Shown here: in pieces, positions 1 through 64,000 of the stretch
How the letters are laid out: each line of letters begins with the position of its first letter
Numbering within the stretch: position 1 is the first letter of the stretch
Source of the DNA: Cyanophora paradoxa CCMP329
Taxonomy: Eukaryota; Plantae; Glaucophyta
Assembly: GCA_004431415.1 (NCBI GenBank)
Contig: QPMI01000406.1
Span: 1,584-65,583 of the forward strand
Length of the DNA: 64,000 nucleotides
Direction of reading: 5' to 3'
The notes under the pieces: generated by a model
Seen by the model: the letters and a program-made list of their open reading frames with translations, nothing else
The model's database searches: none
What the model was told of the DNA's origin: nothing
Position numbers and translations under genes: made by a program

Positions 1-3000
1 CCGCATAACCTGCTTGCGCAGGGCAGGCCGCCGCTGGCTCGCATGCAGCGCTCCCGCTGGAGCCAAGGCTCCACCTCCGCCCGAGGTCTGCAGCGACCTC
101 GCGCGGCCCGGCAACGCCGCCGGCTCGCGCCTCCGCTGACTGCTGGCGCAGGGCGGGCGGCGAGGTCCAAAAATCGACCTCGCGCAGCCCCGCATCACCG
201 CTCGACCGCCGCCGCTGCTGACCTGCTTGCCAAGGCGGCCGGCCGCTGGCTCGCATATAACACTCCCGGGCTGGAGCCCAGGGCCCACCTCCGCCCGAGG
301 TCCGTCACGGCCTCGCGCGGCCCCGCGCTGCCGCTCGACCGCGCCGCCGCATAACCTGCTTGCGCAGGGCGGGCCGGCCGCTGGCTCGACCGCGGCGCCC
401 TCCGGCGGGAGCCCAGGGCTCCACCTCCGCCAGAGGTCCGTCACGGCCTCGCGCGGCCCCACACTGCCGCTCGACCCGCCGCCGCCGCATAACCTGCTTG
501 CGCAGGGCGGGCCGGCCGCTGGCTCGACCGCGGCGCCCTCCGGCGGGAGCCCAGGGCTCCACCTCCGCCAGAGGTCCGTCACGGCCTCGCGCGGCCCCAC
601 ACTGCCGCTCGACCCGCCGCCGCCGCATAACCTGCTTGCGCAGGGCAGGCCGGCCGCTGGCTCGCATGCAGCGCTCCCCGGCTGGAGCCCAAGGCTCCAC
701 CTCCGCCCCGAGGTCTGCAGCGACCTCGCGCGGCCCGGCAACGCCGCCCGGCTCGCCGCCTCCGCCTGACCTGCTGGCGCAGGGCGGGCCGGCGAGGTCC
801 AAAAATCGACCTCGCGCAGCCCCGCATCACGCTCGACCGCCGCCGCTGCCTGACCTGCTTGCCAAGGCGGGCCGGCGCTGGCTCGCATATAACACTCCGG
901 GCTGGAGCCAGGGCCCCACCTCCGCCCGAGGTCCGTCACGGCCTCGCGCGGCCCGCGCTGCCGCTCGACCGCCGCCGCCGCATAACCTGCTTGCGCAGGG
1001 CGGGCCGGCCGCTGGCTCGACCGCGGCGCCTCCGGCGGGAGCCCAGGGCTCCACCTCCGCCAGAGGTCCGTCACGGCCTCGCGCGCCCCGCGCTGCCGCT
1101 CGACCCGCCGCCGCCGCATAACCTGCCTGCGCAGGGCCGGCCGCTGGCTCGCATGCAGCGCCCCCGGCTGGAGCCCAGGGCTCCGCTCCGCCCCGAGGTC
1201 CGTCACGGCTTCGCGCGGCCCGCGCTGCCGCTCGACCTGCCGCCGCCGCGTAACCTGCTTGCGCAGGGCGGGTTGGCCGCTGGCTCGCATGCAGCGCCCC
1301 CCGGCCGGAGCCCAGGGATCCACCCCCGCCCGAGGTCCGTTCACGGCCTCGCGCGGCCCGCGCTGCCGCTCGACCCGCCGCCACCGCATAACCTGCTTGC
1401 GTAGGACGGGCCGGCCGCGGGCTCGCATACCGCGCTCCCCGGCTGGAGTCCAGGGCGCCACCTCCGCCCCGAGGTCCGTCACGGCTCGCGCGGCCCCGCG
1501 CCGCCGCTCGACCGGCCGCCGCCGCATCACCTGCTCGCGCAGGGCGGGCCGGCCGCTGGCTCGCATGCAGCGCCCCGGCTGGAGCCCAGGGCGCCGCCTC
1601 CGCCCCGAGGTCCGTCACGGCCTCGCGCGGCCCGCGCTGCCGCTCGACTCGCCGCCGCGCATACCCTGCTTACGCAGGGCGGGCCGGCCGCTGGCTCGCA
1701 TGCAGCGCTCCCCGGCTGGACCCCAGGGCTCCACCGCTGCCCCGAGGTCCGTAGCGACCTCGCGCGGCCCCGCGCCGCCGCTTTACCCGCCGCCGCCGCA
1801 TAACCTGCTTGCGCAGGGCAGGCCGGCCGTGGGCTCGCATGCAGCGCCCCCCGGCTGGAGCCCAGGGCTCCGCCGCTGCCCCGAGGTCCGTCACGGCTTC
1901 GCGCGGCCCCGCGCTGCCGCTCGACTCGCCGCCGCCGCATACCCTGCTTGCGCAGGGCGGGCCGGCCGCTGGCTCGCATGCAGCGCTCCCCGGCTGGACC
2001 CCAGGGCTCCACCGCTGCCCCGAGGTCCGTCACGGCCTCGCGCAGCCCCGCGCTGCCGCTCGACCGGCCGCCGCCGCATAACCTGCTTGCGCAGGGCAGG
2101 CCGGCCGCGGGCTCGCATGCAGCGCTCCCCGGCTGGAGCCCAGGGCTCCACCGCTGCCCCGAGGTCCTTCACGGCCTCGCGCGGCCCCGCGCTGCAGCTC
2201 GGCGTACCGCCACTGCCTGACCTGCTGGCGCAGGGCGGGCCGGCCGTTGGCTCGTCCGCCGCGCTCTCCGGCTGGAGCTCAAGGCTCCACCGCCGCCCCG
2301 AGGTCCGTCACGGCTTCGCGCGGCCCCGCGCTGCCGCTCGACCGGCCGCCGCCGCATAACCTGCTTGCGCAGGGCGGGCCGGCCGCTGGCTCGCATGCAG
2401 CGCTCCCCAGCTGGAGCCCAGGGCTCCACCTTCGCCCCGAGGCCTGTCAAGGCCTCGCGCGGCCCCGCGCTGCCGCTCGACCCGCCGCCGCCGCATTACC
2501 TGCCTGCGCAGGGCCGGCCGCTGGCTCGCGGCTCGCATGCAGCGCCCCCCGGCTGGAGCCCAGGGCTCCGCCTCCGCCCCGAGATCCGTCACGGCTTCGC
2601 GCGGCCCCGCGCTGCCGCTCGACTCGCCGCCGCCGCATACCCTGCTTGCGCAGGGCGGGCCGGCCGCTGGCTCGCATGCAGCGCTCCCCAGCTGGAGCCC
2701 AGGGCTCCACCTTCGCCCCGAGGTCAGTCACGGCCTCGTGCAGCCCCGCGCTGCTGCTCGACCCGCCGCCACCGTAGAACCTGCTTGCGCAGGGCGGGTT
2801 GGCCGCTGGCTCGCATGCAGCGCCCCCCGGCTGGAGTCCAGGGCGCCACCTCCGCCCCGAGGTCCGTCACGGCCTCGCGCAGCCCCGCACTGCTGCTCGA
2901 CCTGCCGCCGCCGCATAACCTGCTTGCGCAGGGCAGGCCGGCCGCGGACTCGCATGCAGCGCTCCCCGGCTGGACCCCAGGGCTCCACCCCTGCCCCGAG

Positions 3001-5480
3001 GTCCTTCACGGCCTCGCGCGGCCCCGCGCTGCAGCTCGGCGTACCGCCACTGCCTGACCTGCTGGCGCAGGGCGGGCCGGCCGTTGGCTCGTCCGCCGCG
3101 CTCTCCGGCTGGAGCTCAAGGCTCCACCGCCGCCCCGAGGTCCGTCACGGCTTCGCGAGGCCCCGCGCTGCCGCTCGACCGGCCGCTGCCGCATCACCTG
3201 CTTGCGCAGGGCGGGCCGGCCGCTGGCTCGCATGCAGCGCCCCCCGGCTGGAGCCCAGGGCTCCGCCGCTGCCCCGAGGTCCGTCACGGCTTCGCGCGGC
3301 CCCGCGCTGCCGCTCGACCCGCCGCCGCCGCATAACCAGCCTGCGCAGGGCCGGCCGCTGGCTCGCATGCAGCGCCCCCCGGCTGGAGCCCAGGGCTCCT
3401 CCTCCGCCCCGAGGTCCGTCACGGCTTCGCGCGGCCCCGCGCTGCCGCTCGACTCGCCGCCGCCGCATACCCTGCTTGCGCAGGGCAGGCCGGCCGCGGG
3501 CTTGCATGCAGCGCTCCCCGGCTGGACCCCAGGGCTCCACCTTCGCCCCGAGGTCCTTCACGGCCTCGCGCGGCCCCGCGTTGCAGCTCGGCGTACCGCC
3601 ACTGCCTGACCTGCTGGCGCAGGGCGGGCCGGCCGTTGGCTCGTCCGCCGCGCTCTCCGGCTGGAGCTCAAGGCTCTACCGCCGCCCCGAGGTCCGTCAC
3701 GGCTTCGCGCGGCCCCGCGCTGCCGCTCGACCGGCCGCTGCCGCATCACCTGCTGGCGCAGGGCGGGCCGGCCGCTGGCTCGTCCGCCGCGCTCTCCGGC
3801 CTGGAACCCAGGGCTCCACCTCCACCCCAAGGTCCGTTCACGGCCTCGCACGGCCCCACGCCACCACCCGGCTTGCCGCCGCCGCCTGACCTGCGGGTGC
3901 AGGGCGGGCCGGCCGCTGGCCCGCCCACCGCGCTCTCCTGCTGGAGCTCAAGGCTCCACCACCTCCCCGAGGTCTGCAGCGACCTCGCGCGGCCCGGCGC
4001 CGCCGCCCGGCTCGCTGCCTCCGCCTGACCGGCTGGCACAGGGCGGGCGGACCTTAGCCTGTCCGCGGCCGTCGGACGTTTCCTGGCTGGAGCTCAAGGC
4101 TCCGCCACCGCCCAAGGCGGGCCGGCCGGTGGACCGCGCGCAGCGCCTCCTGCGGTAGCTAAAAACTCCGCCTCCGCCCGAAGGTCCGTAGCGGCCTCGC
4201 GATCGCGCGGTCCGCGCCGCCGCTCTACCGCTACCGCCGTCAGACCTACTCGCGAAGGGCAGGCCGGTCGCTGGCTCGCCAGCAGCGCTCTCCTGCTGGA
4301 GCTCAAGCCTCCACCACCGCCCGAGGTCTGCAGCGACTCGCACGGCCCCGCGCCGCCGCTCGCTCTCCGCCGCCGCCTCGCCTGCTGGCGCAGGGCGGGC
4401 CAGCCTCTGGCTCGCCCGCGTCGCCCCCTGCTGGAGCTCAAGGCTCCTTCGCGACCCGAGGTCCGTCACGGCCTCGCGCGGCCCGCGCCGCCGCTCGACC
4501 CGCCGCCGCCGCTTATCCTGCTTGCGCAGGGCGGGCCGGCCCCTGGCTCGCCCGCAAGGCCCCCTGGCTGAAGCTCCAGGCCCCGCCATTAAACCGAGGT
4601 CTACTGCGACCTCGCGTGGCCCCGCGCCGCCGCTCGGCTCGCCGCCGCCACCTGACCTGCTTGCGCAGGGCGGGCCGGCCGCTGGCTCGCCCGCAGCGCC
4701 TCCTACTGAAGCTCAAAGCTCCGCCGCCGCCCCAAGGTCCGTGGCGACCTCGCGTGGCCCCATGCCACAGCTTGGCTCGCCACCGCCGCCTGACCTGCGT
4801 ACGCAAGGCGGGCCGGCCTCTGGCATGCCCGCGGCGCTCCCGGCTGGAGCGCGAGGCTCCACCACCTCCCCGAGGTCTGACGCGACCTCGCGCGGCCCAC
4901 ACTACCGCTCGGCCCGCTGCCATCGCTCCCCCAGCTTGCGTCGGGAGGGCCGGCCTCTAGCTCGCCCGCGACGCTTCCTGGCTGGAGCTCAAGGCTCCAC
5001 CCCCACCCCGAGGTCTGCAGCGACTTCGCGCGTTCCCGCGCCGCCACTGAGCTCGCCGCCGCCGCATAACCTGCTTGCGAAGGGCGGGCCGGCCTCTGGC
5101 TCGCCAGCAGCGCTCTCCTGCTGGAGCTCATGACCCCACCACCGCCCCGAGGTCCGCAACGACCTCGCGCGGCCCCAAGCCGCCGCCGCCTCGCCTGCTG
5201 GCGCAGGGTGGGCTGACCGCTGGCTCGCCCGCGGTGCTGTTCCACGGGCGCTCCAGGCCCTGAGGCCCCGCGACCGCTCCCGCGGTCTTATGCGGCCCCC
5301 ACCTCCGCGCGGCGCGCTTCCGCCGCCTAACCTGCTTGCACAGGGCAGGACGGTGGTGGGCTCGCTTTCGGTGCTCACCGGCTGGGATGGTTTTAGATTC
5401 CGCCGCGGCCCGAGGCCCGTAACGGCCTCGCGCGACTTCACGCCGACGCGCAGTGCGACCGCCTTGCCCGCCCTCCACCC
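1..5480. repeat. GC-rich tandem satellite, ~139-bp unit (roughly 39 copies), degenerating towards the right end; the array runs off the left edge of the window
   Basis: Recurring unit CCGCATAACCTGCTTGCGCAGGGCGGGCCGGCCGCTGGCTCGCATGCAGCGCTCCCCGGCTGGAGCCCAGGGCTCCACCTCCGCCCCGAGGTCCGTCACGGCCTCGCGCGGCCCCGCGCTGCCGCTCGACCCGCCGCCG with ~139-bp spacing (e.g. starts near 347, 486, 625). The unit length is not a multiple of 3, so the ORFs across it cycle frames and are spurious. Confidence 0.95.
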
Positions 5481-5861
5481 GTAGCGCGCCCCTGGCCCGC
5501 ACCGCCCAGCATGACTTGTCGGCGGCGGGGATCTGGCGGCGCCACTATCCAGCGCCGCCCCGGTTCGTCGACTGTCCCATAGGGGTACGGCGAGAACCCC
5601 CCAGCCTTCTGTGCCGGCTCGTTACCTCGGGCGTTTTGGCCCGCCCCGGCCCCATGTTGTTTGTCCGAATTCACGCTCTCTGCCCGTTCCTCCTGCAGCG
5701 CAGTGCGCTGGGGGAGGGAGGCCTAGCGTCTGGGACACGTGGGGTGGCAGGGGAAGGAGGAAGGAGAGGGGGGGAAGGGGGGAGGGCGAAACAACCTTCG
5801 CCCTCTTGCTCACTTTGTTCCTATGTATGCTATTCTGGCTGGCTGTGACCTGACTCTTGTT

Positions 5862-6411
5862 TGGTAGGGGTACTGCATTCGTGCTGCGTTCGCTACGCTC
5901 ACCCCGCGGCCTCCGGCGGCGGTACCCGGCTTCGGATCCCCGAACCGGAAGAAACCGCGTACCCCTCCCCGGGGTACGCCGTTCGCCCCAACCGGCCCCA
6001 CAAGGCGCGGCCCGAGGCCGAACGCGTACCCGGAGAGGGGTACGGCGTCAGAGCGGCCCCGATCAAGTGTACCCCGAGCGGGTACCCCGATCGGCCCCGC
6101 GACGGCCCGAGCGGAGTACCCCGAACGGGGTACACCGTCTCGACCCGCAACGGCCCTCCCCGGGGTACAGGCGCCTAGCACGCTTACCCCGGAGAGTTCT
6201 TGTTCCGGAACTCGCAAGGGCGAGGCCGGAATGGCATACGGCGATCCGCCCTGGTCGATCGCCAACGTATTATGATACGTGGTTCCCGGGAAAGCAGCCT
6301 TGAGCTGCCGTACCTCAGGGCCCAACCCGATGCGCTATCCCGTGCATCTAGCTAAGTAGTGTCGGGCGTAAGATAGCTAGGTCTTCTGCATTCGAATGAA
6401 GCGAGGCGTAA
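5862..6411. repeat. Direct repeat copy 1 (~550 bp, hairpin-rich)
   Basis: TGGTAGGGGTACTGCATTCG...GAAGCGAGGCGTAAA is near-identical to 7391-7949. The differences are mostly homopolymer length. Confidence 0.95.
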
Positions 6412-7390
6412 ATCGGGATTTGCGCTCTCAATGCGTAAATCGAGTTTTGCGCCGACGGAATGCGAACAAAGAAGACCGTAGCCGAGCGCCAGGCACGAAA
6501 GAGCTGAGCGACTCGCTAGCCGCGGTAGCTAGCGGCGCGAGGCGAGCACGGGATTAGCAGCAGGCTGCTGCGAGCGCCCCGCAAGGGACTAGCTGAGCTA
6601 GCCGTTGGGCCGAGCCGGCGGGCTTGAAGCCGCCGAGCTCCGAGGGGTACGCTGATTCGGGGTTTCCCTTCACGCCCAGCTTCGCTCGCGGCCGCCCCAG
6701 GCCACGGAGCGACCAGCGGCGAAGCGAAATCGCTCCCGCCCACCTCCCCGCGATTTTTCCTTCCGGGGCGCCGAACCTCGCCACCCAGCGAGCCCCGGCA
6801 CCGCGAAAAAGTTCGCGCAAAAAGGCAATGCATACGGCGACCAGCGCCAGCGTTCGCCGAGGGTATTATAATACGTGGTTCCTTGCCGTCTCCTGTGCAC
6901 ATGGTTCCGGACGCTACTCCCGCTCGGTGCCGACCACCAGCGCGGACGTGGTCGTGCACAGCTGATCCGTGGTAATTTACAATGGTTCCGTCGAAGATTC
7001 GCGATCGGGCACGAACCGCGCAGACTCGGTGTACCGGTCGTGATTCGTGTTTCCACGCGCGTCCGCTGGACCCACTTGTGCCGGGCCGGGGTCCAGCGCG
7101 CCCCCCAGAAACAGTCGCGCGGCTTCGTGGAGAATCTCGAGTTTTTCCCGCTGGGTTTTACCCTGTTTTCCTCTGGACCCGCGGGTGCCGAGCCGGGGTC
7201 CAGCGCGCATGACCGTTACGCGGTTTTCCCGCGGTAACTTGCTGGTTCTTCGAGTCTGCCGCCCCGGCGCGGGGGGAGACTTCGCGCATGATTCGGAGTC
7301 CTGGTGGTTTTTTGATGAGCCTCGGTTGTCGTACGTTGCACGACGCCTTGGTCTCATGGTCGTCTGCGGACGACGGGCACGCTACGCGTG

Positions 7391-7949
7391 TGGTAGGGGG
7401 TACTGCATTCGTGCTGCGTTCGCTACGCTCACCCCCGCGGCCTCCGGCGGCGGTACCCGGCTTCGGATCCCCGAACCCGGAAGAAACCGCGTACCCCTCC
7501 CCGGGGTACGCCGTTCGCCCCAACCGGCCCCACAAGGCGCGGCCCGAGGCCGAACGCGTACCCCGGAGAGGGGTACGGCGTCAGAGCGGCCCCGATCAAG
7601 TGTACCCCCGAGCGGGGTACCCCGATCGGCCCCGCGACGGCCCCGAGCGGAGTACCCCCGAACGGGGTACACCGTCTCGACCCGCAACGGCCCTCCCCGG
7701 GGTACAGGCGCCTAGCACGCTTACCCCGGAGAGTTCTTGTTCCGGAACTCGCAAGGGCGAGGCCGGAATGGCATACGGCGATCCGCCCTGGTCGATCGCC
7801 AACGTATTATGATACGTGGTTCCCGGGAAAGCAGCCTTGAGCTGCCGTACCTCAGGGCCCAACCCGATGCGCTATCCCGTGCATCTAGCTAAGTAGTGTC
7901 GGGCGTAAGATAGCTAGGTCTTCTGCATTCGAATGAAGCGAGGCGTAAA
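7391..7949. repeat. Direct repeat copy 2 (~560 bp, hairpin-rich)
   Basis: TGGTAGGGGGTACTGCATTCG...GAAGCGAGGCGTAAA matches 5862-6411. The two copies flank a ~980-bp non-coding spacer. Confidence 0.95.
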
Positions 7950-8531
7950 CGCGCAATCGTGAGACGCGCACAAGACAAGTCATGAACAGCATACGCACAA
8001 AGAAGCACGTATTCACTCGGCAAGTACATGCCAGGTGCAACTAAATGCAGCTCCGTGTCATCGGCCGCCATGATTATGAAGGAAGGCACCGCCGGATGGG
8101 TGCCCGGAGGGGCCGCTGGAAGGACCGCGGGAGGGGCCGCGGGAGGGGCCGCGGGAGGGGGCGCAGGCGGGGCCGAAGTGGGTGCCGCCGGGCGAGCTTG
8201 GATGACCGACGTGCTCGCCAGGACCGTCCTCGCCCCGCCGGGAGCCGATGCATATGGCGAGTTCAGGATGGGCGGCGCGCGCGGAGGCGGCGGCTGGCTC
8301 AAGACGGGAAGCTGAGGTGGATGGTTGGGACCCACGAAAGGCGAAGAAATGCTGCTTGTTCCTCGTACTAAGACGGCGCCTGGGACCGGTACCGCCGGAG
8401 GGCGCGGCGGCGCTGCCCTGTTGTCTCCGATGTACGCCAGGCCTTCCCAGAGCGCTTGGCCTCCCACCTCCTGGCGGCCCCCGCGCGTGAGTTGCGAAGA
8501 CGGATCTAGAGGCGGTGCGGCGCGCTCATGA

Positions 8532-9922
8532 TCACAGACCTTGGTCGACGCGCCCGACTCGACGTCCTGCGCGACGCGGACGATGATCATGAGTGCAAAG
8601 ACGGGCGCGAATGGCAACCGCAAGCGGTGAACTCGCCTTCGGACTCGCAGAAGCAGACGAAAGGGCGGCCGCCGCTGGCACCGCGCCCGCGGCTGCCAGA
8701 GGGGCCGCGGGAGGGGCCGCGGGAGGGGCTGCGGGAGGGGCCGTGCGAGGGGTCGCATCAGGAGCCGCAGGAGGGGCCACCAGAGGGGCCGCAGAGACCG
8801 CCGGAAGGGCAGCGGGAGGGGCCCTCAGAGGGGCCGATGCGGGAGGGACCGCGGGAGGGGCCGCGGCGCCGGCGGGAGCGGCTGCGGGAGGGGGCACAGG
8901 AGGGGTCGCGGGAAACGCCGCGGGTGAAGCTGGCGAAGGGGCCGCCTCAGGGGCTGCCCCAGGGGCCGCGGCCGGTCCAGTGCTCCGAACGAGGGCGCGA
9001 ACTGCCGCGAAGAGAGCCTGGAAGTACCAGGGCTCGACTCGGTCCAGGGCCCCTTCCTCCAGCCTCGCAAAGAGAGGGTCGCTCTTCGACTCGCGCCACT
9101 CGAAGTTCAGATCGGCGTCCGTGGGGCCGTCGGTGTGCCCGTGCCGACGATCAAGCCACTGCGCGGCGAGAATGCATCGGTCCCGAAATATCGCCGCATC
9201 CTGCACCCGACCCGCGCGCGTTAGGGGTATGAGTGGGTCGAGGGGAGGGGTAGCTGAGAGCCAAAGGCGCCGCTGACCTCGTCGGTCTGCATGTCGATGG
9301 TTGCTTTGGCCGTCCGTCCGCGCCAGGGGAAGGAAAACCGGTACCCGCCTCCGGCGCACCGCCGCACGCCCTTGAGCTTGAGATTCGCGTGCTCGCCGCC
9401 GTCGTCGCTGTCGCTCTGATCGCTCCCGCCGCCGTCGCTCTGAGTCTCCGGGGCGGGTTGTGCAGGAGAAGACGGCGGCAACTTCGGGTTGAGGTCGGGC
9501 GGCGCTTGCGGATCCGGAGGCGGGCCCGCGGCGGGCGGGAGCGATCCTCCCGGCGGCGCCGGCGCTGAAGAGAGCGCCCCCACCGCTTCGGAGCCGGCGC
9601 TGCGGTCAGGAGCGTCCCGCAGTGCTGCAGCTGGGCTCGCGGCCGCCGCATCTTGGTTCGGACTGCCCGATGAAGCGCTGGCGGCGCCGGCGACCGTCGC
9701 CGGCGCGGGAGTCGATGCGATTGATGCGGAGCGGGCCGTTGCTAACGCTACAGCCGCCCATGAAAACGGCCAGGGCGTGTGGGTCGCCGCGGCCGGCGCC
9801 GACGCCGCGGCCGCGGTACCGGCCGGCGCCGGCACCGCGGCCGGCGCCTCGGCTGGCGGCGGCGGGCTCTCCTCCGCCGGCTGGCTCGCAGGCGAGGCGA
9901 TGCTGGATGACTGCGCGCCCAT
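8532..9922 (-). CDS. Spliced gene for an Ala/Pro-rich protein with a divergent AP2-like DNA-binding domain
   Basis: Removing a GT-AG intron at 9277-9201 joins ...LKGVRRCAGGGYRFSFPWRGRTAKATIDMQTDE to DAAIFRDRCILAAQWLDRRHGHTDGPTDADLNF in frame. This matches the AP2 pattern GVR...(E)AA..xD.....xLNF. Both ends are uncertain, and the gene may continue to ~7.9 kb. Confidence 0.55.
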
Positions 9923-10905
9923 CTGCTACGTCCCCCTGCGTAGCCTCGTGCTCGCCGCGGCCGCGGTACGGTGCCGGGCGCCGCGCCGGCGCGAGCGGCG
10001 CGCCCGCGCCGCGTGGGCGGCCTCAACCTGCGGAGCGCTTCATCAGACACCGCGAGCGATGCGCACGCCTTCGCTATCGGCCATCTCTAGCAGGCAGCTG
10101 CAGCTGCGGCCCGCAGCTGCGCGGGTGCCGCGGCGGAAGCGAATCGCTAGATCGAGGGCCCGGAGAAGAGGGAACGCACTCACAGACGCTAGGAGCTGTT
10201 CGCGCGCCCTCCGCAAGTCTCGCTCCGCGTGCAGACGCTGTGACGCGGAGATAGTCGATCAGCCACTTTCTTCAGAGAGTGCTCTGCTTTACGTTTCCGC
10301 ACCCAACAGCGCGTCGTGCTCAACGCACACCCAGCACCGAAGTCTCAAACTGGGTGTACCCCTCTGGACCGGCGACCAGCCGCCGGGCACTGCCCGGCCC
10401 GAAGGCTGGGCCCACAGGCCAGCAATTGCAACAGCAATAGTATATCAGGATGAGCGCTTTAGATAGCGGCGATCGCGATCGGCTGGCCCCGTCTTCTCGA
10501 ACTCGAGCTCGTACGTATACGCGTGCGCGTCTGGGCCTGGGCCAGGGTCTAGGCCATGGTCCTGGCGCATTTGGGCACATAGCGCTGGCGCTAGCCGCGG
10601 CCCCGCGCGCGCGCGCGCCGCGCGCGGCCGACATCGACATCGCATGCGCATGCGCAGGCTTCAGGTTGATCTGCGGAGTGTTCATGTTACTTGCTGTCAC
10701 GGGGCTCGCGTCTGGAGCTGCATCTGGTCCGACGTCCGCGGCCGATCCGGATCCGTGCGCCGAGCTGCGCCCCGCCAACGTGACCCAGCGCTTCAAGGTG
10801 CACGCACCTGCATGCGCAGCGCGAGCGCCCGGCATTCTCATAGCTAGCCCCTTGTGGCTCGCGATGATGCATCTGGATGCTGATCATGAGATGGAACGTT
10901 AACAG

Positions 10906-12221
10906 ATGGCGCTGAATCTCACGGCCGCGGAGAAGAGCGGCCTGAGCTGGATCTCTACGCAGAGCAACACTGCTGAGTTCTGGGGGGCTTCGGGGGGCCG
11001 GCCCGGCGGGGTCCGGTCCCTCGGAGCCCGAGCTCGAGCCTGCGCCGACTGCTCATCCGCTGACGGGGAATGCCCGGGCCCGCAGGGAAAGATGAACGGC
11101 TACCCGCCTTCAGGGGAGGAGACGCGCATTTTTTGGCTGGAAGACTTCAGTGCGGCTCAGTACCAGCGACTTCAAGTTTGCGCACGTGCGTTTTGATGCC
11201 CCTTCTGACCATGATCGACTCGAATTCCCTTACCTCGTGTTCAGTTAATGGGAACGATGCGCCTTCCACATTTCAATTTTACTGCACGTTCCCAAATTCC
11301 GGCGGAGGCTCCTCCAACATCTGGATCAACGCCGAGAGCCCCTCTTCCTTCCCTGCTTCGGGGGTAATTATGTAATATAATCACATCTAAATTAACCGCC
11401 TCCCGGAGTCCCGTCCTCTGATCCCTAATCCCTCCTCGGGCCTAAAATTCCGCTTAGCTTATGATCAAGTCTAACAAGTCTAACATCTCAAAGCAGGCCA
11501 GTTTTTGGACCCACTACGCGGTCGTCCTAGACACGGACGCGGGGTACGCTCGGGCCACCATCTACATCAACGGGACCCGCTTCGGATCTACGAACCGAAC
11601 CATCTTCACCCTGCTCGTGTCCTCCCCGTACCCCCAGCCGAGAATCGTGATCCAGCTCGACCCGAACCCCTTGCGCGTCATGTACCCCTACACCATGACC
11701 AACGGCGGGTTCCTGTCCTTGCGAGAGGCACGTACCCTGCAGCGCGCCCCCCCCCCCCCCCCCAGCTTTTTATATTACTCATCGACATCGATCTCAAGGT
11801 CCGCTACTGGAGCCGCGCGCTTAACGCGTCGGAGATTCAGGACAACTGGGCCCGGAAGGTGGTCTACCGCAGCGAGCAGTACCCCTCCGTCCCATCACTG
11901 GTCATCAATGGTACCCCCTCCGATCTTTGAGCGTACGCCGACCGCCGGCGCCTGCTGACAAGCCGCCCAGTGCCGCTCACGCTGGGCGGCTTCTCGCCGG
12001 GGGCGCCGCTGTACCCCTCCAACTTCGTCAACGACGTGACGGGTACGGCGTTCTTCGACGCGGGCAGCACGACGCCCGCGGTCTTCGTGAGGCAGAACCT
12101 CACGGATGCCTTCCTGTGCGACCCGTACGGACCGCCGGCATCCTTGGAGGTCCGAGGCGGGGCCTCCATTCACCTCAGCGGCGGGAAAATCTGCCTCGGC
12201 GCCGTCGGCCTTCCGTGCTAA
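10906..12221 (+). CDS. Multi-exon gene for a LamG/concanavalin-A-like domain protein
   Basis: Coding segments WTHYAVVLDT...ATIYING and VRYWSRALNASEIQ are typical of LamG-like (Laminin_G_3) domains. They are separated by short introns, and the last exon ends ...CLGAVGLPC*. Confidence 0.65.
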
Positions 12222-12589
12222 TTATAATCGCGAGCTCGCGATGGGGGCCGGCGCGTGCCGCTCGCACTCTGGTCCCCGGAAACTCACGTTCGAATCGGTT
12301 CAGTTCCGCATTGCAATTGCAGCTGATCAGTTCCGCACGTTCAATCGATATCGGATATCGAGTATCTGTTGCAGCTGATCGAAGCCCTCTTTTTCTTGTC
12401 CGATTCGAATTCAGATTTTTCAAATATAACACCGTTAACTTTACATTTGTCGAGGGCCCTTGCCCCGCCGCTGCACATGCATGCATGCAGGGTCGAGTCG
12501 AGCTCGAGCGCGGTGCGGTGCATTCAAAGAGACGCGGGGGGGCTATCCGGCGATCTACACGTAAGCTGTCCTTAAGCTCATGATCAGGC

Positions 12590-13176
12590 CTAGGCGGCGA
12601 GGGCGGGGGCGGCCTTGCGGGGGACCAGCCGCGAGTGGTCCCGCACCTCCACGATCTGCCTCGGGTTCGGATCCCGGCGCGGCGCCGGCCGGGCCGGCTC
12701 CGATCGGATCGGATCAAAGAGGGGCGGACCTTGCCGCGAAGGACGTAGCTCGTCACGTCGTCGATGAGCACGTCCACGAACTGCGGGGAGCCAGGGGCCG
12801 TCAGGGGGCGCGGATCAAAGGGCTCGGGCTTGGGGTCGGCCCGGGGCGAGCCTTGCCGCGGAGCTCGTCGATGGATCCGGGGATGTGGACTGCGCGGTTC
12901 GTCGGGGTACGCCCCACGACGATCCCCTCCCGCTTGGCGCTCGAGATCTCAACCAGGACCTGCGGCGGCGGTCAGTCGGTCAGGCCGCGCCCGCCCCCCG
13001 CCGGGCCCGAGCCCGAGCGGCGCGGCGCGCCTCCTCGACGCGTCCGAGGTAGCGCTGGGAGCGGGCCGTGGCGCCGGCGTTGACGGCGCGGTTCAGCCGG
13101 TGCAGCCGGTCCTTCTTCACCTCCTCCGGCAGCTGGTCCCGTTTCCCGACCGATCAGGCCCAGACGCGAGAGAAGA

Positions 13177-13207
<31 letters not shown>

Positions 13208-14270
13208 AAGGACCTGGTCCTCCCAGACGGCGGCGGGGGTGTTGGGCCGCGGCGAGTACGCCGCCGTGTTCACCACGTCAAATTGGATCTGCACCCGGCG
13301 CGGGCCCCGTCGGCCTGGATCCTCCCGGGGGGGGGGGGGAAGGGGAAGGGGGGTACGGACCTCCTCGACGAGGCGCACGGTGTTCATGAACTGCTCCTCC
13401 GTCTCCCCGGGGAAGCCTGCCCGGCCCGCCCGGGCTCAGCGGGAGGGAGGGGAGGGAGGGAAGAGGGCCTAGAGCCCGGCGGGGCGCGGCCATCGTCCCG
13501 GGCGGGCGGGGGCGGGGCGGGGGCGGACCGACGATGGCGTCGGCGGAGATGCCGGCGTCGGGGATGCGCTCGCGGATCGCCGCGATGATCGCCTTGTACC
13601 GCTCGATCGAATCTGCGAGGCCGTGGGCGGGGGCGCGGGAGGCGGGGGCGGGGGGAAGAGGGGGAGGCGGGGAGAAGGGGAGGCGAGGTCGTGGGCGGGG
13701 GCACGGGAGGCGGGGGCGAGAAGCGGGGGCGGGGGCAGGGGAGGCGGGGGCGGGGCCGGGGGCGTGGGAAGAGGGGCCGGGGCCGCACAGCCGCGCTTCA
13801 TGGCCTTGAGGACGTCGTCGTCCCCGCTCTGGAAGGGGATGTTGAAGTAGGGCATCACCTGAGCGGGAGGGGGGGTGAGAGGAGGGGAGGGATGGGGGTA
13901 GGGGGGGTAGGGGGCGAGCCTTGGGGAGCTCGGCGCAGGCGGCGATGAGGCGGGACGAGAAGTAGCGGGGGTGGGAGGTCGTGAAGCGGATCCGCTCTGC
14001 CCGCCCCGAAACGGATCGAATCTAGCTTTCTTTGGGGTAGCTGTGGGATCGGGCGCACCGATGCCGTCGACGTCGTGGATGAGGTGGAGAAGGTCCGTGA
14101 GGGTCCAGAGGTGCGCCCCGTCCGGTTTGGAGCCCGGCAGGTCCCTGCCCGGCAGGTGAGGCGGGGCGGGCGGCGCGGGCGGGGGACGCGCCGGCCGTAG
14201 GCATCGATGTTCTGCCCCAGAAGCGTGATCTCCTTGTACCCCATCGCCGCCAGGCCCTCCACCTCCTGCG

Positions 14271-14317
<47 letters not shown>

Positions 14318-15960
14318 AGTTGAGGGGGGTACGGGCGCGCCTTGCGGATGGCGTCGGGCTGGCGCGACTGCTCCGAGCCGCGCGTGAAGGGAACGACGCA
14401 GTACGTGCAGCGCTCGTTGCAGCCGTAGATGATCTGGAGGGGTATAAGAATTTTCGGGGGTACGCGTCGGGTAGGTCACGGGTACGCACATTGACCCACG
14501 CGGTGACGGACGACTCGCGGCGGGGCTGTGAGATGTCCTCCACAATCTGCAGGGGGGTACGTTGGCGAGAGGAGGGGGGCAGGCCCCGGTTGGTGCCGGG
14601 GCCCAGGCACCTCGGCCTCTTCCGTGGCGACGATCTGGCGGCCGCTGCTCCACACCTGGGAGGGACTCGGCTCGGGGGGTACAGGGAATCTTGGGGGGGG
14701 GTAGGCGCACGTCCTCGAGGAGGCTGCCGATGCGGTTGGCGTGCTGGGGGCCCAGCACCATATCCAGCTCCGGGACGCGGCTGCGCGGGGGCGGGTCGAG
14801 CTCGAGGGGCCGCGGGTTCGGATCCGGCGGGGTCCCGCACCGGAGGAGCTGGTCCCCCTCCTGCTGAGCCACGCAGCCGGCGAAGACGAGCGTGACGTCA
14901 TCGCCCTGGCGCTTGCGATCCGCCTGGTACCCCAGCGCAGAGTAGACCTGGCGTCGCCGGCGCGCGGACGATCCCGGGCCCGTCAGCGAGGGAGAAACGC
15001 GATGGGAAGCAAGGGCCGCCGGGCACCTTGTGCTCCGCAGACTCGCGGATGGCGCATGTGCTGCGGGCGGGGGGCGGGTGAGGGCGCGCGCGGAGCGGCG
15101 GCTCGGAAGAGCGCAGGCAAGATCAAAAGGCGCACTTGCACACGACCACCTGCGCGTCGTTGATGTCGTCTGCATGCGGGGAGCGGTGAGCGCCAGCGAG
15201 GCGCAAGTGGGCGAAAACGAGGCGGGCGCAGACCCGTCCAGCGCATCCCCAGGTCCTCCATCGCGCCCGCCATGCGCTCCGTGTCGGCCTTGTTCATCTG
15301 GCACCCCCACGTTTGAATCTGCGAAGGATCAGGAGAAGCGAGCGGTGCGCGTGTGGAGGTGCATCTCACGTGGAACTGCGCGCAGGAAAGGCGGAGGGGG
15401 GCGAGCGTCAGCGTGCAGAAGCCGAGGGACGATTTCAGCTGGGGTGGCATGGCTCGAGCGGCACGAAAGGCGGAGGGGGCTGGCGTGAGCGTGCAGGAGA
15501 TGGAGGGGCGCGATTTCGGTTGGGGCGGGACGGCTCGAGCGGCACAGAAGGCGGAGGGGGCTGGCGACAGCGTGCAGGTGCCGGAGGGTCGCGATTTCGG
15601 CTGGGGGCGGCATGGCTCGTGTGTACACGCGTGCCGCACGGCATTGAGGCATTCGGCGCAGTTATCGCTGCGCTCTAGCTAAGCGCGGCGCACCTTCTTC
15701 CCGCTGCCGGCGTCGCTTTTGAGCGAGGTCGGCTTGTAGTCTCCGTCCAGCAGCTCCTCCTCCTGATCCATGTGGCATGTGGGCGAGGCGACGAACTGGC
15801 GGACAGGAGTGCGCCTGCTCGCTTTCACGCGCTGGCCGCGAAAGAAAGATTCATTGGCCGCGCTCGCGATCCGCTGGTGCTGGGGGGCAACTGTGGCGCT
15901 AGGCACAACCACGCGCTGAGCGCGCTGCGGCAGTGCGCCAGAGACTGCGAACGCTGCCAT
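12590..15960 (-). CDS. miaB: Plastid-targeted tRNA i6A37 methylthiotransferase MiaB (radical SAM), about 20 short exons
   Basis: Exons give [37 protein letters not shown] (CxxxCxxC), [69 protein letters not shown] and a C-terminal TRAM domain, with stop TAG at 12592-12590. There is an N-terminal transit peptide MAAFAVSG...SFFRG. Confidence 0.95.
15388..15620. repeat. ~80-bp minisatellite (3 copies) in miaB intron 1
   Basis: AAGGCGGAGGGGG...GCGTGCAG...GATTTC.G.TGGGG...GGCTCG recurs at ~15388, 15467 and 15548. Confidence 0.85.
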
Positions 15961-16440
15961 CTAAGAATCCCTCGAACTGCTGCGGCGAAACGCCCTCTAC
16001 CCCCCAAAAAGGAGGACCTGGGCGAGCGGCGCCGGCTGTGGTACGCGTGGTACCGGCTCTGGTTGAACGAGCGGCGCGCATCCGGGGGTGTCGATTGAAG
16101 CTAGTGCAGCCCTGGTTTCTGGTCCGCTCGACGAGCAGCGAGGTGACCCTAGCTCGTTGCCCGTGAGGCACGGCCCAGCGAGAACGCAGCGCAAAGCTTG
16201 AAAGCTTGAATATGTCAGGTTCTTTGTAGGCTCCGGACCAACGCTCTCCTCCGTAGCTAGCTGCTCGCAAACTCAAAGCCTCCGGAGCGTCGACGTGGGG
16301 GCTGCGAACACGCGCCGACTCGTCCTAGGTTAGGTTGTGACTTTCAAAGCGACAGTAGCGTGCCAAGACAGGCCCCCGGAGCGGCAGGGCGCAGCTTGTG
16401 ATCCGGGACCCGATCGGCGCGTCGACCGGCACCAGCGCCC

Positions 16441-19400
16441 ATGCTGAGGCGAAGAAAACGGAGCGAGCGCGGCGCTCGATGCCCCTGCGGCGTGGGCGGC
16501 GCGCGCGCGAGCCGCGGGGCGGCCGTGGCGCTCCTCCTCGCGGCGGCCCTGGCGGCGTGCGCCGCGCAAGTGGCGGACCCGGCGCTGGGCGTGGATTTCG
16601 GGACGACCGGCGGGTTCGACGGGCCGCGGGCGGTCGTGGTGCCGGCGCTCACCTTCACGAGCCCGCTGACGTTGGAGTTCAAGGTGAAGGTGGGGCAGGA
16701 CCAGGAGCTGGGTGCCCGCCTCGTGGACTTCGGCAACCCCGAGGACGGCACCAAGTCCGACGTCGACAGCCTGGTGCTGCTGCCCGCCCGCCCCTCTGCG
16801 GCGCTTCTCCGGCCTCCTCGGCGCCTCACGCCCCCGCCCCGCCCCGCCCCAGCAAATCGCCTTCTGCCCGTCCTCGGAGGGCGCCGCCTGCGGAAACGTG
16901 CGACCGCCCCGCCCCGCCCCGCTCAGCGCCGCCCAGCGCCGACGCGCCGGCAGGTCGACGCGGGGAAGGTGGCCCTGCGGGTCACCCTCTACCAGTTCAC
17001 GGCGCGCCTGAGCCAGTTCGTCCTCTTCGGCGGCGCCGACGGCATCCCGGTCCGCGCCGTAACCCCCCTTCCCCCCGCCCTCTCCTGACGCGGGGCGCTG
17101 CAGGCGGACGGCACGTGGCACCACGTCGCGATCGCCTGGTCGGCCCCGGCCACGAAGCAGGCGTACGGGTACCTGGACGGGACGCTGCGGACCACGGCGG
17201 CGTCGGAGCCGGTACCCGTCCCGGCGCCCTCGGCGCGGCGGACGCGCAACTTCATCGGGAGCCCGCTCGAGTGGGTCGAACCACGGGCCACGGGCATCTC
17301 CCTCGCCGGTGCCGCCCGCCCTCCCGCCCGCCCGCCCCCCCGCCCCCGACCTCCCTCCGGGTTCTTACAGCCGCCGCGCAGACTTCCGGCTGTGGGGCGT
17401 CACGCGGGGCGCGGCGGAGATCGCGGCGGCGATGAACGGGGATCCGGCCCCCGCCGCCCCGGGCGACCTGCTCCTCCGCTACAAGTTCGACGACTGCGGC
17501 GACAAGGGGGTGCGCTTGTTTCGAAGAAGCTCAGCCCCCCGCGGGGCCCAGCCGACGCTTGCGTTCCCGGCAGCCGATGCTGGGGGCGGTCGACTCGTCG
17601 GGGGCGGGCCTGCACGCGAGCCTGGTGGACGACGCGCGGCTCGCCTGCCCGGACCCGGCGCCCGCCCTCGCCGCGCAGCCGGCCGCCCCTTCGCTGCTGG
17701 CCGCCGCCGCCACGGGCCCCGTCTCCGTCTCGGCCACCATCGCCTTCACGGCGGGGCAGGGCGTCGCCGAGGTCGAGCTCCGCTGCTCCGGCTTCGGCGG
17801 GCCCGCCGTGGCCCGCCTCTCCGTGGCCGACGCCGACGCCCCCGGCGCCTACGTCACCGTCGCCGTCGCCGCATCCTACGGGAACGCGTACCCCCTCTCC
17901 TGCACCGCCGTCGCCCGCACGGCCGCGGGGCTCGTCTCGCCGGCCTCGTCGCCGGCGCTCTCGGTGGTCGTGCCCTCGGGCATGGCGCTGGCGGCGCAGG
18001 CGGCCCTCATGCCGGCCGGCAACCCACTCGCCTCCAACACCTTCCTCCGCGTCGGTCCGCTTCGTTTCCTCCGCCCCTTTCCTTCCCTTCCGGATTCGAA
18101 CCCGCGCCCGCGCCCGCCGGCAGGCACGCCGGTGGCGTCGGACGAGGCCGTGACGATCGCGTACGCCGTACCCCTCCCCAACTACCTCCTCGGGCAGCGC
18201 CCGTCCTCCCACCGCCTCGGCCTCATCACCCAGACCCGCCAGGTGCCTTGCTCTTACCATCCCTCCGTTCTCTCTCTTCTGTCTTATCCTTGTCATGTTG
18301 ACTTCTCCCTTGCAGGATGTGTTCTTCTGCGACTACGACCTGGACGCGTGCCGCTGTACGGTCGTTCGGACGCTCAGCGGGGAGGGCGCCCGCGCCCTCC
18401 GCGGCGCCCGCCCCGTGGACTTCGCGTACGCGTCCCTCTCGCCGTATCCCCCCAAGGACCCCGACGCCCGCTTCCCCCCGCACCGCCTCGCCGACGCCGC
18501 GGTACCCCTTTTCTTCTTCTTCTCCCCCTTCCCATCTCTAACCCGGGGCGGCCTCAGGCTGCGTGGCATTGGAGCGCGGAGGCGTACGCCGCACGGTCGG
18601 ACCTTATCGGCCCGGCGGCCGCCGGCGTGCTCCAGCCCCCCGCCTCCTGCGAGTCCTACGCCTGCTACACCTACGCCGCCCAGGTCCCTCCCTCCCCTCT
18701 GCGCTCTCTTCTTAGATCGCGTTGGCCCGGCGATCCTCCGACCCCCTCCGCCGCAGCGCTGGGCGGGCTACGCGTTCAGCGGGTGCAACCCGGAGGGGTA
18801 CGGCCCCATCCGGCCGTTCCCCCCGGACCTCTGCGCAACAGCGGACCCCTACGGTGCGCCTTTGCTCCTCCCTCCTCCTCCCTCCTTCCGCCAACCGAAG
18901 AGCGAACAGACTTCATGGCGTTCGCGCGGAACTTCTCGACCGACTTCCGGCACTTCAGGGCGGCCTACGAGCGGACCCTCTACGAGGCCGCCTCCGGCCT
19001 CTCCTCCGCCGCCTCCTCCGAGACGTGCGCCCTCTCCTTTCCTGTCCTTTCCTTTCCTTTCCTTTCCTTTCCTTTCCTTTCCTTTCGTTCCTCTGATGCT
19101 TCGTTCTCCGAAGGTACGAGTGGGCGGGCCTGCTGGGGGCGCTGCACCTGTACAGCCCGGAGCCGGCCGGCGAGAACGCCAACGCCTCGCTCGCCTCCCG
19201 CCGCACCTTCCGCGTCCAGCCCGAGCTCCTCAGGTGAGCGCGACCGGCACGGGTCATCTGAGGCGCCGCACCTGAGGCGTTTCCCCCCCTCGCAGCTACG
19301 GCGCCTCGCGGCCGGACGCGGACCCGGAGGAGGCGGCCGCGGGGGGGGACGAGGATTCCGCCCTTGGGCCGCACTACCCCTTCCCCTCCACCAACTGCCT

Positions 19401-22400
19401 CGACTGTCCGCCCTGCACCGTACCCCCCGTTCCCATCATGTACCCCCCTCACCCGCCGTTTTCGGCGCAGTCTACGACGCGGAGCCGACGGGGCGGACGT
19501 TCGAGGGGGGCGAGACGATGGCGGACGTGCGCCGCGCATACGGCGGTACCCCCACCGCCCTCCTCCTCCAGGACACCCGCGTGCGTGCCCCTCCCTCGGA
19601 AAGCGCACCCCTCCGGATTCGAGCCGGCGCCGCCTGCGCAGTACTTTACGTTCTGGGGCCGCGGCTCTGCCTTCTTCGGGTCCTTCCTGGAGATGGGCCA
19701 GCCGAGCCGGGACTCGCGCGTCGTACCCCTCCTCAAGGCCTGCTCCCTGGGCGCCGGCGTCGCCCTCCTCAAGTTCGACTTGGCGGCGGTAGCCCCCGCT
19801 GGGACAACCCCGGGGACCTCCGCGATCTACCAGCGCATCCCGTGGCCCGGCGCCGACGGCTCCGCCTACGCCGACTCGTTCCCCCCCGGCGCCAGCGTCC
19901 AGGCCGTTGAGGCGGACGGGCGCGTGGCGGAGGGCGGGCCGCTGCTCTACCACGCCATCGTCCGCGTACCCTTCTTCCCCGCCGGTCCCGCCCAGTGCGC
20001 CTCGCCCCTCGTGGGCGGCGTCCTCTGCCCCGGCCTCAACGTCACCTCCGTCACCGCCATCTACACCTGGTACCCCCCTCGCTCTCGCCCCCCCCCCCCT
20101 GCCCATCTCATTTCCCCCCTAGGGAGGTGAACCCGGCGTCCTTCGCGGACGAGCCCGTGGGAGCGGCATCATCGCCGTACCCCTCCGCAACGGCCCTCTC
20201 CACGTACCGGACTGGGGTAGTCACCCACGGGCCCCCGAAGGTCCTCCGCACGGACTCAATCCCCCTCTCCGACCACTGGATCGTGCGCCCAGTACCCCCC
20301 CGCCCACGCCCCCACCCTCCCCCTCCCCCCTTCGCGTTGCTCGACGCCGACGCCTCCGCTCAGGTGCAGAACGAGCGCCCGCTGCACACAAGCGGCGGCT
20401 ACGGGGTGCGAGCGCCGTACCCCGGCGAGAATCTGTACCCCCTAGCCCGCTCTGATTCCGTACCCCTATCCACAGTACTTGGAGGGCCGCTTCGTGGACC
20501 CGCCCAACGGGCGCTACGCCTTCTACGTCACCGGCGATCAGATCATCCGAATCCGGTCCGCCCTTCCTCTTCTTTTTCCCTGTTTTTGTTTTGTTTTCTT
20601 TCTTCTTCTTCTTCGTCCTCTTAGCGCGGGGCGGCAGGAAAGCGAACAGCTACCAGAGCGGGATGGCGGGGGAGGTGGACGGGACGCTGCGGATCTACGG
20701 TGGGGACGGCTGGACGGGCTCGCGGCGCGAGTGGACGAGCGTGGCCGCCGCCGCGTACAAGGACGGCACGCTCTACGTCGTCAGGGAGGTGAGCGGCGCC
20801 GGGCCCGGAGGCTGATAATAAAGGGCCGACGGAGGAGGGCCGCGGCGGGGTACAGGTGCACACGCCGGAGAACACGCGGATCTTCACGCTGGCGTCGGAG
20901 ACAGAGACGCGCCCCCGCTTCGTGGCCGGCAAGCGCCTCAGGCGCAGCGCCGAGCGCGCCCCCAGCTCCCAGGTCCGGTCGCCCCCTTCTCCTTCCCCTG
21001 GTTCCTTTTCTGTCGCGCCGAATTCCTTTTCTCTGTCGCAGCTGCTTCGGATCGTGGGCGTCGACTCGGCCTCGTTCGCGGCGCCCTCGGTGAACGTCTC
21101 CCTCGTCGTCCCCAGGTTCCCGGTGCGTGCAAGCGAAGGCGAACGAAGGCGCCGCCCGGCCCCGCCTCGAGCCCACGCGCGGCTCGCCCCTCCCGCAGGC
21201 GAACATCATCAGCGCGCACGTTGTGGACGACTACTCCTCGGGGCGCATGCTGGAGGCGGACCCCGCCCTGCCCTTCTCCGAGCTCCCCTGGGTCATCTTC
21301 GTCATCAGGTTCAGTGGCTTTAGCTACCCTCAGCTCTGCGTTCGCTCTCAGCAACTTTCGTTTTTGATGGCGCCCGCAGCGCGCCGCCGATGGTGATCAA
21401 GATGCACACGCGGTGCCCGGCGGGCCAGCGCTGGAACTGGGAGGCGGCCGTCTTCAACCGCTCCGTCGCCAACGTGGACCTCTGCGTGCAGCTCCCCGCC
21501 GGGCGCTACTCGCCCCTCGAGGGCCTGCTTCTGGACGAGGACGCTCCGCTCTGCCCCGCCGGGAACTACAGCGCCGCCGGCAGCACCGCCTGCAGCCAGT
21601 GCGAGAAGGGCACCTGGGCCGACGGCGGCGCCGCCGGCTGCTACGGTGCCCCACCCCTCCCTCCTCCTCCTCCCCCCAACCTCTCGTCCCGCCGCTGACT
21701 GACAGCGTACCCCTCCCGCCCCTCAGACTGCCCGCAGCACACGTACGCGAACGAGACGGGGATGCCGTGCACGCCCTGCCCCGAGAACCTCTTCACCACC
21801 GCCACCAAGTGGACCTTCCGTCCGCCCCCGCCCCCGGCCCCGCCTCTCCCGCCCGCCCATCCTTCTTATATCCCCTCCGCTGCAGAGTGCGCGCCGTGCC
21901 TGCCCGGGAGCTACCTGCCCCGCCCCGGCGACTCCAACTGCATCACCGTGCGCCTTGAGGACGCCGCGCCACGCCGCGCCTCGCTTGCCTTCGCCTGACG
22001 CCGGCCCCGCGCGGCCCGTTGACAGTGCCCGAGCAACGCGTACAGCGGTTTCGGGGCCCTCTACAACTGCTCCTACTGCCCCCTCGGCGAGTACCCCACC
22101 TCAGACCTCTCCACCTGCGCCAAGTGGTCCGCCCGCCCGCCCGCGCCCACCCTTCCTTTCCCCTTAAGCAATCGAGCTCGACTACTTCTGCTACCTTTTC
22201 CCGGTCGTTGAGCTTCGTTCTTCGTTCTTCGTTCGCTCGCGCCGCAGCAAGCCCGGGGAGTACCAGCCGTCGGAGAACGTCCCGTGCATCCCCTGCCCCC
22301 CCGGTGGGCCCCCGCCTCCGCCCTCGCCCCTCCCCCTCCCCCTCCGGCCTGACGCGCGCGCGCGCGCGCGTCAGGCCGCTGGAGCTCGGCGGGCACCTTC

Positions 22401-25400
22401 GGCAACTGCTCCGAGTGCACGATGGTGTGACCGCCCCGATGCTCTCATCGAGGGAATCGGGGCTGACGGCGGCGGGGGCGCAGGGTCGGGAGGTGACGGA
22501 CAAGCAGGACGGGTGCCAGTGGTGCCGCCCGGGGTACTACGTCCCCGAGGGCGAGGTCAAGTGCTTCCTCTGCCCCGAGGGCACGCTCTTTCCTACCCCC
22601 CCCCTTCCGCTCCGCTGCGATGCCCGCGGCTCACACTTCGCCTCGCCCGCGGCTCGCCCCGCTCAGACTCGGCGTCGTCGGGCGGCGAGGGCTGCCGCCA
22701 GTGCGGCCCGGGCTTCGTGAGCCCTGACGACCGCCTCGAGTGCCGCGCGTGCCCGCCGGGGACCTTCGAGGACGTCCTGAACGCCAACGCGACGGGGGAG
22801 TGCACGCCGTGCCCGCTCAACAGCGTCGCCCCCTTCGCCAACTCGACGGCCTGCGACGCCTGCGCCGAGGGGTACGTCTCCTCCCCGGACTCGACCCTCT
22901 GCCTCCCCTGCAACTCCGGTGCTTCTTCTTCCTCTACCCCTCGGCTCGGCGTCGCTTCGTTCCGCTAAAACGAGCGTCCGCAGGGACGTACCGGTCGGCT
23001 GTGAACGCTTCGTGCGAGCCGGTGCCGCGGGGCGCGGCGGCGCCGGCCGGCTCGCCCATGTACACCCGCTGCGTCAACGGGACGGTCCCGAACGGGGCGC
23101 GGAGCGAGTGCGTGCCGTGCGGCAAGGGCACCTACAAGGTCGAGAACGAGTGCCAGCGGTCAGCTGAGCCGCCCGCGGCTGAACTGAGCTGATCTGATCT
23201 GAGCACTCTCCCCTCAGGTGCCCGCTGAACACGATCGCGTTCGAGGAGTCCCGCGAGGAGTGCACCCCCTGCAGGGCCGGCGAGGTCGCATCGGCCGACT
23301 CTCAGACCTGCATCCCCTGCCCCGCCGGTATTTACTTGCTCTTTCAAGGATTTCTTTCGCTTTCTTCTCACTGACGGGCCCGCGCCGGCTGGCTTCCAGG
23401 GATGTACCGGGGCCAGAACATGAGCGCGTGCGAGCCGGTGCCGCTGGGCTCGGCGGCGCTGGAGGGCTCCGCGGAGCACACGCCGTGCGGGAACGGGAGC
23501 GTGCCGAACCCGTCGCGCAGCGAGTGCGTCCCCTGCCCCAAGGGCTCCTTCGCCGTCGACTTCGAGTGCCAGCGGTGCGCCTGCCGCGAAGTCGGGCTCT
23601 GGGTCGGGCCCTGACTGACCACGCGCAGGTGCTCGCTGAACGAGGTTGCGTCGGCGGAGGGGATGGAGAACTGCACGGCCTGCCCCCCTGGCACCGTCAG
23701 CGCCGCCGACTTCCAGACCTGCGTCCCCTGCCCCGCCGGTGCGAACGTAGCCTCAGCCTCAGCCTCAGCCTGGCTCAGCCTCAGGCTGCCCGCCCGCAGG
23801 GACGTACCGGATGGCGAACATGTCGACGTGCGAGCCAGTCCCCGCCGAGAGCGTCGCCGTCGAGGGGTGAGCGAGCGAGCGGGCCTGGAAGTATTAGATC
23901 TGGGCCTCGGCGCTGACGCGCGCGGGCGCGGGGCAGGAGCGAGATCTACACGGTGTGCCTCCCCGGCTGGGTCCCCAACACGATCAAGACGGAGTGCGTG
24001 CCCTGCCGCAAGGGCTCCTACGAGCTCGACGGCATCTGCCGCAAGTACGTCTGTGCCCGGGCCGCCGCCTCCAGATACACTTCCTTGGTTTACGCGCCCC
24101 CCGCAGCTGCCCGCTGAACGCGGTGTCGCCGTTCGAGAACGCGACGGAGTGCATCCCGTGCCCGCCCGGCACCGTCGCCACGGCCGACCTCCAGACCTGC
24201 GTCCCCTGCGGCGTCGGTGCGCGCCGCGCCCAACCCGAGCGCCCCTCTCTTAAGAGGCTCTGAAGCAACTTCCTGACGAACTCCCCTAAGGGACGTACCG
24301 GGGCGAGAACATGACGAACTGCACGCCGGTCCCGTCGCGCGCCGTGGCGCTCGAGGGCTCGCCCGCCTTCACGCCCTGCCCCAACGGCTCCATCGCCAAC
24401 GGCGCCAAGTCCGAGTGCATCGCCTGCCGCGCCGGTCCGCCCCCTTCCTCCTAGCCCTCGCTGTGCTCAACCTCCCTTGGCAGGGTCGTACCAGCGGGGG
24501 GAGCTCTGCCTGCAGTGCCCCCTCAACCACGCCAACCCCGTCGTCAACCAGACCGAGTGCTCCCCTTGCCCCGACGGCGCGCCCTCTGCCCAATCCCCCC
24601 CTCGCTCCGTCCTCGGTTCGTTCTTTCTGAGGCGCTGCGCGGGCAGGGTACGTGGCGGCCGCGGACAGCCAGACCTGCGTCCGTGCGTGCCTCTACCCCC
24701 CCTCTCCCCCGCCCCCACCTCCTCCGCCCCGCTTCAGCCTCGGCCTCCGCCGCTCACGCCGCCCCGCAGCGTGCCTGGGGGGCTACTACCGGAACGCGAG
24801 CCAGCCGATCTGCCACCGGGTCCCCGCGGGCGCGGTGGCCCTCCCCGGGTCGGGCAACTACACGCAGTGCCCCCGCGGCTGGGTACCCAACCAGGAGTCG
24901 ACCTCCTGCCAGCCCTGCGAGAAGGGTGCCGGCCCTCTGCGTTCAGCGTTGTCTTCCTTCCTTTTCGCTGAGCCCTCCTCTTCCTCTTGCAGGGACGTAC
25001 GAGACGGAGTGGGCGTGCCGCGACTGCGTGGGCAACACGCACCAGCCCGAGGCCGGCCAGACCTTCTGCACCGAGTGGTCCGCCCGCCCTCGGCTCCGCC
25101 CGCCCTCTTCCCTCGCCCCTCCTCCGCCTGAGCCTTCTCCTTCTCCTTCTCCGCGCAGCGCCGCCGGGTCGGTGGCCTCGGAGGACCGCCAGGGCTGCGA
25201 CCCGTGCCCCAGCGGCTCCTTCCGCAACGCCTCCATGTCCTACTGCCAGCTGGCCCGCCCCGCCCGCCCACCCCTCCGATTCCTCTGCGTCTCCCCCTCT
25301 GATTTCCTCGTCAGTGCCCGTTCACGACGTACTCGCCGGCCCCGGGGGCCTTCGAGTGCGACACGTGCCGCCCCGGCACGCAGTCCAGCGACGACCGCAC

Positions 25401-28400
25401 CGGCTGCGACCTCTGCCTCGTGCGCCCTTTCCTGTCGACGCTGAGCGGGCCGCGAACATATATAACCTTTGTCAAGCTGAACCAGCCCGGGAACGTTGCC
25501 TTCTGAGCTTAACATCTAGGCCCCGCCCCCTTTCCGCCTCCTCCCAACCTCCGCCTCTCCGTGACGCGCAGGCGGGCTTCTACGAGGTGAACGGGACGTG
25601 CACGCCGTGCAGCGACGGCTCCATCTCCGCCATCGGCTCCACCTCCTGCCAGGCCTGCGAGCCCGGCGCCATCTCCTCCGTCGACCGGTCCGTCCGCTGT
25701 GGGCGCTGCGGCGCGGCGTGGCGCGGTCGACGACGCTGACGTTAACTCTGCCGCGCGCTGTGCAGGACGGAGTGCATCGAGTGCCCCGGGGGCACGTACA
25801 AGGCGGACGGGACGAACCTGTGCCTGCCCTGCCTGACGGGCTCGTGGTCCCCGCCGGGCACAGCCGGCGAGTGCTTCATCTGCCCCCTCGGCTGGTACGC
25901 CTCCTTCGACTCGACGAAGTGCCTCCCCTGCGACGCCGGTGCGTGCTCGCTCTACCCCCGCTCCGCCCCTCTTTCTTCGTCCCGCTTAGTGTTCGCCTAG
26001 GGACGTACATGCGGAACGGGACGCTTGTGTGCGTGCAGTGCCCGGCGCTGCAGCACGCGCCGAACGAGGGCACCGCCTCCCGCTGCCTCGACTGCGACCC
26101 GGGCTACGTCCCCTCCCCCGACTCCCGCTCCTGCTACCCCTGCCCCCTCGGCTTCTTCCGGCCCCCCGTCGCCAACGACACGGAGCCCGTCACGAGCTGC
26201 GTCCCGTGCCCCACTGCCACCGTCGCCCGCACCCCGGGCACCTACCAGTGCTCCCTCTGGTCCGGCCCCGCCCCGCCTCCCCTCTCCGCTCGCGAGCCCC
26301 ACTGCTTCTCTCTGCTAACGGCTGGGGAACCCTCCGCGCGCAGCCCGCCGGGGAAGGTGCCCCGCGAGGACCGCGCCGAGTGCCGCAGTGCGCAACCCTT
26401 CTCTCCGCTCTTTACTTTGGAGGGCCTCTGCCGCGGTGAAACTGACCCTGCCTGCCTGCCTGCCTGCCGCGCCCCGCAGACTGCTCCGCGGGGCTGGTCC
26501 CCCGGGGAGGCTTCTGCGCGCTCTGCCCCGCCAAGCACATCTCCGTCCCCGGCGGTGCGGCGGCCGCCCCCCCCCCCCCTCTCTGACCTCCACTCCGCAC
26601 CCGCCTGACGCCTGACGGCCGCCGCGGCAGACGCGAACTGCACGCTGTGCCCGCCGGGTCGGGTCTCGAACGAGGCGCGGACGGAGTGCCTGGCGTGCCC
26701 CGCGGCCTCGTACCTGCCGCCCAACAGCGACGTCTGCCTCAAGTGCGCGGCGAACACCATCTCGCAGCCCGGCTCCGTCGGCTGCACCGCCTGCGACGAG
26801 GGCGACGTCGTGCGCTGCTCTGTCCACCCACCCACCCTCGCCTCGACGAGCCCCGCCTTGAACCGCCCCGCCCCGCCTCGCCTCGCCAGGCGGACGAGAC
26901 GCAGACGTTCTGCAAGCCGTGCGCGCGGGGCACGTACCGCAACTCCTCCATGGCCTACTGCGAGCCCTGGTGCTACACTTTCCTTCCTTGTTCGCGCTGC
27001 ACTGGCCCCGCGCCCCCTCTAACTTGGGCCAGCCCGACGGGGACGTTCGCCTCGGCCGAGTCCTCCTCCGAGTGCCTCCCCTGCACCGAGACCCAGCTCT
27101 GCCCCGGTGCCCCGCCTCTCCTCCTCCTCCTTCTCCTCATTCAGCCGCCGTCCTGACCGACCGACTTGCCGGCCTGATTTCCGCAGTGGCGACGGCGGAC
27201 CCGATCGAGATCCCGATGTACAGGAGCGTCATCGCGCAGCGCATCGCCGAAGTCACCGCCTCCGCGTGCGCCCGCTTTCTTTCCTCGTCCCGTTCGGGCT
27301 CGATTTGTTCCTGGGCCTGAGGTGCGGCGCCCGCCGCCGCCGCGTGCGCAGGCAGCAGCGCCGGTCGCTGCGGGGCGCGGGCGCTGGCGCGGGCAACGAG
27401 ACGGTGCAGCAGCGGCGGCGGCGGCTGGCGCAGGCGGCGGCTGCGGCGGCGGCCGGGGACCTGGGCGCCAGCGCCGCGGCGCAGGACGCGTCGGTGGACT
27501 ACCTCTCCGAAGACTTCGAGTACGACACGAACGCGGGGACCATCACCCGCGCCGAGATCAAGACCGAGGAGGCCCGCCCGCCCGCCAGCCCTCTTCTAAT
27601 TATATCTTGTCCTCCTCCTAACTTCTTCTTCTTCTCCTTCAGGTGGCGGTGAAGCAGGTGTACCGGCTCATGGCGTTCATAGCGGCCGGCACGGGCGGCG
27701 TCCTCCTCGTCGCCGGCCTCTGCATCCTCGCCTACCTCAGGGCGCGCCCTCTAATGATGAGATAGATGGCTTTATATTTCGAGTTTGCAGTAGTTGTTTA
27801 AAGGGCACCCTTGGCCGCCGATCCCGCTGCGTCCCCGGAGCGCTGGGCTGAGCGGCGCTGGGGCGCCCTGCGCAGGTCGGCGCGAGCGACGCCGAGACGA
27901 AGGCGGCGCGCGTCCTCAGGGTGCGCCCCGCCCCGCCCCGCCCCGCCTCCCTTCCTCCGCGGCGCCCACGCCTCGGACCCGGGCTGAGCGGCGAGTAGCT
28001 ATAGTCCTCCGTCCGTCTTGTGCTTCAGAGCACAGACCATCCCGAATTCGAAGTCACGCATCCATCTCGCCGACTTTCGCCGCGGCAGGTCAAGAAGCTG
28101 GACTTCCTGTACAAGGACGTCGTCGCCGAGAAGAAGGAGGAGCGCAAGAAGGCACGCCCCCCCCCGCCCGCCCGAATCTCCCTTCCTGTTCTATCTATCG
28201 TCAGCTGATCACGAGCCCTCTGCCGAGCCCCTCCCCTCTCCCCCGCCCGAATCTTCCTGCCTTCCTGTTCTATCTATTGTACGCTGAGCCCTCCTACGCT
28301 GTACGCTGAAGCAGAAGGCGGAGGCGGCGCGCGCCTCGGCCGTGGCGGTGGACTCGCAGGGGAAGGAGCTCGGGCCCGCGCTGGCCGCCCCCGCCCCCGC

Positions 28401-31160
28401 CGCGAAGGTGCGGCCCTGCCTCCAACCCTCTAACTTCTCTAACCTCTAACAGGAGGAGGAGGATGCGGAGGAGGCGGAGGGGGACGACGAGCCGGCGCGG
28501 ACGGTGACGGGCGCCGTCTTCGCGGTGGTCGGCCTCGGCCTCGTCTTCATCGCCGTCGCATTCGTCCTCCTCCAATACGTGCGCCCGCCCAGCGCGGCCG
28601 CAGGGCCGAATCAAACCGGATCGTAGCCTCGAATTCACCCCTGGGCGCTCCTCGTCTAATATTATATCAACCCCTTGCGCCTTTCCCTCGCGCCGCGCCT
28701 TCCCCTCCAATACGTGCGCGGGGCCCAATCGGATCTAATCTTCTTAACCCCTGGGCCTGGGCTTTCGATTCGCCCCCGATCCGAACTCACCGATTTCGAT
28801 TTCGATTCGCCTCACCCCCGGGCTTTCGATATCGATTCGCCATAACCCCTGGGCCTGGACTTTCGATTTCGATTCGCCTCACCCCCGGCCCCCCCGCAGG
28901 CGCTGGCGAACTACCAGGTGATCCAGACGCTGGTGCCGGGGGCCTCGCCCTCCGTGGGGGACATCCAGGGCGCCTTCGAGGTCGGCGCCTCCTTCCTCGG
29001 CTACGCAGGTGCGTGCGACGAGGCCCGGCCTTGAATATGTTTGTAGATCGAGTTTGTCAGTAGCAAGCAAAGCTGCTTTTTATTGCAGTCTAGCAAGTAG
29101 TTCGGAAGCGTAGAGTATGCGCCCCCGGCCGCCCGTCCGCCCGCCCGCCCCGCCCCGCCCCGCCCCGCCGGCCTCGCCCGGGCTCGGCTCAGCTGCGGGC
29201 CGCCCCCGCGCAGGGGAGTGCGCGCTGAGGGACGCGGCGGCGGCGAGGGCGGGGCGGCTCAAGACGGACGAGGAGCGCTCGGGGGTCTACGTCGTCGTCA
29301 CCGCCATCCAGGTCCGAGCAGGAGCGAGGCCTTTGAGAGCTTTCGTTTGCTCGTTCGGCTGATTATTTCGTTCCTTGCGGCAGGCGCTGGACGGGTCGCC
29401 TCCGCCCGCGTCGACCGCGTTCTACAACCAGACGTCCCGCTCCTGCGTGTACGCTTCTACCCCCCCTTCTTCTACCCCCCCTCCCACTGAGGCGCCCCGC
29501 CCGCGCCGCAGGGTGACGTGGCGGTGCGCGCGGTGCCGGCTGGCGGCGGCGGCGAACGTCTCCGTCGACTTCCGCCTCGTCTCGCGCCTCGCCTTCGCCG
29601 TTGCCGTCAACTACGTCGTCAAGGTCCCCCGCCCCCCCGCCCCCCCCCCCCCCCCCCCCTCCCAGAGAGGCCTGTAGCTAGGCTTAGGGCACGATCGATG
29701 GCCGCCCGCGGCCTCGATGGCGGCCGCTAGATCTAGAGCCCCCGCGCGCATCGCGACTTCGGCATATGTAACTGACCCTGGGCCCGGGCCCGGGCCCCGC
29801 TTCGTCAGGTGCCGTCGTACCTGACGATCCAGGGGCGCGTGACGACGCACGCCGACGGCCTCTTCACCGTCCTGCGCGGCCAGGAGCTCGCCACGCTCCC
29901 CGTCACCCTCACCCCGCTCCACTTCGAGGCTAGCCGCGCGGATGGGGCGGAGTGGGGGCTTGCGGGACTGAGTGAGGGGCACGCAGGACGCGCGGGACGG
30001 GTCGGCGCGGTACGACGCGTCGGTGCGGCCGGCGGACAACCGCCTGGCGGAGCGGAACGACGAGTCGTTCAGCCTCTGCTCGCTGACGCTGCCGCTGGCG
30101 GACGCGGCCTGCGCCGGCGAGGTCGTCGGCTTCCGGGCCGGCTTCGAGGTCAGCTCCGTCTACACCCAGGTCTCCCGCGTCATCAAGGTCCGGGCCCCAG
30201 CCCCGCGGTTCTTCATTTTTAGAGGGATCAGATCCCGATGAGATCGGGCGCCCGGCCCGGTCAAGCAAGCACCTTGGACCGGATTAGATCCAAATCCCCC
30301 CGCGCCCCCGCCGTCGGAGCTATGAGAGCGGCTCGAACCGGATCGGATAAGGTTTAGAGAAGGGCCCGCGCCTGGCCGCGTCTGGCCTGTTCCAGATTAC
30401 ATATTAGGCCCCCCGATCGCGCGCGCCGGCCCGGCGGTGCTGCCGGTGCCGCAGTGCCCGACGACGCCCCGCGCCATCGTGTCCAGCGCCGACGCCTGCG
30501 CGGGCGCGGCGAGGAATTAGACCCCTGGTTTTTAGACCGGATTAGATCCGAATCAGAGACAGGGGAGCGCCCGCCTTTAAATTAAAATCGGCGCAGGCCT
30601 CGGCGCTGGACATGATCGCGGACCTGGCGTCGCTGGCGGGGGCCGCCGTCGGCGTCGGCGGCCAGCTCGTCGTCGCCTACTTCGCCGCCACCACCTTCTC
30701 CGACGTCCGCCCGCCCCGCTCGCCCGGGGCGCGCCTGAAGTCTAGAAAGACCGAAATTAGACCTGGAGCCTCGAGCCTTCATTAAAGTGTTAGAGCCTTG
30801 AGCGCTAGCGAACCTAGAGCGAAACCCGCTCGCCTCGCCTCGCCTCGCCTCGCGCCGCACGCAACGCGGCGGCGTTGCGTTGACCTTGGCTCTGCCCTCC
30901 CGGCCGCGCAGCGGGTGAAGGGCCGCCTGGGGAAGGCGCGGGAGGCGGAGGCCGAGCCCGAGGAGTCGATCGGCCCCGAGCGGAACGAGAGGGAGGGTCC
31001 CGGAGCCGGCACAGGCGCCCCGGGCGCAGGCGCCGGTGCCGAGGGCGGCGCCGGCGCCGCCCCCGTCGTGTTCAAGCCGGCGCAGCCCGGGCAGCCGCCC
31101 CCGTTCCTGCTCGCCTCGAACCTGCCCCAGAGCCTCCTGCTGCCCCCGCCCGCGCGCTAG
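16441..31160 (+). CDS. Giant multi-exon cell-surface protein: signal peptide, LamG-like domain, long array of Cys-rich CxxC (ephrin-receptor-like/TNFR-like) repeats and C-terminal transmembrane region
   Basis: N-terminal hydrophobic AVALLLAAALAACAAQ; LamG motifs WHHVAIAW and DFRLWGVTRGAAEI; dozens of C..CP.G.Y/F repeats from 21.4 to 27.1 kb; hydrophobic segments FIAAGTGGVLLVAGLCILAYL (~27.7 kb) and GAVFAVVGLGLVFIAVAFVLLQY (~28.5 kb); last exon ends LLLPPPAR*. The exon structure is not fully resolved, and this could be more than one gene. Confidence 0.75.
19036..19086. repeat. (CTTTC)n pyrimidine microsatellite in an intron
   Basis: About nine CTTTC units are visible directly. Confidence 0.85.
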
Positions 31161-31622
31161 GTGCACATCTAGCCTAGTAGAATGCCATTTTCTATGCTAT
31201 CGGGGGTTTTCTTTCTTGTCCATCGCTTCAGTGCCAGACTAAGCAGAGAGTCGTAGCCCTTTTAATTTGTATTTGTATTGAATGATTCTACGTAGTTATA
31301 TTAAGCCCTGTCTTTGTTTTTAAGACCTCGCGGTAGACGTCGAGTTCACCGGAGGACTAGTAAGAGTTCTTTTTTACGCGTAGCTTCAAAAATCTTGCTG
31401 CATATTAGAATCTCGCTCGCTGATTATTATGCATGACTTCGGATTTGCATCATATATATCGATCGCGGTATCTCAGATCGATATCCTAGGCCTGTGATCG
31501 TTACACCTTATTTCTAGACATGTCTCTCTCGCGGTCTCGAGGGGCTCCGTGGTGCAACCGTATACGTGCGCGTTAACGTTGCGAATGATACCGTACCGAT
31601 CATGATCACGATCGATTTGCGA

Positions 31623-34600
31623 CTATTCGGCGGGGCCGGGTGCCATTGCGGGGGCGGGGGCGCTGTTGGGGTGCGGCCTGGCGTCGTACGGGGCGCCGTA
31701 GCTGGCGGCGGGGGCCCCGCAGCCGGGGGCGGGGCAGCTGCAGGCGGCGAGCGTGCGGGCGCCCCCAGCAGCCGCGGCCGCGGTCTCGAGCTCCCGCACG
31801 CAGCGCAGGCACGTGGTCAAGTGGCCTGCGACACAATTAATATTGCAAGGCGGATGAGAATAGAGCGAGGCACGTGGGAATCTTTCAAGGATCGCACCGC
31901 AGGGCTCGAAGCGGACTTGGGCGGCGCGGATGACGCGGCGGTTCAGCTCTCTGCAGCGCCAGCAGCCGAGCGGGTCCTCCCACTCCTGCTCTTTCCGCCG
32001 CTGCGCGCGCGCAGGTTTACAATTGCGAGATGCCATTACTCGTCGAAGTCAGATCTAGAGGGACGGACGCGCGCACCCGCTGGACCTGGCTTACGGCCTG
32101 GTTGCATATCGGGCACTGCGGACGACCCCCCTTGGCCACCTGCGGGGGGTAAGGATGTGAGCGGAGGGTAAGGATGTGATCGGAGGAGGGGGGAGGGTGG
32201 GGAGGGAGGGGAGGGGAGAGGGGCGGGGGGAGAGGGGAGGCGGGAGGGGAGGGAAAGGAGAGGGGGGGGAGGCCTAGGGGGAGGGGGGAGGGAGGGGAGG
32301 GGAGAGGGGCCGGGGGGGGATTTGGGGAGGGGATAGGGGGGGGGGGGGGGGGGGGCCGGAAGGCCAGTGCGCTTGCCTGCGTGCGCCACTGGTTGAGGCG
32401 AAGGCGCCCGACGCAAAAGTAGCAGAGGACCTCGTGGCCTGCTCAGATCTCAGATCTCAGATCTCAGATCTCTCAGATGTTCTTTTCGACGAGAAGGGGT
32501 GCGGCAGCGCACCGCAGGGCCCGAGGCGGATGCTGGCGAGCTTCTCGTGGCAGATGCAGCACTTCGAGAGGCAGTACTCCGGCGGCTCCTCCGACGAGTC
32601 GTACCCGTCGTTCGGACACGAGTCGCCGCTGGGGGGTACGGGAGCGCCGGCGCGGAGGGGCGGGCGGTACGGGCGAGGCTTGCGGGGCTGGGAGGGGAGT
32701 GCGGGGGCCGGTTGGGCGGCCCTACCGAAGGCGGCTCCGGCCGCGGCGGCCGCCTGCGCGAAGGAGGGCCCGGCGGGGCGCGCGGGGGAAGAGCTTGGAG
32801 CCGGGCCTGTTCGGGGGGAGGCTAGAGGAGGAAACTCATCCGCAGCAAAGGAGGAGGCCCCCCACGCCGCCGCCTCGAGCGGCCAGTCCTCAAACACGGT
32901 AGAGTCTAGATCTAAGCTGGTGGTGTTCCACGCCGGCGCTCGACTTTCAGAGGATGACTGGCGGAGAGATGGGTCGTGCGAAAATCTGCGGTTCGAATTC
33001 GAAGGCGCGCGAGGCTCAGAGAGGTCAAATGGGTTGTAGTGGGAGGGGCAGTTCACTGGCACGAGTCGCCACGGTAGCAACCTTCCGGGGTTGCATAGTA
33101 CCTAGTATAACGAAAACCCCGGCCCGAAGAGCAGCAAAATAAAATGATCGAAGGTGGAATATGCGAGCGAATAGGGGAGGTGAAGCGGACCGGCAGAGGA
33201 CGGAGCGGGTGGGAGGGCCATATGCATCGCCAAAGTGAGGAGGGTAAACATGCATACGGACGCGCACAGCCCTGCGCGGCACTTCCCGCGCGGCCGGCGC
33301 TGCTCGCTTTTTGTGCGCGTCGCTCGCCAGATGCTGCACAGATCTAGAGATTCGAACGATTAAATGCAATGAGGAATTATACGCCCGAACCTGATTCATC
33401 TGCGCGGTGCCATTGAAGGTCTTGTTGCAGACGTCGCAGCGAATTCGAAGAGGTTCGAATTCGGACGGAGCGGGGGCCGCCCGAGCTCGAGCTTGAGGGT
33501 CGCCGGCGGCGACCTGCGACGCGGCTGGCCGGGATGCCCCGCGCTCTTTTCTCACGAATGGGTCTTGAGAAGAGGATGTTTGTTCCTGTTCTCGCGGCCG
33601 CGGGCTGGACTGCGGCGCCGGCGCCGGCTCGACAGACGGTCCCGCGGCGTACTGAGTTGCTGCTGTCGTTGTCGCTGCCGCTTGCGATCGCTGCGTCTTC
33701 TGCTGCTTCCGAAATTCGCTTGAACCTGAGGCAGGATGTACGAACGCAATGGGACGGCGCGGCTCCTCGCTATCGCGACCGGTGCACATGCCCGCCCGCT
33801 GTATTTCGCCACGCAATACTGTGCCGGAGCATGCGCATGCCCGAGCGATGTCTGGACATGGCACGCCTGCAAGGTCTTTCCCCCGCACGCGGCGAAATTT
33901 GTTCCTGCGGAGCGCGCGCGCTGCCGTCAGCGGCCGCAGCGCTAGCATCCCCTCGAGCAAACTCATGAGCAGACCAGCATGTCTTGTGCATGAGAGCCCG
34001 GCCGCAATCTTCGCTGCAGACAACCTTCACGAACCTGCATATATGTGCACGAAATTAATTACATAAAAGCGAGTTGCGTCTTGAACTCCATTATATTTAC
34101 ATCATGAAAATAAAAGAGAGTTTGCCGCGCACTCTTCGGAAGCTGTGATGATCCGATCGGCAATGCTGCAATTCAGCTCACAGCATGTATACGCCCCTGT
34201 GCGTGCGACTGCCGACTGCCGTGGTCTCGCGCTCGAATCCTGGGTGGTCGTGGTCGGCCGCGTTGACGTTTCCTGGACATGTGCACAAAGGTTATGGCTT
34301 CGGGCGCCCCGGAGGGCTGTCTCGACTGTCAGTCCCTGTGGCGTGAGCCGCAGTGAGAAATGCGGCCGCGGAAATTCGAGCGAAAATTCGAAGCTGAAAG
34401 CATCCGAGTAAAGTTGAACTAAGAGACGTGCCTTCACGCGAGTCAAGTGCACGAGGTAGTGGATGCAGTTAGGGCAAGAACTCTCCATGCCAAGGCGTTG
34501 CAATTTGGCCTCGAACTCAGCCTCGGAGCTGTTGAACGTCCGGATCCTTTGAGCTTCCGCAGGCCAATGCAAGCCGGTCGATTCCGCTCTCTGCGGCGGA

Positions 34601-37230
34601 CGAGCCAGTTGTACATGTGAGCCAAGACTGGCCATCATTATCACTGCGGCAGGCAGCGCTAGCTGCAGCAGCAGCAGCGGCATGGAACGGACCTCCACCT
34701 CTAGATCTTCTTCTAGATCTAGATATTCGTCGCAGTCTGCCTCTTCGTCACGGTTGACATGTTCCTCATCGTATACGTGATCATCTGATCCACCGAACAG
34801 CGCTTCGGCATTTTTAATCTCCCGCATTTCATCCCGCCTTTCATCCAGCCTGCAGTACACATAGAGTCAGAGCGCGCACGCAGCCTGCAGCGCGATCAAG
34901 TCGGCTGGCCAGTTTCTCGAGAAGTGCCTCGGCGGAAGAGATCGCAGGTGGCACTTCGGCATACCTCCGCGAATTCATGCATAGTTCTGCCTCAGCGCTA
35001 GCATGTCATGATAAAACCAAAAGTGCGCGGAGGATTAAGATAGATCCGAGGCGCACCGATCTTGGTCGCGTAGGCGCAAAAAGACTGGGTCGAGGGCGGC
35101 AGGCGCTGCACCCGTGTGCAGGGTATTCGCAGATCAGAGGAAAATAGATCTGGAGGCCGCGCCGGGGCGTGCGCAGGATTTGACGAGCCGCACTGCAATG
35201 CGGGAGTCCAGGACTCTAATCGCTCGTGCCGGGGGAAGCAAACGAAATTTATTGGCGCGATCCTGGTGCAGGCATTAGCATCCCTGTCGCCATGCATATA
35301 TAGCCAGCTGAGGGCATCAGCTGCAGAAAAAAGAGCACATTCTCGCGCTTCATAAGCTGGAGCTTTGCTTGGTCGCGCAACAGCTCTATGCGCATGCTGC
35401 GATTTCGACTTTATGATCAGCGGGAGGCCTAGGCGCGCGACTGGGGTACTTCACAAACGACGCTGACATGGCCTTCAGCTTGCTGTCGGTTTCCTGGGCC
35501 GTGGGGGAGGTCGAGCCGGGTCGGGCATCTTGCAGGATCCGCTCGGCCTCGGAGATGAGTTCGAGTGCCGCGTCCGTTTTGTGCACTATTAGGAGACACA
35601 CTGGAAAGACGTCAGCCGTGCACGGGCCATGGCCAGGGCTATAGCTATACACTAGCCTTCGGAGGGACGCACCAGTCATCTTGTCAAAGATTGCGGGCAA
35701 GCATCCTGGCATGCGCTGCACAGCCATGCGTTAAGCTAATTCTCGTTGAGATCTAGAAATCTAGATCTAGAGACGTCTAGAGAGGAAATCTTCACAGCTC
35801 ACGTCCAATAACCGGTCGTAAATCTCGAGCGCCGCATTCCAGCGGCACTGCGAGCGGAAACAATCCGCCTCTATCTGCACATGCAGGGCGCGATTGGCTG
35901 GAGGCCGGCGCGTGCTGCAAGGCCGCACAAGCGCCGCGGCTGCGACCGCACCGTAGCTCGCATAAACTGCTGAATCGCTTCCCCAAGTTCGTCACGGGCT
36001 ATGGCGGCCTGCAAGGGCGTGAGTCATATTCAAATATAAAGAAAGAGGGGGTGGGGCCGGGGATAGGGGGTGGAGTAGGGGTGGAGGGTGGGTGGGTGGG
36101 GGGGGGGGGGGGGGGGGGAGGGGGGAGAGGGGGGGGGGGGGCGGGGGGGGGAGGGGGTGGGGGCGGTGGCATGCATGCGCACCCTTTTGTACAGCACCTT
36201 TTCCTCTCGCCTAAGCATGATCATGAGCGCCGCTCCTTCAGGCGCGCCACTCCGAGCGGCCTGGCCATGGACAAGCATAAGTTAACGTTCAGATTCGAAC
36301 GAAAGTTGAAGGGGGCTGCCTGTACCTGGCGCGCCCTCTCGTGCAACACCCTTTCCCGCAGCTGTGCTATCGAAACCGCTCGGCTGATCGCACCGGTTCC
36401 TCTCGACCGCGAGCTTGCGACTGGCGTCAGCTTCCGCCGCAATTCCTGCGCCGACGTCGCCGCATGCGCAGCTCATGATCAGCATGTAGCTCATGATCAG
36501 CTCAGCAGCGAGCCCAGCACTAGTACATATATATACGCAATATAAAAAAATTAATATTTATACGACCGGCATGCACGTTGAACATCTCGACCGCCGCGCT
36601 AACTTGGCCTTGCATGTAGATTGCAAAAGCGAGTCGCGCGGAGAGCTCCAGTTGGCGGAGCTCGAGGTCCTCCGGATCTGGATCTGGATCGTGATCATGA
36701 GCTAAATCCAAGAGGCTTTCCGAGCCCAAGACCCGCAGCGCCTCCTGCGCAGGGACGTCGACGGACATCGATATCGCGTATATAAATCGGCGGCCGGCGC
36801 GGCGGCCGCGGGGGATAGCGCTGCCGCGACGCCGACACGAGCAGATCTAGACGCCGACCGCGCACCCGAAATGCTGTCTCCGCGCCAGCCCCGTCCTTCA
36901 ACTGCAGCCGAATCTCGCCGAGGAGCCGGCCGTACTCGATCTGCTCCTCGATCGGCCAGCGGGAGGCGGCCCAGGCCGCGCCAAGCAGCCGCACGGCGAG
37001 CTGCGCGCGCGCGCATGCAAGATCATCATGCATATGATCAGCCGCGGCCGCACGGCAAGCTGCGAGCCCGCGCCGCGCGCGATGCACGACTCGCCTCGGC
37101 GTGCGTGGCGGCGTTCTTGAGGTCTCCGATGCGGCGCGCATCTTCCGCTTGACGCGCGTGCGCCGCCGCCTTTCTGAGCGCCTGAAAGTGGAAGATCTTC
37201 CAGATGACGCGTGAGATGAGCGCGCCCATC
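31623..37230 (-). CDS. Multi-exon gene (or genes) with a helical repeat-like N-terminal region, a matrin/U1-type C2H2 zinc finger and two tandem RING-HC fingers; putative E3 ligase
   Basis: Spliced RING1: CCICHEKLASIRLGPC|GHEVLCYFC...|CPIC. RING2: CWRC...FEPC|GHLTTCLRC...CPAPGC. Zinc finger: CDVCNKTFNGTAQMNQ|HLASDAH. The upstream exons (34.1-37.2 kb) look helical or TPR-like, and their linkage to the finger exons is inferred. Confidence 0.6.
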
Positions 37231-37638
37231 AGGCGATCGGCCCGTCTGCCGCGCGCGCGAGTGCGTATACGAAAGCTAGTACTGGTGCTCGCGATCGTTG
37301 CGGCCGCCTGCTTGCAATCACGTCGCGCTGTTAGTTACCGTCCGCTGAGCTCGCGCCGGGCGCCGCCGGCTGCTAAGGGACACAGGGGCTCAGCTGCAGC
37401 GCGGCAAGAAAGGGGTACGTAATATACACAGCACTAGCGAAGCCTCGCTTCTCCGAATCAGGGATCAGCTGCAGAATGCGCCTGCAGGCCTTGGTGGTCA
37501 GCTCATTATGCATGTGGATCACGTGCCCGAAGAGGAGCCAGCCGGCCGCGGTGCGCTTGCGGCCTCGTCTGGCCACCGTGCGCTTATGGCATCGCTTGGA
37601 GTCCGACGGCCCAACCCTGATCATTACGTGCGCTCGCA

Positions 37639-38803
37639 GATGGCGTAGAAGAGCCCGCTAGTCTCCAGGAGCTCCCGGACGACGTGTTTCACCTCATCCT
37701 CGCGCATCTTTCGGCCCTCATCCACCTCGCCGCCGCCGGAGTCTGCCGGAGATGGCGGGCGGCTGCATTCTCTGCTCCGCTCACAACGGAGCTGACGATC
37801 TGGTGCGCTCGAAGTCGTACGCGCGCGTTCGCCTGCAGGCGCAGCTGCGCGCCTGACATCAATCGCTCGCGCTCTCGCTCGCAGGGTCACGTGCCCCGCG
37901 GCTGAACAAGCAGAAGCAGCGGGCCCCGAGCGCGGCCCAGAGAGCACTCGGCACATCCGCCCGCGGCCAGCTGCAGCTGCAGCGCCAGCGGCATGCGCAG
38001 CGGGCGCGGCCGCGGCGGCTACAGCCGCAGCGGCAGCGAGCTACGAGGAGAGACCGCTGCCTCCTTCGGCCGCCGCGGCGGCCCTGCGGCACCCGCTTTG
38101 CGCGCGCGTCGAGCGGCTCCGCCTCGCCGTCGAGTTCGCCGGCGGGGAGGCCTCCGACTACGGCGGCTTGAACGGCGTCGCCGCGGCGTGCCCGGCGTCC
38201 CTGCGGCGCATGGACGTGCAGGTCCCCTACGAGCACCACGCGGCGGACCTCTGGCGCGCCCTGGCGCTGCCCGCGGGGCTCCGCGAGCTCGCCTTCTTCC
38301 GCGGCGAGGGCCCCTGCTTCCCTTGTGCGCCGAGGCCGGCCACCCTTCGGATTCGGGAGGCGGCGCAGGTGCGCTCAAGCTAAAGCTTTCTCCCGCCTTG
38401 CTCTTTCCTTCTGACGCGAGCGCCGCGCCACCGCAGCTCCCGCAGCACGGCCACGCCTCTCTCGAGTACCTCTTCTCGACCCTTCACTTCGGCGAGTCGG
38501 CCTTCGCCGCCGCCAGCTGCGACCGGCTGCGGGGGCTGTACCCCTCCCTCCGGGGCGTCTTCGGGGCGGGCGGCATCGAGGCCGTTCGGGCCTTCGCAGG
38601 CGCCGGGCTCCTCTGCAGGAGCGTGTCGATCTGCAGCTTCGGCTCCCTAAAGGACTCTGACCCGGCGAGCATCGCGCGCTGCCTAAGGCCCCGCGAGCTG
38701 CCGGTGGCCGCCGCCGACGGCCCGGCCTCCCTCCTGATAACGTGCCTTCATCCCCTCCCGCGCTCTTGGTCCGGCCTCCGCTTGCCCGGCATTGAAGAGT
38801 GCG

Positions 38804-38840
<37 letters not shown>

Positions 38841-39459
38841 CGGCCCTCGCACCCCCTCGAGCTCGCTCGATCCTCAGACCTCTTTGCAGCCTCGAAGTGC
38901 GCTTCGCGGATTTGAACGGGGACCTGCTGACTTGGCTCTGGGGTACGCTGCCTTCCGCGCATCCGGTCCCAGGGTACGCGGACATCGACCGTGTTTCGCA
39001 GCTGGGGAGCATGCGCAAGCAGGCTTCCTCCGGTGCCTCGCCGTCATGTGCCACCCCGGCCCCGGGATCGAACTGGGTATGCAATTGAATCGCGCCCCCC
39101 TCACCCCCGCTCCCCCCCCCCCACCCCCCCTCCCCGGCACCCCGGCCACCCCCGCCGCCAACCCAGCCCCCGCGCAGACGCGCTGGTACCCGTCCTCGAG
39201 CGCCTCCCGCCCTCCGTTCGCGTGGAGGTGATGGTGCTGGACTCGTGGTCCCTTCCCGGCATCGATTCCCTCCTCCGGGCCCTCCTTGACTCGCCCCCCC
39301 TCCTCGCCCGGGTACGGGTCCACTTCGACCCGGGCCACCCTGCCTTCGCCTCACCCTCCCCCGTGTTCGCCGCTTTTGCTGAGGCCCACGGGGGGTTCGA
39401 GGCCTTAGAATGGGACCAGCCCGCGCGCTCATTGAGAAACGTTAACATTAATATTTGAC
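37639..39459 (+). CDS. F-box domain protein (multi-exon; start exon not resolved)
   Basis: SLQELPDDVFHLILAHLS....AAGVCRRWRAAA is an F-box signature. It is followed by Leu-rich exons ending RSLRNVNINI*. Confidence 0.7.
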
Positions 39460-40685
39460 ACTTCTCCTTTGATTTCGATTTCTGATTTTCTTCAGGCTCG
39501 TAGCTTATGATCACCGTCACTGCGGCGTTTCCGGCCTTCTCTTTCTTCAAGATAGCTAGCTATATATGCTGCTATACCTGTAGCTGTGCAGGCCGCAGTT
39601 TCAAGACACCCACGATATGGCCCAACTCAGCTCTTTCTCTTCTTATTTTCGTTCAGCTAAATTTGCGCCGTCTGCCCTGACAAAGATTTGCTTTGATTTG
39701 CCCCGCCGATTATCTTGCCTTTAACTAAATCTCCGTTTCCTGCTCGTGCGATATATATATATAGCTATGTAGTCTGGGAGTTCGAATTCGGTAATTGCAT
39801 TATAATAATTGGCTTCGTACACACTAATGAATTCGTGGGATTGATTGTATACGTAGGCGTTACGAGCAGGCGTCGGCGGCGAGAGCGGCCTCGTCCGCCT
39901 CCAGCGCCAGCGCCTCGAGCGATTCCGCTGCCTCCAGCGCCTGCCGCAGCGCGGGGCGCTAGAATCAGCTGCAGGCCAGGATGCACTGCTGCAGGGCGGG
40001 GGCGCGGCCGCGGGCCGGGGCTTGCCTCGTCGTCGACGGCGGCTGCCTCGTCCTCGTCCACAGAAGCAACTGCGCAAACAGACACGTGCAGCTTAGACTT
40101 CCGAGATACTGAGACCATGCGGTCGAACAATTCGCGGTTTTTCACGAATCCGAATTACCATCGCTGTCGACACGTAGCGCTTCTTCGTAAATGGTGATTT
40201 CCGAGAAGGTCGTTTTGTTGTTCAGGACGTTGTTCGGGTTGTACCCGTTCGGGTTGTCGAACAGGAACTTGTCGAAAGAGTAGAGCTCGCTGGGTGGTCA
40301 CCCCCACCAATTGCGCGACCTTCCCGCGACCATTTTCAATAAGCACATTTTCAGCATCACGAATCTCAGTCACAAAATCACAAATTCGCACTGAGCCACA
40401 TTGTATTTTTCAAACATCTAACTCCTCCTTACTGAAACCAATCACAAAAACCTACATATAATCTTCTCTCTAATCCCTTACCATTTTCAGTAAGCCTTTA
40501 TTCCGCCTTCCGATCTCTCAGTAAGGACAGTAAGACCCTATTTTTTGCGTAATGTTCCTGATCCTTGTCGAACTGTTTTCAGTAGTCCAATTTGAAAAAT
40601 CAAGGTGAGCCCCACCGATAGGTTAAATTAACTTATATAGTGCGTATATCCCCACTTAAAGATTTCCCACTATACAAGTATAAAG

Positions 40686-41009
40686 ATGCCGGGTAATCAG
40701 CTCCCCTTACCTAAAAGTAAACTGTGCAATGTGTGCAAAGAGGTCAAGCCTGCATCGTGGTTCCCTTTGCGCAAGTGCAAGTCGGGAAATATAACATTAT
40801 ATTGGAGATGCATAGAGTGCCACCGTGACTATCAAAATGATCACTATCACAATGTCTTAAAAACGCGTCCGAAAATCGAAGTACAATCGAAGATATGCCC
40901 GGATTGCAAGATTGAGAAGCCTGCAAGCGAGTATAATAAAAAGCAAAGTACGAAGGATGGTCTCTACTATAAATGCCGACAGTGTTATAGTGAGACTCGG
41001 ACGAGCTAA
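40686..41009 (+). CDS. Small viral protein with two CxxC...CxxC zinc-ribbon repeats
   Basis: SKLCNVCKEVKPASWF...WRCIEC and SKICPDCKIEKPASEY...YKCRQC, a repeat type common in DNA-virus proteins. Confidence 0.8.
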   Translation: MPGNQLPLPKSKLCNVCKEVKPASWFPLRKCKSGNITLYWRCIECHRDYQNDHYHNVLKTRPKIEVQSKICPDCKIEKPASEYNKKQSTKDGLYYKCRQCYSETRTS

Positions 41010-41231
41010 TTTATGATTTTAAAATGAGATTTATATTTTTTAAAGCAAGTTTGTGCATGAGCAAGCATGCCGAAAATGCCCACCTGCACAAACTTGCGAG
41101 ATCAAGGTAAGCCCCATCGACAAAGTACGACGATAGACCACGTTAAAATACACTCGCGCCCCGCCCACTATGCAAGATACATGCCTTTCTTATGCATGAT
41201 CTATGAAAAATAACAATAAACCCGTCTCTCT

Positions 41232-41495
41232 TTACATAGGAGCACTCACAGTAATTTCGCTTGCCTTTCGAACAGTCCCCCGATTAAATGCTTGCTCTAC
41301 AATCGCTTCCTTTGTGAGTGGAATCGGAATTCCAGCGGCAATACACGATTTAACTTCTTTGTCCACAATCTCATCAATCGCGATTCTTGCCCTATTATGA
41401 GCCGCATTATCGATCCAATCCTGAACAGAGTAGGCACAGTATTCCATTCCAAGTTTCTCGGTTTCAGTTAAAACAACTTGATAGTTGTGCGACAT
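41232..41495 (-). CDS. 87-aa phage-like protein, probable partner of the adjacent C1q fibre
   Basis: Clean ORF beginning 7 bp after the C1q gene stop. The motif LTETEK..MEY.A...QDWIDNA..NRARIAIDEI resembles small proteins I recall beside C1q-domain genes in aquatic tailed phages (recall, not searched). Confidence 0.7.
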   Translation of the reverse strand: MSHNYQVVLTETEKLGMEYCAYSVQDWIDNAAHNRARIAIDEIVDKEVKSCIAAGIPIPLTKEAIVEQAFNRGTVRKASEITVSAPM

Positions 41496-41502
41496 TCTTT
41501 AT

Positions 41503-42498
41503 TTAGATTGTAGAAATTAATTCACCACTCCATTGACAATTCGAAGCATTAAGTCCTCCATAAACAAGATAAAGTTTAGCTGTATCACCAGCAGACATTA
41601 CTACTGAAATGTTTAAACAGAGGGGTCTAATAGAAACCACATTTAATGCCGATGCAACTGCAATACAAAATTTACCATTTGGGGCTGCATTATTTATTCG
41701 TAGATGAACAAGCGAAAGTAAATTATCTTCTTTTGTCGCGCCTGTAAAAATGAAATTGTAGTGACCAGATACAGGAGCTGTGAAAACACCATTCGAAGTA
41801 TCAATATGATTTCCATTGTTTAACCATACCTCTCCATACGAGGTTATATATATTCCTGAGGTAGTTGATAGGGTTGTGGAGATTCCAACACAAAACCGTG
41901 GATGGTTAGGAGTAGCAAGGTAAGAATCCGTTCCATTGATAGAAAGACCTTTCCAGTTGTAAGTTCCAGCGACTGCATTCGCTGTTGAATTGGTGGAAGT
42001 TTTCACAAATGTAGAAGCGATATTCTCATTATTTCGCTTGATTACTAATTCTGTATTGCCCCCAGAATCAATAGTAGTCGTTTTAACTGTCCCAAAAGAT
42101 CCAGCTGTAAGACTTCCAGTTATTGTCGCACTCCCATTCACCCCCAAGCCAGTCCCGATCCAGGCACCACCACTAACTACTTGAAAAGCCGCTGATTTCC
42201 TATCAGCCGGATTAAAAGCTGTTTTATAATCCGCTTGACCTTCATATAGATTATCTTTGGTGATTAGATCCCCTGTTTTTGCGGGTCGATTCGATACGAT
42301 CAGTTCAGTAGCTTTGACGATTCCACCAGCCTTGTCGGCTCTGAGTTCTTTGACTCTGAGTATGGAGGTCTCATTGAAAGAATCGGTTTTCGCTGTCTCA
42401 GTCGAAGGGAATGACTCGCTTAGATCATATACAGTGTGTTGCACGTTGTGGACAGCACTGGCTGATAAGGAAAACACAGGGGTAAACACAGTCGACAT
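41503..42498 (-). CDS. Fibre-like protein with C-terminal C1q/TNF-like trimeric head domain
   Basis: PRFCV...VWLNNGNHIDTSNGVFTAPVSGHYNF...MSAGDTAKLY...WSGELI follows the C1q consensus. The N-terminal AFQVVSGGAWIGTGLGVNG segment is fibre-shaft-like. Confidence 0.85.
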   Translation of the reverse strand: MSTVFTPVFSLSASAVHNVQHTVYDLSESFPSTETAKTDSFNETSILRVKELRADKAGGIVKATELIVSNRPAKTGDLITKDNLYEGQADYKTAFNPADRKSAAFQVVSGGAWIGTGLGVNGSATITGSLTAGSFGTVKTTTIDSGGNTELVIKRNNENIASTFVKTSTNSTANAVAGTYNWKGLSINGTDSYLATPNHPRFCVGISTTLSTTSGIYITSYGEVWLNNGNHIDTSNGVFTAPVSGHYNFIFTGATKEDNLLSLVHLRINNAAPNGKFCIAVASALNVVSIRPLCLNISVVMSAGDTAKLYLVYGGLNASNCQWSGELISTI

Positions 42499-42553
42499 CT
42501 TTTGATTATTCTTTATTATTACGTGAGAATATTATTATTATTACGTGAGAATA

Positions 42554-45500
42554 TTATGCTACCATCTTCCCTGTTGCTATATAACTCATTTGATAGTGGA
42601 AAAGTCCAATGCTTTCATTGTATTCTCTATTTGCCGAAATTGTTGCATGAATAGTAAATGTTGTTGTTGTGGAACTTGTGACACCATATACCAATACATA
42701 TGAACCACCATTATATCCTTGTATCAGATTGAGAACCACTTCTGGGGCTTCCGCAAATGCTTTCGGGAATGTGACAACCTGTGGAAATCCCCAATGACCC
42801 GGACCTGTGATTGTCAAAGATTTTGAGAATTTCCCTGTTTGTATATACTGGTCTTTATTGACACGCTGTTCTGAAACAAGTTTTGCGATCTTTGTATTAT
42901 CTGTTTCATCCATTGCATAATATGCTCTTGCGTAAGCATTTCCCCGACATAATAACGTTTTATCGTATATATTTGCGGAATTGTGGAAAAACCATTGTTC
43001 TAAATAAAGTGGCGCATTCGGTTGGTAAATTTGACCGGATCCCACATACATGGTGTTATTGGCTGTAATTGTATTCGCTACAAATGGGTCTAAGGTTGGG
43101 AAATCCGTGATTTCCGATTTTGTGTGAGTATGGGCGAAGTCTGTTATATTTGCCTTTGTGTGACTATGTGCGAAATCTGTGATATCTGCTTTGCTGTGTG
43201 AGTGAGGACCGACAGATGTTGAAGCTGTTGGTTTTCCGAAGATATTATCCCAATGACAGTAACCACTGTGTGAAGTTACAGCAGGGTTTTTGCTCCATCC
43301 AACAGTAATTGGACCGGGTAAATAAATTCTTCCTTTCTGTCCATGAACACCAACTTTGGTTAGTCCTTCACAATTTATTCCAACAAACTGTTTAAAATCT
43401 CTTTTAGGATTAATTGCAGGAGCATAGGCATTTACTCGTAAACGAATATAAGTATTGTTTGATGGTTCAATTCCAACAACATTAAAGTATCTACTGTCAT
43501 ACTGACACGTATAATAGATATAACATGATTTCATGTCTGTTGGAACAGTCCAATACATCTTACAGCTACTACAATCATCATCACCATCAATCCATGTGTT
43601 TGCCCAAGTGCTTGTGTCACCTACAAGTGGTTGCCCAACATAATCTCTCCAATCTCCTGTGCGGTCTGTGGAAATACCACTTGTAGCGTCAAAATCAGTT
43701 GGTGAAGTGTATGTTGGTGTATTTATCAGATCATCATAGTTTCCAGTTGTTGCCACAGTCGCAAATGTCGGGAAGTCTGTAATTTGAGACTTTGTGTGGG
43801 TATGGGCAAAATCTGTTATTTCTGACTTTGTGTGAGTGTGTGAAAAATCTGTAATCTCTGACTTTGTGTGAGTGTGTGGATCAGGTGGGAAGGTTAATGG
43901 TCGAACATTGTGAACATTGGGTAATTCAATGCGACTAATTGGAGTGTTTGGATCTAATACATATTCAGCACCAAGGTGGACAACAGGAAATGTTTGATCA
44001 TTCGGAGTAGTAACAAAGAAATTAGAAGCATGCACATCACCTGCAATTGTTCCACCTGTTAGTGGTAAATAATCATGATCGTGTGAATCAGGTGGATAGG
44101 TCGATGGGGGATTGACAATATGCTCCCAAAAATGCTTGTGAACATTGGGTAATTCAAGACGACTAAATGGGGTGTTTGGATCTAAAACATATTCAGCACC
44201 AAGGTGGACAACAGGAAATGTTTGATCATTCGGAGTGTCCACAAAGAAATTTGGAGCATGCACATCACCTGTAAGAGTCCCACCTGTAAGGGGTAAATAA
44301 TCCCCAAGAGCCGACGTTAATTCGGTATCTGTTACATAATCTTCAAGAATTGCTGCAAGTTCTGTATCATCTACATAGTTTTTGCTTTCGAGGTAATCAT
44401 CTGTAACAACACCGGAAAGGGTGGTATTGTGTAAGTTTTTAGCTGCCATTCTCTGATTGACTTCTAAGGCGCCACCTGTTGTCGTTTTTATCCATGCAAT
44501 CTCGCATTTTCCGTGATCATCTGTGGGTTGTCCCACAACAGGAAGATAGTTTACAACTTTCTCCCTTGTGAAAACTATCTTAGGTCTTGCTCCATCATAT
44601 GCACTTTGATCTGTTACATTTACTTGTATTGCTGCTGAAAAATCCGCTTCTTGTCCTATTTCTCCTGGGTGATAATTCGTAACATAGATACTGGGGAAAG
44701 TATCATTTACTCCTACATTGAAATCGCCACTATAAACTCCATTTACGATTGGATCCCGTGGTAATCTTACAGCAAGAGTTCCCACCATCGGTGTGCCTGT
44801 TTCACCTGTGAATGTCCCATTGAGATTTACGTAATGATCATTCAAAAACAGCCTTTCAGGTGTATTAATCGATTGGTAAAGTGTGACGCCATTAAAAACG
44901 TTTCCGATTGCATTCAATTGCGCAAAAACTGGCTGCTCATCTATTTCCTCCCATGGGTGCCTGTGGTTACTATTGGTAATCTCTGAATAATCATGAGTGT
45001 GTTTTCCCGGTGGGAAGGTCGATGGGGGATTTGTGATATCTTCCCATAAATGCTTATGGGCGAAATCTGTTATTTGATCTTTTGTGTGTGTGTGGTCGAA
45101 ATCTGTAATATCTGCTTTTGTGTGTTTTTGCTTTGCTAACCAATCTAAAACAACATTCGATGTCGGGTGATTTGGTAGGTTTGCTTCAATCTTCACAGTG
45201 AGATAATCGACTATTACATTACTTCCATTAATATTACTTGCCCATAGGTTACTGCTGTAAATGTTACTGGCATAAATGTTACTGGCATAAATGTTACTTG
45301 TAACTGTAAGGTTTGATGAAATTGTAAGATTAGATGAGATAACACCACCTTTGAGAGACAAGTAATCATGAGTGTGTGGATCAGGTGGGAAGGTTAATGG
45401 TCGATTGGTGATATGCTCCCACAAATGCTCGTGAGAACTGGGTGGAAACGTTAAAGGAACATCTGTGAGTTCTTTGTAGCTCACCTTCTGCTTTGGTATG

Positions 45501-46090
45501 GTGAGTTCAATTGGTGAGAAATCACCCGAAAGGCGATTTTCAGAGGTGAAATACATGAGATTATGGCTGTTAGGTAAATCGCGATCGAGTCTGCAAATCG
45601 GGGTGTTGTCGCCTAATATAAATTCGGCGCCTGTATGCACGACCGGATTTCTTTGGATATACATATTGGATGCACCTATTACAGGTGCTACAATGGGCAC
45701 ATCTGAACATACAAGGTTGCAAGTGATGGAGAAAATGGTTTTAGGGGCGAATAGATTGCAATCAAAGGTCACAGTAGCTGGATCAATAGTAGGATCGACG
45801 TTTGAACAGATCTGAAACATCCACCCACCCACACAGTTGCAATTAAGATTTCGAAAGACTGTTCCCGCCATTGCATCCACATAGCCAATCCCATTTGCTA
45901 TGTCATATATGTGACCAAACTCGTAACCAAAAATGTCATTCCACAGGTTGGAAGCCATAGCTCCCATCACATACCCTTTTAGATCTACTATCAGGTCATT
46001 GGATTCACTGGGTATATTGGCATGGGTTATATAAAAATTATTATCCAATACCGCATTCTTTATTGTCGTTTCTACTATGGGTTCAGTCAT
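42554..46090 (-). CDS. 1178-aa phage-type tail-fibre protein with HTHTKSEITDF repeats and a C-terminal H-type-lectin/gp53-like domain
   Basis: Intact ORF with many H-x-H-x-K-x-[DEQN]-I-T-D-F and HxWxxIxNxPxTFPP repeats, SNIYA repeats and YLPLTGGT motifs. The C-terminus reads IQTG...VTFPKAFAEAPEVV...STTTTFT...SYIATG. Confidence 0.9.
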   Translation of the reverse strand: MTEPIVETTIKNAVLDNNFYITHANIPSESNDLIVDLKGYVMGAMASNLWNDIFGYEFGHIYDIANGIGYVDAMAGTVFRNLNCNCVGGWMFQICSNVDPTIDPATVTFDCNLFAPKTIFSITCNLVCSDVPIVAPVIGASNMYIQRNPVVHTGAEFILGDNTPICRLDRDLPNSHNLMYFTSENRLSGDFSPIELTIPKQKVSYKELTDVPLTFPPSSHEHLWEHITNRPLTFPPDPHTHDYLSLKGGVISSNLTISSNLTVTSNIYASNIYASNIYSSNLWASNINGSNVIVDYLTVKIEANLPNHPTSNVVLDWLAKQKHTKADITDFDHTHTKDQITDFAHKHLWEDITNPPSTFPPGKHTHDYSEITNSNHRHPWEEIDEQPVFAQLNAIGNVFNGVTLYQSINTPERLFLNDHYVNLNGTFTGETGTPMVGTLAVRLPRDPIVNGVYSGDFNVGVNDTFPSIYVTNYHPGEIGQEADFSAAIQVNVTDQSAYDGARPKIVFTREKVVNYLPVVGQPTDDHGKCEIAWIKTTTGGALEVNQRMAAKNLHNTTLSGVVTDDYLESKNYVDDTELAAILEDYVTDTELTSALGDYLPLTGGTLTGDVHAPNFFVDTPNDQTFPVVHLGAEYVLDPNTPFSRLELPNVHKHFWEHIVNPPSTYPPDSHDHDYLPLTGGTIAGDVHASNFFVTTPNDQTFPVVHLGAEYVLDPNTPISRIELPNVHNVRPLTFPPDPHTHTKSEITDFSHTHTKSEITDFAHTHTKSQITDFPTFATVATTGNYDDLINTPTYTSPTDFDATSGISTDRTGDWRDYVGQPLVGDTSTWANTWIDGDDDCSSCKMYWTVPTDMKSCYIYYTCQYDSRYFNVVGIEPSNNTYIRLRVNAYAPAINPKRDFKQFVGINCEGLTKVGVHGQKGRIYLPGPITVGWSKNPAVTSHSGYCHWDNIFGKPTASTSVGPHSHSKADITDFAHSHTKANITDFAHTHTKSEITDFPTLDPFVANTITANNTMYVGSGQIYQPNAPLYLEQWFFHNSANIYDKTLLCRGNAYARAYYAMDETDNTKIAKLVSEQRVNKDQYIQTGKFSKSLTITGPGHWGFPQVVTFPKAFAEAPEVVLNLIQGYNGGSYVLVYGVTSSTTTTFTIHATISANREYNESIGLFHYQMSYIATGKMVA

Positions 46091-46127
46091 TATACTCTAT
46101 TATGGAATACTACAAAAATTAAGGTTG

Positions 46128-49100
46128 TTACATAACGTTTGGAACATGTTCATATATTCTCCCTTCTCGCTGTGCCATTTCCGCCATAAAGTCTCTATCA
46201 TTGTTCATCGTTTGCTCTGCCAATTCTTGTGCTCGTGATTTTTTGGGTGCTGCCCTATTTGCTGGTGGTCGGTCAGTCCTCACAACACTAAGACCATGCC
46301 CCTCGGCTGATCTCACCTCTAAGCCCACATCTCCTTCGGCTGTTTGGGTCACATTAAGCTCTGGTGTGGAGTATTTATTACCTGCTCCTGCAATGGTTCT
46401 GTCTATGCATGCACAACACAAAGCTCGGAATTTGTATGCAAGCACAAGCCCAAGAGCACCGAGAATCGGCAAGAGAATCATAAGCACTAACGTTCCTGGA
46501 TCTGTTCCCGGTGCCCCGACTGGATTTGTAGGATTCGTGGGATTATTAGGTGGTGTGTTTGGATCTGGATTAGTTGTAGGGGGATCTTGTGAATCGGGAT
46601 CTGGGTTAGGCTGGTTCGGATTTGGATCGTTTGGTGGCGGTTCCGTCGACCCTGCTAATGAGGTTGGCGCTGTGTATGCATTCGCAAACACGATTGGAGC
46701 CGTCGCTGGATTTCCTGTGGAGGATCCTGAGATTGCACCATAGGTATCTGCGAGATACTTGTATAATTCCTGTGTCACAGGTGGATTGCTCACAGATCGA
46801 CACACCCAAATATTGCATGTGGTATCATATACTGTATCCCTGATAAAAGGCGGTAGAGCCGTCCCACTGAATGACTCAAAGAGTCCATTTCGCGATAGCA
46901 ACCTATGTCCTGTATCACAATTTCCACCCTCAAAATATTTGGTAGCCGAAATCGCACCTTGCACATAAATATTGCATGTCGAATGCAATCCAATGTTATT
47001 TAGGTTAGGAGTGTATCTGTCATCAAGCCGGACAGTGCACACCCATGGGGAAGCGGTTTTTATATATTTCTTATCGCCCACCTCGATTACATCTGTATTT
47101 GGGTGGCTGTCAAGCTGAGTCCAAACAGCATCATACCTGAAAGTGTAATAAACTAAGAGACCATCAGTAGAGGATGTGAAAGCAAAGAAGGTCATAAAGT
47201 CCGTGGATCCAAAGAAGTCAGCATTGGTCGATGTTAGGGTGACTCTGGGATAGCTCATGTTGACAGTCTCAGAAGGATATGGAATATATGAGGTGTAATT
47301 ACGATTGAAAAGATAATAGTGAAATCCATCTGAGACATTCGAGTGAGTGGGCAAGGTGACTGTTAAGGTCTTACTGCGATCCTCAAACGTTTTCTGTATG
47401 ACAATGTTGCAAGTATTAATATATCGAGAATCGAAAAAGTAATTATTTGTGACTCTATTATCGATCAAAGTCGCATTGGTTCCATTAAACACGAAATTCT
47501 GCCCATTGATCCTCGTAGTGTGAATGTCTGTAACATCGAGAGGATACCTTATTTTTAATCGATCTTCGGGGTCAAATCGCGGAATAGTTCCTGTTGCCTT
47601 CCAACTGATAGTAAAGGGAGGAGCAAGGGACACTGCTGGGATAACAGAGAGATTAAATTTCGAAAAATACAACCCAACAGGGTATGATGTCAGAGCATAT
47701 GTCACTGTTGCATTTCCTACAAGTGTAAAGCCGGTGGTTGTTATGTTAGTTGCAACAAATGGGGAGTAGCCGGCTGGTGCATTTTGAAGTGATGTAGCTG
47801 ACCCATCATTGACCACATACAAATTCGTGTCTGTTATTTCAATAGTAGGAGGGGAAACAAATGGTGTCTCAAATGTGAAATTAAAATTCGCTGGAACCCC
47901 TGCAAGATATCTATATGTTGTTGCTGATATCTCGGATGCCTGGAATACTTTGCTTCCACTCCGCACTACATTACTTGTGTCTTTCACATTGTGGTATGAG
48001 ATGCTGGGAGTTGGGGAGAGCACCAACGAAATAGCATCTGGTAAATCAGACTTTGTTATATACAGTTCTCTGAGAAACTCCTTTCTAAAAGGGGCGGTCA
48101 GTTCTCCAATAGTAGCCGATGATCCTGCGACCACAATATTACAGGTGTTTGCACTCAAAGAGTAAACTGTGTTCCACCTTAAAGAATTCGCCCCAAGATC
48201 GAAATTCTGTGAGAAGGGCACGATATTGCTACCTTGTAAATCTCGGTAAACCTTTACTCTGGGTTTGCTATCGAATACAGGGCTAATGTAATTGATGTTA
48301 AGAGTGAAACTAATAGTAGCTTCGGAACTCAATGAGTTGTTTCGGATGATAAGTAAATTGTATGTCTCGTTAATGACAAACGAAACCTGAAACCCTGTGG
48401 AGGTGACATTTTGGATAAATGCTTTATTCGATTCATTATTGTTATAGATAGGATTATAATAAGTAGTGTGATCCACCAATGAAACAGTGGGTATAGTCGT
48501 CTCGAAACCTGTGACACCCAACTGATCCCAAGTGAATGTATATGTAGGTTTGCCTACATAAGAGACATAGACCCCATTTGCGAGCTGCTGAGGGTATCCC
48601 TCGACAGTGTAGGTCTCAGTTTGCGAAACCGAGCGGGAAAGGTTACTATTATAGTCGGTGTAGCTGATCAGTGCATTACCATTGGTAAGAATCTGATTAG
48701 GTCGGAGTGAGTGATTTAATGGAAGGATTAAATTGGAGGCAAACATGGAAACTCCATGCACCTCTGACCATCTCAGATTCGATAAACCAACTCGGTATGT
48801 GTTGTCAGTCGCGGGTATATGTTCCTTTTCGACAGAATATGGGCTAAGGTAATTGCAAGCGCTCCATCTGCTGCAAACAGAGCATTAATTTCTGATTGCA
48901 AAGCCGCGATTTCGGTTGTGTGGGTCGTGAGGGTTCCATCCTGGCTGGAATCTTTGGTGTTCTTGCTCCTTTCAAACTCCAAAAACGCCTTTACGATGTC
49001 CTTGCCTAAAAGATCGTTTATATTGTCTCTGGTTATGTGAACATGGTCTGTTCTCAGTGCCTGTTTCTCTGTGGTAAAAGCCGGAATTTCTTCTGCAAAT

Positions 49101-49849
49101 GATATAGTCGTTTTATCAAGTGCTAAGGATCTCACATTCGGAGCATTGGCGCCAATTATATCGACAACGTTCCCATTTTCGACAATTTCTAAGGTCGGTT
49201 TCGCGGGGTCTAATGTGAAAACACCCTCTGTTATCTGGGGAACCGATTCGCTCTTCTGAATCACAAAGGATTCGATGTTTAGGTTACAGGTTGCGACATT
49301 GGTGGCGAAAAACGACTCGGAGTTGAGCGAGTTTACATTTAGGGTATCCGTAGTGATGTTACTTGCTGTAATGTTACTCGTCGTAAGATTACCTGCTGAG
49401 AGATCATGGACGACCTCTACCTTTGTTTTCCGTGTGGATACTCCCGCTATAAGTGTGCTATTATCCACGATTCTCATAGCTGCATTTTGGAAACCGCTCT
49501 CATCTTGAATGAAGAAGTTTAAGCGACCTCTATCGAATGCTTTTGGGATGTTCCTGCGATTATATCGCACCGTTTTCGGTAGCTGGCGGGTTGCCTGAAT
49601 GCTGGCGACTCTGTTTCGTTCGTTATCATCAAGTAAAAAGTCGATTCCAAGTTTATGATCCCCTTTCTCGACGTTCATTAACTGCAAAGCTGCGGGTCTG
49701 CTCGGTGTCCACTGACTGGATCTTCGCGGTCTGCATTGTAATTTATTCTCAGAGACCCGCGAATTTCAGTGTTTACCTGATCAGTGTCCTCTATCTGAGT
49801 GGTCGAATTAATAACTCGTGCGTCTGGTCGCGGATTCAGGAACGACATC
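46128..49849 (-). CDS. Large (~1240-aa) fibre/spike-like protein with a C-terminal Pro/Asn linker and transmembrane helix, split by two frameshifts
   Basis: ORFs 49849-49678 (MSFLNP...), 49687-48773 and 48761-46128 join by frame changes near 49688 and ~48820. The alternative frame restores IPATDNTYRVGLSNLRWSEV, paralogous to the downstream NIVPFSQNFDLGANSLRWNTV. The TM segment LVLMILLPILGALGLVLAY is followed by LCCAC. Confidence 0.75.
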
Positions 49850-49891
49850 CTCTTTATAAACAAAGAAGATATATAAGAAGTATATAAGATA

Positions 49892-51385
49892 ATGAAGACC
49901 GTTTTATGTCTGAGTGGTGGAGGGTCGCGTGGAATAATCGAGGCTGCTATACTGGCACAGATTGAAGCCCAAACCGGTAAACGAATCCAACAGCTATTCG
50001 ACTGCTTTGCGGGAACATCCACAGGTGGATTAATCGCGCTCCTTTTGAATATCAAGGGAACCGATGGCGCCCCTAAATATACTGCTACTGATATTCTGGC
50101 GCTCTACAAAGCGAAACTACCGCTGATTTTCGCGAATCCACGAGTGCTTACATCGATTGTGCAACGCCCCAAGTATGAAGCAACTAACTTAGAAGCTGTG
50201 GCTCTGGAACTCTGCGGCTCAGCGACCATGGCGGATCTCTACAAACCCACCATCGTGACTGCGTTCGACACGGTTCAAATGTCCCCCGTTTTTATTTCAA
50301 GCAACGATGAAGACATTAATGGGATGCTTGTGCGCGATGCTGCAAGGGCTACCTCGGCTGCTCCGACCTATTTCGAGCCGAAACAAGTCACAGTCGCCGG
50401 AAGAACATACTGTTTAATTGATGGTTGCATGAGTGGAAATAATTCGCCCGGGGTTTGCGGCTACACATTTGCCCGCACTTTATTCGGAAACTCTTGCGAG
50501 GAGGAGCTTATCGTGGTCTCGATTACGGCGGGTCACGTCCAAGACGCCGATAAAGCAACCGCGGGATATTCGTATGACACCATGAAAAATTGGGGGATCG
50601 TGCAATGGATGCTAAGCGCCACAGGATCGCCAATTCTCAGCATGTTCTTAGAGTCGAGCGATCTAAACGCCCACGTAAAGCTACTGGAACTTTTACCCAG
50701 AAACGATGATCAGAATTACGATCGCTACTATAAGCTGAGCGTTCCTTTACCGAAAGATAAAATGACCCTCGATACAATCACAACGACGCACCTGCAATAT
50801 TTGGAAACGGAAGCGCTCGCCTTTGTTTCCGCACAGCAAACGTATTTTAATGCGATGTATTCAGTGCTGACAATGAATTTATCAGAGGGCGACGTTCCCA
50901 TAATTAATCTGTCCGGGTGCACAGATGTAAGCGCACCCCCGGAGTCCAACTGGGTGCCGCTCGATAATAGCGCTTTTATTGCGGAATTCGGGACAGCCTC
51001 CAATGCCCGCTGGTCGAATGCTACGGGGTGGGTGGGATTTACCAACCCGCCGCAAGGTAGTAGGTCGGGAGGCAATTATTTACGCATCGATTTTCCGCGT
51101 CTGTTCATGCTTTCCTCAATAAAAATGAAGCCGGCTGCGAATGGCAACTATATTAAAACGTTTGAGATCGATTACCAGCTCACTTCCGGAGTTTCTGCGC
51201 TTGTTACATACACAGAAGCCGGCGCGACGAGAGTGTTTACCAATGCAAATCAAATAGCCGGAAGTGCGGAGCCCGACGAACATTTCTTAGCGAACCCGAG
51301 ATCTGTGAGAACCCTCGTAATCTGGGTGCTCACGACGAACGTAGCTTCGGCATGCCGAATAGATTTCGAGGGCTACTACGTTTAA
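49892..51385 (+). CDS. Patatin-like phospholipase fused to a C-terminal discoidin (F5/8 type C)-like domain
   Basis: LSGGGSRG oxyanion motif, GTSTG nucleophile, ATSAAPTYF and a DGC catalytic Asp motif. The C-terminal YLRIDF...YIKTFEIDY...RIDFEG pattern is discoidin-like. Confidence 0.92.
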   Translation: MKTVLCLSGGGSRGIIEAAILAQIEAQTGKRIQQLFDCFAGTSTGGLIALLLNIKGTDGAPKYTATDILALYKAKLPLIFANPRVLTSIVQRPKYEATNLEAVALELCGSATMADLYKPTIVTAFDTVQMSPVFISSNDEDINGMLVRDAARATSAAPTYFEPKQVTVAGRTYCLIDGCMSGNNSPGVCGYTFARTLFGNSCEEELIVVSITAGHVQDADKATAGYSYDTMKNWGIVQWMLSATGSPILSMFLESSDLNAHVKLLELLPRNDDQNYDRYYKLSVPLPKDKMTLDTITTTHLQYLETEALAFVSAQQTYFNAMYSVLTMNLSEGDVPIINLSGCTDVSAPPESNWVPLDNSAFIAEFGTASNARWSNATGWVGFTNPPQGSRSGGNYLRIDFPRLFMLSSIKMKPAANGNYIKTFEIDYQLTSGVSALVTYTEAGATRVFTNANQIAGSAEPDEHFLANPRSVRTLVIWVLTTNVASACRIDFEGYYV

Positions 51386-52227
51386 TCCGTGATCACTTCG
51401 AGCTGAAACGAGTATGAGAGACCGTTTATATCCGCAACAGAGCCCCGCCATTTTCGAAGCGAAATTGTGAGACGATCTAAATGGAGTTGCGATGTGACAT
51501 TTACGAAAGGGATGCTTGCGCTCGGTTCGTGGTAAAAGGAATATCTACCAAAGTCCGAATTCATCTGAATTCGCAATAGATAGGAGTCGTCGACATTGTT
51601 CTGTCTACCTGTAACCGCTGCGAATTTGGTAAAAGGGCGGAGCTCTTCGATATCAAGGTAAATATATGGAATTGCATTAAAGTCGACCATTTTCGGGCAT
51701 ATAATCGCGTAGCGACTGGGGTAATCTCTGAGTGGAACCGGCACTGGTTCTGGTGTGCTGGTGTAAACCACTCCGGGTTCTATGCCGAGACAATCACAGA
51801 ACTCCTGGTCTGAGGACTCTAATGTAAACGGGCTATTCGGAGAAGAGAACACGAACCGGTTGGTAGACAGAGCGAGAGAATAGGAAACGGGGAAGAGACC
51901 GAGAGGATTAAAAGAACCGCCCGCAAATCCGAGTAAAGCATCACTGTTTAGAGCTCTCTCTTTTGGATATCGTTCGTTATCAGCATCGACGTAATAATAA
52001 TCGTTTACGCTGGGAATCGGTGCTATCATTTTGGATGCGGGGATTACTGTGGGCTCTTCGTTTAGAAGCGTTATAGTTATTGTCTGATCGGGCGGAACAA
52101 CATAAGAGCTATTGGGAATCTCAGCGGATAGCACACGAAATCGTCGCACATTATTAAGGCGCGTTTTCAAGTGCAGCACGCCATTTTCAAGGTCTCTACT
52201 GTCGCAATTTATTGTTATTCTTTTCAT
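51382..52227 (-). CDS. Penton/minor capsid-like protein 1 (single jelly roll)
   Basis: ITINCDSRD...NVRRFRVLSAEIPNS...YIYLDIEEL...LDRLTISLR...YSFQLEV fits the penton-like pattern of PLVs and giant viruses. Confidence 0.8.
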   Translation of the reverse strand: MKRITINCDSRDLENGVLHLKTRLNNVRRFRVLSAEIPNSSYVVPPDQTITITLLNEEPTVIPASKMIAPIPSVNDYYYVDADNERYPKERALNSDALLGFAGGSFNPLGLFPVSYSLALSTNRFVFSSPNSPFTLESSDQEFCDCLGIEPGVVYTSTPEPVPVPLRDYPSRYAIICPKMVDFNAIPYIYLDIEELRPFTKFAAVTGRQNNVDDSYLLRIQMNSDFGRYSFYHEPSASIPFVNVTSQLHLDRLTISLRKWRGSVADINGLSYSFQLEVITD

Positions 52228-52243
52228 AATCTATTATAGTAAG

Positions 52244-53170
52244 ATGAAAGAATACCTGAGCTTTTCGAGCGATGATCGCGATGAGGAGTTTACTCAGCCA
52301 AACCAGTATGTAGTGACATTACCCCGTCGCTATGACAACGTAAAATCTGTGCGCCTGGTGCAGGCAACGGTTCCCAATGTTCTTTCGACCGTGACAAACG
52401 ATATAGACGCGACTGGTGCAACCATCGAGCGCATGGAACTCTATTTTTCGGTCACAGCTTCGGATTCCGGATTCGTGACCATCACAATCCCCAAAGGATT
52501 TTACACCAAAGACGACCTTGCCGCAAAAGTCACAGAAAGACTCGAAGCAGCTCGCCTTTCAGATTTCGGTGGAAAATATATTAAATGCCGCTATAATACT
52601 ACTTCAAAGATCTATGAGTTTTTCAGTGATAGTAACTTTTGGTTCAAGTTCTCCAAAGCTTCCCCTGAAACACTCAGAAAATCCAGTAATCGCAAAGCAA
52701 TCGCTAAGAAACTCGCAATATTCGGTTTCAAAGATATTCAGCTATATGTTTACGAGACATTTACCCCTTTTGCAAGCGATACATTCCTTGTGTTTAATCC
52801 TGGGACGGGAACTGTGACACTCAATCGACGCATTCGCGGCTATACTCGTGGAGATGAGACCCCGGCGGCGATGATCTGGCTATATATTGATGAATTTGCG
52901 CCGTTTATTCGCTCAGTCAACAAGCACGTCGATGGTTATTTCATGCGCATTCCAATCCCACAGGAACTCGAACATGGTGATATCTACCACTTCGACACGT
53001 CCACTACGGTGCCTCTCATTCGTGAATTCCGCGAATTAAAATCTTTCGACCGCCTCACGATTAAACTCATCGACCATGATGGCGCTCTCTTAGATTTCGG
53101 GGTTTGGGCGCATTATTTCACTTTTGAAATCGAAACCTACGACGCACCGCCCGAAATGAATTTCTATTGA
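52244..53170 (+). CDS. Penton/minor capsid-like protein 2
   Basis: LSFSSDDRD...PNQYVVTLP...NVKSVRLVQATVPN...IWLYIDE...FDRLTIKLIDHDG..LDFG...FTFEIET. The true ATG is at 52244, directly upstream of the MCP. Confidence 0.82.
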   Translation: MKEYLSFSSDDRDEEFTQPNQYVVTLPRRYDNVKSVRLVQATVPNVLSTVTNDIDATGATIERMELYFSVTASDSGFVTITIPKGFYTKDDLAAKVTERLEAARLSDFGGKYIKCRYNTTSKIYEFFSDSNFWFKFSKASPETLRKSSNRKAIAKKLAIFGFKDIQLYVYETFTPFASDTFLVFNPGTGTVTLNRRIRGYTRGDETPAAMIWLYIDEFAPFIRSVNKHVDGYFMRIPIPQELEHGDIYHFDTSTTVPLIREFRELKSFDRLTIKLIDHDGALLDFGVWAHYFTFEIETYDAPPEMNFY

Positions 53171-53217
53171 GCCCTGTAAATTATTTTCTGATCCCAAAGA
53201 TAAGAGAAGAAACGCTC

Positions 53218-54528
53218 ATGGAGACTAACAGCCAATTCCAGCGCCCAACGCTGAAATCTATGCTCACCACGATGACTACAAGGATTATTTCCTAAACAAG
53301 TCGCTGGTCATTGGAACGTCCTCTGGCACTAAGCCACTTCGAGTTCTGGTCGCCCCCGACACTGAGCCACCCAGCGCTCTCGGCAACCGAGTTGTCTTCA
53401 AAATCCCCCGCTACCATTTCCTGAATGGTCTCGCGCTGCAACTCGATCTTAACCCGATCACCCTCACTGATCTCACGAATGGTGTCGCTGGAACTACTGG
53501 CTACCTTCGCGTTATTGGATCGCTAATTAAGCGCATTGAAATCTCTCACGCTTCATTCCGCTATGTTGTCCCAGAGGATTTCGTCACCCAGTATTTTCTA
53601 CTGATGACCGAACAGGGCGAACTCGATAAGAAACTTCGCTATGTGGGTGGTCTTGTCGGAACCGCTGGTAACACTGTCGGTGGAACCTACGAAATCGATT
53701 TACCCTCTCCTTTCGAGAAGGCGATGTTCCCACTTTGCGCTCTGAACTCTGAGATCGTGGTCGAAATCGAATTCAAGGCGATTGGTGATGGTATCATTGA
53801 GGATGTAAACAATGTTGGCAATATTTCGGTCGTAAACAGTGGTGCTTCCCTTCAAGTGCTGAAACCCCGCATTATCTGCAAGGTCGTAAATGCCGATGAG
53901 GCGGTTGTATCTGAGACCATTGCCCGTGTTAAATCGACTGGTATCGCGATCCCCTACAACGAAATCGGTTTCCTCCACACAGATTTCCAGCCGACCGCCT
54001 CCGGTTCGCGAGTCAATCTCTCGCAACTCACAGGTGCGGGTCTCATCCACACTCTCGTATTCTCTGTGCGCCAAAACGCGAAGACGAAGGTTAACAACGG
54101 AACTCTCTCGGTTCTGGCTCCTCGTGCACTCAGAACCAACGCCGTAAGCTTCTATGTGGAACTCAACAATAACCGCCTTTACTCCAATACTTCGCTTCCT
54201 CTCATGATTGCCGCGACCGAACTTCAAGATAAATATGATGCGGCGATTTTACCGAGAGCACAAGCTACCCGGCTCTCTCTGGCATTTACTTCGGTGCTGG
54301 AAACGGAAAGGCGTCGCTTCTCAACCAAGAGAACACGGGCTACATCGATGCCACAGGCACATCGGCGTTCGATCTGGTCTTCGAATTCAACGGTGTCACA
54401 GCCGGAGGAGTCGGTAATGAGGAGTGGTATGCGAGTGCCGCTTATCAGAAGATGCAAATTCAGTGCATTGCCCTCGCTCATAATATCATGATAATCGAGC
54501 TGATGGATTCGCAGAGTATCAGCATAGG
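53218..54528 (+). CDS. Double jelly-roll major capsid protein (frameshifted near ~53245, ~54240 and the 3' end)
   Basis: The joined frames give VVFKIPRYHFLNGLALQLDL...GSLIKRIEIS...IDLPSPF...FPLCALNSEIVVEIEF...TGYIDA...CIALAHNIMII (~430 aa). The gene lies between a penton-like gene and the ATPase. Confidence 0.85.
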
Positions 54529-54580
54529 ATTCTCATTACCACATTCAGTCTTATTTTTCTATTGTTTTTATAGTGAAAGA

Positions 54581-55426
54581 ATGCAAAAAGGGACGACGCC
54601 CATAGATCTCGAAGAATGGAACCCGAAACAGAGGGTGAAACTTCCCGCACGATTTCTCCTATTGGCGAAAACCAATTGTGGTAAATCGGTATTCTTAAAG
54701 TGGCTGATCAAAGAACTCGAAGACCAGATCTCGTATGTTCTGGTTTTTTGTCCTACGAGTTTCAACGGTTTCTGGGGACAAATTACAGATGAAGTGCATG
54801 ATACCTGGAAACCGGAATACGTAGAGTCGATCATAGAAGCCCGCAAAAAGGCTATCATTGCGGGTAAGAAACCAAAGAATATTCTTATCGTGCTCGACGA
54901 TTGTTTGGAGTCCGGAACTATCGATCTTTCGCGCGATCATTTGCTAAATAAATTGATGGCGCAAGGTCGTCATACGTTTTGTAGCGTCGCTTTAATATCG
55001 CAGAAATTAACAAAGCTGTCAACTATCATTCGCAGTAATGCGGAGTATATCATATTCCTCAGCTGGTCAAACATGCGAGAGTTCGAAGCATATCACGAGG
55101 AATTCGGCAACATGGATAAGGAGAGTTTCAAACGTATGTTCCAAGAGTTTTGTCATAGCTACCAAGCGATCATTCACGATAATACCGGGTATTCTGTGCG
55201 ATGGTGGGTCGAAAAAGCCGATATGATCGATGACCATCCGTTTACTAAATTCCACAAGCGGGCGGCTTTTGAAGAAAAGAAGCGCAAACAACAAGAGGAG
55301 CAAGCGACAAAACCGCCGCCTGTCAAAGATTCGACAACTGTCTGTCGAACTTTATCCAAATTTGAGCGTGAGCTTGAAGGTATCCCAAACTTTCGCAAAT
55401 TTCGCCTAAGAAAAAGAAAATGTTAA
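54581..55426 (+). CDS. A32-like FtsK/HerA DNA packaging ATPase
   Basis: Walker A AKTNCGKS, Walker B ILIVLDDC, QGRH arginine motif and ISQ...IRSN. The likely start is the ATG at 54581. Confidence 0.95.
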   Translation: MQKGTTPIDLEEWNPKQRVKLPARFLLLAKTNCGKSVFLKWLIKELEDQISYVLVFCPTSFNGFWGQITDEVHDTWKPEYVESIIEARKKAIIAGKKPKNILIVLDDCLESGTIDLSRDHLLNKLMAQGRHTFCSVALISQKLTKLSTIIRSNAEYIIFLSWSNMREFEAYHEEFGNMDKESFKRMFQEFCHSYQAIIHDNTGYSVRWWVEKADMIDDHPFTKFHKRAAFEEKKRKQQEEQATKPPPVKDSTTVCRTLSKFERELEGIPNFRKFRLRKRKC

Positions 55427-55448
55427 TCAAATGTAAGAGAAGATAATC

Positions 55449-56129
55449 ATGGTCTACCGAAAGAAGCCTCAAACCATTCAAACTGTCGCTTCTGGTAATC
55501 CTAATCGCGGACTTGAAGAGTCTGGATTAACGTCGGGTGGCGGTCTCGAAATGCCCGAATATCTTATAGACACTTCGCCAGAGAGGTCGCCAAGCAAGAG
55601 GCGATTATTGCGAGTGCCACCGCGGACAAGGGAAACCAAGATAGCGGTAAACGCCAAATGGACGATTTAGCTACTGTAAAACCACAGATTGGAGGCGGCT
55701 CTGTTGATGAAGCAACGACAAAGTAATTAAAGCGCAAGTTGTCGCAAGCCAGCACAAAACGCAAGACGTCCCGAAAGCCGCCGAAACTGAGCTCAAAAGC
55801 GCGGATCCTATCAAAAACACACGGTTCCTGTCGACGTTGTCATGAGCTTCGAAGAGAAAGTGCGAGACCTTGAAATGAAAGTCTCTAACTACGAGAAATG
55901 GATGCAAGATTATAACGAACGCAAGAAATTAAAGGGGCTCGTGAAGAAAGAGATCTCCAAACTCGGATTAAAGCAAAAAGTCGACGTAGAGGAGATTAAA
56001 AAGGAGGAAAAGACAGATGCGCAAGCCGTAACTCGACAGCAATCGGTTGCCCCGCAATATGCACATATTGTGCCGACCGCACCCGTGAATTATGCCGCAA
56101 TGCTCGGTGGTAAACGCCATATCCGCTAA
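55449..56129 (+). CDS. Small hypothetical viral protein(s): frameshifted 55449-55840 and coiled-coil 55842-56129
   Basis: ATG after an AT-rich leader and Lys/Glu-rich ORFs. I recognised no domain. Confidence 0.5.
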
Positions 56130-56333
56130 TGACTGTGAATATCCGCAAGGCAAAGCTGAACCCGCCCGTATTTAGAGCGGGTCTTTATGTGGACTCCCTT
56201 GCAATAGGGACAGGTCGGCTCCATAAACAGCATTATAAGTTCGACCAATTCGTAGGGGAACACACGAGCAAGTAAAGCCCTCATTCCCTTTTATTTTCTC
56301 CGATATTTAATACGTTGCGTCCTTGTAGGATCG

Positions 56334-56768
56334 ATGAATTTCATCACACAATGCATTGAAATGTTTCAGCTTCATGTCGTGTCTAATTGCCACAGTCCTT
56401 GCTGTGACACAACCGTAGAGGTTAATATTTCTGACGACGAGAATGGAGGTAGGCGCCTTTCTGTATATTCTAACCACAGCGACAATCACAACCACCCACG
56501 ATCTCGATCGCCCTCGCCTGTGCCCGCGGCTATGAGTTCTAATATCGAAACCGCTCAGATAGAGGACGTGCATGTAGAGCATATTAGAAGGCGCTCATGT
56601 CCTGAATTTGTAGAAGGTCATTTGCGCGCTGACTCCCCTTATCCGATGTATAGATTGGATCAAATGCCATTAGGCGACGATGAAAATGTAACGAACCCTT
56701 ATGTTTATCCTCAGCAACCTTATGTATATCCTCAGCAACAAGAAAGAACCGTCTGGAACGGTTATTGA
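56334..56768 (+). CDS. Hypothetical viral protein (144 aa) with RSRSPSP and PYVYPQQ repeats
   Basis: Intact ORF preceded by the shared TTATTTTCTCCG motif. Confidence 0.6.
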   Translation: MNFITQCIEMFQLHVVSNCHSPCCDTTVEVNISDDENGGRRLSVYSNHSDNHNHPRSRSPSPVPAAMSSNIETAQIEDVHVEHIRRRSCPEFVEGHLRADSPYPMYRLDQMPLGDDENVTNPYVYPQQPYVYPQQQERTVWNGY

Positions 56769-56870
56769 GCGGTGAATTTCGGTGGCGCTTGTATCGAGCC
56801 AAGGGCAAAAATGAAGGTTTCGGTAAAAGGTATATAAGGGCAAGGGAAATAATACAGAGTGACAAAAAAC

Positions 56871-56887
56871 TATTTTCTCCGGTTATA
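56871..56887 (+). promoter_or_regulatory. Shared viral upstream motif TATTTTCTCCGGTTATA
   Basis: The same core occurs at 56291, 57431 and 62719, with a variant at 53178, each shortly before an ATG. Confidence 0.7.
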
Positions 56888-56891
56888 GTAA

Positions 56892-57383
56892 ATGGCGAAA
56901 CCCAAGATTTCAAACCAAGAGGCAATGGCGGCACAGCAAGAAAAGCGCAGACCAGGGCGACCGAAGAAGGTGATCACAGAAGAGGAGAAAGCGGAGAGAT
57001 TAAGACTAAAACGCGAGAAAGATGCAGAGCGGCAGCGAAACAAGCATCAGAGACAAAAGCAAGAGCGATTAGCCGCCGGAGAGGCTACTATATTCACACC
57101 GGAACAGCTACAAAAGATCGCAATTCGTAAACAGCAGCGATACCAAGACGATGAAGAGTATCGGGAGAAAATCCGAGAGAAGGCACGTGAATACCAACGA
57201 AGGAAAAGAGCGGAACGCAAGCTGAATCCGCCCGCTAACCTCAGCCGCAAAAGCCCGCTGGAAGACCCCGAAAGCATGTCGTCGAGAACGCAAAAAATTC
57301 GTAGCGGAAAGTACCACACGATGCAAAAAATGATTAATTTTTTACCTCCATTTTATTCCCCGTATCGGTCAAAAAGCACTTAA
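56892..57383 (+). CDS. Basic coiled-coil protein with an AT-hook-like RRPGRPKK motif (putative DNA-binding)
   Basis: The ORF directly follows the shared upstream motif and has a GRP core and long K/R/E helices. The 3' end is possibly frameshifted. Confidence 0.7.
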   Translation: MAKPKISNQEAMAAQQEKRRPGRPKKVITEEEKAERLRLKREKDAERQRNKHQRQKQERLAAGEATIFTPEQLQKIAIRKQQRYQDDEEYREKIREKAREYQRRKRAERKLNPPANLSRKSPLEDPESMSSRTQKIRSGKYHTMQKMINFLPPFYSPYRSKST

Positions 57384-57430
57384 AGATTTGGCGACAAGGG
57401 TATGAAAAGGAGAATTTGGTAGATTGCGCC

Positions 57431-57452
57431 GAAATTATTTTCTCCGGTTATT
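57431..57452 (+). promoter_or_regulatory. Shared viral upstream motif GAAATTATTTTCTCCGGTTATT before the PolB gene
   Basis: An 18-nt exact match to the copy at ~62719; the ATG is at 57470. Confidence 0.75.
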
Positions 57453-57469
57453 TAAAAGAACTAATAGAG

Positions 57470-60400
57470 ATGCCGCGCGCAACCAACAGAATCGCTAACA
57501 ATGTTCGGGATGAAATTATCGGATACATTATGCAGGGATTGAGTCAGGATTTGCTAACCGAAGAACAGGCGCATTGGGCGATGCACAACACAATGAATCG
57601 GAAGCCCAAGCTCCAAACGCTGATCGACATTCGGATACTCTGAATGGCATCATTAATCCCGCGTTTTCCGCAGGGCAGAGCGGAAAGAAAGCGGCCGCTC
57701 GCACCCAAGTTAAATAGAAAAGCAAAAGCAAAAAGAACAAGAGGCGAAGCGTTTACAGCGCTTCGATCGGCAAACGAAACAGAAAACGGCGCGAAAAGAA
57801 GCGAAAACTCGAAGCGAAGCAGCAGAGAGGTAAACTAAAAGCGGTAGAGGATGCGATTAAACGCACTTTTCTCCGTCATCTTCGAACCTAATGTTCATGA
57901 GTCGTATGATGGGGACGAAATTCACGAGATGGAATCGAGGCGATGATCGATGGGCGACGAAGCGTGTCGAAGATGACGGAGCCGGTGCTATCCTGGCAAT
58001 CGCTATGCGTTTCTGGATGAGGAGCTAATGGACAGCATGCGATGCACCGCGATTATGAGCAAATTCACAGACTACACATTAAATCCAAACGCGTCTGAGT
58101 TCGAAGATATTATTGAGCTTCCCAAATCATCGACATCTAACGCTTGCGGCTACGATATGATCATCTCCACATGGGAGCGTCCATTAAGAAGTGTCAGGAG
58201 GCGCCAAAACCGCGATATACTGACTTAACTATGTCCTACGACGGTCTCTATAAATTCTTTCACGGTCGCGAACGCACACCTGGCGACTCTCTGGCTCTCA
58301 CGCTCCGCCATATCGAGAAATTCTGTAAGAGAATCAGACAGGCTTCCGCGTCTTTGATGTCGACGGAAAGTTAATACACAAATTCGCGGCGGAATCAATT
58401 AACAAAAACATCTTTCCCGCAATATTCACTTTATGATTCACAACAAGCACATCTATATATTCAACGATAACATCAAGTCGCTCGAAATGCGCATGGCAAA
58501 GATGGAGGTCGAAGAGCTCGATAATCATGTTCCTAAGTCGACTCTTCGTTAGCACTCTATAAATTCCGACGTGTCTTACTCACGATATCTTCGCGCACAC
58601 ATCCAAGGATTTGTTAAAGATCACGCAACTAAACTATCGCCCGACGAGCGCAGTTTCATCCGCATTCTTTATACTGGCGCGAAGGTCTGGAAGGTCTTCT
58701 ATTTACGTTCCTGAAAATGCGATATGAGCCCGCTGTGAAGCTAACACCATCGAAACAGATCGACAGCATCACATTCAAAGCCAATGGCTCGATGTTCTCT
58801 ATCAAAGATCCACGCACAACAGACCACTTTATTGAGCAAGATTTCGAACAGAGGAGTATTATAATAAGGTCTGTGAAATCGGAAGGGATTCCGGAGTCGC
58901 TTCTAAATGCGACGAATATCTCACATTACAGCCGAACATGCGCGAAATTCTCACGCACTACAAGCGATCCGCACTAAGTGGCTTTTCTATAGCCGAACCC
59001 GAAAGCCACCTACACAGCTGTCGATATGGCGAAGTGCTACCTTCGATACTGAAAGGCATGCAATATCTTCCGAAATACAATGTTTGATGACTTCGTTCCC
59101 TTTAAAGCGGGAAGCGATATTCTCGAATACGCGATCTACTACGTGCGTGTCGTTGCGTTTGAGAGAGAGCAAGCACTTTCGCGACGACGAGGATATTGAT
59201 TATGATGCCGCCATGTCTCGCAAGATTGATGGAATCGAAATTATACTGGATCGCGCATTTTCGTGAGTGGTCGCTGTTATAATTTCATGACAGGCTACAC
59301 TCTCTCCATGCATTGGGCGGACGTAAAGGACAAGATAGAGATTTCGCGGTCGCGGAGCCTTCGCATTTGGTGCCCAATACGTCGATCGCTGAGATGCAAA
59401 AGTGCTGTCAAGCGACATTCAAACCACAGATAAGAAGCACATTTTAGTGAAAGAGATCGGAATGCTCGGCAAATTCCAAGACTCGCAAACATCCACGAAA
59501 ATGTTCTACAACCGTGCCGAGGCTGAGAGGTTCGCCAAGAATGCGGAGGAACAGTAGAGGTGTTTACTTTCAATCCTAAGAATTCGAAACGTGTCAAACT
59601 CTTAGCGAATTCGAAGGTCACATCTATTTCGTTAAGATCAGCTCCCACCGCGAGCTCGTTAACGGATTCCTTCCTATCCACTTTCATATTTACGTCGTAC
59701 CGTGCTAATATGTTTGCGCAATACAAGCGCCTGACAGCGCGCGGCACAAGGTTGCCGGGATCAGAACGGACTGTCTATATATCGAAGTTCATGGACAAGT
59801 AAGAAAGAGTTCGACCGAAATGCGTTTGAGAACATGGGCAAATTCAGCTATATTCCGGGAAAAGATGCCCTGAGAATGCACTCCGCCACCACGGGTGTAA
59901 CTCTCGAATTTCAGGATCCCGAGACACTCATTAACCGGTTCTCGCTGAGGGACGAATTTAATCCGGAGTGCTTTAATTGGGTTGCGGAGCTCATAATCGT
60001 ATGCTTGTCCTTGCTGACATGCCCGGAAGTGGAAAGTCGACCTCGGTATTAATGTTTGCCTCTCAAAAGTCAAATTGCTTAGTATTTGCCCTATAACAAC
60101 AGTGCGCAGAGCTGAGGGACTCTCTCAAAGTCCGCGGAATCGAGAATATTACCGTTCGTACTTTGTATAATGTTCTCGGATCCGTGTCTCAAATGATCGA
60201 CCTACGAAGAGGCTATGAGCGAAAAAGACCAGAGGGCGTTGTCTCGAGTTCAGCCACATTATGTTCGACGAGATATTGCGTATTCTGTAAAGATCTCGCT
60301 AAGATCAAGTCGTTTATCGATCGCTATCCGGATATCAAATATTTGGCTAATGGCGATACCTATCAGAACGAACCGATTAATGATGAGCTATCGTTTCTGA

Positions 60401-61340
60401 TCGCAAGGGCTACTATAAGCGCGCTGTGCAGAGCATGTTCCCTAACGTCCTGAGTCTACGCATTAACAGCGGCACAAGAAGGAGACAGACGTGAATTAAT
60501 TCGGGCGATTAAAGAGGATCTCTTCGAGAACGGACTGAAGCCGCACAGATTATCTCGAAATACGGTTGCCGACAATTAATGATCTAACGCTATTCCCGAC
60601 GGCTACTTTGGCATCGCTTACAGAAACGAAATGACCTTAGCCTACAACAAACTGATGCACGATAGACGCAAAGTAAATATCCAACCGTAGAGGTCAATGG
60701 ATCAAATTCTACAAGGGTTTGGAAGTCGTTTGCGCAGGTATCTACGCATTTCGCGGTCTGAGGGAGTCTATAACGCATACACGAATTACACCTATCGAAT
60801 CACCAAATCACCAAGCAAATGGTCACATTAACTGACGTTTTCGATGGCGTCACGTTCGAGGTTCCGTGCGCGATGTTAGAACATTTTTCTCTCCCTTATG
60901 CAGGAACAGGTCATTCACGCAAGGTCTCACACTTGATTCGGGCATTGTCATTTGTGAGGCACGTTCCGCTATAACCACTCGCGAATGGTTCTATACGCTC
61001 TCACTCGTAACCGCGATCTGTCCACTGTGCTGATTTATACACGATTCACAAGTTCCAAGGAAAGAGCGACTACATCGAATATCTGAAAACGAAGATCCGC
61101 GGATATAAATGCCAGGATCAGCGTGCCGGGCGCGATTTCACGAGCGGATTATATTACGCCGGAGTGGATATTAGAGCGCAAGAAGCAACAGAAGGGCGCC
61201 TGTGCGATCTGTTCCTTCCGATTCGATTGAGCCGCAAGATCCGAATTATAGGCTCGTCGTGGATCGCATCAAATAAGCGCCCACATCTTAAAGACAATTG
61301 TCAACTCGCGCATCACGGGTGCAATTGCAGCAAAAAATAA
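57470..61340 (+). pseudogene. Family B DNA polymerase + SF1 (PIF1/RecD-like) helicase + HNH-like domain, probably one fused gene, heavily frameshifted
   Basis: PolB motif A AVDMAKCY (59017-59040), motif B-like KKHILVKEIGMLGK (~59432) and motif C IRTDCLY (~59760). Helicase ADMPGSGKST (~60013), HIMFDEI (~60255), GDTYQ (~60352), PYAGTGHS.QGLT (~60895) and WFYT.LTR (~60986). C-terminal CAIC...VDRI..K.PHLKDNCQL.H.GCN ends at stop 61340. Confidence 0.85.
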
Positions 61341-61483
61341 CAGGGTTAATTAGAAGAATGTCACGGATCGTCAGAAGGGTAGCGGGCGAGGAACGGAGAC
61401 CACCATTCTACTATCGCGGTTCCTGAACTGAGCAAGTCCCCAAAAAATCACAAAACGCCAAGCAAAATCAAATTTATTAGGAG

Positions 61484-62571
61484 ATGTTCCTTTTAGCATT
61501 GCTAACCCGTCCTCTAAGATCGTGCGACGCATGTATGACCGAAGACAGGTTTAAGAACCCGTCCGCGATATACGAAGAGCTGAGAAAAGAGGACAAGACC
61601 CTCACATTAAAGAAGTGCAAGATGTCGCAGCGAAACAAGAATTTATGCAGATCAACAAGAAGCCCCCGCACCGACCCAAACAGCTTTTATTCCCATCACA
61701 GCCCCGCCGTGGTGCTACCAAGCGATTCATCTTTTATCTTCATATGGCAGCTATAATTCCGGCTACATTGCAGTCCTTACTCTCATCGAGATGACAGCCG
61801 AAAAGCATATGCCAAGAAGTTAAAGAAAAGAGGGCGCAAGTGTTGCCGCCGCTTTTGCGGAGATGCTTACAGAGCTCCGGCTCGATGATTCGATTGGAGA
61901 CAGATAACGGCTCAGAATTCATCGCGAAGGAGTTTCAGGAGGTCGTTAAAAGCAATGGAATAGAGCACCGCTTTAAACAGGTCGGAGATCACACTTCGCT
62001 GGGAATAATGAATCGCTTTCATTTGACCTAAAAACGATGATAAACAATTACTGTGTCGCATATAATACTGTGCGGTTTATGGACAAGCTGGACGACTTCG
62101 TTTTCAATTATAATAACACCATTCACAGAACCATAGGAATGAAACCCGCGATGTTAAGCTTTCTGATATGGAGCGATCCGAGCGGCTATTATTTCAAGGA
62201 AGAACACAATCGTAAAGGATATATTCAGCGACTTTAAGCCGGGTTCCACGTCGTGTATTATTGCCAAGATCAAAGTTTGATAAAGGAGCACCAAAGGTAT
62301 AGCCGAGAGGTCTACAAAATTGCGGGAAGGAGAGGAAACGCGATAGAGGTGCAAGATGCAGCGGGAACGTAATGCCGAAGCTTTTTAAGCCGCACGAATT
62401 GCAATCATTACAGAGGTCGAGCTGTGGTGGCCATCAGGCAACGCTATTTTAGCGGCTGATGTAGAGGCAGCTTCGATCCGGCAGGTTCAAAAAGAAGGCA
62501 TAGATGTCGCCGCAAGTGTTCCAAAGGCGCATTATTGGAAGATCGCGCAGAAAAGACAAAGAGGGCGCTGA
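61484..62571 (+). pseudogene. Retroviral-type (rve) integrase, frameshifted
   Basis: YQAD (first Asp), SRKAYA, LETDNGSEF (second Asp), GIMNRFHLT, YNNTIHRTIGMKPA, then an FDKG..YSREVYKI C-terminal segment typical of Polinton integrases. Confidence 0.9.
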
Positions 62572-62718
62572 GAGAGCTCGCTAAATTAACGATCGCGGAA
62601 CTGAGAAGCTCTCAGAGGTAAACAGTCAGCGGTGGTATAAATCATTCAAGAATCAGAGCGCAAGCTACACAGCCCCTACTACGCGCATTCTTCGGTCATC
62701 TCGTTCATAACAAACCCC

Positions 62719-62745
62719 GAAATTATTTTCTCCGGTAAATATAAA
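62719..62745 (+). promoter_or_regulatory. Shared viral upstream motif GAAATTATTTTCTCCGGTAAATATAAA before the DUF5710 gene
   Basis: Matches the 57431 copy; the ATG is at 62750. Confidence 0.75.
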
Positions 62746-62749
62746 AGAG

Positions 62750-63060
62750 ATGGAGGGTGAAAAGCATTTGTTGATATTCCGTTGATAAAAAAGACGTTGC
62801 GAAATCCCTCGGTGGAAAGTGGGATCGTGAGAATTCATGCTGGTATGTCATGAAGAAAGATCACCCTATGCTCTCAGTTTCAAAACTCTAAGTATGAGCA
62901 AGTGTATCAAAGAAACGTGAAGGTTTACCTCGATATTCCTTATGAATTTAAGGATCAAGCGAAGGCTGAGAAAGCCCGCTGGGATCCCGTTATGAAATCC
63001 TGGTATGTCATGGGTCTCGATCACCCGCTAATGGGCAAGTTTCCGATCAAGGAGCATTAA
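62750..63060 (+). CDS. Tandem DUF5710-like domain protein (frameshifted)
   Basis: Two copies: FVDIP..KKDVAKSLGGKWDRENSCWYV and VYLDIPYEFKDQAKAEKARWDPVMKSWYV. The gene is not in the ORF track because of indels. Confidence 0.8.
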
Positions 63061-63084
63061 ATATATCTGTCGTTTTTTCATTTT

Positions 63085-63474
63085 TTATGAAATTGGGAAC
63101 CTTTGCTCGACCTGTAAGTCCCACTTTCGAACTTTCAGCCTTTCCTGTATGAGTTCGTTAATGTCCCGTGCTATACCCATTGTCTTCGCTTCGGCATTTG
63201 AGCCGCATGTAAAGATATCGATCGCTAATAGCCCCTGGTCGCTATAAGAGTGAGCTGTGGCATGCGACTCATCTAATAGAAAGCCAATCGCGAAACCGGG
63301 AGGGGAAATAGAGCCATCGAAAATGCAGTGTGCTGGTGCACGATGCGCATATTGCGATCTGTGATATATTGCGATAGGTTCGCTGTGATCCACTCGGCGC
63401 ATGCCTCCGGGGACTCGTAACGGGTCGGTTATATAGTCGAGCATAACGTGGTAGCCGCGGTATCGGGAATCCAT
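63085..63474 (-). CDS. speD: Pyruvoyl-dependent S-adenosylmethionine decarboxylase family proenzyme (prokaryotic class 1B, SpeD/SpeH-like)
   Basis: GYHVMLD...F....PPGF....LLDESHATAHSY...G.LAIDIFTCG, with the conserved E-S-H self-cleavage site and TCG motif. Confidence 0.9.
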   Translation of the reverse strand: MDSRYRGYHVMLDYITDPLRVPGGMRRVDHSEPIAIYHRSQYAHRAPAHCIFDGSISPPGFAIGFLLDESHATAHSYSDQGLLAIDIFTCGSNAEAKTMGIARDINELIQERLKVRKWDLQVEQRFPIS

Positions 63475-63851
63475 TATTATTTAAGTCGATATTTTTGTGA
63501 GCTATGTGGTTTCGTAGCCGCCAAATCGCGCCCTTTGCGAATCAGACCGCGCCACTTCGTAGTAGTGTAGAACTACTCTATACGCGCGCGATGCAAAGTA
63601 TGACTAGTGGAGCCCTCCGGGAACGCGCGCCGGCGCTCAGAATGTAGCGGACACCTCCGTTTTCGGGCACTTGTGCAGAAATCGAGGTCGCTCTTCGCTC
63701 CACGGTGGGCTAAGCTAGTCAAGCTAACCATCATGCCCGGAATCAAGTTGTGAGCACATAGCAATTGAGAGCGCGCCGAGATCGGCTTCCTGTCCAAAGT
63801 TATGCGGAAACGAAAGGGGGTCTCCGCGAAGTCGCGATCGCGATGTTATCG

Positions 63852-63890
63852 AGTCGGGACTCGGACTCGGGACTCGGACTCGGGACTCCG
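63852..63890. repeat. Short tandem repeat (GGGACTC/GGACTC)n
   Basis: AGTCGGGACTCGGACTCGGGACTCGGACTCGGGACTCCGGG is visible directly. Confidence 0.8.
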
Positions 63891-64000
63891 GGAAGTTGGC
63901 AATCGGTCAGTCACTGGTCATGATCAGTCATATATATATGCTACTGGTCAGTCAAGTTTTGGTGTCGCGATCGCTTGTCGTTAAATCGACAAGTAATGGC

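What the first reader, a model, noticed from the sequence alone, without database searches (positions are those of the whole stretch)
40150..63580. Near-complete endogenous Polinton-like virus with an atypical gene set in a primary-plastid alga genome
Seen: a ~23-kb intronless island carrying MCP, two pentons, A32 ATPase, PolB/helicase/HNH, rve integrase, lipase, three fibre genes and a decarboxylase, embedded in GC-rich intron-dense DNA. Established: this core defines Polinton-like viruses and virophage relatives. Inference: the host is glaucophyte-like (MiaB transit peptide MAAF...), a lineage for which I know of few characterised viruses. The combination of phage-type fibres, double penton, no recognisable cysteine protease and a metabolic gene may define an undescribed PLV group.
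Basis: partly seen in the sequence, partly recalled or inferred. Interest (0 to 1): 0.88.

Follow-up and report, generated by a model that had tools for sequence, protein, structure and literature searches.

The report
Catalogued Polinton-like virus in glaucophyte alga
A multi-copy Polinton-like virus genome is likely integrated in the DNA of an alga, likely Cyanophora paradoxa; near-identical capsid genes and the same gene types are already in published catalogues, so it is a known, though apparently still unnamed, virus family rather than a new system.

Summary
The island is real. An intronless, 45% GC block starts at about 40,285 (not 40,150) and runs off the window's right end. It encodes a double-jelly-roll capsid, two penton-like genes, an A32 ATPase, a PolB/SF1-helicase/HNH frame, an rve integrase, patatin, fibre-like proteins and AdoMetDC. 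I found no protease. In two DNA runs a single-copy host contig reaches the junction without differences, and element contigs are about 35 times deeper. The dense frameshifts at 57-64 kb look like assembly errors. The novelty claim mostly fails. Bellas 2023 (Table S2) prints Cyanophora paradoxa capsids near-identical to this one and counts 366 in that genome. Bulzu 2025 (Table S6) tabulates 156 glaucophyte elements: protease 0, AdoMetDC 66, lipase 89, rve 85. It also names the PTR/H-lectin fibre and the patatin-discoidin fusion. What is left is a divergent capsid lineage with no name that I found (6 hits among 1.84 billion proteins; PBCV-1-like fold), copy-variable fibre tips, a predicted membrane-anchored lectin-like protein and a promoter-like motif. 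Most likely it is a methylation-silenced provirus that depends on a giant virus (inferred, about 45%).

The parts
40285..64000 (.). Endogenous Polinton-like virus; left end about 40,285, right end beyond the window (at least 23.7 kb)
   Evidence: GC 0.447 vs 0.69; contig depth steps from 41-100 to thousands in this area and stays high to 64,000; two X17 contigs align from 40,285 with unlike flanks
39538..40284 (.). Single-copy host flank; holds a 41-codon open frame (minus strand) cut off by the junction and a candidate 50-nt GT-AG intron at 40,158-40,109, possibly an interrupted host gene (inferred)
   Evidence: contig 39,538-40,314 with 0 differences in X1 and X8; frame and intron; no Pfam match
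40686..41009 (+). 107-aa protein with two CxxC zinc-finger repeats like the N-termini of endonuclease VII/HNH proteins; skipped in some copies
   Evidence: PHROG E 9e-12 to 3e-9; joint 40,621-41,116 in X1 and X8
41232..41495 (-). 87-aa protein, unassigned
   Evidence: only a sub-cut-off hit
41503..42498 (-). 331-aa fibre-like protein with a C-terminal C1q head; this head is rare among copies
   Evidence: Pfam C1q E 7e-6; contig 41,519-41,785 with 0 differences at single-copy depth (95 and 58), and joints that skip the head
42554..46090 (-). 1,178-aa fibre with phage-tail (PTR/HxH) repeats and a C-terminal H-type lectin-like domain
   Evidence: Pfam PTR E 0.003 and H_lectin E 0.015, both below cut-off; PHROG tail E 3e-14; internal repeats; same architecture named for a C. 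paradoxa PLV
46128..48746 (-). 872-aa protein with an H-lectin-like domain, a proline-rich stalk and one predicted transmembrane helix (752-770)
   Evidence: Pfam H_lectin E 9e-4, below cut-off; 19-residue hydropathy 2.64, the highest of 16 ORFs tested
48773..49678 (-). 301-aa protein sharing 15-nt 'SNI' repeats with the long fibre; likely a small fibre (inferred)
   Evidence: repeat family D4; no family hit
49892..51385 (+). Patatin phospholipase (GGGSRG, GTSTG, DGC) with a C-terminal domain that looks discoidin-like by recalled motif only
   Evidence: Pfam E 4e-22; motifs; discoidin not confirmed by Pfam, PDB or PHROG
51382..52227 (-). Penton-like protein 1 (281 aa), inferred
   Evidence: 29% identity over 94 aa to penton 2, E 1e-7; no PDB hit; fold failed
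52244..53170 (+). Penton (minor capsid) 2 (308 aa)
   Evidence: PBCV-1 P1 (6ncl_a6) E 4e-4; DUF5901 E 1e-3, below cut-off
53219..54530 (+). Double-jelly-roll major capsid protein; frame broken near 53,270, 54,255 and 54,490 in this sequence
   Evidence: near-identical C. paradoxa MCPs in Bellas 2023 Table S2
54581..55426 (+). A32-like packaging ATPase
   Evidence: Pfam Pox_A32 E 2e-10; Walker A AKTNCGKS and Walker B ILIVLDD; 75%-identical homologue
55449..57383 (+). Four small ORFs (73, 95, 144, 163 aa); three are 18-27% K+R and may bind DNA (inferred)
57470..61350 (+). Family B polymerase, SF1 helicase and HNH/EndoVII motifs in one heavily frameshifted stretch; likely one fused replicase (inferred)
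   Evidence: DMAKCY 59,023; IGMLGK about 59,450; RTDCLY 59,760; GSGKST 60,025; FDEI about 60,250; GDTYQ 60,352; QGLT 60,920; CxxC and H/N motifs at 61,180-61,330; EndoVII PHROG E 0.02 only
61484..62620 (+). rve-type integrase, frameshifted
   Evidence: Pfam rve E 6e-8; TDNGSEF, NRFH and HRTIGMKP motifs
62750..63060 (+). DUF5710 protein, frameshifted
   Evidence: Pfam E 9e-12
63085..63474 (-). S-adenosylmethionine decarboxylase proenzyme with the ESH cleavage site and the FTCG motif
   Evidence: Pfam E 2e-9; PDB 2iii E 1e-4
53182..62734 (+). Promoter-like motif TATTTTCT[CG] at 53,182, 56,292, 56,871, 57,436 and 62,724
   Evidence: 5 of 5 sites in the element lie about 20-41 nt before an ATG; the 11-mer occurs 4 times vs 0.02 in 300 simulations; motif chosen after seeing it
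13437..15960 (-). Host MiaB-like gene (part) with a MAAF N-terminus; host marker, not part of the element
   Evidence: UPF0004 E 2e-6 and Radical_SAM E 4e-5; N-terminal Phe is typical of Cyanophora transit peptides (PMC4510345 abstract)

Best explanation
This is one copy, likely chromosomally integrated, of a high-copy Polinton-like virus family of a glaucophyte alga, likely Cyanophora paradoxa; it carries capsid, packaging, integrase and predicted polymerase-helicase genes and is predicted to sit silent until a co-infecting giant virus transcribes it. Shown: the gene set, the double-jelly-roll fold (through a 64% homologue), single-copy host DNA running up to the junction, many related copies, and near-identity of the MCP to published C. 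paradoxa MCPs. Inferred from known PLVs: a linear genome with terminal inverted repeats is copied by the PolB/SF1-helicase fusion, inserted by the rve integrase and pumped by the A32 ATPase into a capsid of MCP and two pentons that matures without a protease; fibres and the patatin lipase mediate attachment and entry. Inferred: CpG methylation keeps copies silent, and AdoMetDC supplies aminopropyl donor for polyamines or drains SAM. The frameshifts at 57-64 kb are likely errors of the window's assembly (about 80%). Odds for the way of life: giant-virus-dependent 0.45, autonomous nuclear virus 0.25, spread only inside the cell 0.2, other 0.1. The confidence below is for identity and integration.
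For: Gene set. Capsid: Foldseek E 3e-16 to iridovirus and 6e-16 to PBCV-1; VIA Z 21-23 (rmsd 3.5-4.0, 316-325 aligned) to PBCV-1 against Z 13-14 (rmsd 4.6-4.9) to mavirus and Sputnik. Host: the second-best MCP relative is a named C. paradoxa protein (35%); Bellas 2023 Table S2 rows 100 and 102 differ from the window's MCP at only a few residues, read by eye. Integration: in 2 of 2 DNA runs laid, host contigs match with 0 differences at depth 41-100 up to 40,314; element contigs are about 35 times deeper (26-58). Frameshifts: among the 16 contig pieces shown, 23 gaps per kb at 57-61 kb against 0.8 at 46-56 kb, with similar substitution rates (8 vs 11 per kb); no long single-copy contig carrying the broken version is listed. 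Known gene content. Silencing and helper: C. paradoxa methylates repeats and viral genes and carries giant-virus remnants (preprint passages); PgVV, a PLV with lipase and fibre in its particles, depends on a giant virus.
Against: The junction contig reaches only 30 letters into the element, one short of the tool's 31-letter bridging rule; these are contigs, not reads, and the runs may be one campaign or the window's own source. Depth is not a copy number. Only 16 of 3,414 pieces were shown, and contigs drop rare variants. The right end, inverted repeats and target-site duplication are not in the window. PolB and helicase rest on motifs, not on family hits. The MCP model is moderate (pLDDT 61). 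Nothing here shows a particle or a helper virus; the mimivirus early motif AAAATTGA is absent (0 sites), the TATTTTCTCCG motif is not tied to any giant virus, and the element carries its own replicase.
Confidence: 0.85

Rival explanations
1. It is an autonomous nuclear virus, or a self-synthesising transposon that spreads inside the cell, with no giant-virus helper.
For: It has its own polymerase-helicase motifs and integrase; TsV was isolated as a nuclear lytic PLV; no AAAATTGA site; tens of near-identical copies fit in-cell spread.
Against: Most characterised algal PLV isolates depend on giant viruses; the host carries giant-virus remnants; intact and copy-variable fibre genes point to an extracellular stage.
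Confidence: 0.4
2. This copy is a decayed relic whose replication and integration genes are truly pseudogenised.
For: Frames at 57.4-62.7 kb are broken every few dozen codons and the MCP at three places; contigs drop rare variants.
Against: Gaps outnumber substitutions 46 to 16 in the five pieces shown there, against 4 to 52 in the eleven at 46-56 kb; at 7 of 12 listed gap sites all contig depth in X1 disagrees with the window; a copy-specific variant at 41,519-41,785 was kept as its own contig; Bellas 2023 reports such breaks as assembly artefacts.
Confidence: 0.2
3. It belongs to the Nucleocytoviricota-related small viruses (Mriya/Zora/Zephyr side) rather than to the Aquintoviricetes-type PLVs.
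For: Top fold matches are NCLDV capsids; published HHpred hits are iridovirus, ascovirus and POV01 MCPs; PLV MCP profiles found only 2 of 156 glaucophyte elements; Zephyr viruses have PolB-SF1 fusions and lipases, Zora has rve.
Against: No HUH or VLTF family hit among 47 frames; I saw no named PLV capsid among the listed fold rows, so the ranking cannot separate these groups; no tree was built.
Confidence: 0.35
4. The island is a contaminant or free virus joined to algal DNA by misassembly.
For: Sharp GC step; the junction contig is one letter short of the bridging rule; the right half is error-rich.
Against: The same 777-nt junction contig with 0 differences in 2 of 2 DNA runs; 14 of 24 listed runs, all with one organism label, hold about 80% of the host-plus-virus words; 366 MCPs are reported in the C. 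paradoxa genome.
Confidence: 0.04

Closest known systems
Cyanophora paradoxa endogenous viral elements (Bellas et al. 2023, PMC10120064, Tables S2 and S4; Bulzu et al. 2025, PMC12220804, Table S6 and fibre section)
   Same: MCP near-identical to Table S2 rows 100 and 102. Group counts of 156: A32 139, minor capsid 97, protease 0, rve 85, lipase 89, pPolB 49, SF1 helicase 34, HNH_3 40, AdoMetDC 66. PTR-PTR-H_lectin fibre and discoidin-patatin fusion named in the text.
   Different: Those papers give counts, not a map, name or placement of this family. The two pentons, the membrane-anchored 872-aa protein, the variable C1q tip and the promoter-like motif are not mentioned in the parts I read. 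I could not tell whether this is the 272- or the 94-member cluster.
Gezel-14T / PgVV group (Aquintoviricetes; bioRxiv 10.1101/2022.07.28.501842)
   Same: MCP, penton and ATPase core; lipase and phage-like fibre in the virion; algal host.
   Different: PgVV has a tyrosine recombinase, TVpol, Tlr6f and AAAATTGA promoters; this element has rve, PolB/SF1 motifs, two pentons, AdoMetDC and no AAAATTGA.
Maverick-Polintons and Gosseviruses (Polintoviricetes)
   Same: pPolB motifs with rve; a phospholipase is common in Gosseviruses and group 2.
   Different: No cysteine protease found here, and none in 156 glaucophyte elements; the published C. paradoxa clusters lie outside the named Maverick and GKS1 columns.
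Tlr1 of Tetrahymena and other PolB-SF1 helicase fusions
   Same: Polymerase followed by a C-terminal SF1 helicase and a nuclease domain.
   Different: Tlr1 ends in GIY-YIG, here HNH/EndoVII-like; the Oxyrrhis fusion has the opposite order. Fusion here is inferred across frameshifts.
Virophages (mavirus, Sputnik; Virophaviricetes)
   Same: Size, rve and PolB as in mavirus (recalled), integration in a protist genome.
   Different: Capsid fold is closer to PBCV-1 (Z 21-23) than to mavirus or Sputnik (Z 13-14); no protease; virophage MCP profiles hit 0 of 156.

Membership tests
Polinton-like viruses (operational sense) | Double-jelly-roll major capsid protein | tested here: met
   Model of the 64% homologue P0001; Foldseek E 3e-16; Z 23.4, rmsd 3.5, 316 aligned
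Polinton-like viruses (operational sense) | Minor capsid (penton) | tested here: met
   52,244-53,170 matches PBCV-1 P1, E 4e-4 over 43 residues; the second penton only by pairwise similarity
Polinton-like viruses (operational sense) | A32-like packaging ATPase | tested here: met
   Pfam PF04665 above cut-off
Polinton-like viruses (operational sense) | Genome of about 15-45 kb | tested here: inconclusive
   At least 23.7 kb; right end outside the window
Polinton-like viruses (operational sense) | Terminal inverted repeats and target-site duplication | not testable with these tools
   No partner of the left end in the window; no genome held
C. paradoxa EVE family of Bellas 2023 / Bulzu 2025 | MCP in the published C. 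paradoxa set | tested here: met
   Near-identical by eye to Table S2 rows 100 and 102; 35% to row 106 = P0003
C. paradoxa EVE family of Bellas 2023 / Bulzu 2025 | Gene types of the glaucophyte row of Table S6 | tested here: met
   A32, penton, rve, lipase, AdoMetDC, PolB, SF1 and HNH present, protease not found; the table gives group counts, not co-occurrence per element
Polintoviricetes (Mavericks, Gosseviruses) | pPolB and rve integrase | tested here: met
   rve by Pfam; PolB by motifs only; protein priming not tested
Polintoviricetes (Mavericks, Gosseviruses) | Adenain-like cysteine protease | tested here: inconclusive
   No hit among 47 frames in Pfam or 16 in PHROGs; element incomplete; 0 of 156 in the published table
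Polintoviricetes (Mavericks, Gosseviruses) | MCP/ATPase in the Polinton clade | not tested
   No reference set here; published clusters fall in the unnamed 'Iterative HMM searches' columns
Aquintoviricetes | Morphogenetic module without protease | tested here: inconclusive
   Fits what is in the window; right end missing
Aquintoviricetes | MCP/ATPase phylogenetic placement | not tested
   Too few relatives recovered for a tree
Virophaviricetes (virophages) | Virophage-type MCP | tested here: not met
   Mavirus and Sputnik listed at Z 13.3-13.9, well below PBCV-1 at 21-23; model pLDDT 61
Mriyaviruses and NCLDV-like PLVs | NCLDV-like capsid module | tested here: inconclusive
   NCLDV capsids rank first, but no named PLV capsid was seen among the rows for contrast
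Mriyaviruses and NCLDV-like PLVs | HUH endonuclease, VLTF2/3, Mriya48 | tested here: inconclusive
   No such Pfam hit; no Mriya48 profile available; four small ORFs unassigned

The most novel reading that the evidence does not exclude
The Cyanophora elements are a deep, glaucophyte-restricted lineage with an NCLDV-like capsid that fits none of the named PLV groups. They act as resident parasites of a glaucophyte giant virus, swap receptor-binding fibre tips among their chromosomal copies, place a lectin-like protein in a membrane, and use AdoMetDC to drain SAM and loosen host methylation silencing.
Probability: 0.15. Interest if true: 0.65.

Novelty: already known. Interest (0 to 1): 0.3.

Why it matters
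As a discovery it matters little: the family's capsids and gene types are in the supplements of two papers. It still has some use. Glaucophytes are an early branch of the primary-plastid algae, Bellas 2023 estimates that these elements make up about 7% of the C. paradoxa genome, and PLV capsid profiles missed 154 of 156 of them. Placing this capsid could add a branch between PLVs and giant viruses. The shared upstream motif gives a sequence-level test for a helper virus, and the variable fibre tips give a handle on how copies diversify.

Tried and rejected
No whole genome is held, so copies and the right end could not be read. Viral-contig scans with P0001, the ATPase, P0005 and P0010 and a metagenome-contig scan with alignment A1 found no relative; these reach close relatives only. 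Alignment A3 was too divergent to scan with. The Atlas held neither P0001 nor P0010. Penton 2 had no homologue in the word search. The single-sequence fold of penton 1 failed (pLDDT 32) and was not searched. The discoidin reading of the patatin C-terminus was not confirmed. PolB and helicase fragments gave no significant family hit; the ATPase had no PDB sequence hit. No RNA holder is listed on record; the two guessed-RNA runs laid nothing on 46,200-64,000, which is not used as evidence. No inverted repeat joins the two ends of the island. AAAATTGA has 0 sites and the 6 TCCGGA sites are not before starts. No CpG depletion in the element (o/e 1.03 and 1.38). Earlier scan findings: none. Searches for a paper naming the group found none: and term look-ups. 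Supplements of the 2026 bioRxiv framework (HMM names, tables) are closed and may place this family.

Full report
Verdict. The claim of an atypical, undescribed gene set mostly fails, because the capsid sequences and the gene types of this family are already in published supplements. I score it as already known, interest 0.3.

1. The island. GC falls from 0.69 (1-40,284) to 0.447 (40,285-64,000). Long intronless frames cover 93% of 40,686-57,383. Of 47 frames scanned against Pfam, hits above the curated cut-off were C1q, patatin, Pox_A32, rve, DUF5710 and AdoMet_dc; PTR, H_lectin and DUF5901 were below cut-off. PHROGs added tail-protein hits for the 1,178-aa ORF and endonuclease VII-type zinc fingers for the 107-aa ORF. 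From 57.4 to 62.7 kb the frames are shattered, yet polymerase B motifs A, B and C, SF1 helicase motifs I, II, III and V, an HNH/EndoVII-like end and integrase motifs follow in the expected order (motif names are recalled). No fragment gave a significant PolB or helicase family hit, so this assignment is motif-level.

2. Capsid module. The MCP (53,219-54,530) is broken at three places. Its 344-aa open part has one close homologue, P0001 (64%). A profile of the two found only 6 proteins among 1.84 billion representatives. I folded P0001 with five relatives (pLDDT 61). The model matches double-jelly-roll capsids: Foldseek E 3e-16 to an iridovirus and 6e-16 to PBCV-1; VIA-align Z 21-23 to PBCV-1, 21 to faustovirus and 13-14 to mavirus and Sputnik. 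It is therefore not a virophage-type capsid. I saw no named PLV capsid among the rows, so the ranking cannot decide between Aquintoviricetes and the NCLDV-related PLVs. Penton 2 matches PBCV-1 P1 (E 4e-4). Penton 1 is related to penton 2 (E 1e-7), but its own fold failed. No protease was found, with the caveat that the element is incomplete.

3. Ends, integration, copy number. Fourteen of 24 listed runs, all with one organism label, hold about 80% of the words of 36,200-46,190; they may be one campaign or the window's own source. I laid two of them and two of the ten guessed-RNA runs. Host contigs match with 0 differences at depth 41-100 over 36,200-38,795, 38,851-39,566 and 39,538-40,314; beyond that depth rises to thousands and stays so to 64,000. 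The last host contig stops where a 31-letter graph would branch if a repeat began at 40,285, and two X17 contigs align from 40,285 with unlike flanks. The left end is thus about 40,285. The junction contig overlaps the element by 30 letters, one short of the tool's bridging rule, so integration is strongly suggested, not proven by reads. The longest element contigs are about 35 times deeper than host contigs (26-58), roughly tens of copies at 90% identity or more, though depth is not a copy number. No inverted partner of the left end lies in the window: the right end is outside it.

4. The frameshifts. Of 3,414 contig pieces, 16 were shown. The five at 57-61 kb differ from the window by 46 gaps and 16 substitutions in 1,963 nt; the eleven at 46-56 kb by 4 gaps and 52 substitutions in 4,745 nt. 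At 7 of the 12 gap sites listed (175 in all), all X1 depth disagrees with the window. A truly gap-ridden copy should appear as its own long single-copy contig, as the copy-specific stretch at 41,519-41,785 does; none is listed. I put assembly error at about 80%. Bellas 2023 describes the same artefact in multi-copy viral elements.

5. Host. The second-best MCP relative is a named Cyanophora paradoxa protein (35% identity). Bellas 2023 Table S2 prints C. paradoxa MCPs that, read by eye, differ from the window's at one residue in about 220 (row 100, before its own frame break) and at a handful of residues (row 102). A MiaB-like gene at 13.4-16.0 kb starts MAAF, fitting the N-terminal phenylalanine of Cyanophora transit peptides. 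The host is very likely C. paradoxa.

6. What is already in print. Bellas 2023 counts 366 MCPs in C. paradoxa in two clusters (272 and 94) that fall in the unnamed 'Iterative HMM searches' columns, about 7% of the genome. Bulzu 2025 Table S6 lists 156 glaucophyte elements: A32 139, minor capsid 97, all nine protease columns 0, rve 85, lipase 89, pPolB (PF03175) 49, SF1 helicase 34, HNH_3 40, AdoMetDC 66, and PLV-MCP profile hits only 2 (columns matched by counting, consistent with the percentage row). Its text names a PTR-PTR-H_lectin fibre in a C. paradoxa PLV and discoidin fused to patatin in glaucophyte PLVs. AdoMetDC also occurs in cryptophyte PLVs (45 of 706 in Rhodomonas lacustris). Protease loss is typical of Aquintoviricetes, two pentons occur in Trimcap B, and PolB-SF1 fusions are known. 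I found no paper that names or places the Cyanophora lineage (searches; no mention of Cyanophora in the main text of two 2026 preprints), but those preprints' supplements are closed and may do so.

7. How it most likely works. By analogy with characterised PLVs (inferred): a linear genome with terminal repeats is copied by the PolB-helicase, integrated by rve, and packaged by the ATPase into a capsid of MCP and two pentons. Fibres bind the cell and the patatin helps entry, as the lipase and fibre found in PgVV particles are thought to. C. paradoxa methylates repeats and viral genes and carries giant-virus remnants, so silence by methylation and activation by a giant virus is my preferred reading (0.45), ahead of an autonomous nuclear virus (0.25) or in-cell spread only (0.2). 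For a shared transcription signal: TATTTTCT[CG] occurs 5 times in the element, each about 20-41 nt before an ATG, including those of the MCP and the polymerase (motif picked after seeing it; 4 copies of the 11-mer against 0.02 expected). Against a mimivirus-type helper: no AAAATTGA. The AdoMetDC keeps its cleavage site; feeding polyamine synthesis or draining SAM are untested ideas.

8. Details not seen in the papers read. The C1q tip of the small fibre is rare among copies and skipped by several joints; the zinc-finger ORF is optional. The 872-aa protein is predicted to be membrane-anchored. The insertion seems to cut a host reading frame. These are refinements, not a new kind of system.

9. 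What I saw of each paper. PMC12220804: outline, results parts 1-2 of 5, sections 11, 13 (part 1 of 2) and 33, passages, supplement 1 part 33 and search rows, one row of supplement 2. PMC10120064: text parts 2-3 of 7, passages, rows of Tables S1, S2 and S4. bioRxiv 2026.06.19.733378: parts 1-3 of 5 and a term search. bioRxiv 2026.10.13.758929, 2022.07.28.501842, 2025.04.15.648976, PMC12721341 and PMC8502044: passages. PMC4510345: abstract. PMC6704402: a term search (0 occurrences of virus, viral or polinton). No tree was built, because too few relatives were recovered.

Noticed in passing
window 46,128-48,746 (-): The 872-aa 'fibre' ends in a proline-rich stalk, a strongly hydrophobic 19-residue segment (752-770) and a short tail, like a type I membrane protein; unusual beside soluble fibres.
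   Followed up: partly
window 41,503-42,060: The C1q head of the small fibre is at about single-copy depth while the rest of the element is at thousands, and several joints skip it: fibre tips vary between copies.
   Followed up: partly
window 40,621-41,116: Some copies skip 494 nt holding the 107-aa zinc-finger ORF.
   Followed up: no
window 40,109-40,284 (-): The insertion appears to cut a host reading frame with a candidate 50-nt intron; the protein is unidentified.
   Followed up: partly
window 42,184-42,520 and 40,285-40,558: Both guessed-RNA runs hold contigs of a more divergent copy of the small-fibre N-terminus and of the left end; RNA status is a guess, so this is a weak hint only.
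   Followed up: no
window 60,960-62,304: A contig joint skips 1,343 nt (helicase end, HNH and integrase core) in both DNA runs, 26 letters on the short side: possibly a deleted, non-autonomous variant.
   Followed up: no
window 63,580-64,000: High-depth, more GC-rich DNA with short GGACTC repeats at about 63,858-63,893; part of the element or of an adjacent repeat.
   Followed up: no
P0004-P0007, P0010: Distant MCP relatives (21-27% identity to P0001) come from ENA/Logan contigs of 1-15.5 kb; their hosts and gene content are unknown.
   Followed up: partly
window about 17,000-31,200 (+): A large intron-rich host gene with Ephrin_rec_like repeats and a weak Laminin G hit.
   Followed up: no
window 37,640-39,837: A spliced host gene covered by contigs of both guessed-RNA runs ends about 450 nt from the junction.
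   Followed up: no
literature, PMC8502044: Starrett 2021 already noted adintovirus-like PolB/integrase relatives in C. paradoxa contigs (one passage).
   Followed up: no

What the first reader, a model, noticed from the sequence alone, without database searches (positions are those of the whole stretch)
42554..46090. Bacteriophage-style HxH-repeat tail fibre in a eukaryotic virus, with visible modular DNA duplications
Seen: an intact 1178-aa ORF with clusters of HTHTKSEITDF repeats and a ~55-aa module (YLPLTGGT..GDVHA.NFFV.TPNDQTFPVVHLGAEYVLDPNTP.SR.ELPNVH) duplicated almost exactly at DNA level (~43912-44075 and ~44140-44303). RPLTFPPDPHTH is reused at ~43870 and ~45370, and the tip is lectin-like. 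Established: HxH motifs bind metals along the three-fold axis of phage fibres. Inference: this is a long vertex fibre whose repeats act as recombination points for changing length or host range.
Basis: partly seen in the sequence, partly recalled or inferred. Interest (0 to 1): 0.7.

Follow-up and report, generated by a model that had tools for sequence, protein, structure and literature searches.

The report
Phage-type fibre in Polinton-like virus
A virus embedded in a microbial eukaryote's genome carries an intact gene for what is predicted to be a three-stranded attachment fibre, likely stapled by metal ions and built from bacteriophage-type repeats whose number differs between the virus's many copies; fibres of this kind are already reported from such viruses.

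Summary
The ORF is real: 1178 aa, minus strand, with 14 HxH motifs (shuffles: mean 2.3, max 9). The 54-aa module pair is 90% identical in DNA, not almost exact, and a third, older copy was missed. It lies in a low-GC Polinton-like virus (double-jelly-roll capsid protein, A32 ATPase, patatin, rve remnant) in a ~70%-GC host. A profile of the repeats hits the Bxb1 collar fibre (E 1e-11) and the iron-binding shaft motif of R-pyocin fibres (E 0.003). Residues 940-1178 are modelled as a homotrimer (0.75 against 0.00 for the best control), with the histidines at the interface. The tip resembles an H-type lectin, below Pfam cut-off. Contigs of the same organism show many divergent copies with 12-aa units gained or lost and modules rearranged in frame. 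Tip swapping, vertex location, metal identity and host-range effects were not shown. The repeats' nearest relatives are tailed-phage proteins; the unique domains have no relatives found. Phage-like PLV fibres are published, including one PTR-PTR-H_lectin protein from a Cyanophora PLV. Verdict: new member of a known kind; the metal-site homology and the copy variation are modest additions.

The parts
42554..46090 (-). Fibre ORF, 1178 aa (P0001)
   Evidence: PTR and H_lectin below cut-off; 11 PHROG families, 6 of them 'tail'
45686..46090 (-). N-terminal region aa 1-135; presumed particle anchor (inferred from position only)
   Evidence: no family at E<0.1; untested
45557..45691 (-). M0, diverged third copy of the 54-aa module (aa 134-178)
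   Evidence: BLASTP to M2 46% over 50, E 1e-10; sibling contigs carry an M2-like module at this place (joint 45571>43920, side 113)
45368..45481 (-). Two W-type shaft repeats ending in HxH (aa 204-241)
   Evidence: same motif as the pyocin iron site and Bxb1 gp4
45230..45337 (-). Seven short S-N-I/L repeats (aa 252-287), likely a beta-type shaft
   Evidence: fold inferred
44957..45133 (-). 12-aa cluster 1 (2 units) plus W-type repeat and two further HxH (aa 320-378)
   Evidence: siblings with -1, +1, +2 units
44411..44908 (-). Non-repetitive domain A (aa ~395-560), possible knob
   Evidence: no family; no relative in metagenome scan
44303..44380 (-). Two 13-aa tandem units (aa 571-596)
   Evidence: sibling with one more unit (joint 44336>44318)
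44138..44299 (-). Module M1 (aa 598-651)
44075..44131 (-). W-type repeat between M1 and M2, flanked by two HxH
43910..44071 (-). Module M2 (aa 674-727), 145/162 nt identical to M1
43869..43904 (-). 36-nt block identical to 45369-45404
43706..43879 (-). 12-aa cluster 2 (3 units) and following phage-type repeat (aa 738-795)
   Evidence: PTR stretch; 266 IMG/VR stretches encode relatives
43256..43693 (-). Non-repetitive beta-rich domain B (aa ~800-945), possible knob
   Evidence: no family; AF2 pLDDT 40, fold search uninformative
43100..43255 (-). W-type repeat plus 12-aa cluster 3 (3 HxH)
   Evidence: His963/965/975/977/987/989 in the modelled trimer interface; sibling with -1 unit
42557..42853 (-). 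C-terminal H-type-lectin / gp53-like tip
   Evidence: all below cut-off; best-confidence trimer contacts at aa 1117-1173
41503..42498 (-). Neighbour with C1q-type head, likely a second fibre protein
   Evidence: C1q E 6.9e-6, above cut-off; siblings replace parts of it (joints 41454>42060, 41784>41885)
46128..48746 (-). 872-aa neighbour with two H_lectin-like stretches, Pro-rich stalk and one hydrophobic segment
49892..51385 (+). Patatin phospholipase with a C-terminal extra domain
   Evidence: Patatin E 4e-22; discoidin reading of the tail is recalled, no Pfam hit
51382..53170 (.). Two divergent ORFs, likely minor capsid proteins
   Evidence: DUF5901 E 0.002 for one, below cut-off; identity inferred
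53219..54490 (+). Double-jelly-roll major capsid protein gene, frame interrupted near both ends in this assembly
   Evidence: Atlas 0.97 to Capsid_N/Capsid_NCLDV and Preplasmiviricota clusters; frames
54563..55426 (+). A32-type packaging ATPase
   Evidence: Pox_A32 E 2.5e-10, above cut-off
61885..62028 (+). rve integrase remnant in the fragmented right arm
   Evidence: rve E 4.6e-7, just under cut-off

Best explanation
The ORF is an intact gene of an endogenous Polinton-like virus that likely encodes a homotrimeric attachment fibre of the virion, predicted to bind metal ions through its HxH motifs and likely to bind glycans with its tip, and its repeat number and module order differ between the virus's genomic copies. 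Mechanism, step by step. (1) Three chains wind together: modelled for aa 940-1178, inferred for the rest. (2) At each HxH, six histidines from three chains would hold one Fe(II) or Zn ion on the axis: shown for the aligned motif in R-pyocin fibres, inferred here, up to 14 sites. (3) Thin shafts would space two non-repetitive domains and a lectin-like tip that bind surface glycans of the host cell or of a helper giant virus: inferred. (4) The N-terminus would dock on the capsid, probably at a penton: untested. (5) Slippage and unequal recombination among in-register repeats, within and between copies, would add or remove 36-nt units and swap modules in frame: the variants are seen, the cause is inferred.
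For: Viral context: MCP features at 0.97, A32 ATPase and patatin, rve remnant, GC 0.40-0.49 against 0.55-0.80 in the flank. Repeats: 38 of 62 protein hits carry PF12789; 148 phage records match, mostly tail proteins among the 25 listed. The repeat profile hits 9d93 collar fibre (E 1.4e-11) and 6cl5 (E 0.0028); counting back from the C-terminus, the aligned histidines are His561/563 of R1, the iron ligands named in PMC6116203. Trimer model: score 0.75, best of 3 controls 0.00; the mark was reached by 21 of 30 solved pairs and 0 of 23 single chains; runs agree in at least 90% of contacts, pLDDT at least 75. Siblings: 783 contigs of one run lie on 3.7 kb at 99+/95-99/90-95/<90% identity in numbers 184/182/263/154; 13 of 13 joints with known filler keep the frame, 6 of them changing an array by -1, +1 or +2 units. 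Precedent: a fibre-like protein is in PgVV virions.
Against: Only 239 of 1178 residues were modelled; zinc was not scored; the calibration held no ligands and concerned pairs; on eukaryotes only 1 of 7 proteins without an older solved relative passed, so the pass may be from memory of phage fibres. PTR and H_lectin are below their Pfam cut-offs. Nothing ties the N-terminus to the capsid. No tip exchange was seen for this gene. In-frame joints are expected between in-register repeats, and 4 of the 11 joints link different clusters with sides of only 29-34 letters, so they may be repeat units laid on the wrong cluster. The window copy may be partly a false consensus: only 60-67% of its words are in the 16 best runs, all covering contigs differ from it at some sites (e.g. 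43483, 44810), and no listed contig bridges M1 to M2.
Confidence: 0.78

Rival explanations
1. It is a trimeric fibre, but the variation among copies is neutral decay of resident proviruses (slippage and conversion in the host genome) with no role in tuning length or host range.
For: The right arm of this copy has no open stretch over 170 aa in 8 kb and the MCP frame is interrupted. Unit gains and losses of 36 nt arise by slippage without selection.
Against: The listed variants keep the frame; M1/M2 differ at 8 synonymous and 6 non-synonymous codons, consistent with some constraint. Two indels in neighbouring genes (48812, 49707) are carried by all covering contigs of one run, so some breaks are likely assembly errors, as PMC10120064 reports for such elements.
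Confidence: 0.3
2. It is a structural fibre that tethers the PLV to a helper giant virus or its fibrils rather than to the host cell. Compatible with the best explanation except for the target.
For: Some PLVs depend on giant viruses; Sputnik enters on its helper's fibres.
Against: PgVV is inferred to attach independently, with its fibre-like protein and a lipase in the virion; this element also encodes a phospholipase.
Confidence: 0.15
3. The M1/M2 doubling and the 36-nt identical block are artefacts of assembling many similar copies; the real genes are shorter siblings.
For: A sibling class joins 43764 to 44427, lacking or replacing aa 556-775 (side 58); many contigs differ from the window inside or beside the 36-nt blocks (43888, 45402, 45407); no listed contig bridges M1 to M2.
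Against: M1 and M2 are 10% diverged, unlike a collapsed or doubled assembly; contigs nearly identical to the window cover 43658-43967 (2 differences), 43889-44026 (0) and 44199-44349 (6); the ORF stays open for 3.5 kb.
Confidence: 0.12
4. It is a host-domesticated or non-structural histidine-rich metal-binding protein.
For: 52 His; fibre ORF open while the replication arm is fragmented.
Against: It lies in the structural block of the element, has viral GC and GC3 (0.40, 0.31), many divergent copies, and repeats whose relatives are tail proteins.
Confidence: 0.04

Closest known systems
PTR-PTR-H_lectin fibre of a Cyanophora paradoxa PLV (Bulzu et al. 2025, PMC12220804, section 13 and Fig. S6, n=1)
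   Same: PLV-encoded protein with PF12789 repeats and a C-terminal H_lectin; the paper also places discoidin domains, alone or fused to patatin, mainly in rhizarian and glaucophyte PLVs. This gene may belong to the same family or genome.
   Different: The paper lists only the domain string. In the section, passages and figure supplement I read there is nothing on HxH metal sites, the 54-aa module or variation among copies. Sequence identity with that protein could not be tested.
R1/R2 pyocin tail fibre (PDB 6CL5/6CL6; PMC6116203)
   Same: Homotrimer with knobs, an HxH iron-binding shaft that aligns to the W-type repeat, and a C-terminal sandwich similar to Helix pomatia agglutinin and discoidin II.
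   Different: One HxH site against 14; about 700 aa; attached to a contractile baseplate; knobs and tip show no sequence match.
Mycobacteriophage Bxb1 gp4 tail collar fibre (PDB 9D93) and actinophage minor tail proteins
   Same: W-type HxH repeats (E 1.4e-11; 148 phage records).
   Different: 356 aa; similarity is confined to the repeats (7-14% of the query in the 25 listed records).
PgVV/Gezel-14T Ltf and Tetraselmis PLV tail-fibre protein
   Same: Phage-like fibre gene in a PLV; Ltf is the longest ORF, is found in virions and has a large deletion in one isolate; the TsV-S2b gene is truncated.
   Different: Ltf repeats resemble T4 gp36, not PTR/HxH; no lectin tip in the passages read.
Poly-HxH protein P0064 on L022 (1646 aa, 56 HxH), cluster of the best hit P0002
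   Same: Long arrays of the same 12-aa unit.
   Different: Non-repeat regions unrelated; lies beside a divergent family B polymerase, which points to a jumbo phage (the link of PF20286 to that family is recalled).

Membership tests
Polinton-like virus | Double-jelly-roll major capsid protein | tested here: met
   Atlas 0.97, 204-212 shared features, clusters with Capsid_N/Capsid_NCLDV and Preplasmiviricota; recognition value 1860 is below the tool's 2300 mark. No Pfam or PDB sequence hit.
Polinton-like virus | A32-type packaging ATPase | tested here: met
   Pox_A32 40.7 bits, cut-off 22.8
Polinton-like virus | Minor capsid (penton) protein | tested here: inconclusive
   Two candidates; DUF5901 17.7 bits, cut-off 26.4, for one
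Polinton-like virus | Integrase and replication module | tested here: inconclusive
   rve remnant 30.5 bits, cut-off 32.6; helicase-like motifs read by eye in fragmented frames
Polinton-like virus | Terminal inverted repeats and target-site duplication | tested here: inconclusive
   None between 39300-41300 and 62000-64000 (score 34, shuffles up to 35); the right end may lie beyond the window
Polinton-like virus | 14-40 kb insert with GC unlike the host, many copies | tested here: met
   About 24 kb at GC 0.40-0.51 in a 0.55-0.80 flank; many divergent contigs
HxH metal-binding phage/tailocin fibres | HxH motif in homologous shaft repeat | tested here: met
   Profile aligns to pyocin His561/563 (R1) and, at E 0.6, His562/564 (R2)
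HxH metal-binding phage/tailocin fibres | Intertwined homotrimer | tested here: met
   Model only, aa 940-1178: 0.75 against 0.00
HxH metal-binding phage/tailocin fibres | Metal bound octahedrally by six His | not testable with these tools
   Zinc was included but not scored; geometry not returned
PF12789 PTR | Score above gathering cut-off 27 | tested here: not met
   18.1 bits; 38 of 62 relatives carry the family, so it is PTR-like, not a scored member
H-type lectin (PF09458) | Score above cut-off 24 | tested here: not met
   19.7 bits; Atlas 0.89 with 158 shared features
H-type lectin (PF09458) | Sugar-binding site between protomers | not tested
   No usable monomer model; the trimer model could not be passed to a fold search
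Vertex (penton-anchored) fibre | N-terminal penton-binding segment; presence in virions | not testable with these tools

The most novel reading that the evidence does not exclude
The host genome holds a library of PLV fibre variants in which 36-nt HxH repeats act as a length dial and the 54-aa modules as swap points, so that co-reactivated copies recombine into iron-stapled fibres of new reach and binding range: a phage-style receptor-binding-protein shuffling system run from endogenous copies in a eukaryote.
Probability: 0.22. Interest if true: 0.58.

Novelty: new member of a known kind. Interest (0 to 1): 0.3.

Why it matters
It gives PLV 'phage-like fibres' a concrete structural reading (trimer, pyocin-type metal site, lectin-like tip) and shows that fibre architecture varies among endogenous copies in one organism. 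If the host is a cultured alga, it would be a tractable system for asking what PLV fibres bind and whether eukaryotic viruses carry iron in their fibres. The existence of such fibres is not new.

Tried and rejected
No whole genome is held, so sibling genes could not be read whole. The tip found no sequence relatives: 0 of 674 and 0 of 125 candidates, no phage record, no meaningful PDB hit. Scans for related elements found none: whole protein, ATPase, ATPase core and MCP in viral contigs, domain A and ATPase core in metagenomes; these single-sequence scans see close relatives only. Single-sequence AlphaFold models were unusable (pLDDT 36 and 40) and the fold search on the second gave nothing at E<=0.001. 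The profile search of protein representatives never ran, so distant relatives of the tip remain unsearched; domains A and B and the N-terminus did not complete in the Atlas. No RNA holder is listed; runs guessed to be RNA gave 3-10 short contigs at depth 2-7, which says nothing on expression. Summed contig depth is lower at the tip than over domain A, but the tool rules out ranking parts by depth, so this was not used. The tip does not align significantly with the neighbour's lectin-like stretches, nor domain A with domain B, nor the N-terminus with the 301-aa ORF. Host-side ORFs gave two ephrin-receptor-like hits among 30 and do not identify the host. Earlier scan notes: nothing. Prophage or bacterial contamination was rejected because of the jelly-roll MCP and A32 ATPase.
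Full report
Observation. The ORF at 42554-46090 reads on the minus strand as 1178 aa without a stop. It holds 14 HxH motifs; 2000 shuffles gave a mean of 2.28 and a maximum of 9. Two repeat types carry them: a 12-aa unit, eight times in three clusters (aa 320-343, 738-773, 962-997), and a 19-aa unit of the form W-x2-I-x3-P-x-T-F-P-P-x2-H-x-H, five to six times. The 12-aa units are 22-33 of 36 nt identical to each other. Modules M1 and M2 share 48 of 54 aa and 145 of 162 nt, so the duplication is old enough to have 14 changed codons. A third copy, M0, lies at aa 134-178.

Context. GC falls from 0.55-0.80 in the first 40 kb to 0.40-0.51 from 40 kb to the window's end. The low-GC part encodes an A32 ATPase, a patatin, a C1q-type protein, a double-jelly-roll capsid protein (Atlas 0.97), two possible minor capsid proteins, an rve remnant and an AdoMet decarboxylase. 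This is a Polinton-like virus. No terminal repeats were found. The capsid gene frame is interrupted near both ends and the right arm has no open stretch over 170 aa. Some breaks are likely assembly errors: at 48812 and 49707 all covering contigs of run X4 differ from the window by an indel, and PMC10120064 (passages) reports such artefacts. The host is not identified. The match to PMC12220804 makes a glaucophyte such as Cyanophora plausible (my estimate about 55%); the discoidin reading of the patatin tail is recalled and had no Pfam hit.

Relatives. All similarity is to the repeats. Of 7994 scored candidates 62 passed, with best local coverage of 2-28%, and 38 of them carry PF12789. In GenBank phages 148 records match, none over 80% of the query. 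The cluster-2 query gave 266 IMG/VR stretches, of which the best 80 made 77 loci. None of the 77 matched any of ten other proteins of the element. I scanned 113 proteins from 30 of the 77 loci: 16 loci carry a tailed-phage hallmark, one (L022) a divergent family B polymerase, and 13 nothing diagnostic. IMG/VR is rich in phages, so this shows where the repeat is common, not a direction of transfer. The N-terminus, domains A and B and the tip have no sequence relatives in the searches that ran.

Structure. A profile from 17 repeat stretches hits four PDB sequences: Bxb1 gp4 collar fibre (E 1.4e-11), the R1 pyocin fibre (E 0.0028) and two R2 entries (E 0.6-0.7). Counting back from the C-termini given in PMC6116203 (passages; 701 and 691 residues), the aligned histidines are 561/563 and 562/564, the six-histidine iron ligands of that paper. 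This ties the 19-aa repeat to a proven metal site; for the tandem 12-aa units metal binding is an extrapolation. Three copies of aa 940-1178 with three zinc ions scored 0.75 against 0.00 for the best of 3 controls; the mark was reached by 21 of 30 solved pairs and 0 of 23 single chains, runs agreed in at least 90% of contacts, and pLDDT was at least 75. All six histidines of cluster 3 are in the interface lists of all three copies. The tool warns that the calibration held no ligand, that on eukaryotes only 1 of 7 proteins without an older solved relative passed, and that a pass may come from memory. The tip scores below cut-off for H_lectin and Gp53-like_C and 0.89 in the Atlas; the pyocin tip is likewise similar to Helix agglutinin and discoidin II. 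At the pyocin ratio of about 240 A for 364 residues the whole fibre would be near 75 nm, and one 12-aa unit about 1.6 nm at the shaft ratio; both are rough inferences.

Siblings. Sixteen of 24 listed runs hold 60-67% of the gene's words, all labelled organism A. I laid 8 of the 24. In X6, 783 contigs fall on 3.7 kb across all identity classes. Of the joints with known filler that were shown, 13 of 13 keep the frame: cluster 1 at -1, +1 and +2 units, cluster 2 at +2, cluster 3 at -1, the 13-aa pair at +1, and seven long-range joins. The best anchored are 45096>45140 (side 55-60, spanning cluster 1), 43172>43223 (55), 43764>44427 (58, filler unknown, lacking or replacing aa 556-775) and 45571>43920 (113, an M2-like module in the place of M0). 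Joins between clusters with sides of 22-39 letters may be units laid on the wrong cluster, frame-keeping is expected between in-register repeats, and the method favours joints at repeats; the tables were cut to the best-supported rows. One of 11 joints lies wholly in non-repetitive domain A. No joint or loose end is listed in the tip, so tip exchange is not shown for this gene; the C1q neighbour does show replaced segments.

Prior knowledge. PMC12220804 (outline, section 13 part 1, passages, supplementary file 2 part 1, a search of both supplements) describes phage-like fibres across PLVs, PTR repeats in Trichomonas and Rhodomonas PLVs and in Organic Lake virophage, and one PTR-PTR-H_lectin protein from a Cyanophora paradoxa PLV. 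I did not see its per-gene table for that element, which could show identity. 10.1101/2022.07.28.501842 (passages) finds a fibre-like protein in PgVV virions with a large deletion in one isolate; its supplement was not seen. 10.1101/2025.10.09.676808 (passages) reports a truncated fibre gene among Tetraselmis PLVs. PMC13620141 (passages) reports variable adhesion genes in giant viruses. PMC11705849, PMC7824862 and 10.64898/2026.10.13.758929 were seen as passages. A search for 'HxH' with 'virophage' returned 0 papers, none of the 25 listed of 669 papers in a broader search held an HxH term, and a search on fibre repeats and recombination in endogenous virophages returned only PMC12220804; within this library the metal-site reading and copy-level variation appear unreported.

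Verdict. The protein works like an R-pyocin or phage HxH fibre and belongs to the known class of phage-like PLV fibres; it is PTR-like and H-lectin-like without meeting either Pfam cut-off. Variation among copies is seen; vertex location, ligand, metal and host-range effect are inferred or untested. Interest 0.3.

Noticed in passing
window 46128-48746 (-): 872-aa viral ORF with two H_lectin-like stretches, a Pro/Asn-rich stalk, one strongly hydrophobic 19-aa segment (aa 752-770) followed by cysteines: looks membrane-anchored, unusual beside PLV fibre genes. An indel at 48812 in sibling contigs suggests that its boundary with the upstream 301-aa ORF differs from this assembly.
   Followed up: partly
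window 41503-42498 (-): C1q-headed neighbour; sibling contigs replace segments 41454-42060 and 41784-41885 and show two variants of 41519-41785 (0 and 23 differences), a better candidate for head exchange than the fibre itself.
   Followed up: partly
window 55500-63500: Replication/integration arm is heavily fragmented (longest open stretch 170 aa) and has CpG o/e 1.35 against 0.61 in the fibre gene, while 41200-55500 is nearly intact; decay or assembly error not resolved.
   Followed up: partly
window 56293, 56872, 57437, 62725: Repeated motif ATTTTCTCCG, three of four times 20-25 nt before an ATG in the right arm: candidate viral promoter element.
   Followed up: no
window 63085-63474 (-): Intact S-adenosylmethionine decarboxylase gene near the element's right end (E 2.4e-9).
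   Followed up: no
window 49892-51385 (+): Patatin scores 135.6 bits (cut-off 200) to the CBASS cGAMP-activated phospholipase model, over aa 4-310.
   Followed up: no
window 40686-41009 (+): Zinc-finger ORF resembling the N-terminal parts of phage HNH/endonuclease VII proteins.
   Followed up: no
window 42513-42556: Perfect 22-nt tandem duplication at the fibre's stop codon and the gap to the next gene.
   Followed up: no
L022:6278-11218: 1646-aa protein with 56 HxH motifs next to a divergent family B polymerase, probably a jumbo phage: an extreme poly-HxH fibre.
   Followed up: partly

Follow-up and report, generated by a model that had tools for sequence, protein, structure and literature searches.

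What does a short minus-strand open reading frame (ORF) in the genome of the glaucophyte Cyanophora paradoxa CCMP329 encode, what kind of element carries it, and on which substrate would its product act? We examined these questions in a window of 64,000 nucleotides—that is, the whole stretch of DNA analysed. The ORF is a real gene, and it belongs to the class 1b S-adenosylmethionine decarboxylase (AdoMetDC, or SpeD) family of pyruvoyl decarboxylases. Its main features are as follows:

63085–63474, minus strand: SpeD-family (class 1b AdoMetDC-like) ORF, 129 aa as assembled and 130 aa in sibling copies
63262–63270, minus strand: codons of E69-S70-H71, the predicted site of self-cleavage, where Ser70 would give rise to the pyruvoyl group
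63205–63252, minus strand: segment from the H75 codon (63252–63250) to the C90 codon (63207–63205), two further catalytic residues
63328–63416, minus strand: out-of-frame stretch within the ORF, the true reading lying in a neighbouring frame

The Pfam model AdoMet_dc (PF02675) scored 37.9 bits against the ORF (cut-off, 25 bits), the match being restricted to residues 56–122 because the frame is lost in the middle of the ORF; the solved structures 2III (A. aeolicus) and 1TLU/1VR7 (T. maritima) could be matched by sequence to residues 57–97 only. The catalytic residues Ser70, His75 and Cys90—the last within a T89-C90-G91 motif encoded around 63207–63205—are spaced as S63, H68 and C83, the catalytic residues named for T. 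maritima in PMC10407285 (His at +5 and Cys at +20 from Ser). Moreover, E69, S70, H71, H75 and C90 were invariant in two alignments, of 13 and 17 sequences. From a structural perspective, the predicted model of P0001, a relative 44% identical to the window protein, reached a pLDDT of 95.3 and gave TM-scores of 0.70–0.80 against the AdoMetDC structures of A. aeolicus and T. maritima, with values of 0.76/0.80 and a root-mean-square deviation of 2.5 Å for 2III. Judged on this modelled relative rather than on the window protein itself, the gene is predicted to specify the AdoMetDC-like α/β sandwich fold; the same chemistry would therefore be expected, leaving the substrate alone in question.

The first-pass annotation, made from the letters of the DNA, had suspected that the middle of the ORF was mis-framed, and rightly so. 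Residues ~20–50 align with nothing in the family, and another frame on the same strand holds a stretch that aligns with the family's conserved N-terminal helix. Against a profile of 87 relatives, the score was 94.4 bits for the ORF and rose to 117.5 bits once the two frame breaks were bridged with X, the alternative frame alone corresponding to profile positions 23–48.

As for the carrier, GC content is 60–80% from position 1 to about 39400 and about 40–50% from about 40300 to 63500, and the low-GC tract contains the following features:

40300–63496: low-GC virus-like island, ~23 kb, about 40–50% GC within a host flank of 60–80% GC; ends approximate
53229–54491, plus strand: major capsid protein (double jelly-roll), a 420-codon open frame whose last part continues in another frame
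54452–55426, plus strand: A32-type packaging ATPase (PF04665, 40.7 bits against a cut-off of 22.8)
61795–62234, plus strand: fragments of an rve-type integrase gene (PF00665, 33.4 bits against a cut-off of 32.6)
62854–63060, plus strand: DUF5710-domain ORF (PF18974, 46 bits), the final portion of a gene interrupted by single-base gaps at 62878 and 62892
63061–63084: 24-bp spacer separating the convergent stop codons, lengthened in siblings by a single T behind 63072

These observations support a multi-copy, integrated polinton-like virus (PLV) as the carrier. The capsid frame found a single homologue in a word search (P0091, 64% identical to the product of 53229–54260), and P0091 in turn matched five proteins, itself included, among 1.84 billion cluster representatives, which indicates a poorly sampled virus lineage. 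The language-model neighbours of P0091 were viral clusters with Capsid_N or Capsid_NCLDV on 10–18% of their members, to be taken as a lead only. Its predicted model, of moderate confidence (pLDDT of 60.6, pTM of 0.66), matched the double jelly-roll capsids of PBCV-1 (Vp54, E = 2.6e-18), mavirus (7e-12) and Sputnik (8.5e-12), as well as NCLDV proteins in BFVD with E-values down to 5e-21. This match, together with the ATPase and integrase of the same element, supports its assignment to the PLVs. Other products of the low-GC tract include a C1q-like fibre protein, an 1178-aa repeat protein, an 877-aa protein and a patatin-like phospholipase. Single-protein scans of IMG/VR returned no match for the capsid, one weak giant-virus match for the ATPase and, for the SpeD-family ORF, one spurious 13-residue match only.

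The DUF5710 ORF ends on the plus strand at 63060 and is therefore convergent with the decarboxylase ORF on the minus strand, 24 bp away. One 339-nt contig from sibling copies crosses this junction, and the gene is thus linked to the element in the siblings too. The view of the gene as the cargo of a small integrated element, taken in the first-pass annotation, is borne out by the capsid, A32 ATPase and rve fragments in the same low-GC island; nor is the gene confined to one copy, as the siblings carry it.

We also made two side observations on the coding content of the island. The 1178-aa protein (42554–46090) contains many copies of a short His/Thr-rich peptide repeat with a DNA period of 36 nt and has a weak match to a phage-tail repeat; together with the C1q-like protein (41503–42498), it resembles a fibre module. 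Separately, a 29-nt motif occurs three times on the plus strand (56864–56892, 57429–57457 and 62717–62745; the copies being 76–100% alike), and at least its first and third copies stand just upstream of plus-strand ORFs, with none upstream of the decarboxylase gene. This motif may serve the element as a promoter.

The ends of the element were examined as well. We found no terminal inverted or direct repeats in 39000–64000, no match between the two flanks and no Rfam families in the same interval. The left border is marked by a sharp drop in GC content, from about 70–77% to about 40%. We further observed that this border (39430–40330) does not form one clean step, with an AT-rich segment of 400 bp followed by a 240-bp patch of ~70% GC (39850–40090) and then by the low-GC element. 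On the other side, the window stops 526 bp past the gene, and the right end of the element probably lies beyond it. Two features describe this side:

63496–63497: point of divergence among siblings, beyond which some copies run on into a different AT-rich sequence; distance upstream of the start codon, 22 bp
63497–64000: non-coding-looking stretch of 50–57% GC, with high summed depth to about 63935

The divergence appears as a loose end of 63 nt in two public sequencing runs (X2 and X9), and a contig of a third run (X1, 63450–63520) holds the window-like junction; the 30-letter alternative upstream sequence was not found elsewhere in the window. The sole tandem repeat to the right of the gene is a 7/13-bp repeat at 63854–63893.

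To place the gene among its relatives, we turned to viral, metagenomic and cellular collections. A word-based protein search yielded 76 relatives among 78 candidates, with a best identity of 44%. In IMG/VR, seven loci carry a relative: three PLV-like contigs (L005, L006 and L007), three giant-virus records (L002–L004) and one phage (L008). The PLV-like contigs—the kind of further viral carrier that the first-pass annotation had proposed looking for—include L005 (18.3 kb) and L007 (18.9 kb), each with a primase-helicase, and an A32 ATPase is encoded on L006 (4.3 kb) and L007. A 454-aa protein of L007 lay near virophage/Preplasmiviricota capsid clusters in a language-model look-up, again as a lead only. 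JGI and other metagenomes contributed 539 relatives among at least 597 candidate stretches, L096 and L097 being the nearest. The former (20.9 kb, GC content of 62%) encodes a 414-aa NCLDV-type capsid protein and a D5-like helicase, and the latter (8.8 kb, GC content of 57%) a chitosanase, an RNase III and a D5-like helicase; hence, the nearest relatives of the window gene are found on giant-virus-like contigs. BLAST of the element's proteins against the loci bearing a SpeD homologue gave nothing past a weak ATPase match.

In prokaryote genomes, 274 of 346 candidate stretches were relatives. The best 80 of these 274 bear 78 archaeal labels, mostly Poseidoniales/Marine Group II, and two bacterial ones; the archaeal relatives among them are 38–78% identical to the window protein over the best segment, and 39–50% where most of the protein aligns. 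Five archaeal loci of these best 80 were examined, and three have the gene order arginase, AdoMet_dc, deoxyhypusine-synthase-like (DS) gene, with DS adjacent to the homologue in four.

Several side observations on the relatives deserve mention. The two loci with bacterial labels (L059 and L088, in bins assigned to Rhodobiaceae and Salipiger) hold archaeal-type genes, placed among archaeal and archaeal-type metagenome sequences in a quick tree (53 of the 80 archaeal loci left out; since superseded), and are likely binning contamination. A DUF5754 gene stands beside the AdoMet_dc homologue, or at most two genes away, in L005 (5764–6045), L007 (3273–3551) and L003 (71–466), and the two genes may form a conserved pair in these two PLV-like contigs and one giant-virus bin. 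In a Marine Group II metagenome-assembled genome, AdoMet_dc and DS share one 431-codon frame (L017, 4007–5299), either as a fusion or through a missed stop. Long forms of 163–324 aa with N-terminal extensions (L172, 152–505; P0002, P0003, P0015 and P0038) fall in the same polytomy as the window gene, one of them bearing a hydrophobic leader as well as a long C-terminal tail; these long forms look like eukaryotic cellular or targeted versions.

The phylogeny was reconstructed from 69 rows and 127 columns. Of the 80 archaeal loci, 64 were left out, as were most of the metagenome proteins that were nearly identical. Four canonical phage SpeDs were separated from all other sequences at 99/96. The window protein fell in a six-row clade (95/90) with L097, L096 and P0001/P0077/P0078; L005 grouped with two giant-virus bins (100/95), and L006/L007 formed a further group (100/99). 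A clade of 59 rows (88/90) unites these viral groups, the long forms and the archaeal homologues as a polytomy, with the window protein inside. Given so short an alignment and such long viral branches, the deep order is uncertain. The phylogeny suggested in the first-pass annotation thus places the window gene in a clade with Marine Group II archaeal homologues, apart from the canonical SpeDs. In addition, the pairing of the window gene with L096/L097, and that of L005 with the giant-virus bins, suggest that small and giant viruses have exchanged genes.

Which substrate would the enzyme use? The NCBIfam equivalog model for AdoMetDC (TIGR03330, cut-off of 75.65 bits) gave 39.1 bits for the window ORF, i.e., below the cut-off, and was passed by none of nine intact clade members (42–67 bits) versus all three canonical phage SpeDs tested (96–129 bits). 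The core motif across the clade, window protein included, is LLDESH...H[CSA]Y[STA]x, versus LL[AS]ESH...HT[WY]PE in the four canonical proteins. In the window protein, the second half of this motif reads HSYSD, with Ser78 at the position where 4/4 canonical proteins have the proline of HT[WY]PE; the other core proline (PPGF) is kept. According to PMC10407285, a diagnostic proline is fully conserved in true AdoMetDCs and not conserved in the arginine enzymes, and we infer that it is the proline of HT[WY]PE. The same source describes one highly supported clade of homologues, drawn from Marine Group II/III and Poseidoniales archaea as well as from G. maris, Solirubrobacter, N. gaditana and T. minus, whose members were all active on arginine only; an E. 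coli speD deletion strain did not regain spermidine with the archaeal or Solirubrobacter homologues, and the archaeal genes were clustered with speB and speY, the genes for agmatinase and homospermidine synthase (PMC10407285). The window protein shares its clade with Poseidoniales homologues that have this speB-speDA-speY arrangement at three of the five loci, the assayed proteins themselves lying outside our tree. Taken together, the clade placement, the core motif and the TIGR03330 shortfall lead us to predict arginine decarboxylation, and we lean towards an arginine decarboxylase of the SpeDA type rather than a SAM decarboxylase.

Several points count against arginine. The nearest relatives of the window gene are giant-virus-like (L096 and L097) and not archaeal, the branch that joins them to the archaeal homologues has support of only 88/90 and leads to a polytomy, and the window copy itself is broken as assembled. 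The main counterweight is the AdoMetDC activity proven for two algal giant-virus homologues (PMC9992855), whose sequences are not part of the present tree. On this basis, the enzyme could be a true S-adenosylmethionine decarboxylase delivering decarboxylated SAM (dcSAM) to a host spermidine synthase, as SpeD of cyanophages and of some algal giant viruses does—an alternative that we regard as rather unlikely, although it is better placed than the others considered below. Besides the functional class 1b AdoMetDCs of those two Algavirales viruses (PMC9992855) and the giant-virus-like setting of the nearest relatives, it draws on the fact that AdoMetDC models are the best-scoring named families, that the P0001 model has the fold of solved AdoMetDC structures, and that HSYSD keeps an aromatic and an acidic residue at the W/Y and E places of HT[WY]PE. 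Against it stand the failure of the window protein and of 9/9 tested clade members to reach the TIGR03330 cut-off, the absence of the canonical proline and the membership of the clade, which includes archaeal homologues reported as arginine-specific and unable to rescue spermidine synthesis (PMC10407285). Moreover, spermidine synthase is absent both from the scanned ORFs of the element and from all three giant-virus records that hold a homologue. The scanned ORFs also lack agmatinase, agmatine deiminase and pyridoxal phosphate (PLP)-dependent decarboxylases, and in the three giant-virus records agmatine deiminase, arginase/agmatinase and PLP-dependent ornithine/arginine decarboxylases were each found in 0/3. 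With no polyamine partner gene in either setting, genomic context does not decide the substrate.

The first-pass annotation had read the gene as a SAM decarboxylase. The assignment to the SpeD family of pyruvoyl decarboxylases stands, given PF02675 and the Ser/His/Cys residues, but SAM is displaced as the likeliest substrate by the score of 39.1 bits for TIGR03330, the serine in place of proline and the archaeal clade. It had also mentioned a switch to arginine or ornithine, and the clade shared with Marine Group II homologues favours arginine of the two. Its further suggestion, that the enzyme drains SAM or produces dcSAM to blunt host methylation, found nothing in its support, and no observation made here bears on its idea of polyamines for genome condensation.

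The broken state of the window copy calls for separate attention. Sibling variation was read from Logan contigs of four public runs (X1, X2, X9 and X20) placed on the window, and the two frame breaks can be described as follows:

63416–63418: first frame break; siblings add single bases behind 63416 and behind 63418 (G/G or A/A)
63326–63328: second frame break; one extra base at 63326/63327 in sibling contigs (A, T or G)

At 63418, the extra base is present in all bridging depth (contigs of X1, X2, X9 and X20). Across the four runs, the sibling contigs differ in length from the window ORF at three places only, and the three added bases restore a single continuous frame of 130 codons. All alternative inserted letters fall at third codon positions, and all are synonymous. 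Among the substitutions within the ORF listed for the sibling contigs, 8 of 12 are synonymous versus 22% expected at random (P = 0.0012), the remaining four being conservative (E>D, E>K, R>Q and D>E); therefore, the protein is kept by purifying selection among the copies. Part of 62600–64000 is held by 20 of the 24 runs listed, from 17 studies (two entries name no study) and under one organism label, and 15 of the runs listed hold half or more of its sampled words. The interval 61500–63935 is tiled by hundreds of short contigs (329 for 2.5 kb in X1) whose word depths add up to large sums, as would be seen for a polymorphic, multi-copy repeat; the summed depth is not a copy number. Since three alternative letters occur at one site in each of X1, X2 and X9, at least three distinct copies must exist per run.

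Could the gene nonetheless be a dead relic, its frame breaks genuine and its copies fossils that retain the signature of past selection? The window copy does have two frame breaks, the adjoining capsid, integrase and DUF5710 genes are broken as well, and none of the listed runs holding 62600–64000 is on record as RNA; three low-depth contigs of X20, a run guessed to be RNA, lie on the stretch and were not counted toward expression. However, the gapped form of the window at 63418 appears in none of the four runs, the sibling contigs show no further length change inside the ORF, and all three gaps sit at sites that are polymorphic, at synonymous third positions, in the siblings: the window lacks exactly the polymorphic bases. 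Among the 13 length differences listed for 61500–64000, 12 are bases missing from the window, with 55 more differences beyond those listed. Gaps at polymorphic third positions, together with bases missing from the window, fit consensus error better than decay. The three single-base gaps are thus probably consensus errors of a collapsed repeat, and the relic is improbable. As a separate observation, the right half of the element (53200–64000) contains many single-base gaps relative to sibling contigs, with the capsid, integrase and DUF5710 genes also broken, and the long fibre-like ORFs at 41500–51400 are intact. Many of the gaps in the right half fall at polymorphic sites, which makes gene calls there unreliable.

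Finally, a substrate other than arginine and SAM, be it L-ornithine (as in the SpeDC enzymes) or something not yet known, is in keeping with the several substrate switches of this small fold (PMC9992855, PMC10407285) and with the long viral branches, but is very improbable, as the enzymes acting on ornithine make up a single, well-supported clade marked by four diagnostic residues, and the window protein groups with another clade, in which the members assayed were inactive on ornithine and lysine (PMC10407285).

Returning to arginine as the favoured substrate, a mechanism can be proposed. Self-cleavage of the proenzyme between Glu69 and Ser70 would yield chains of about 8 and 6.6 kDa and turn Ser70 into a pyruvoyl group at the new N-terminus, and His75 and Cys90 would serve catalysis as their counterparts do in T. 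maritima. The mature enzyme would then convert L-arginine to agmatine, which host enzymes (agmatine deiminase, N-carbamoylputrescine amidohydrolase or agmatinase would be needed) could turn into putrescine and, in turn, spermidine, raising the supply of polyamines for replication and translation while the element, or a helper giant virus, replicates. The arginine pathway of chloroviruses reaches the same end by other enzymes (PMC9992855).

How does the gene compare with known systems? That phages and giant viruses can encode polyamine enzymes is established, and polinton-like viruses are usually thought to carry little metabolism. The closest parallel is SpeDA, the pyruvoyl-dependent arginine decarboxylases derived from class 1b AdoMetDC and described from Marine Group II/Poseidoniales, Gimesia maris, Nannochloropsis gaditana and Tribonema minus (Li et al. 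2023, PMC10407285). The window protein resembles SpeDA in size (~128 aa), in its Ser/His/Cys triad, in the shared clade and in its sub-cut-off score for the AdoMetDC equivalog, and 33 of 42 residues of its catalytic core (79%, counted by eye) are identical to the archaeal homologue P0009. Unlike SpeDA, the gene resides on a virus-like element and not in a cell, without an agmatinase or homospermidine synthase neighbour, and overall identity to the archaeal homologues is limited to the 39–50% given above, with the assayed SpeDA proteins outside the tree. With the canonical class 1b AdoMetDCs of T. maritima, cyanophages and Bacillus phages it shares the fold (as judged on P0001), the ESH site and the Cys in TCG; in contrast, it departs from them in its core motif and in its TIGR03330 score (39 versus 96–129 bits for three phage SpeDs), with 27–29% identity where most of the protein aligns and up to 49% over short core pieces. 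Like known viral polyamine enzymes, it would be a single enzyme of bacterial or archaeal type, encoded by a eukaryotic virus and acting at an entry point into polyamine synthesis, but its carrier is a ~20-kb integrating, capsid-encoding element and not a giant virus or phage.

Full-text searches found no literature linking PLVs or virophages with this enzyme or with polyamines; the supplements of preprints, which fall outside such searches, might list such genes. In the available text of PMC9992855, a virophage paper is cited in the reference list only, and the accessible part of a 2026 preprint on marine PLVs describes auxiliary genes for nucleotide, sugar, lipid and redox metabolism with no mention of decarboxylases or polyamines. 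What is new here is, accordingly, a viral polyamine enzyme family in a new class of carrier, together with a corrected substrate assignment in which arginine is the moderately favoured choice.

This gene would extend viral polyamine enzymes to polinton-like viruses of ~20 kb. If the arginine assignment is true, the element contributes to the agmatine route a first step that needs no cofactor. The same family joins small viruses, giant viruses and eukaryote-like long forms, and intron-bearing copies of the arginine decarboxylase are already known in eukaryotic algae. Small integrating viruses and giant viruses might conceivably trade a PLP-independent arginine decarboxylase of the Marine Group II type, with the many host-integrated copies as a route into eukaryotic algae—an idea that we put forward as a doubtful one. 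Should the arginine assignment hold, the spread of this enzyme across domains, noted but unexplained in the literature, becomes directly testable.
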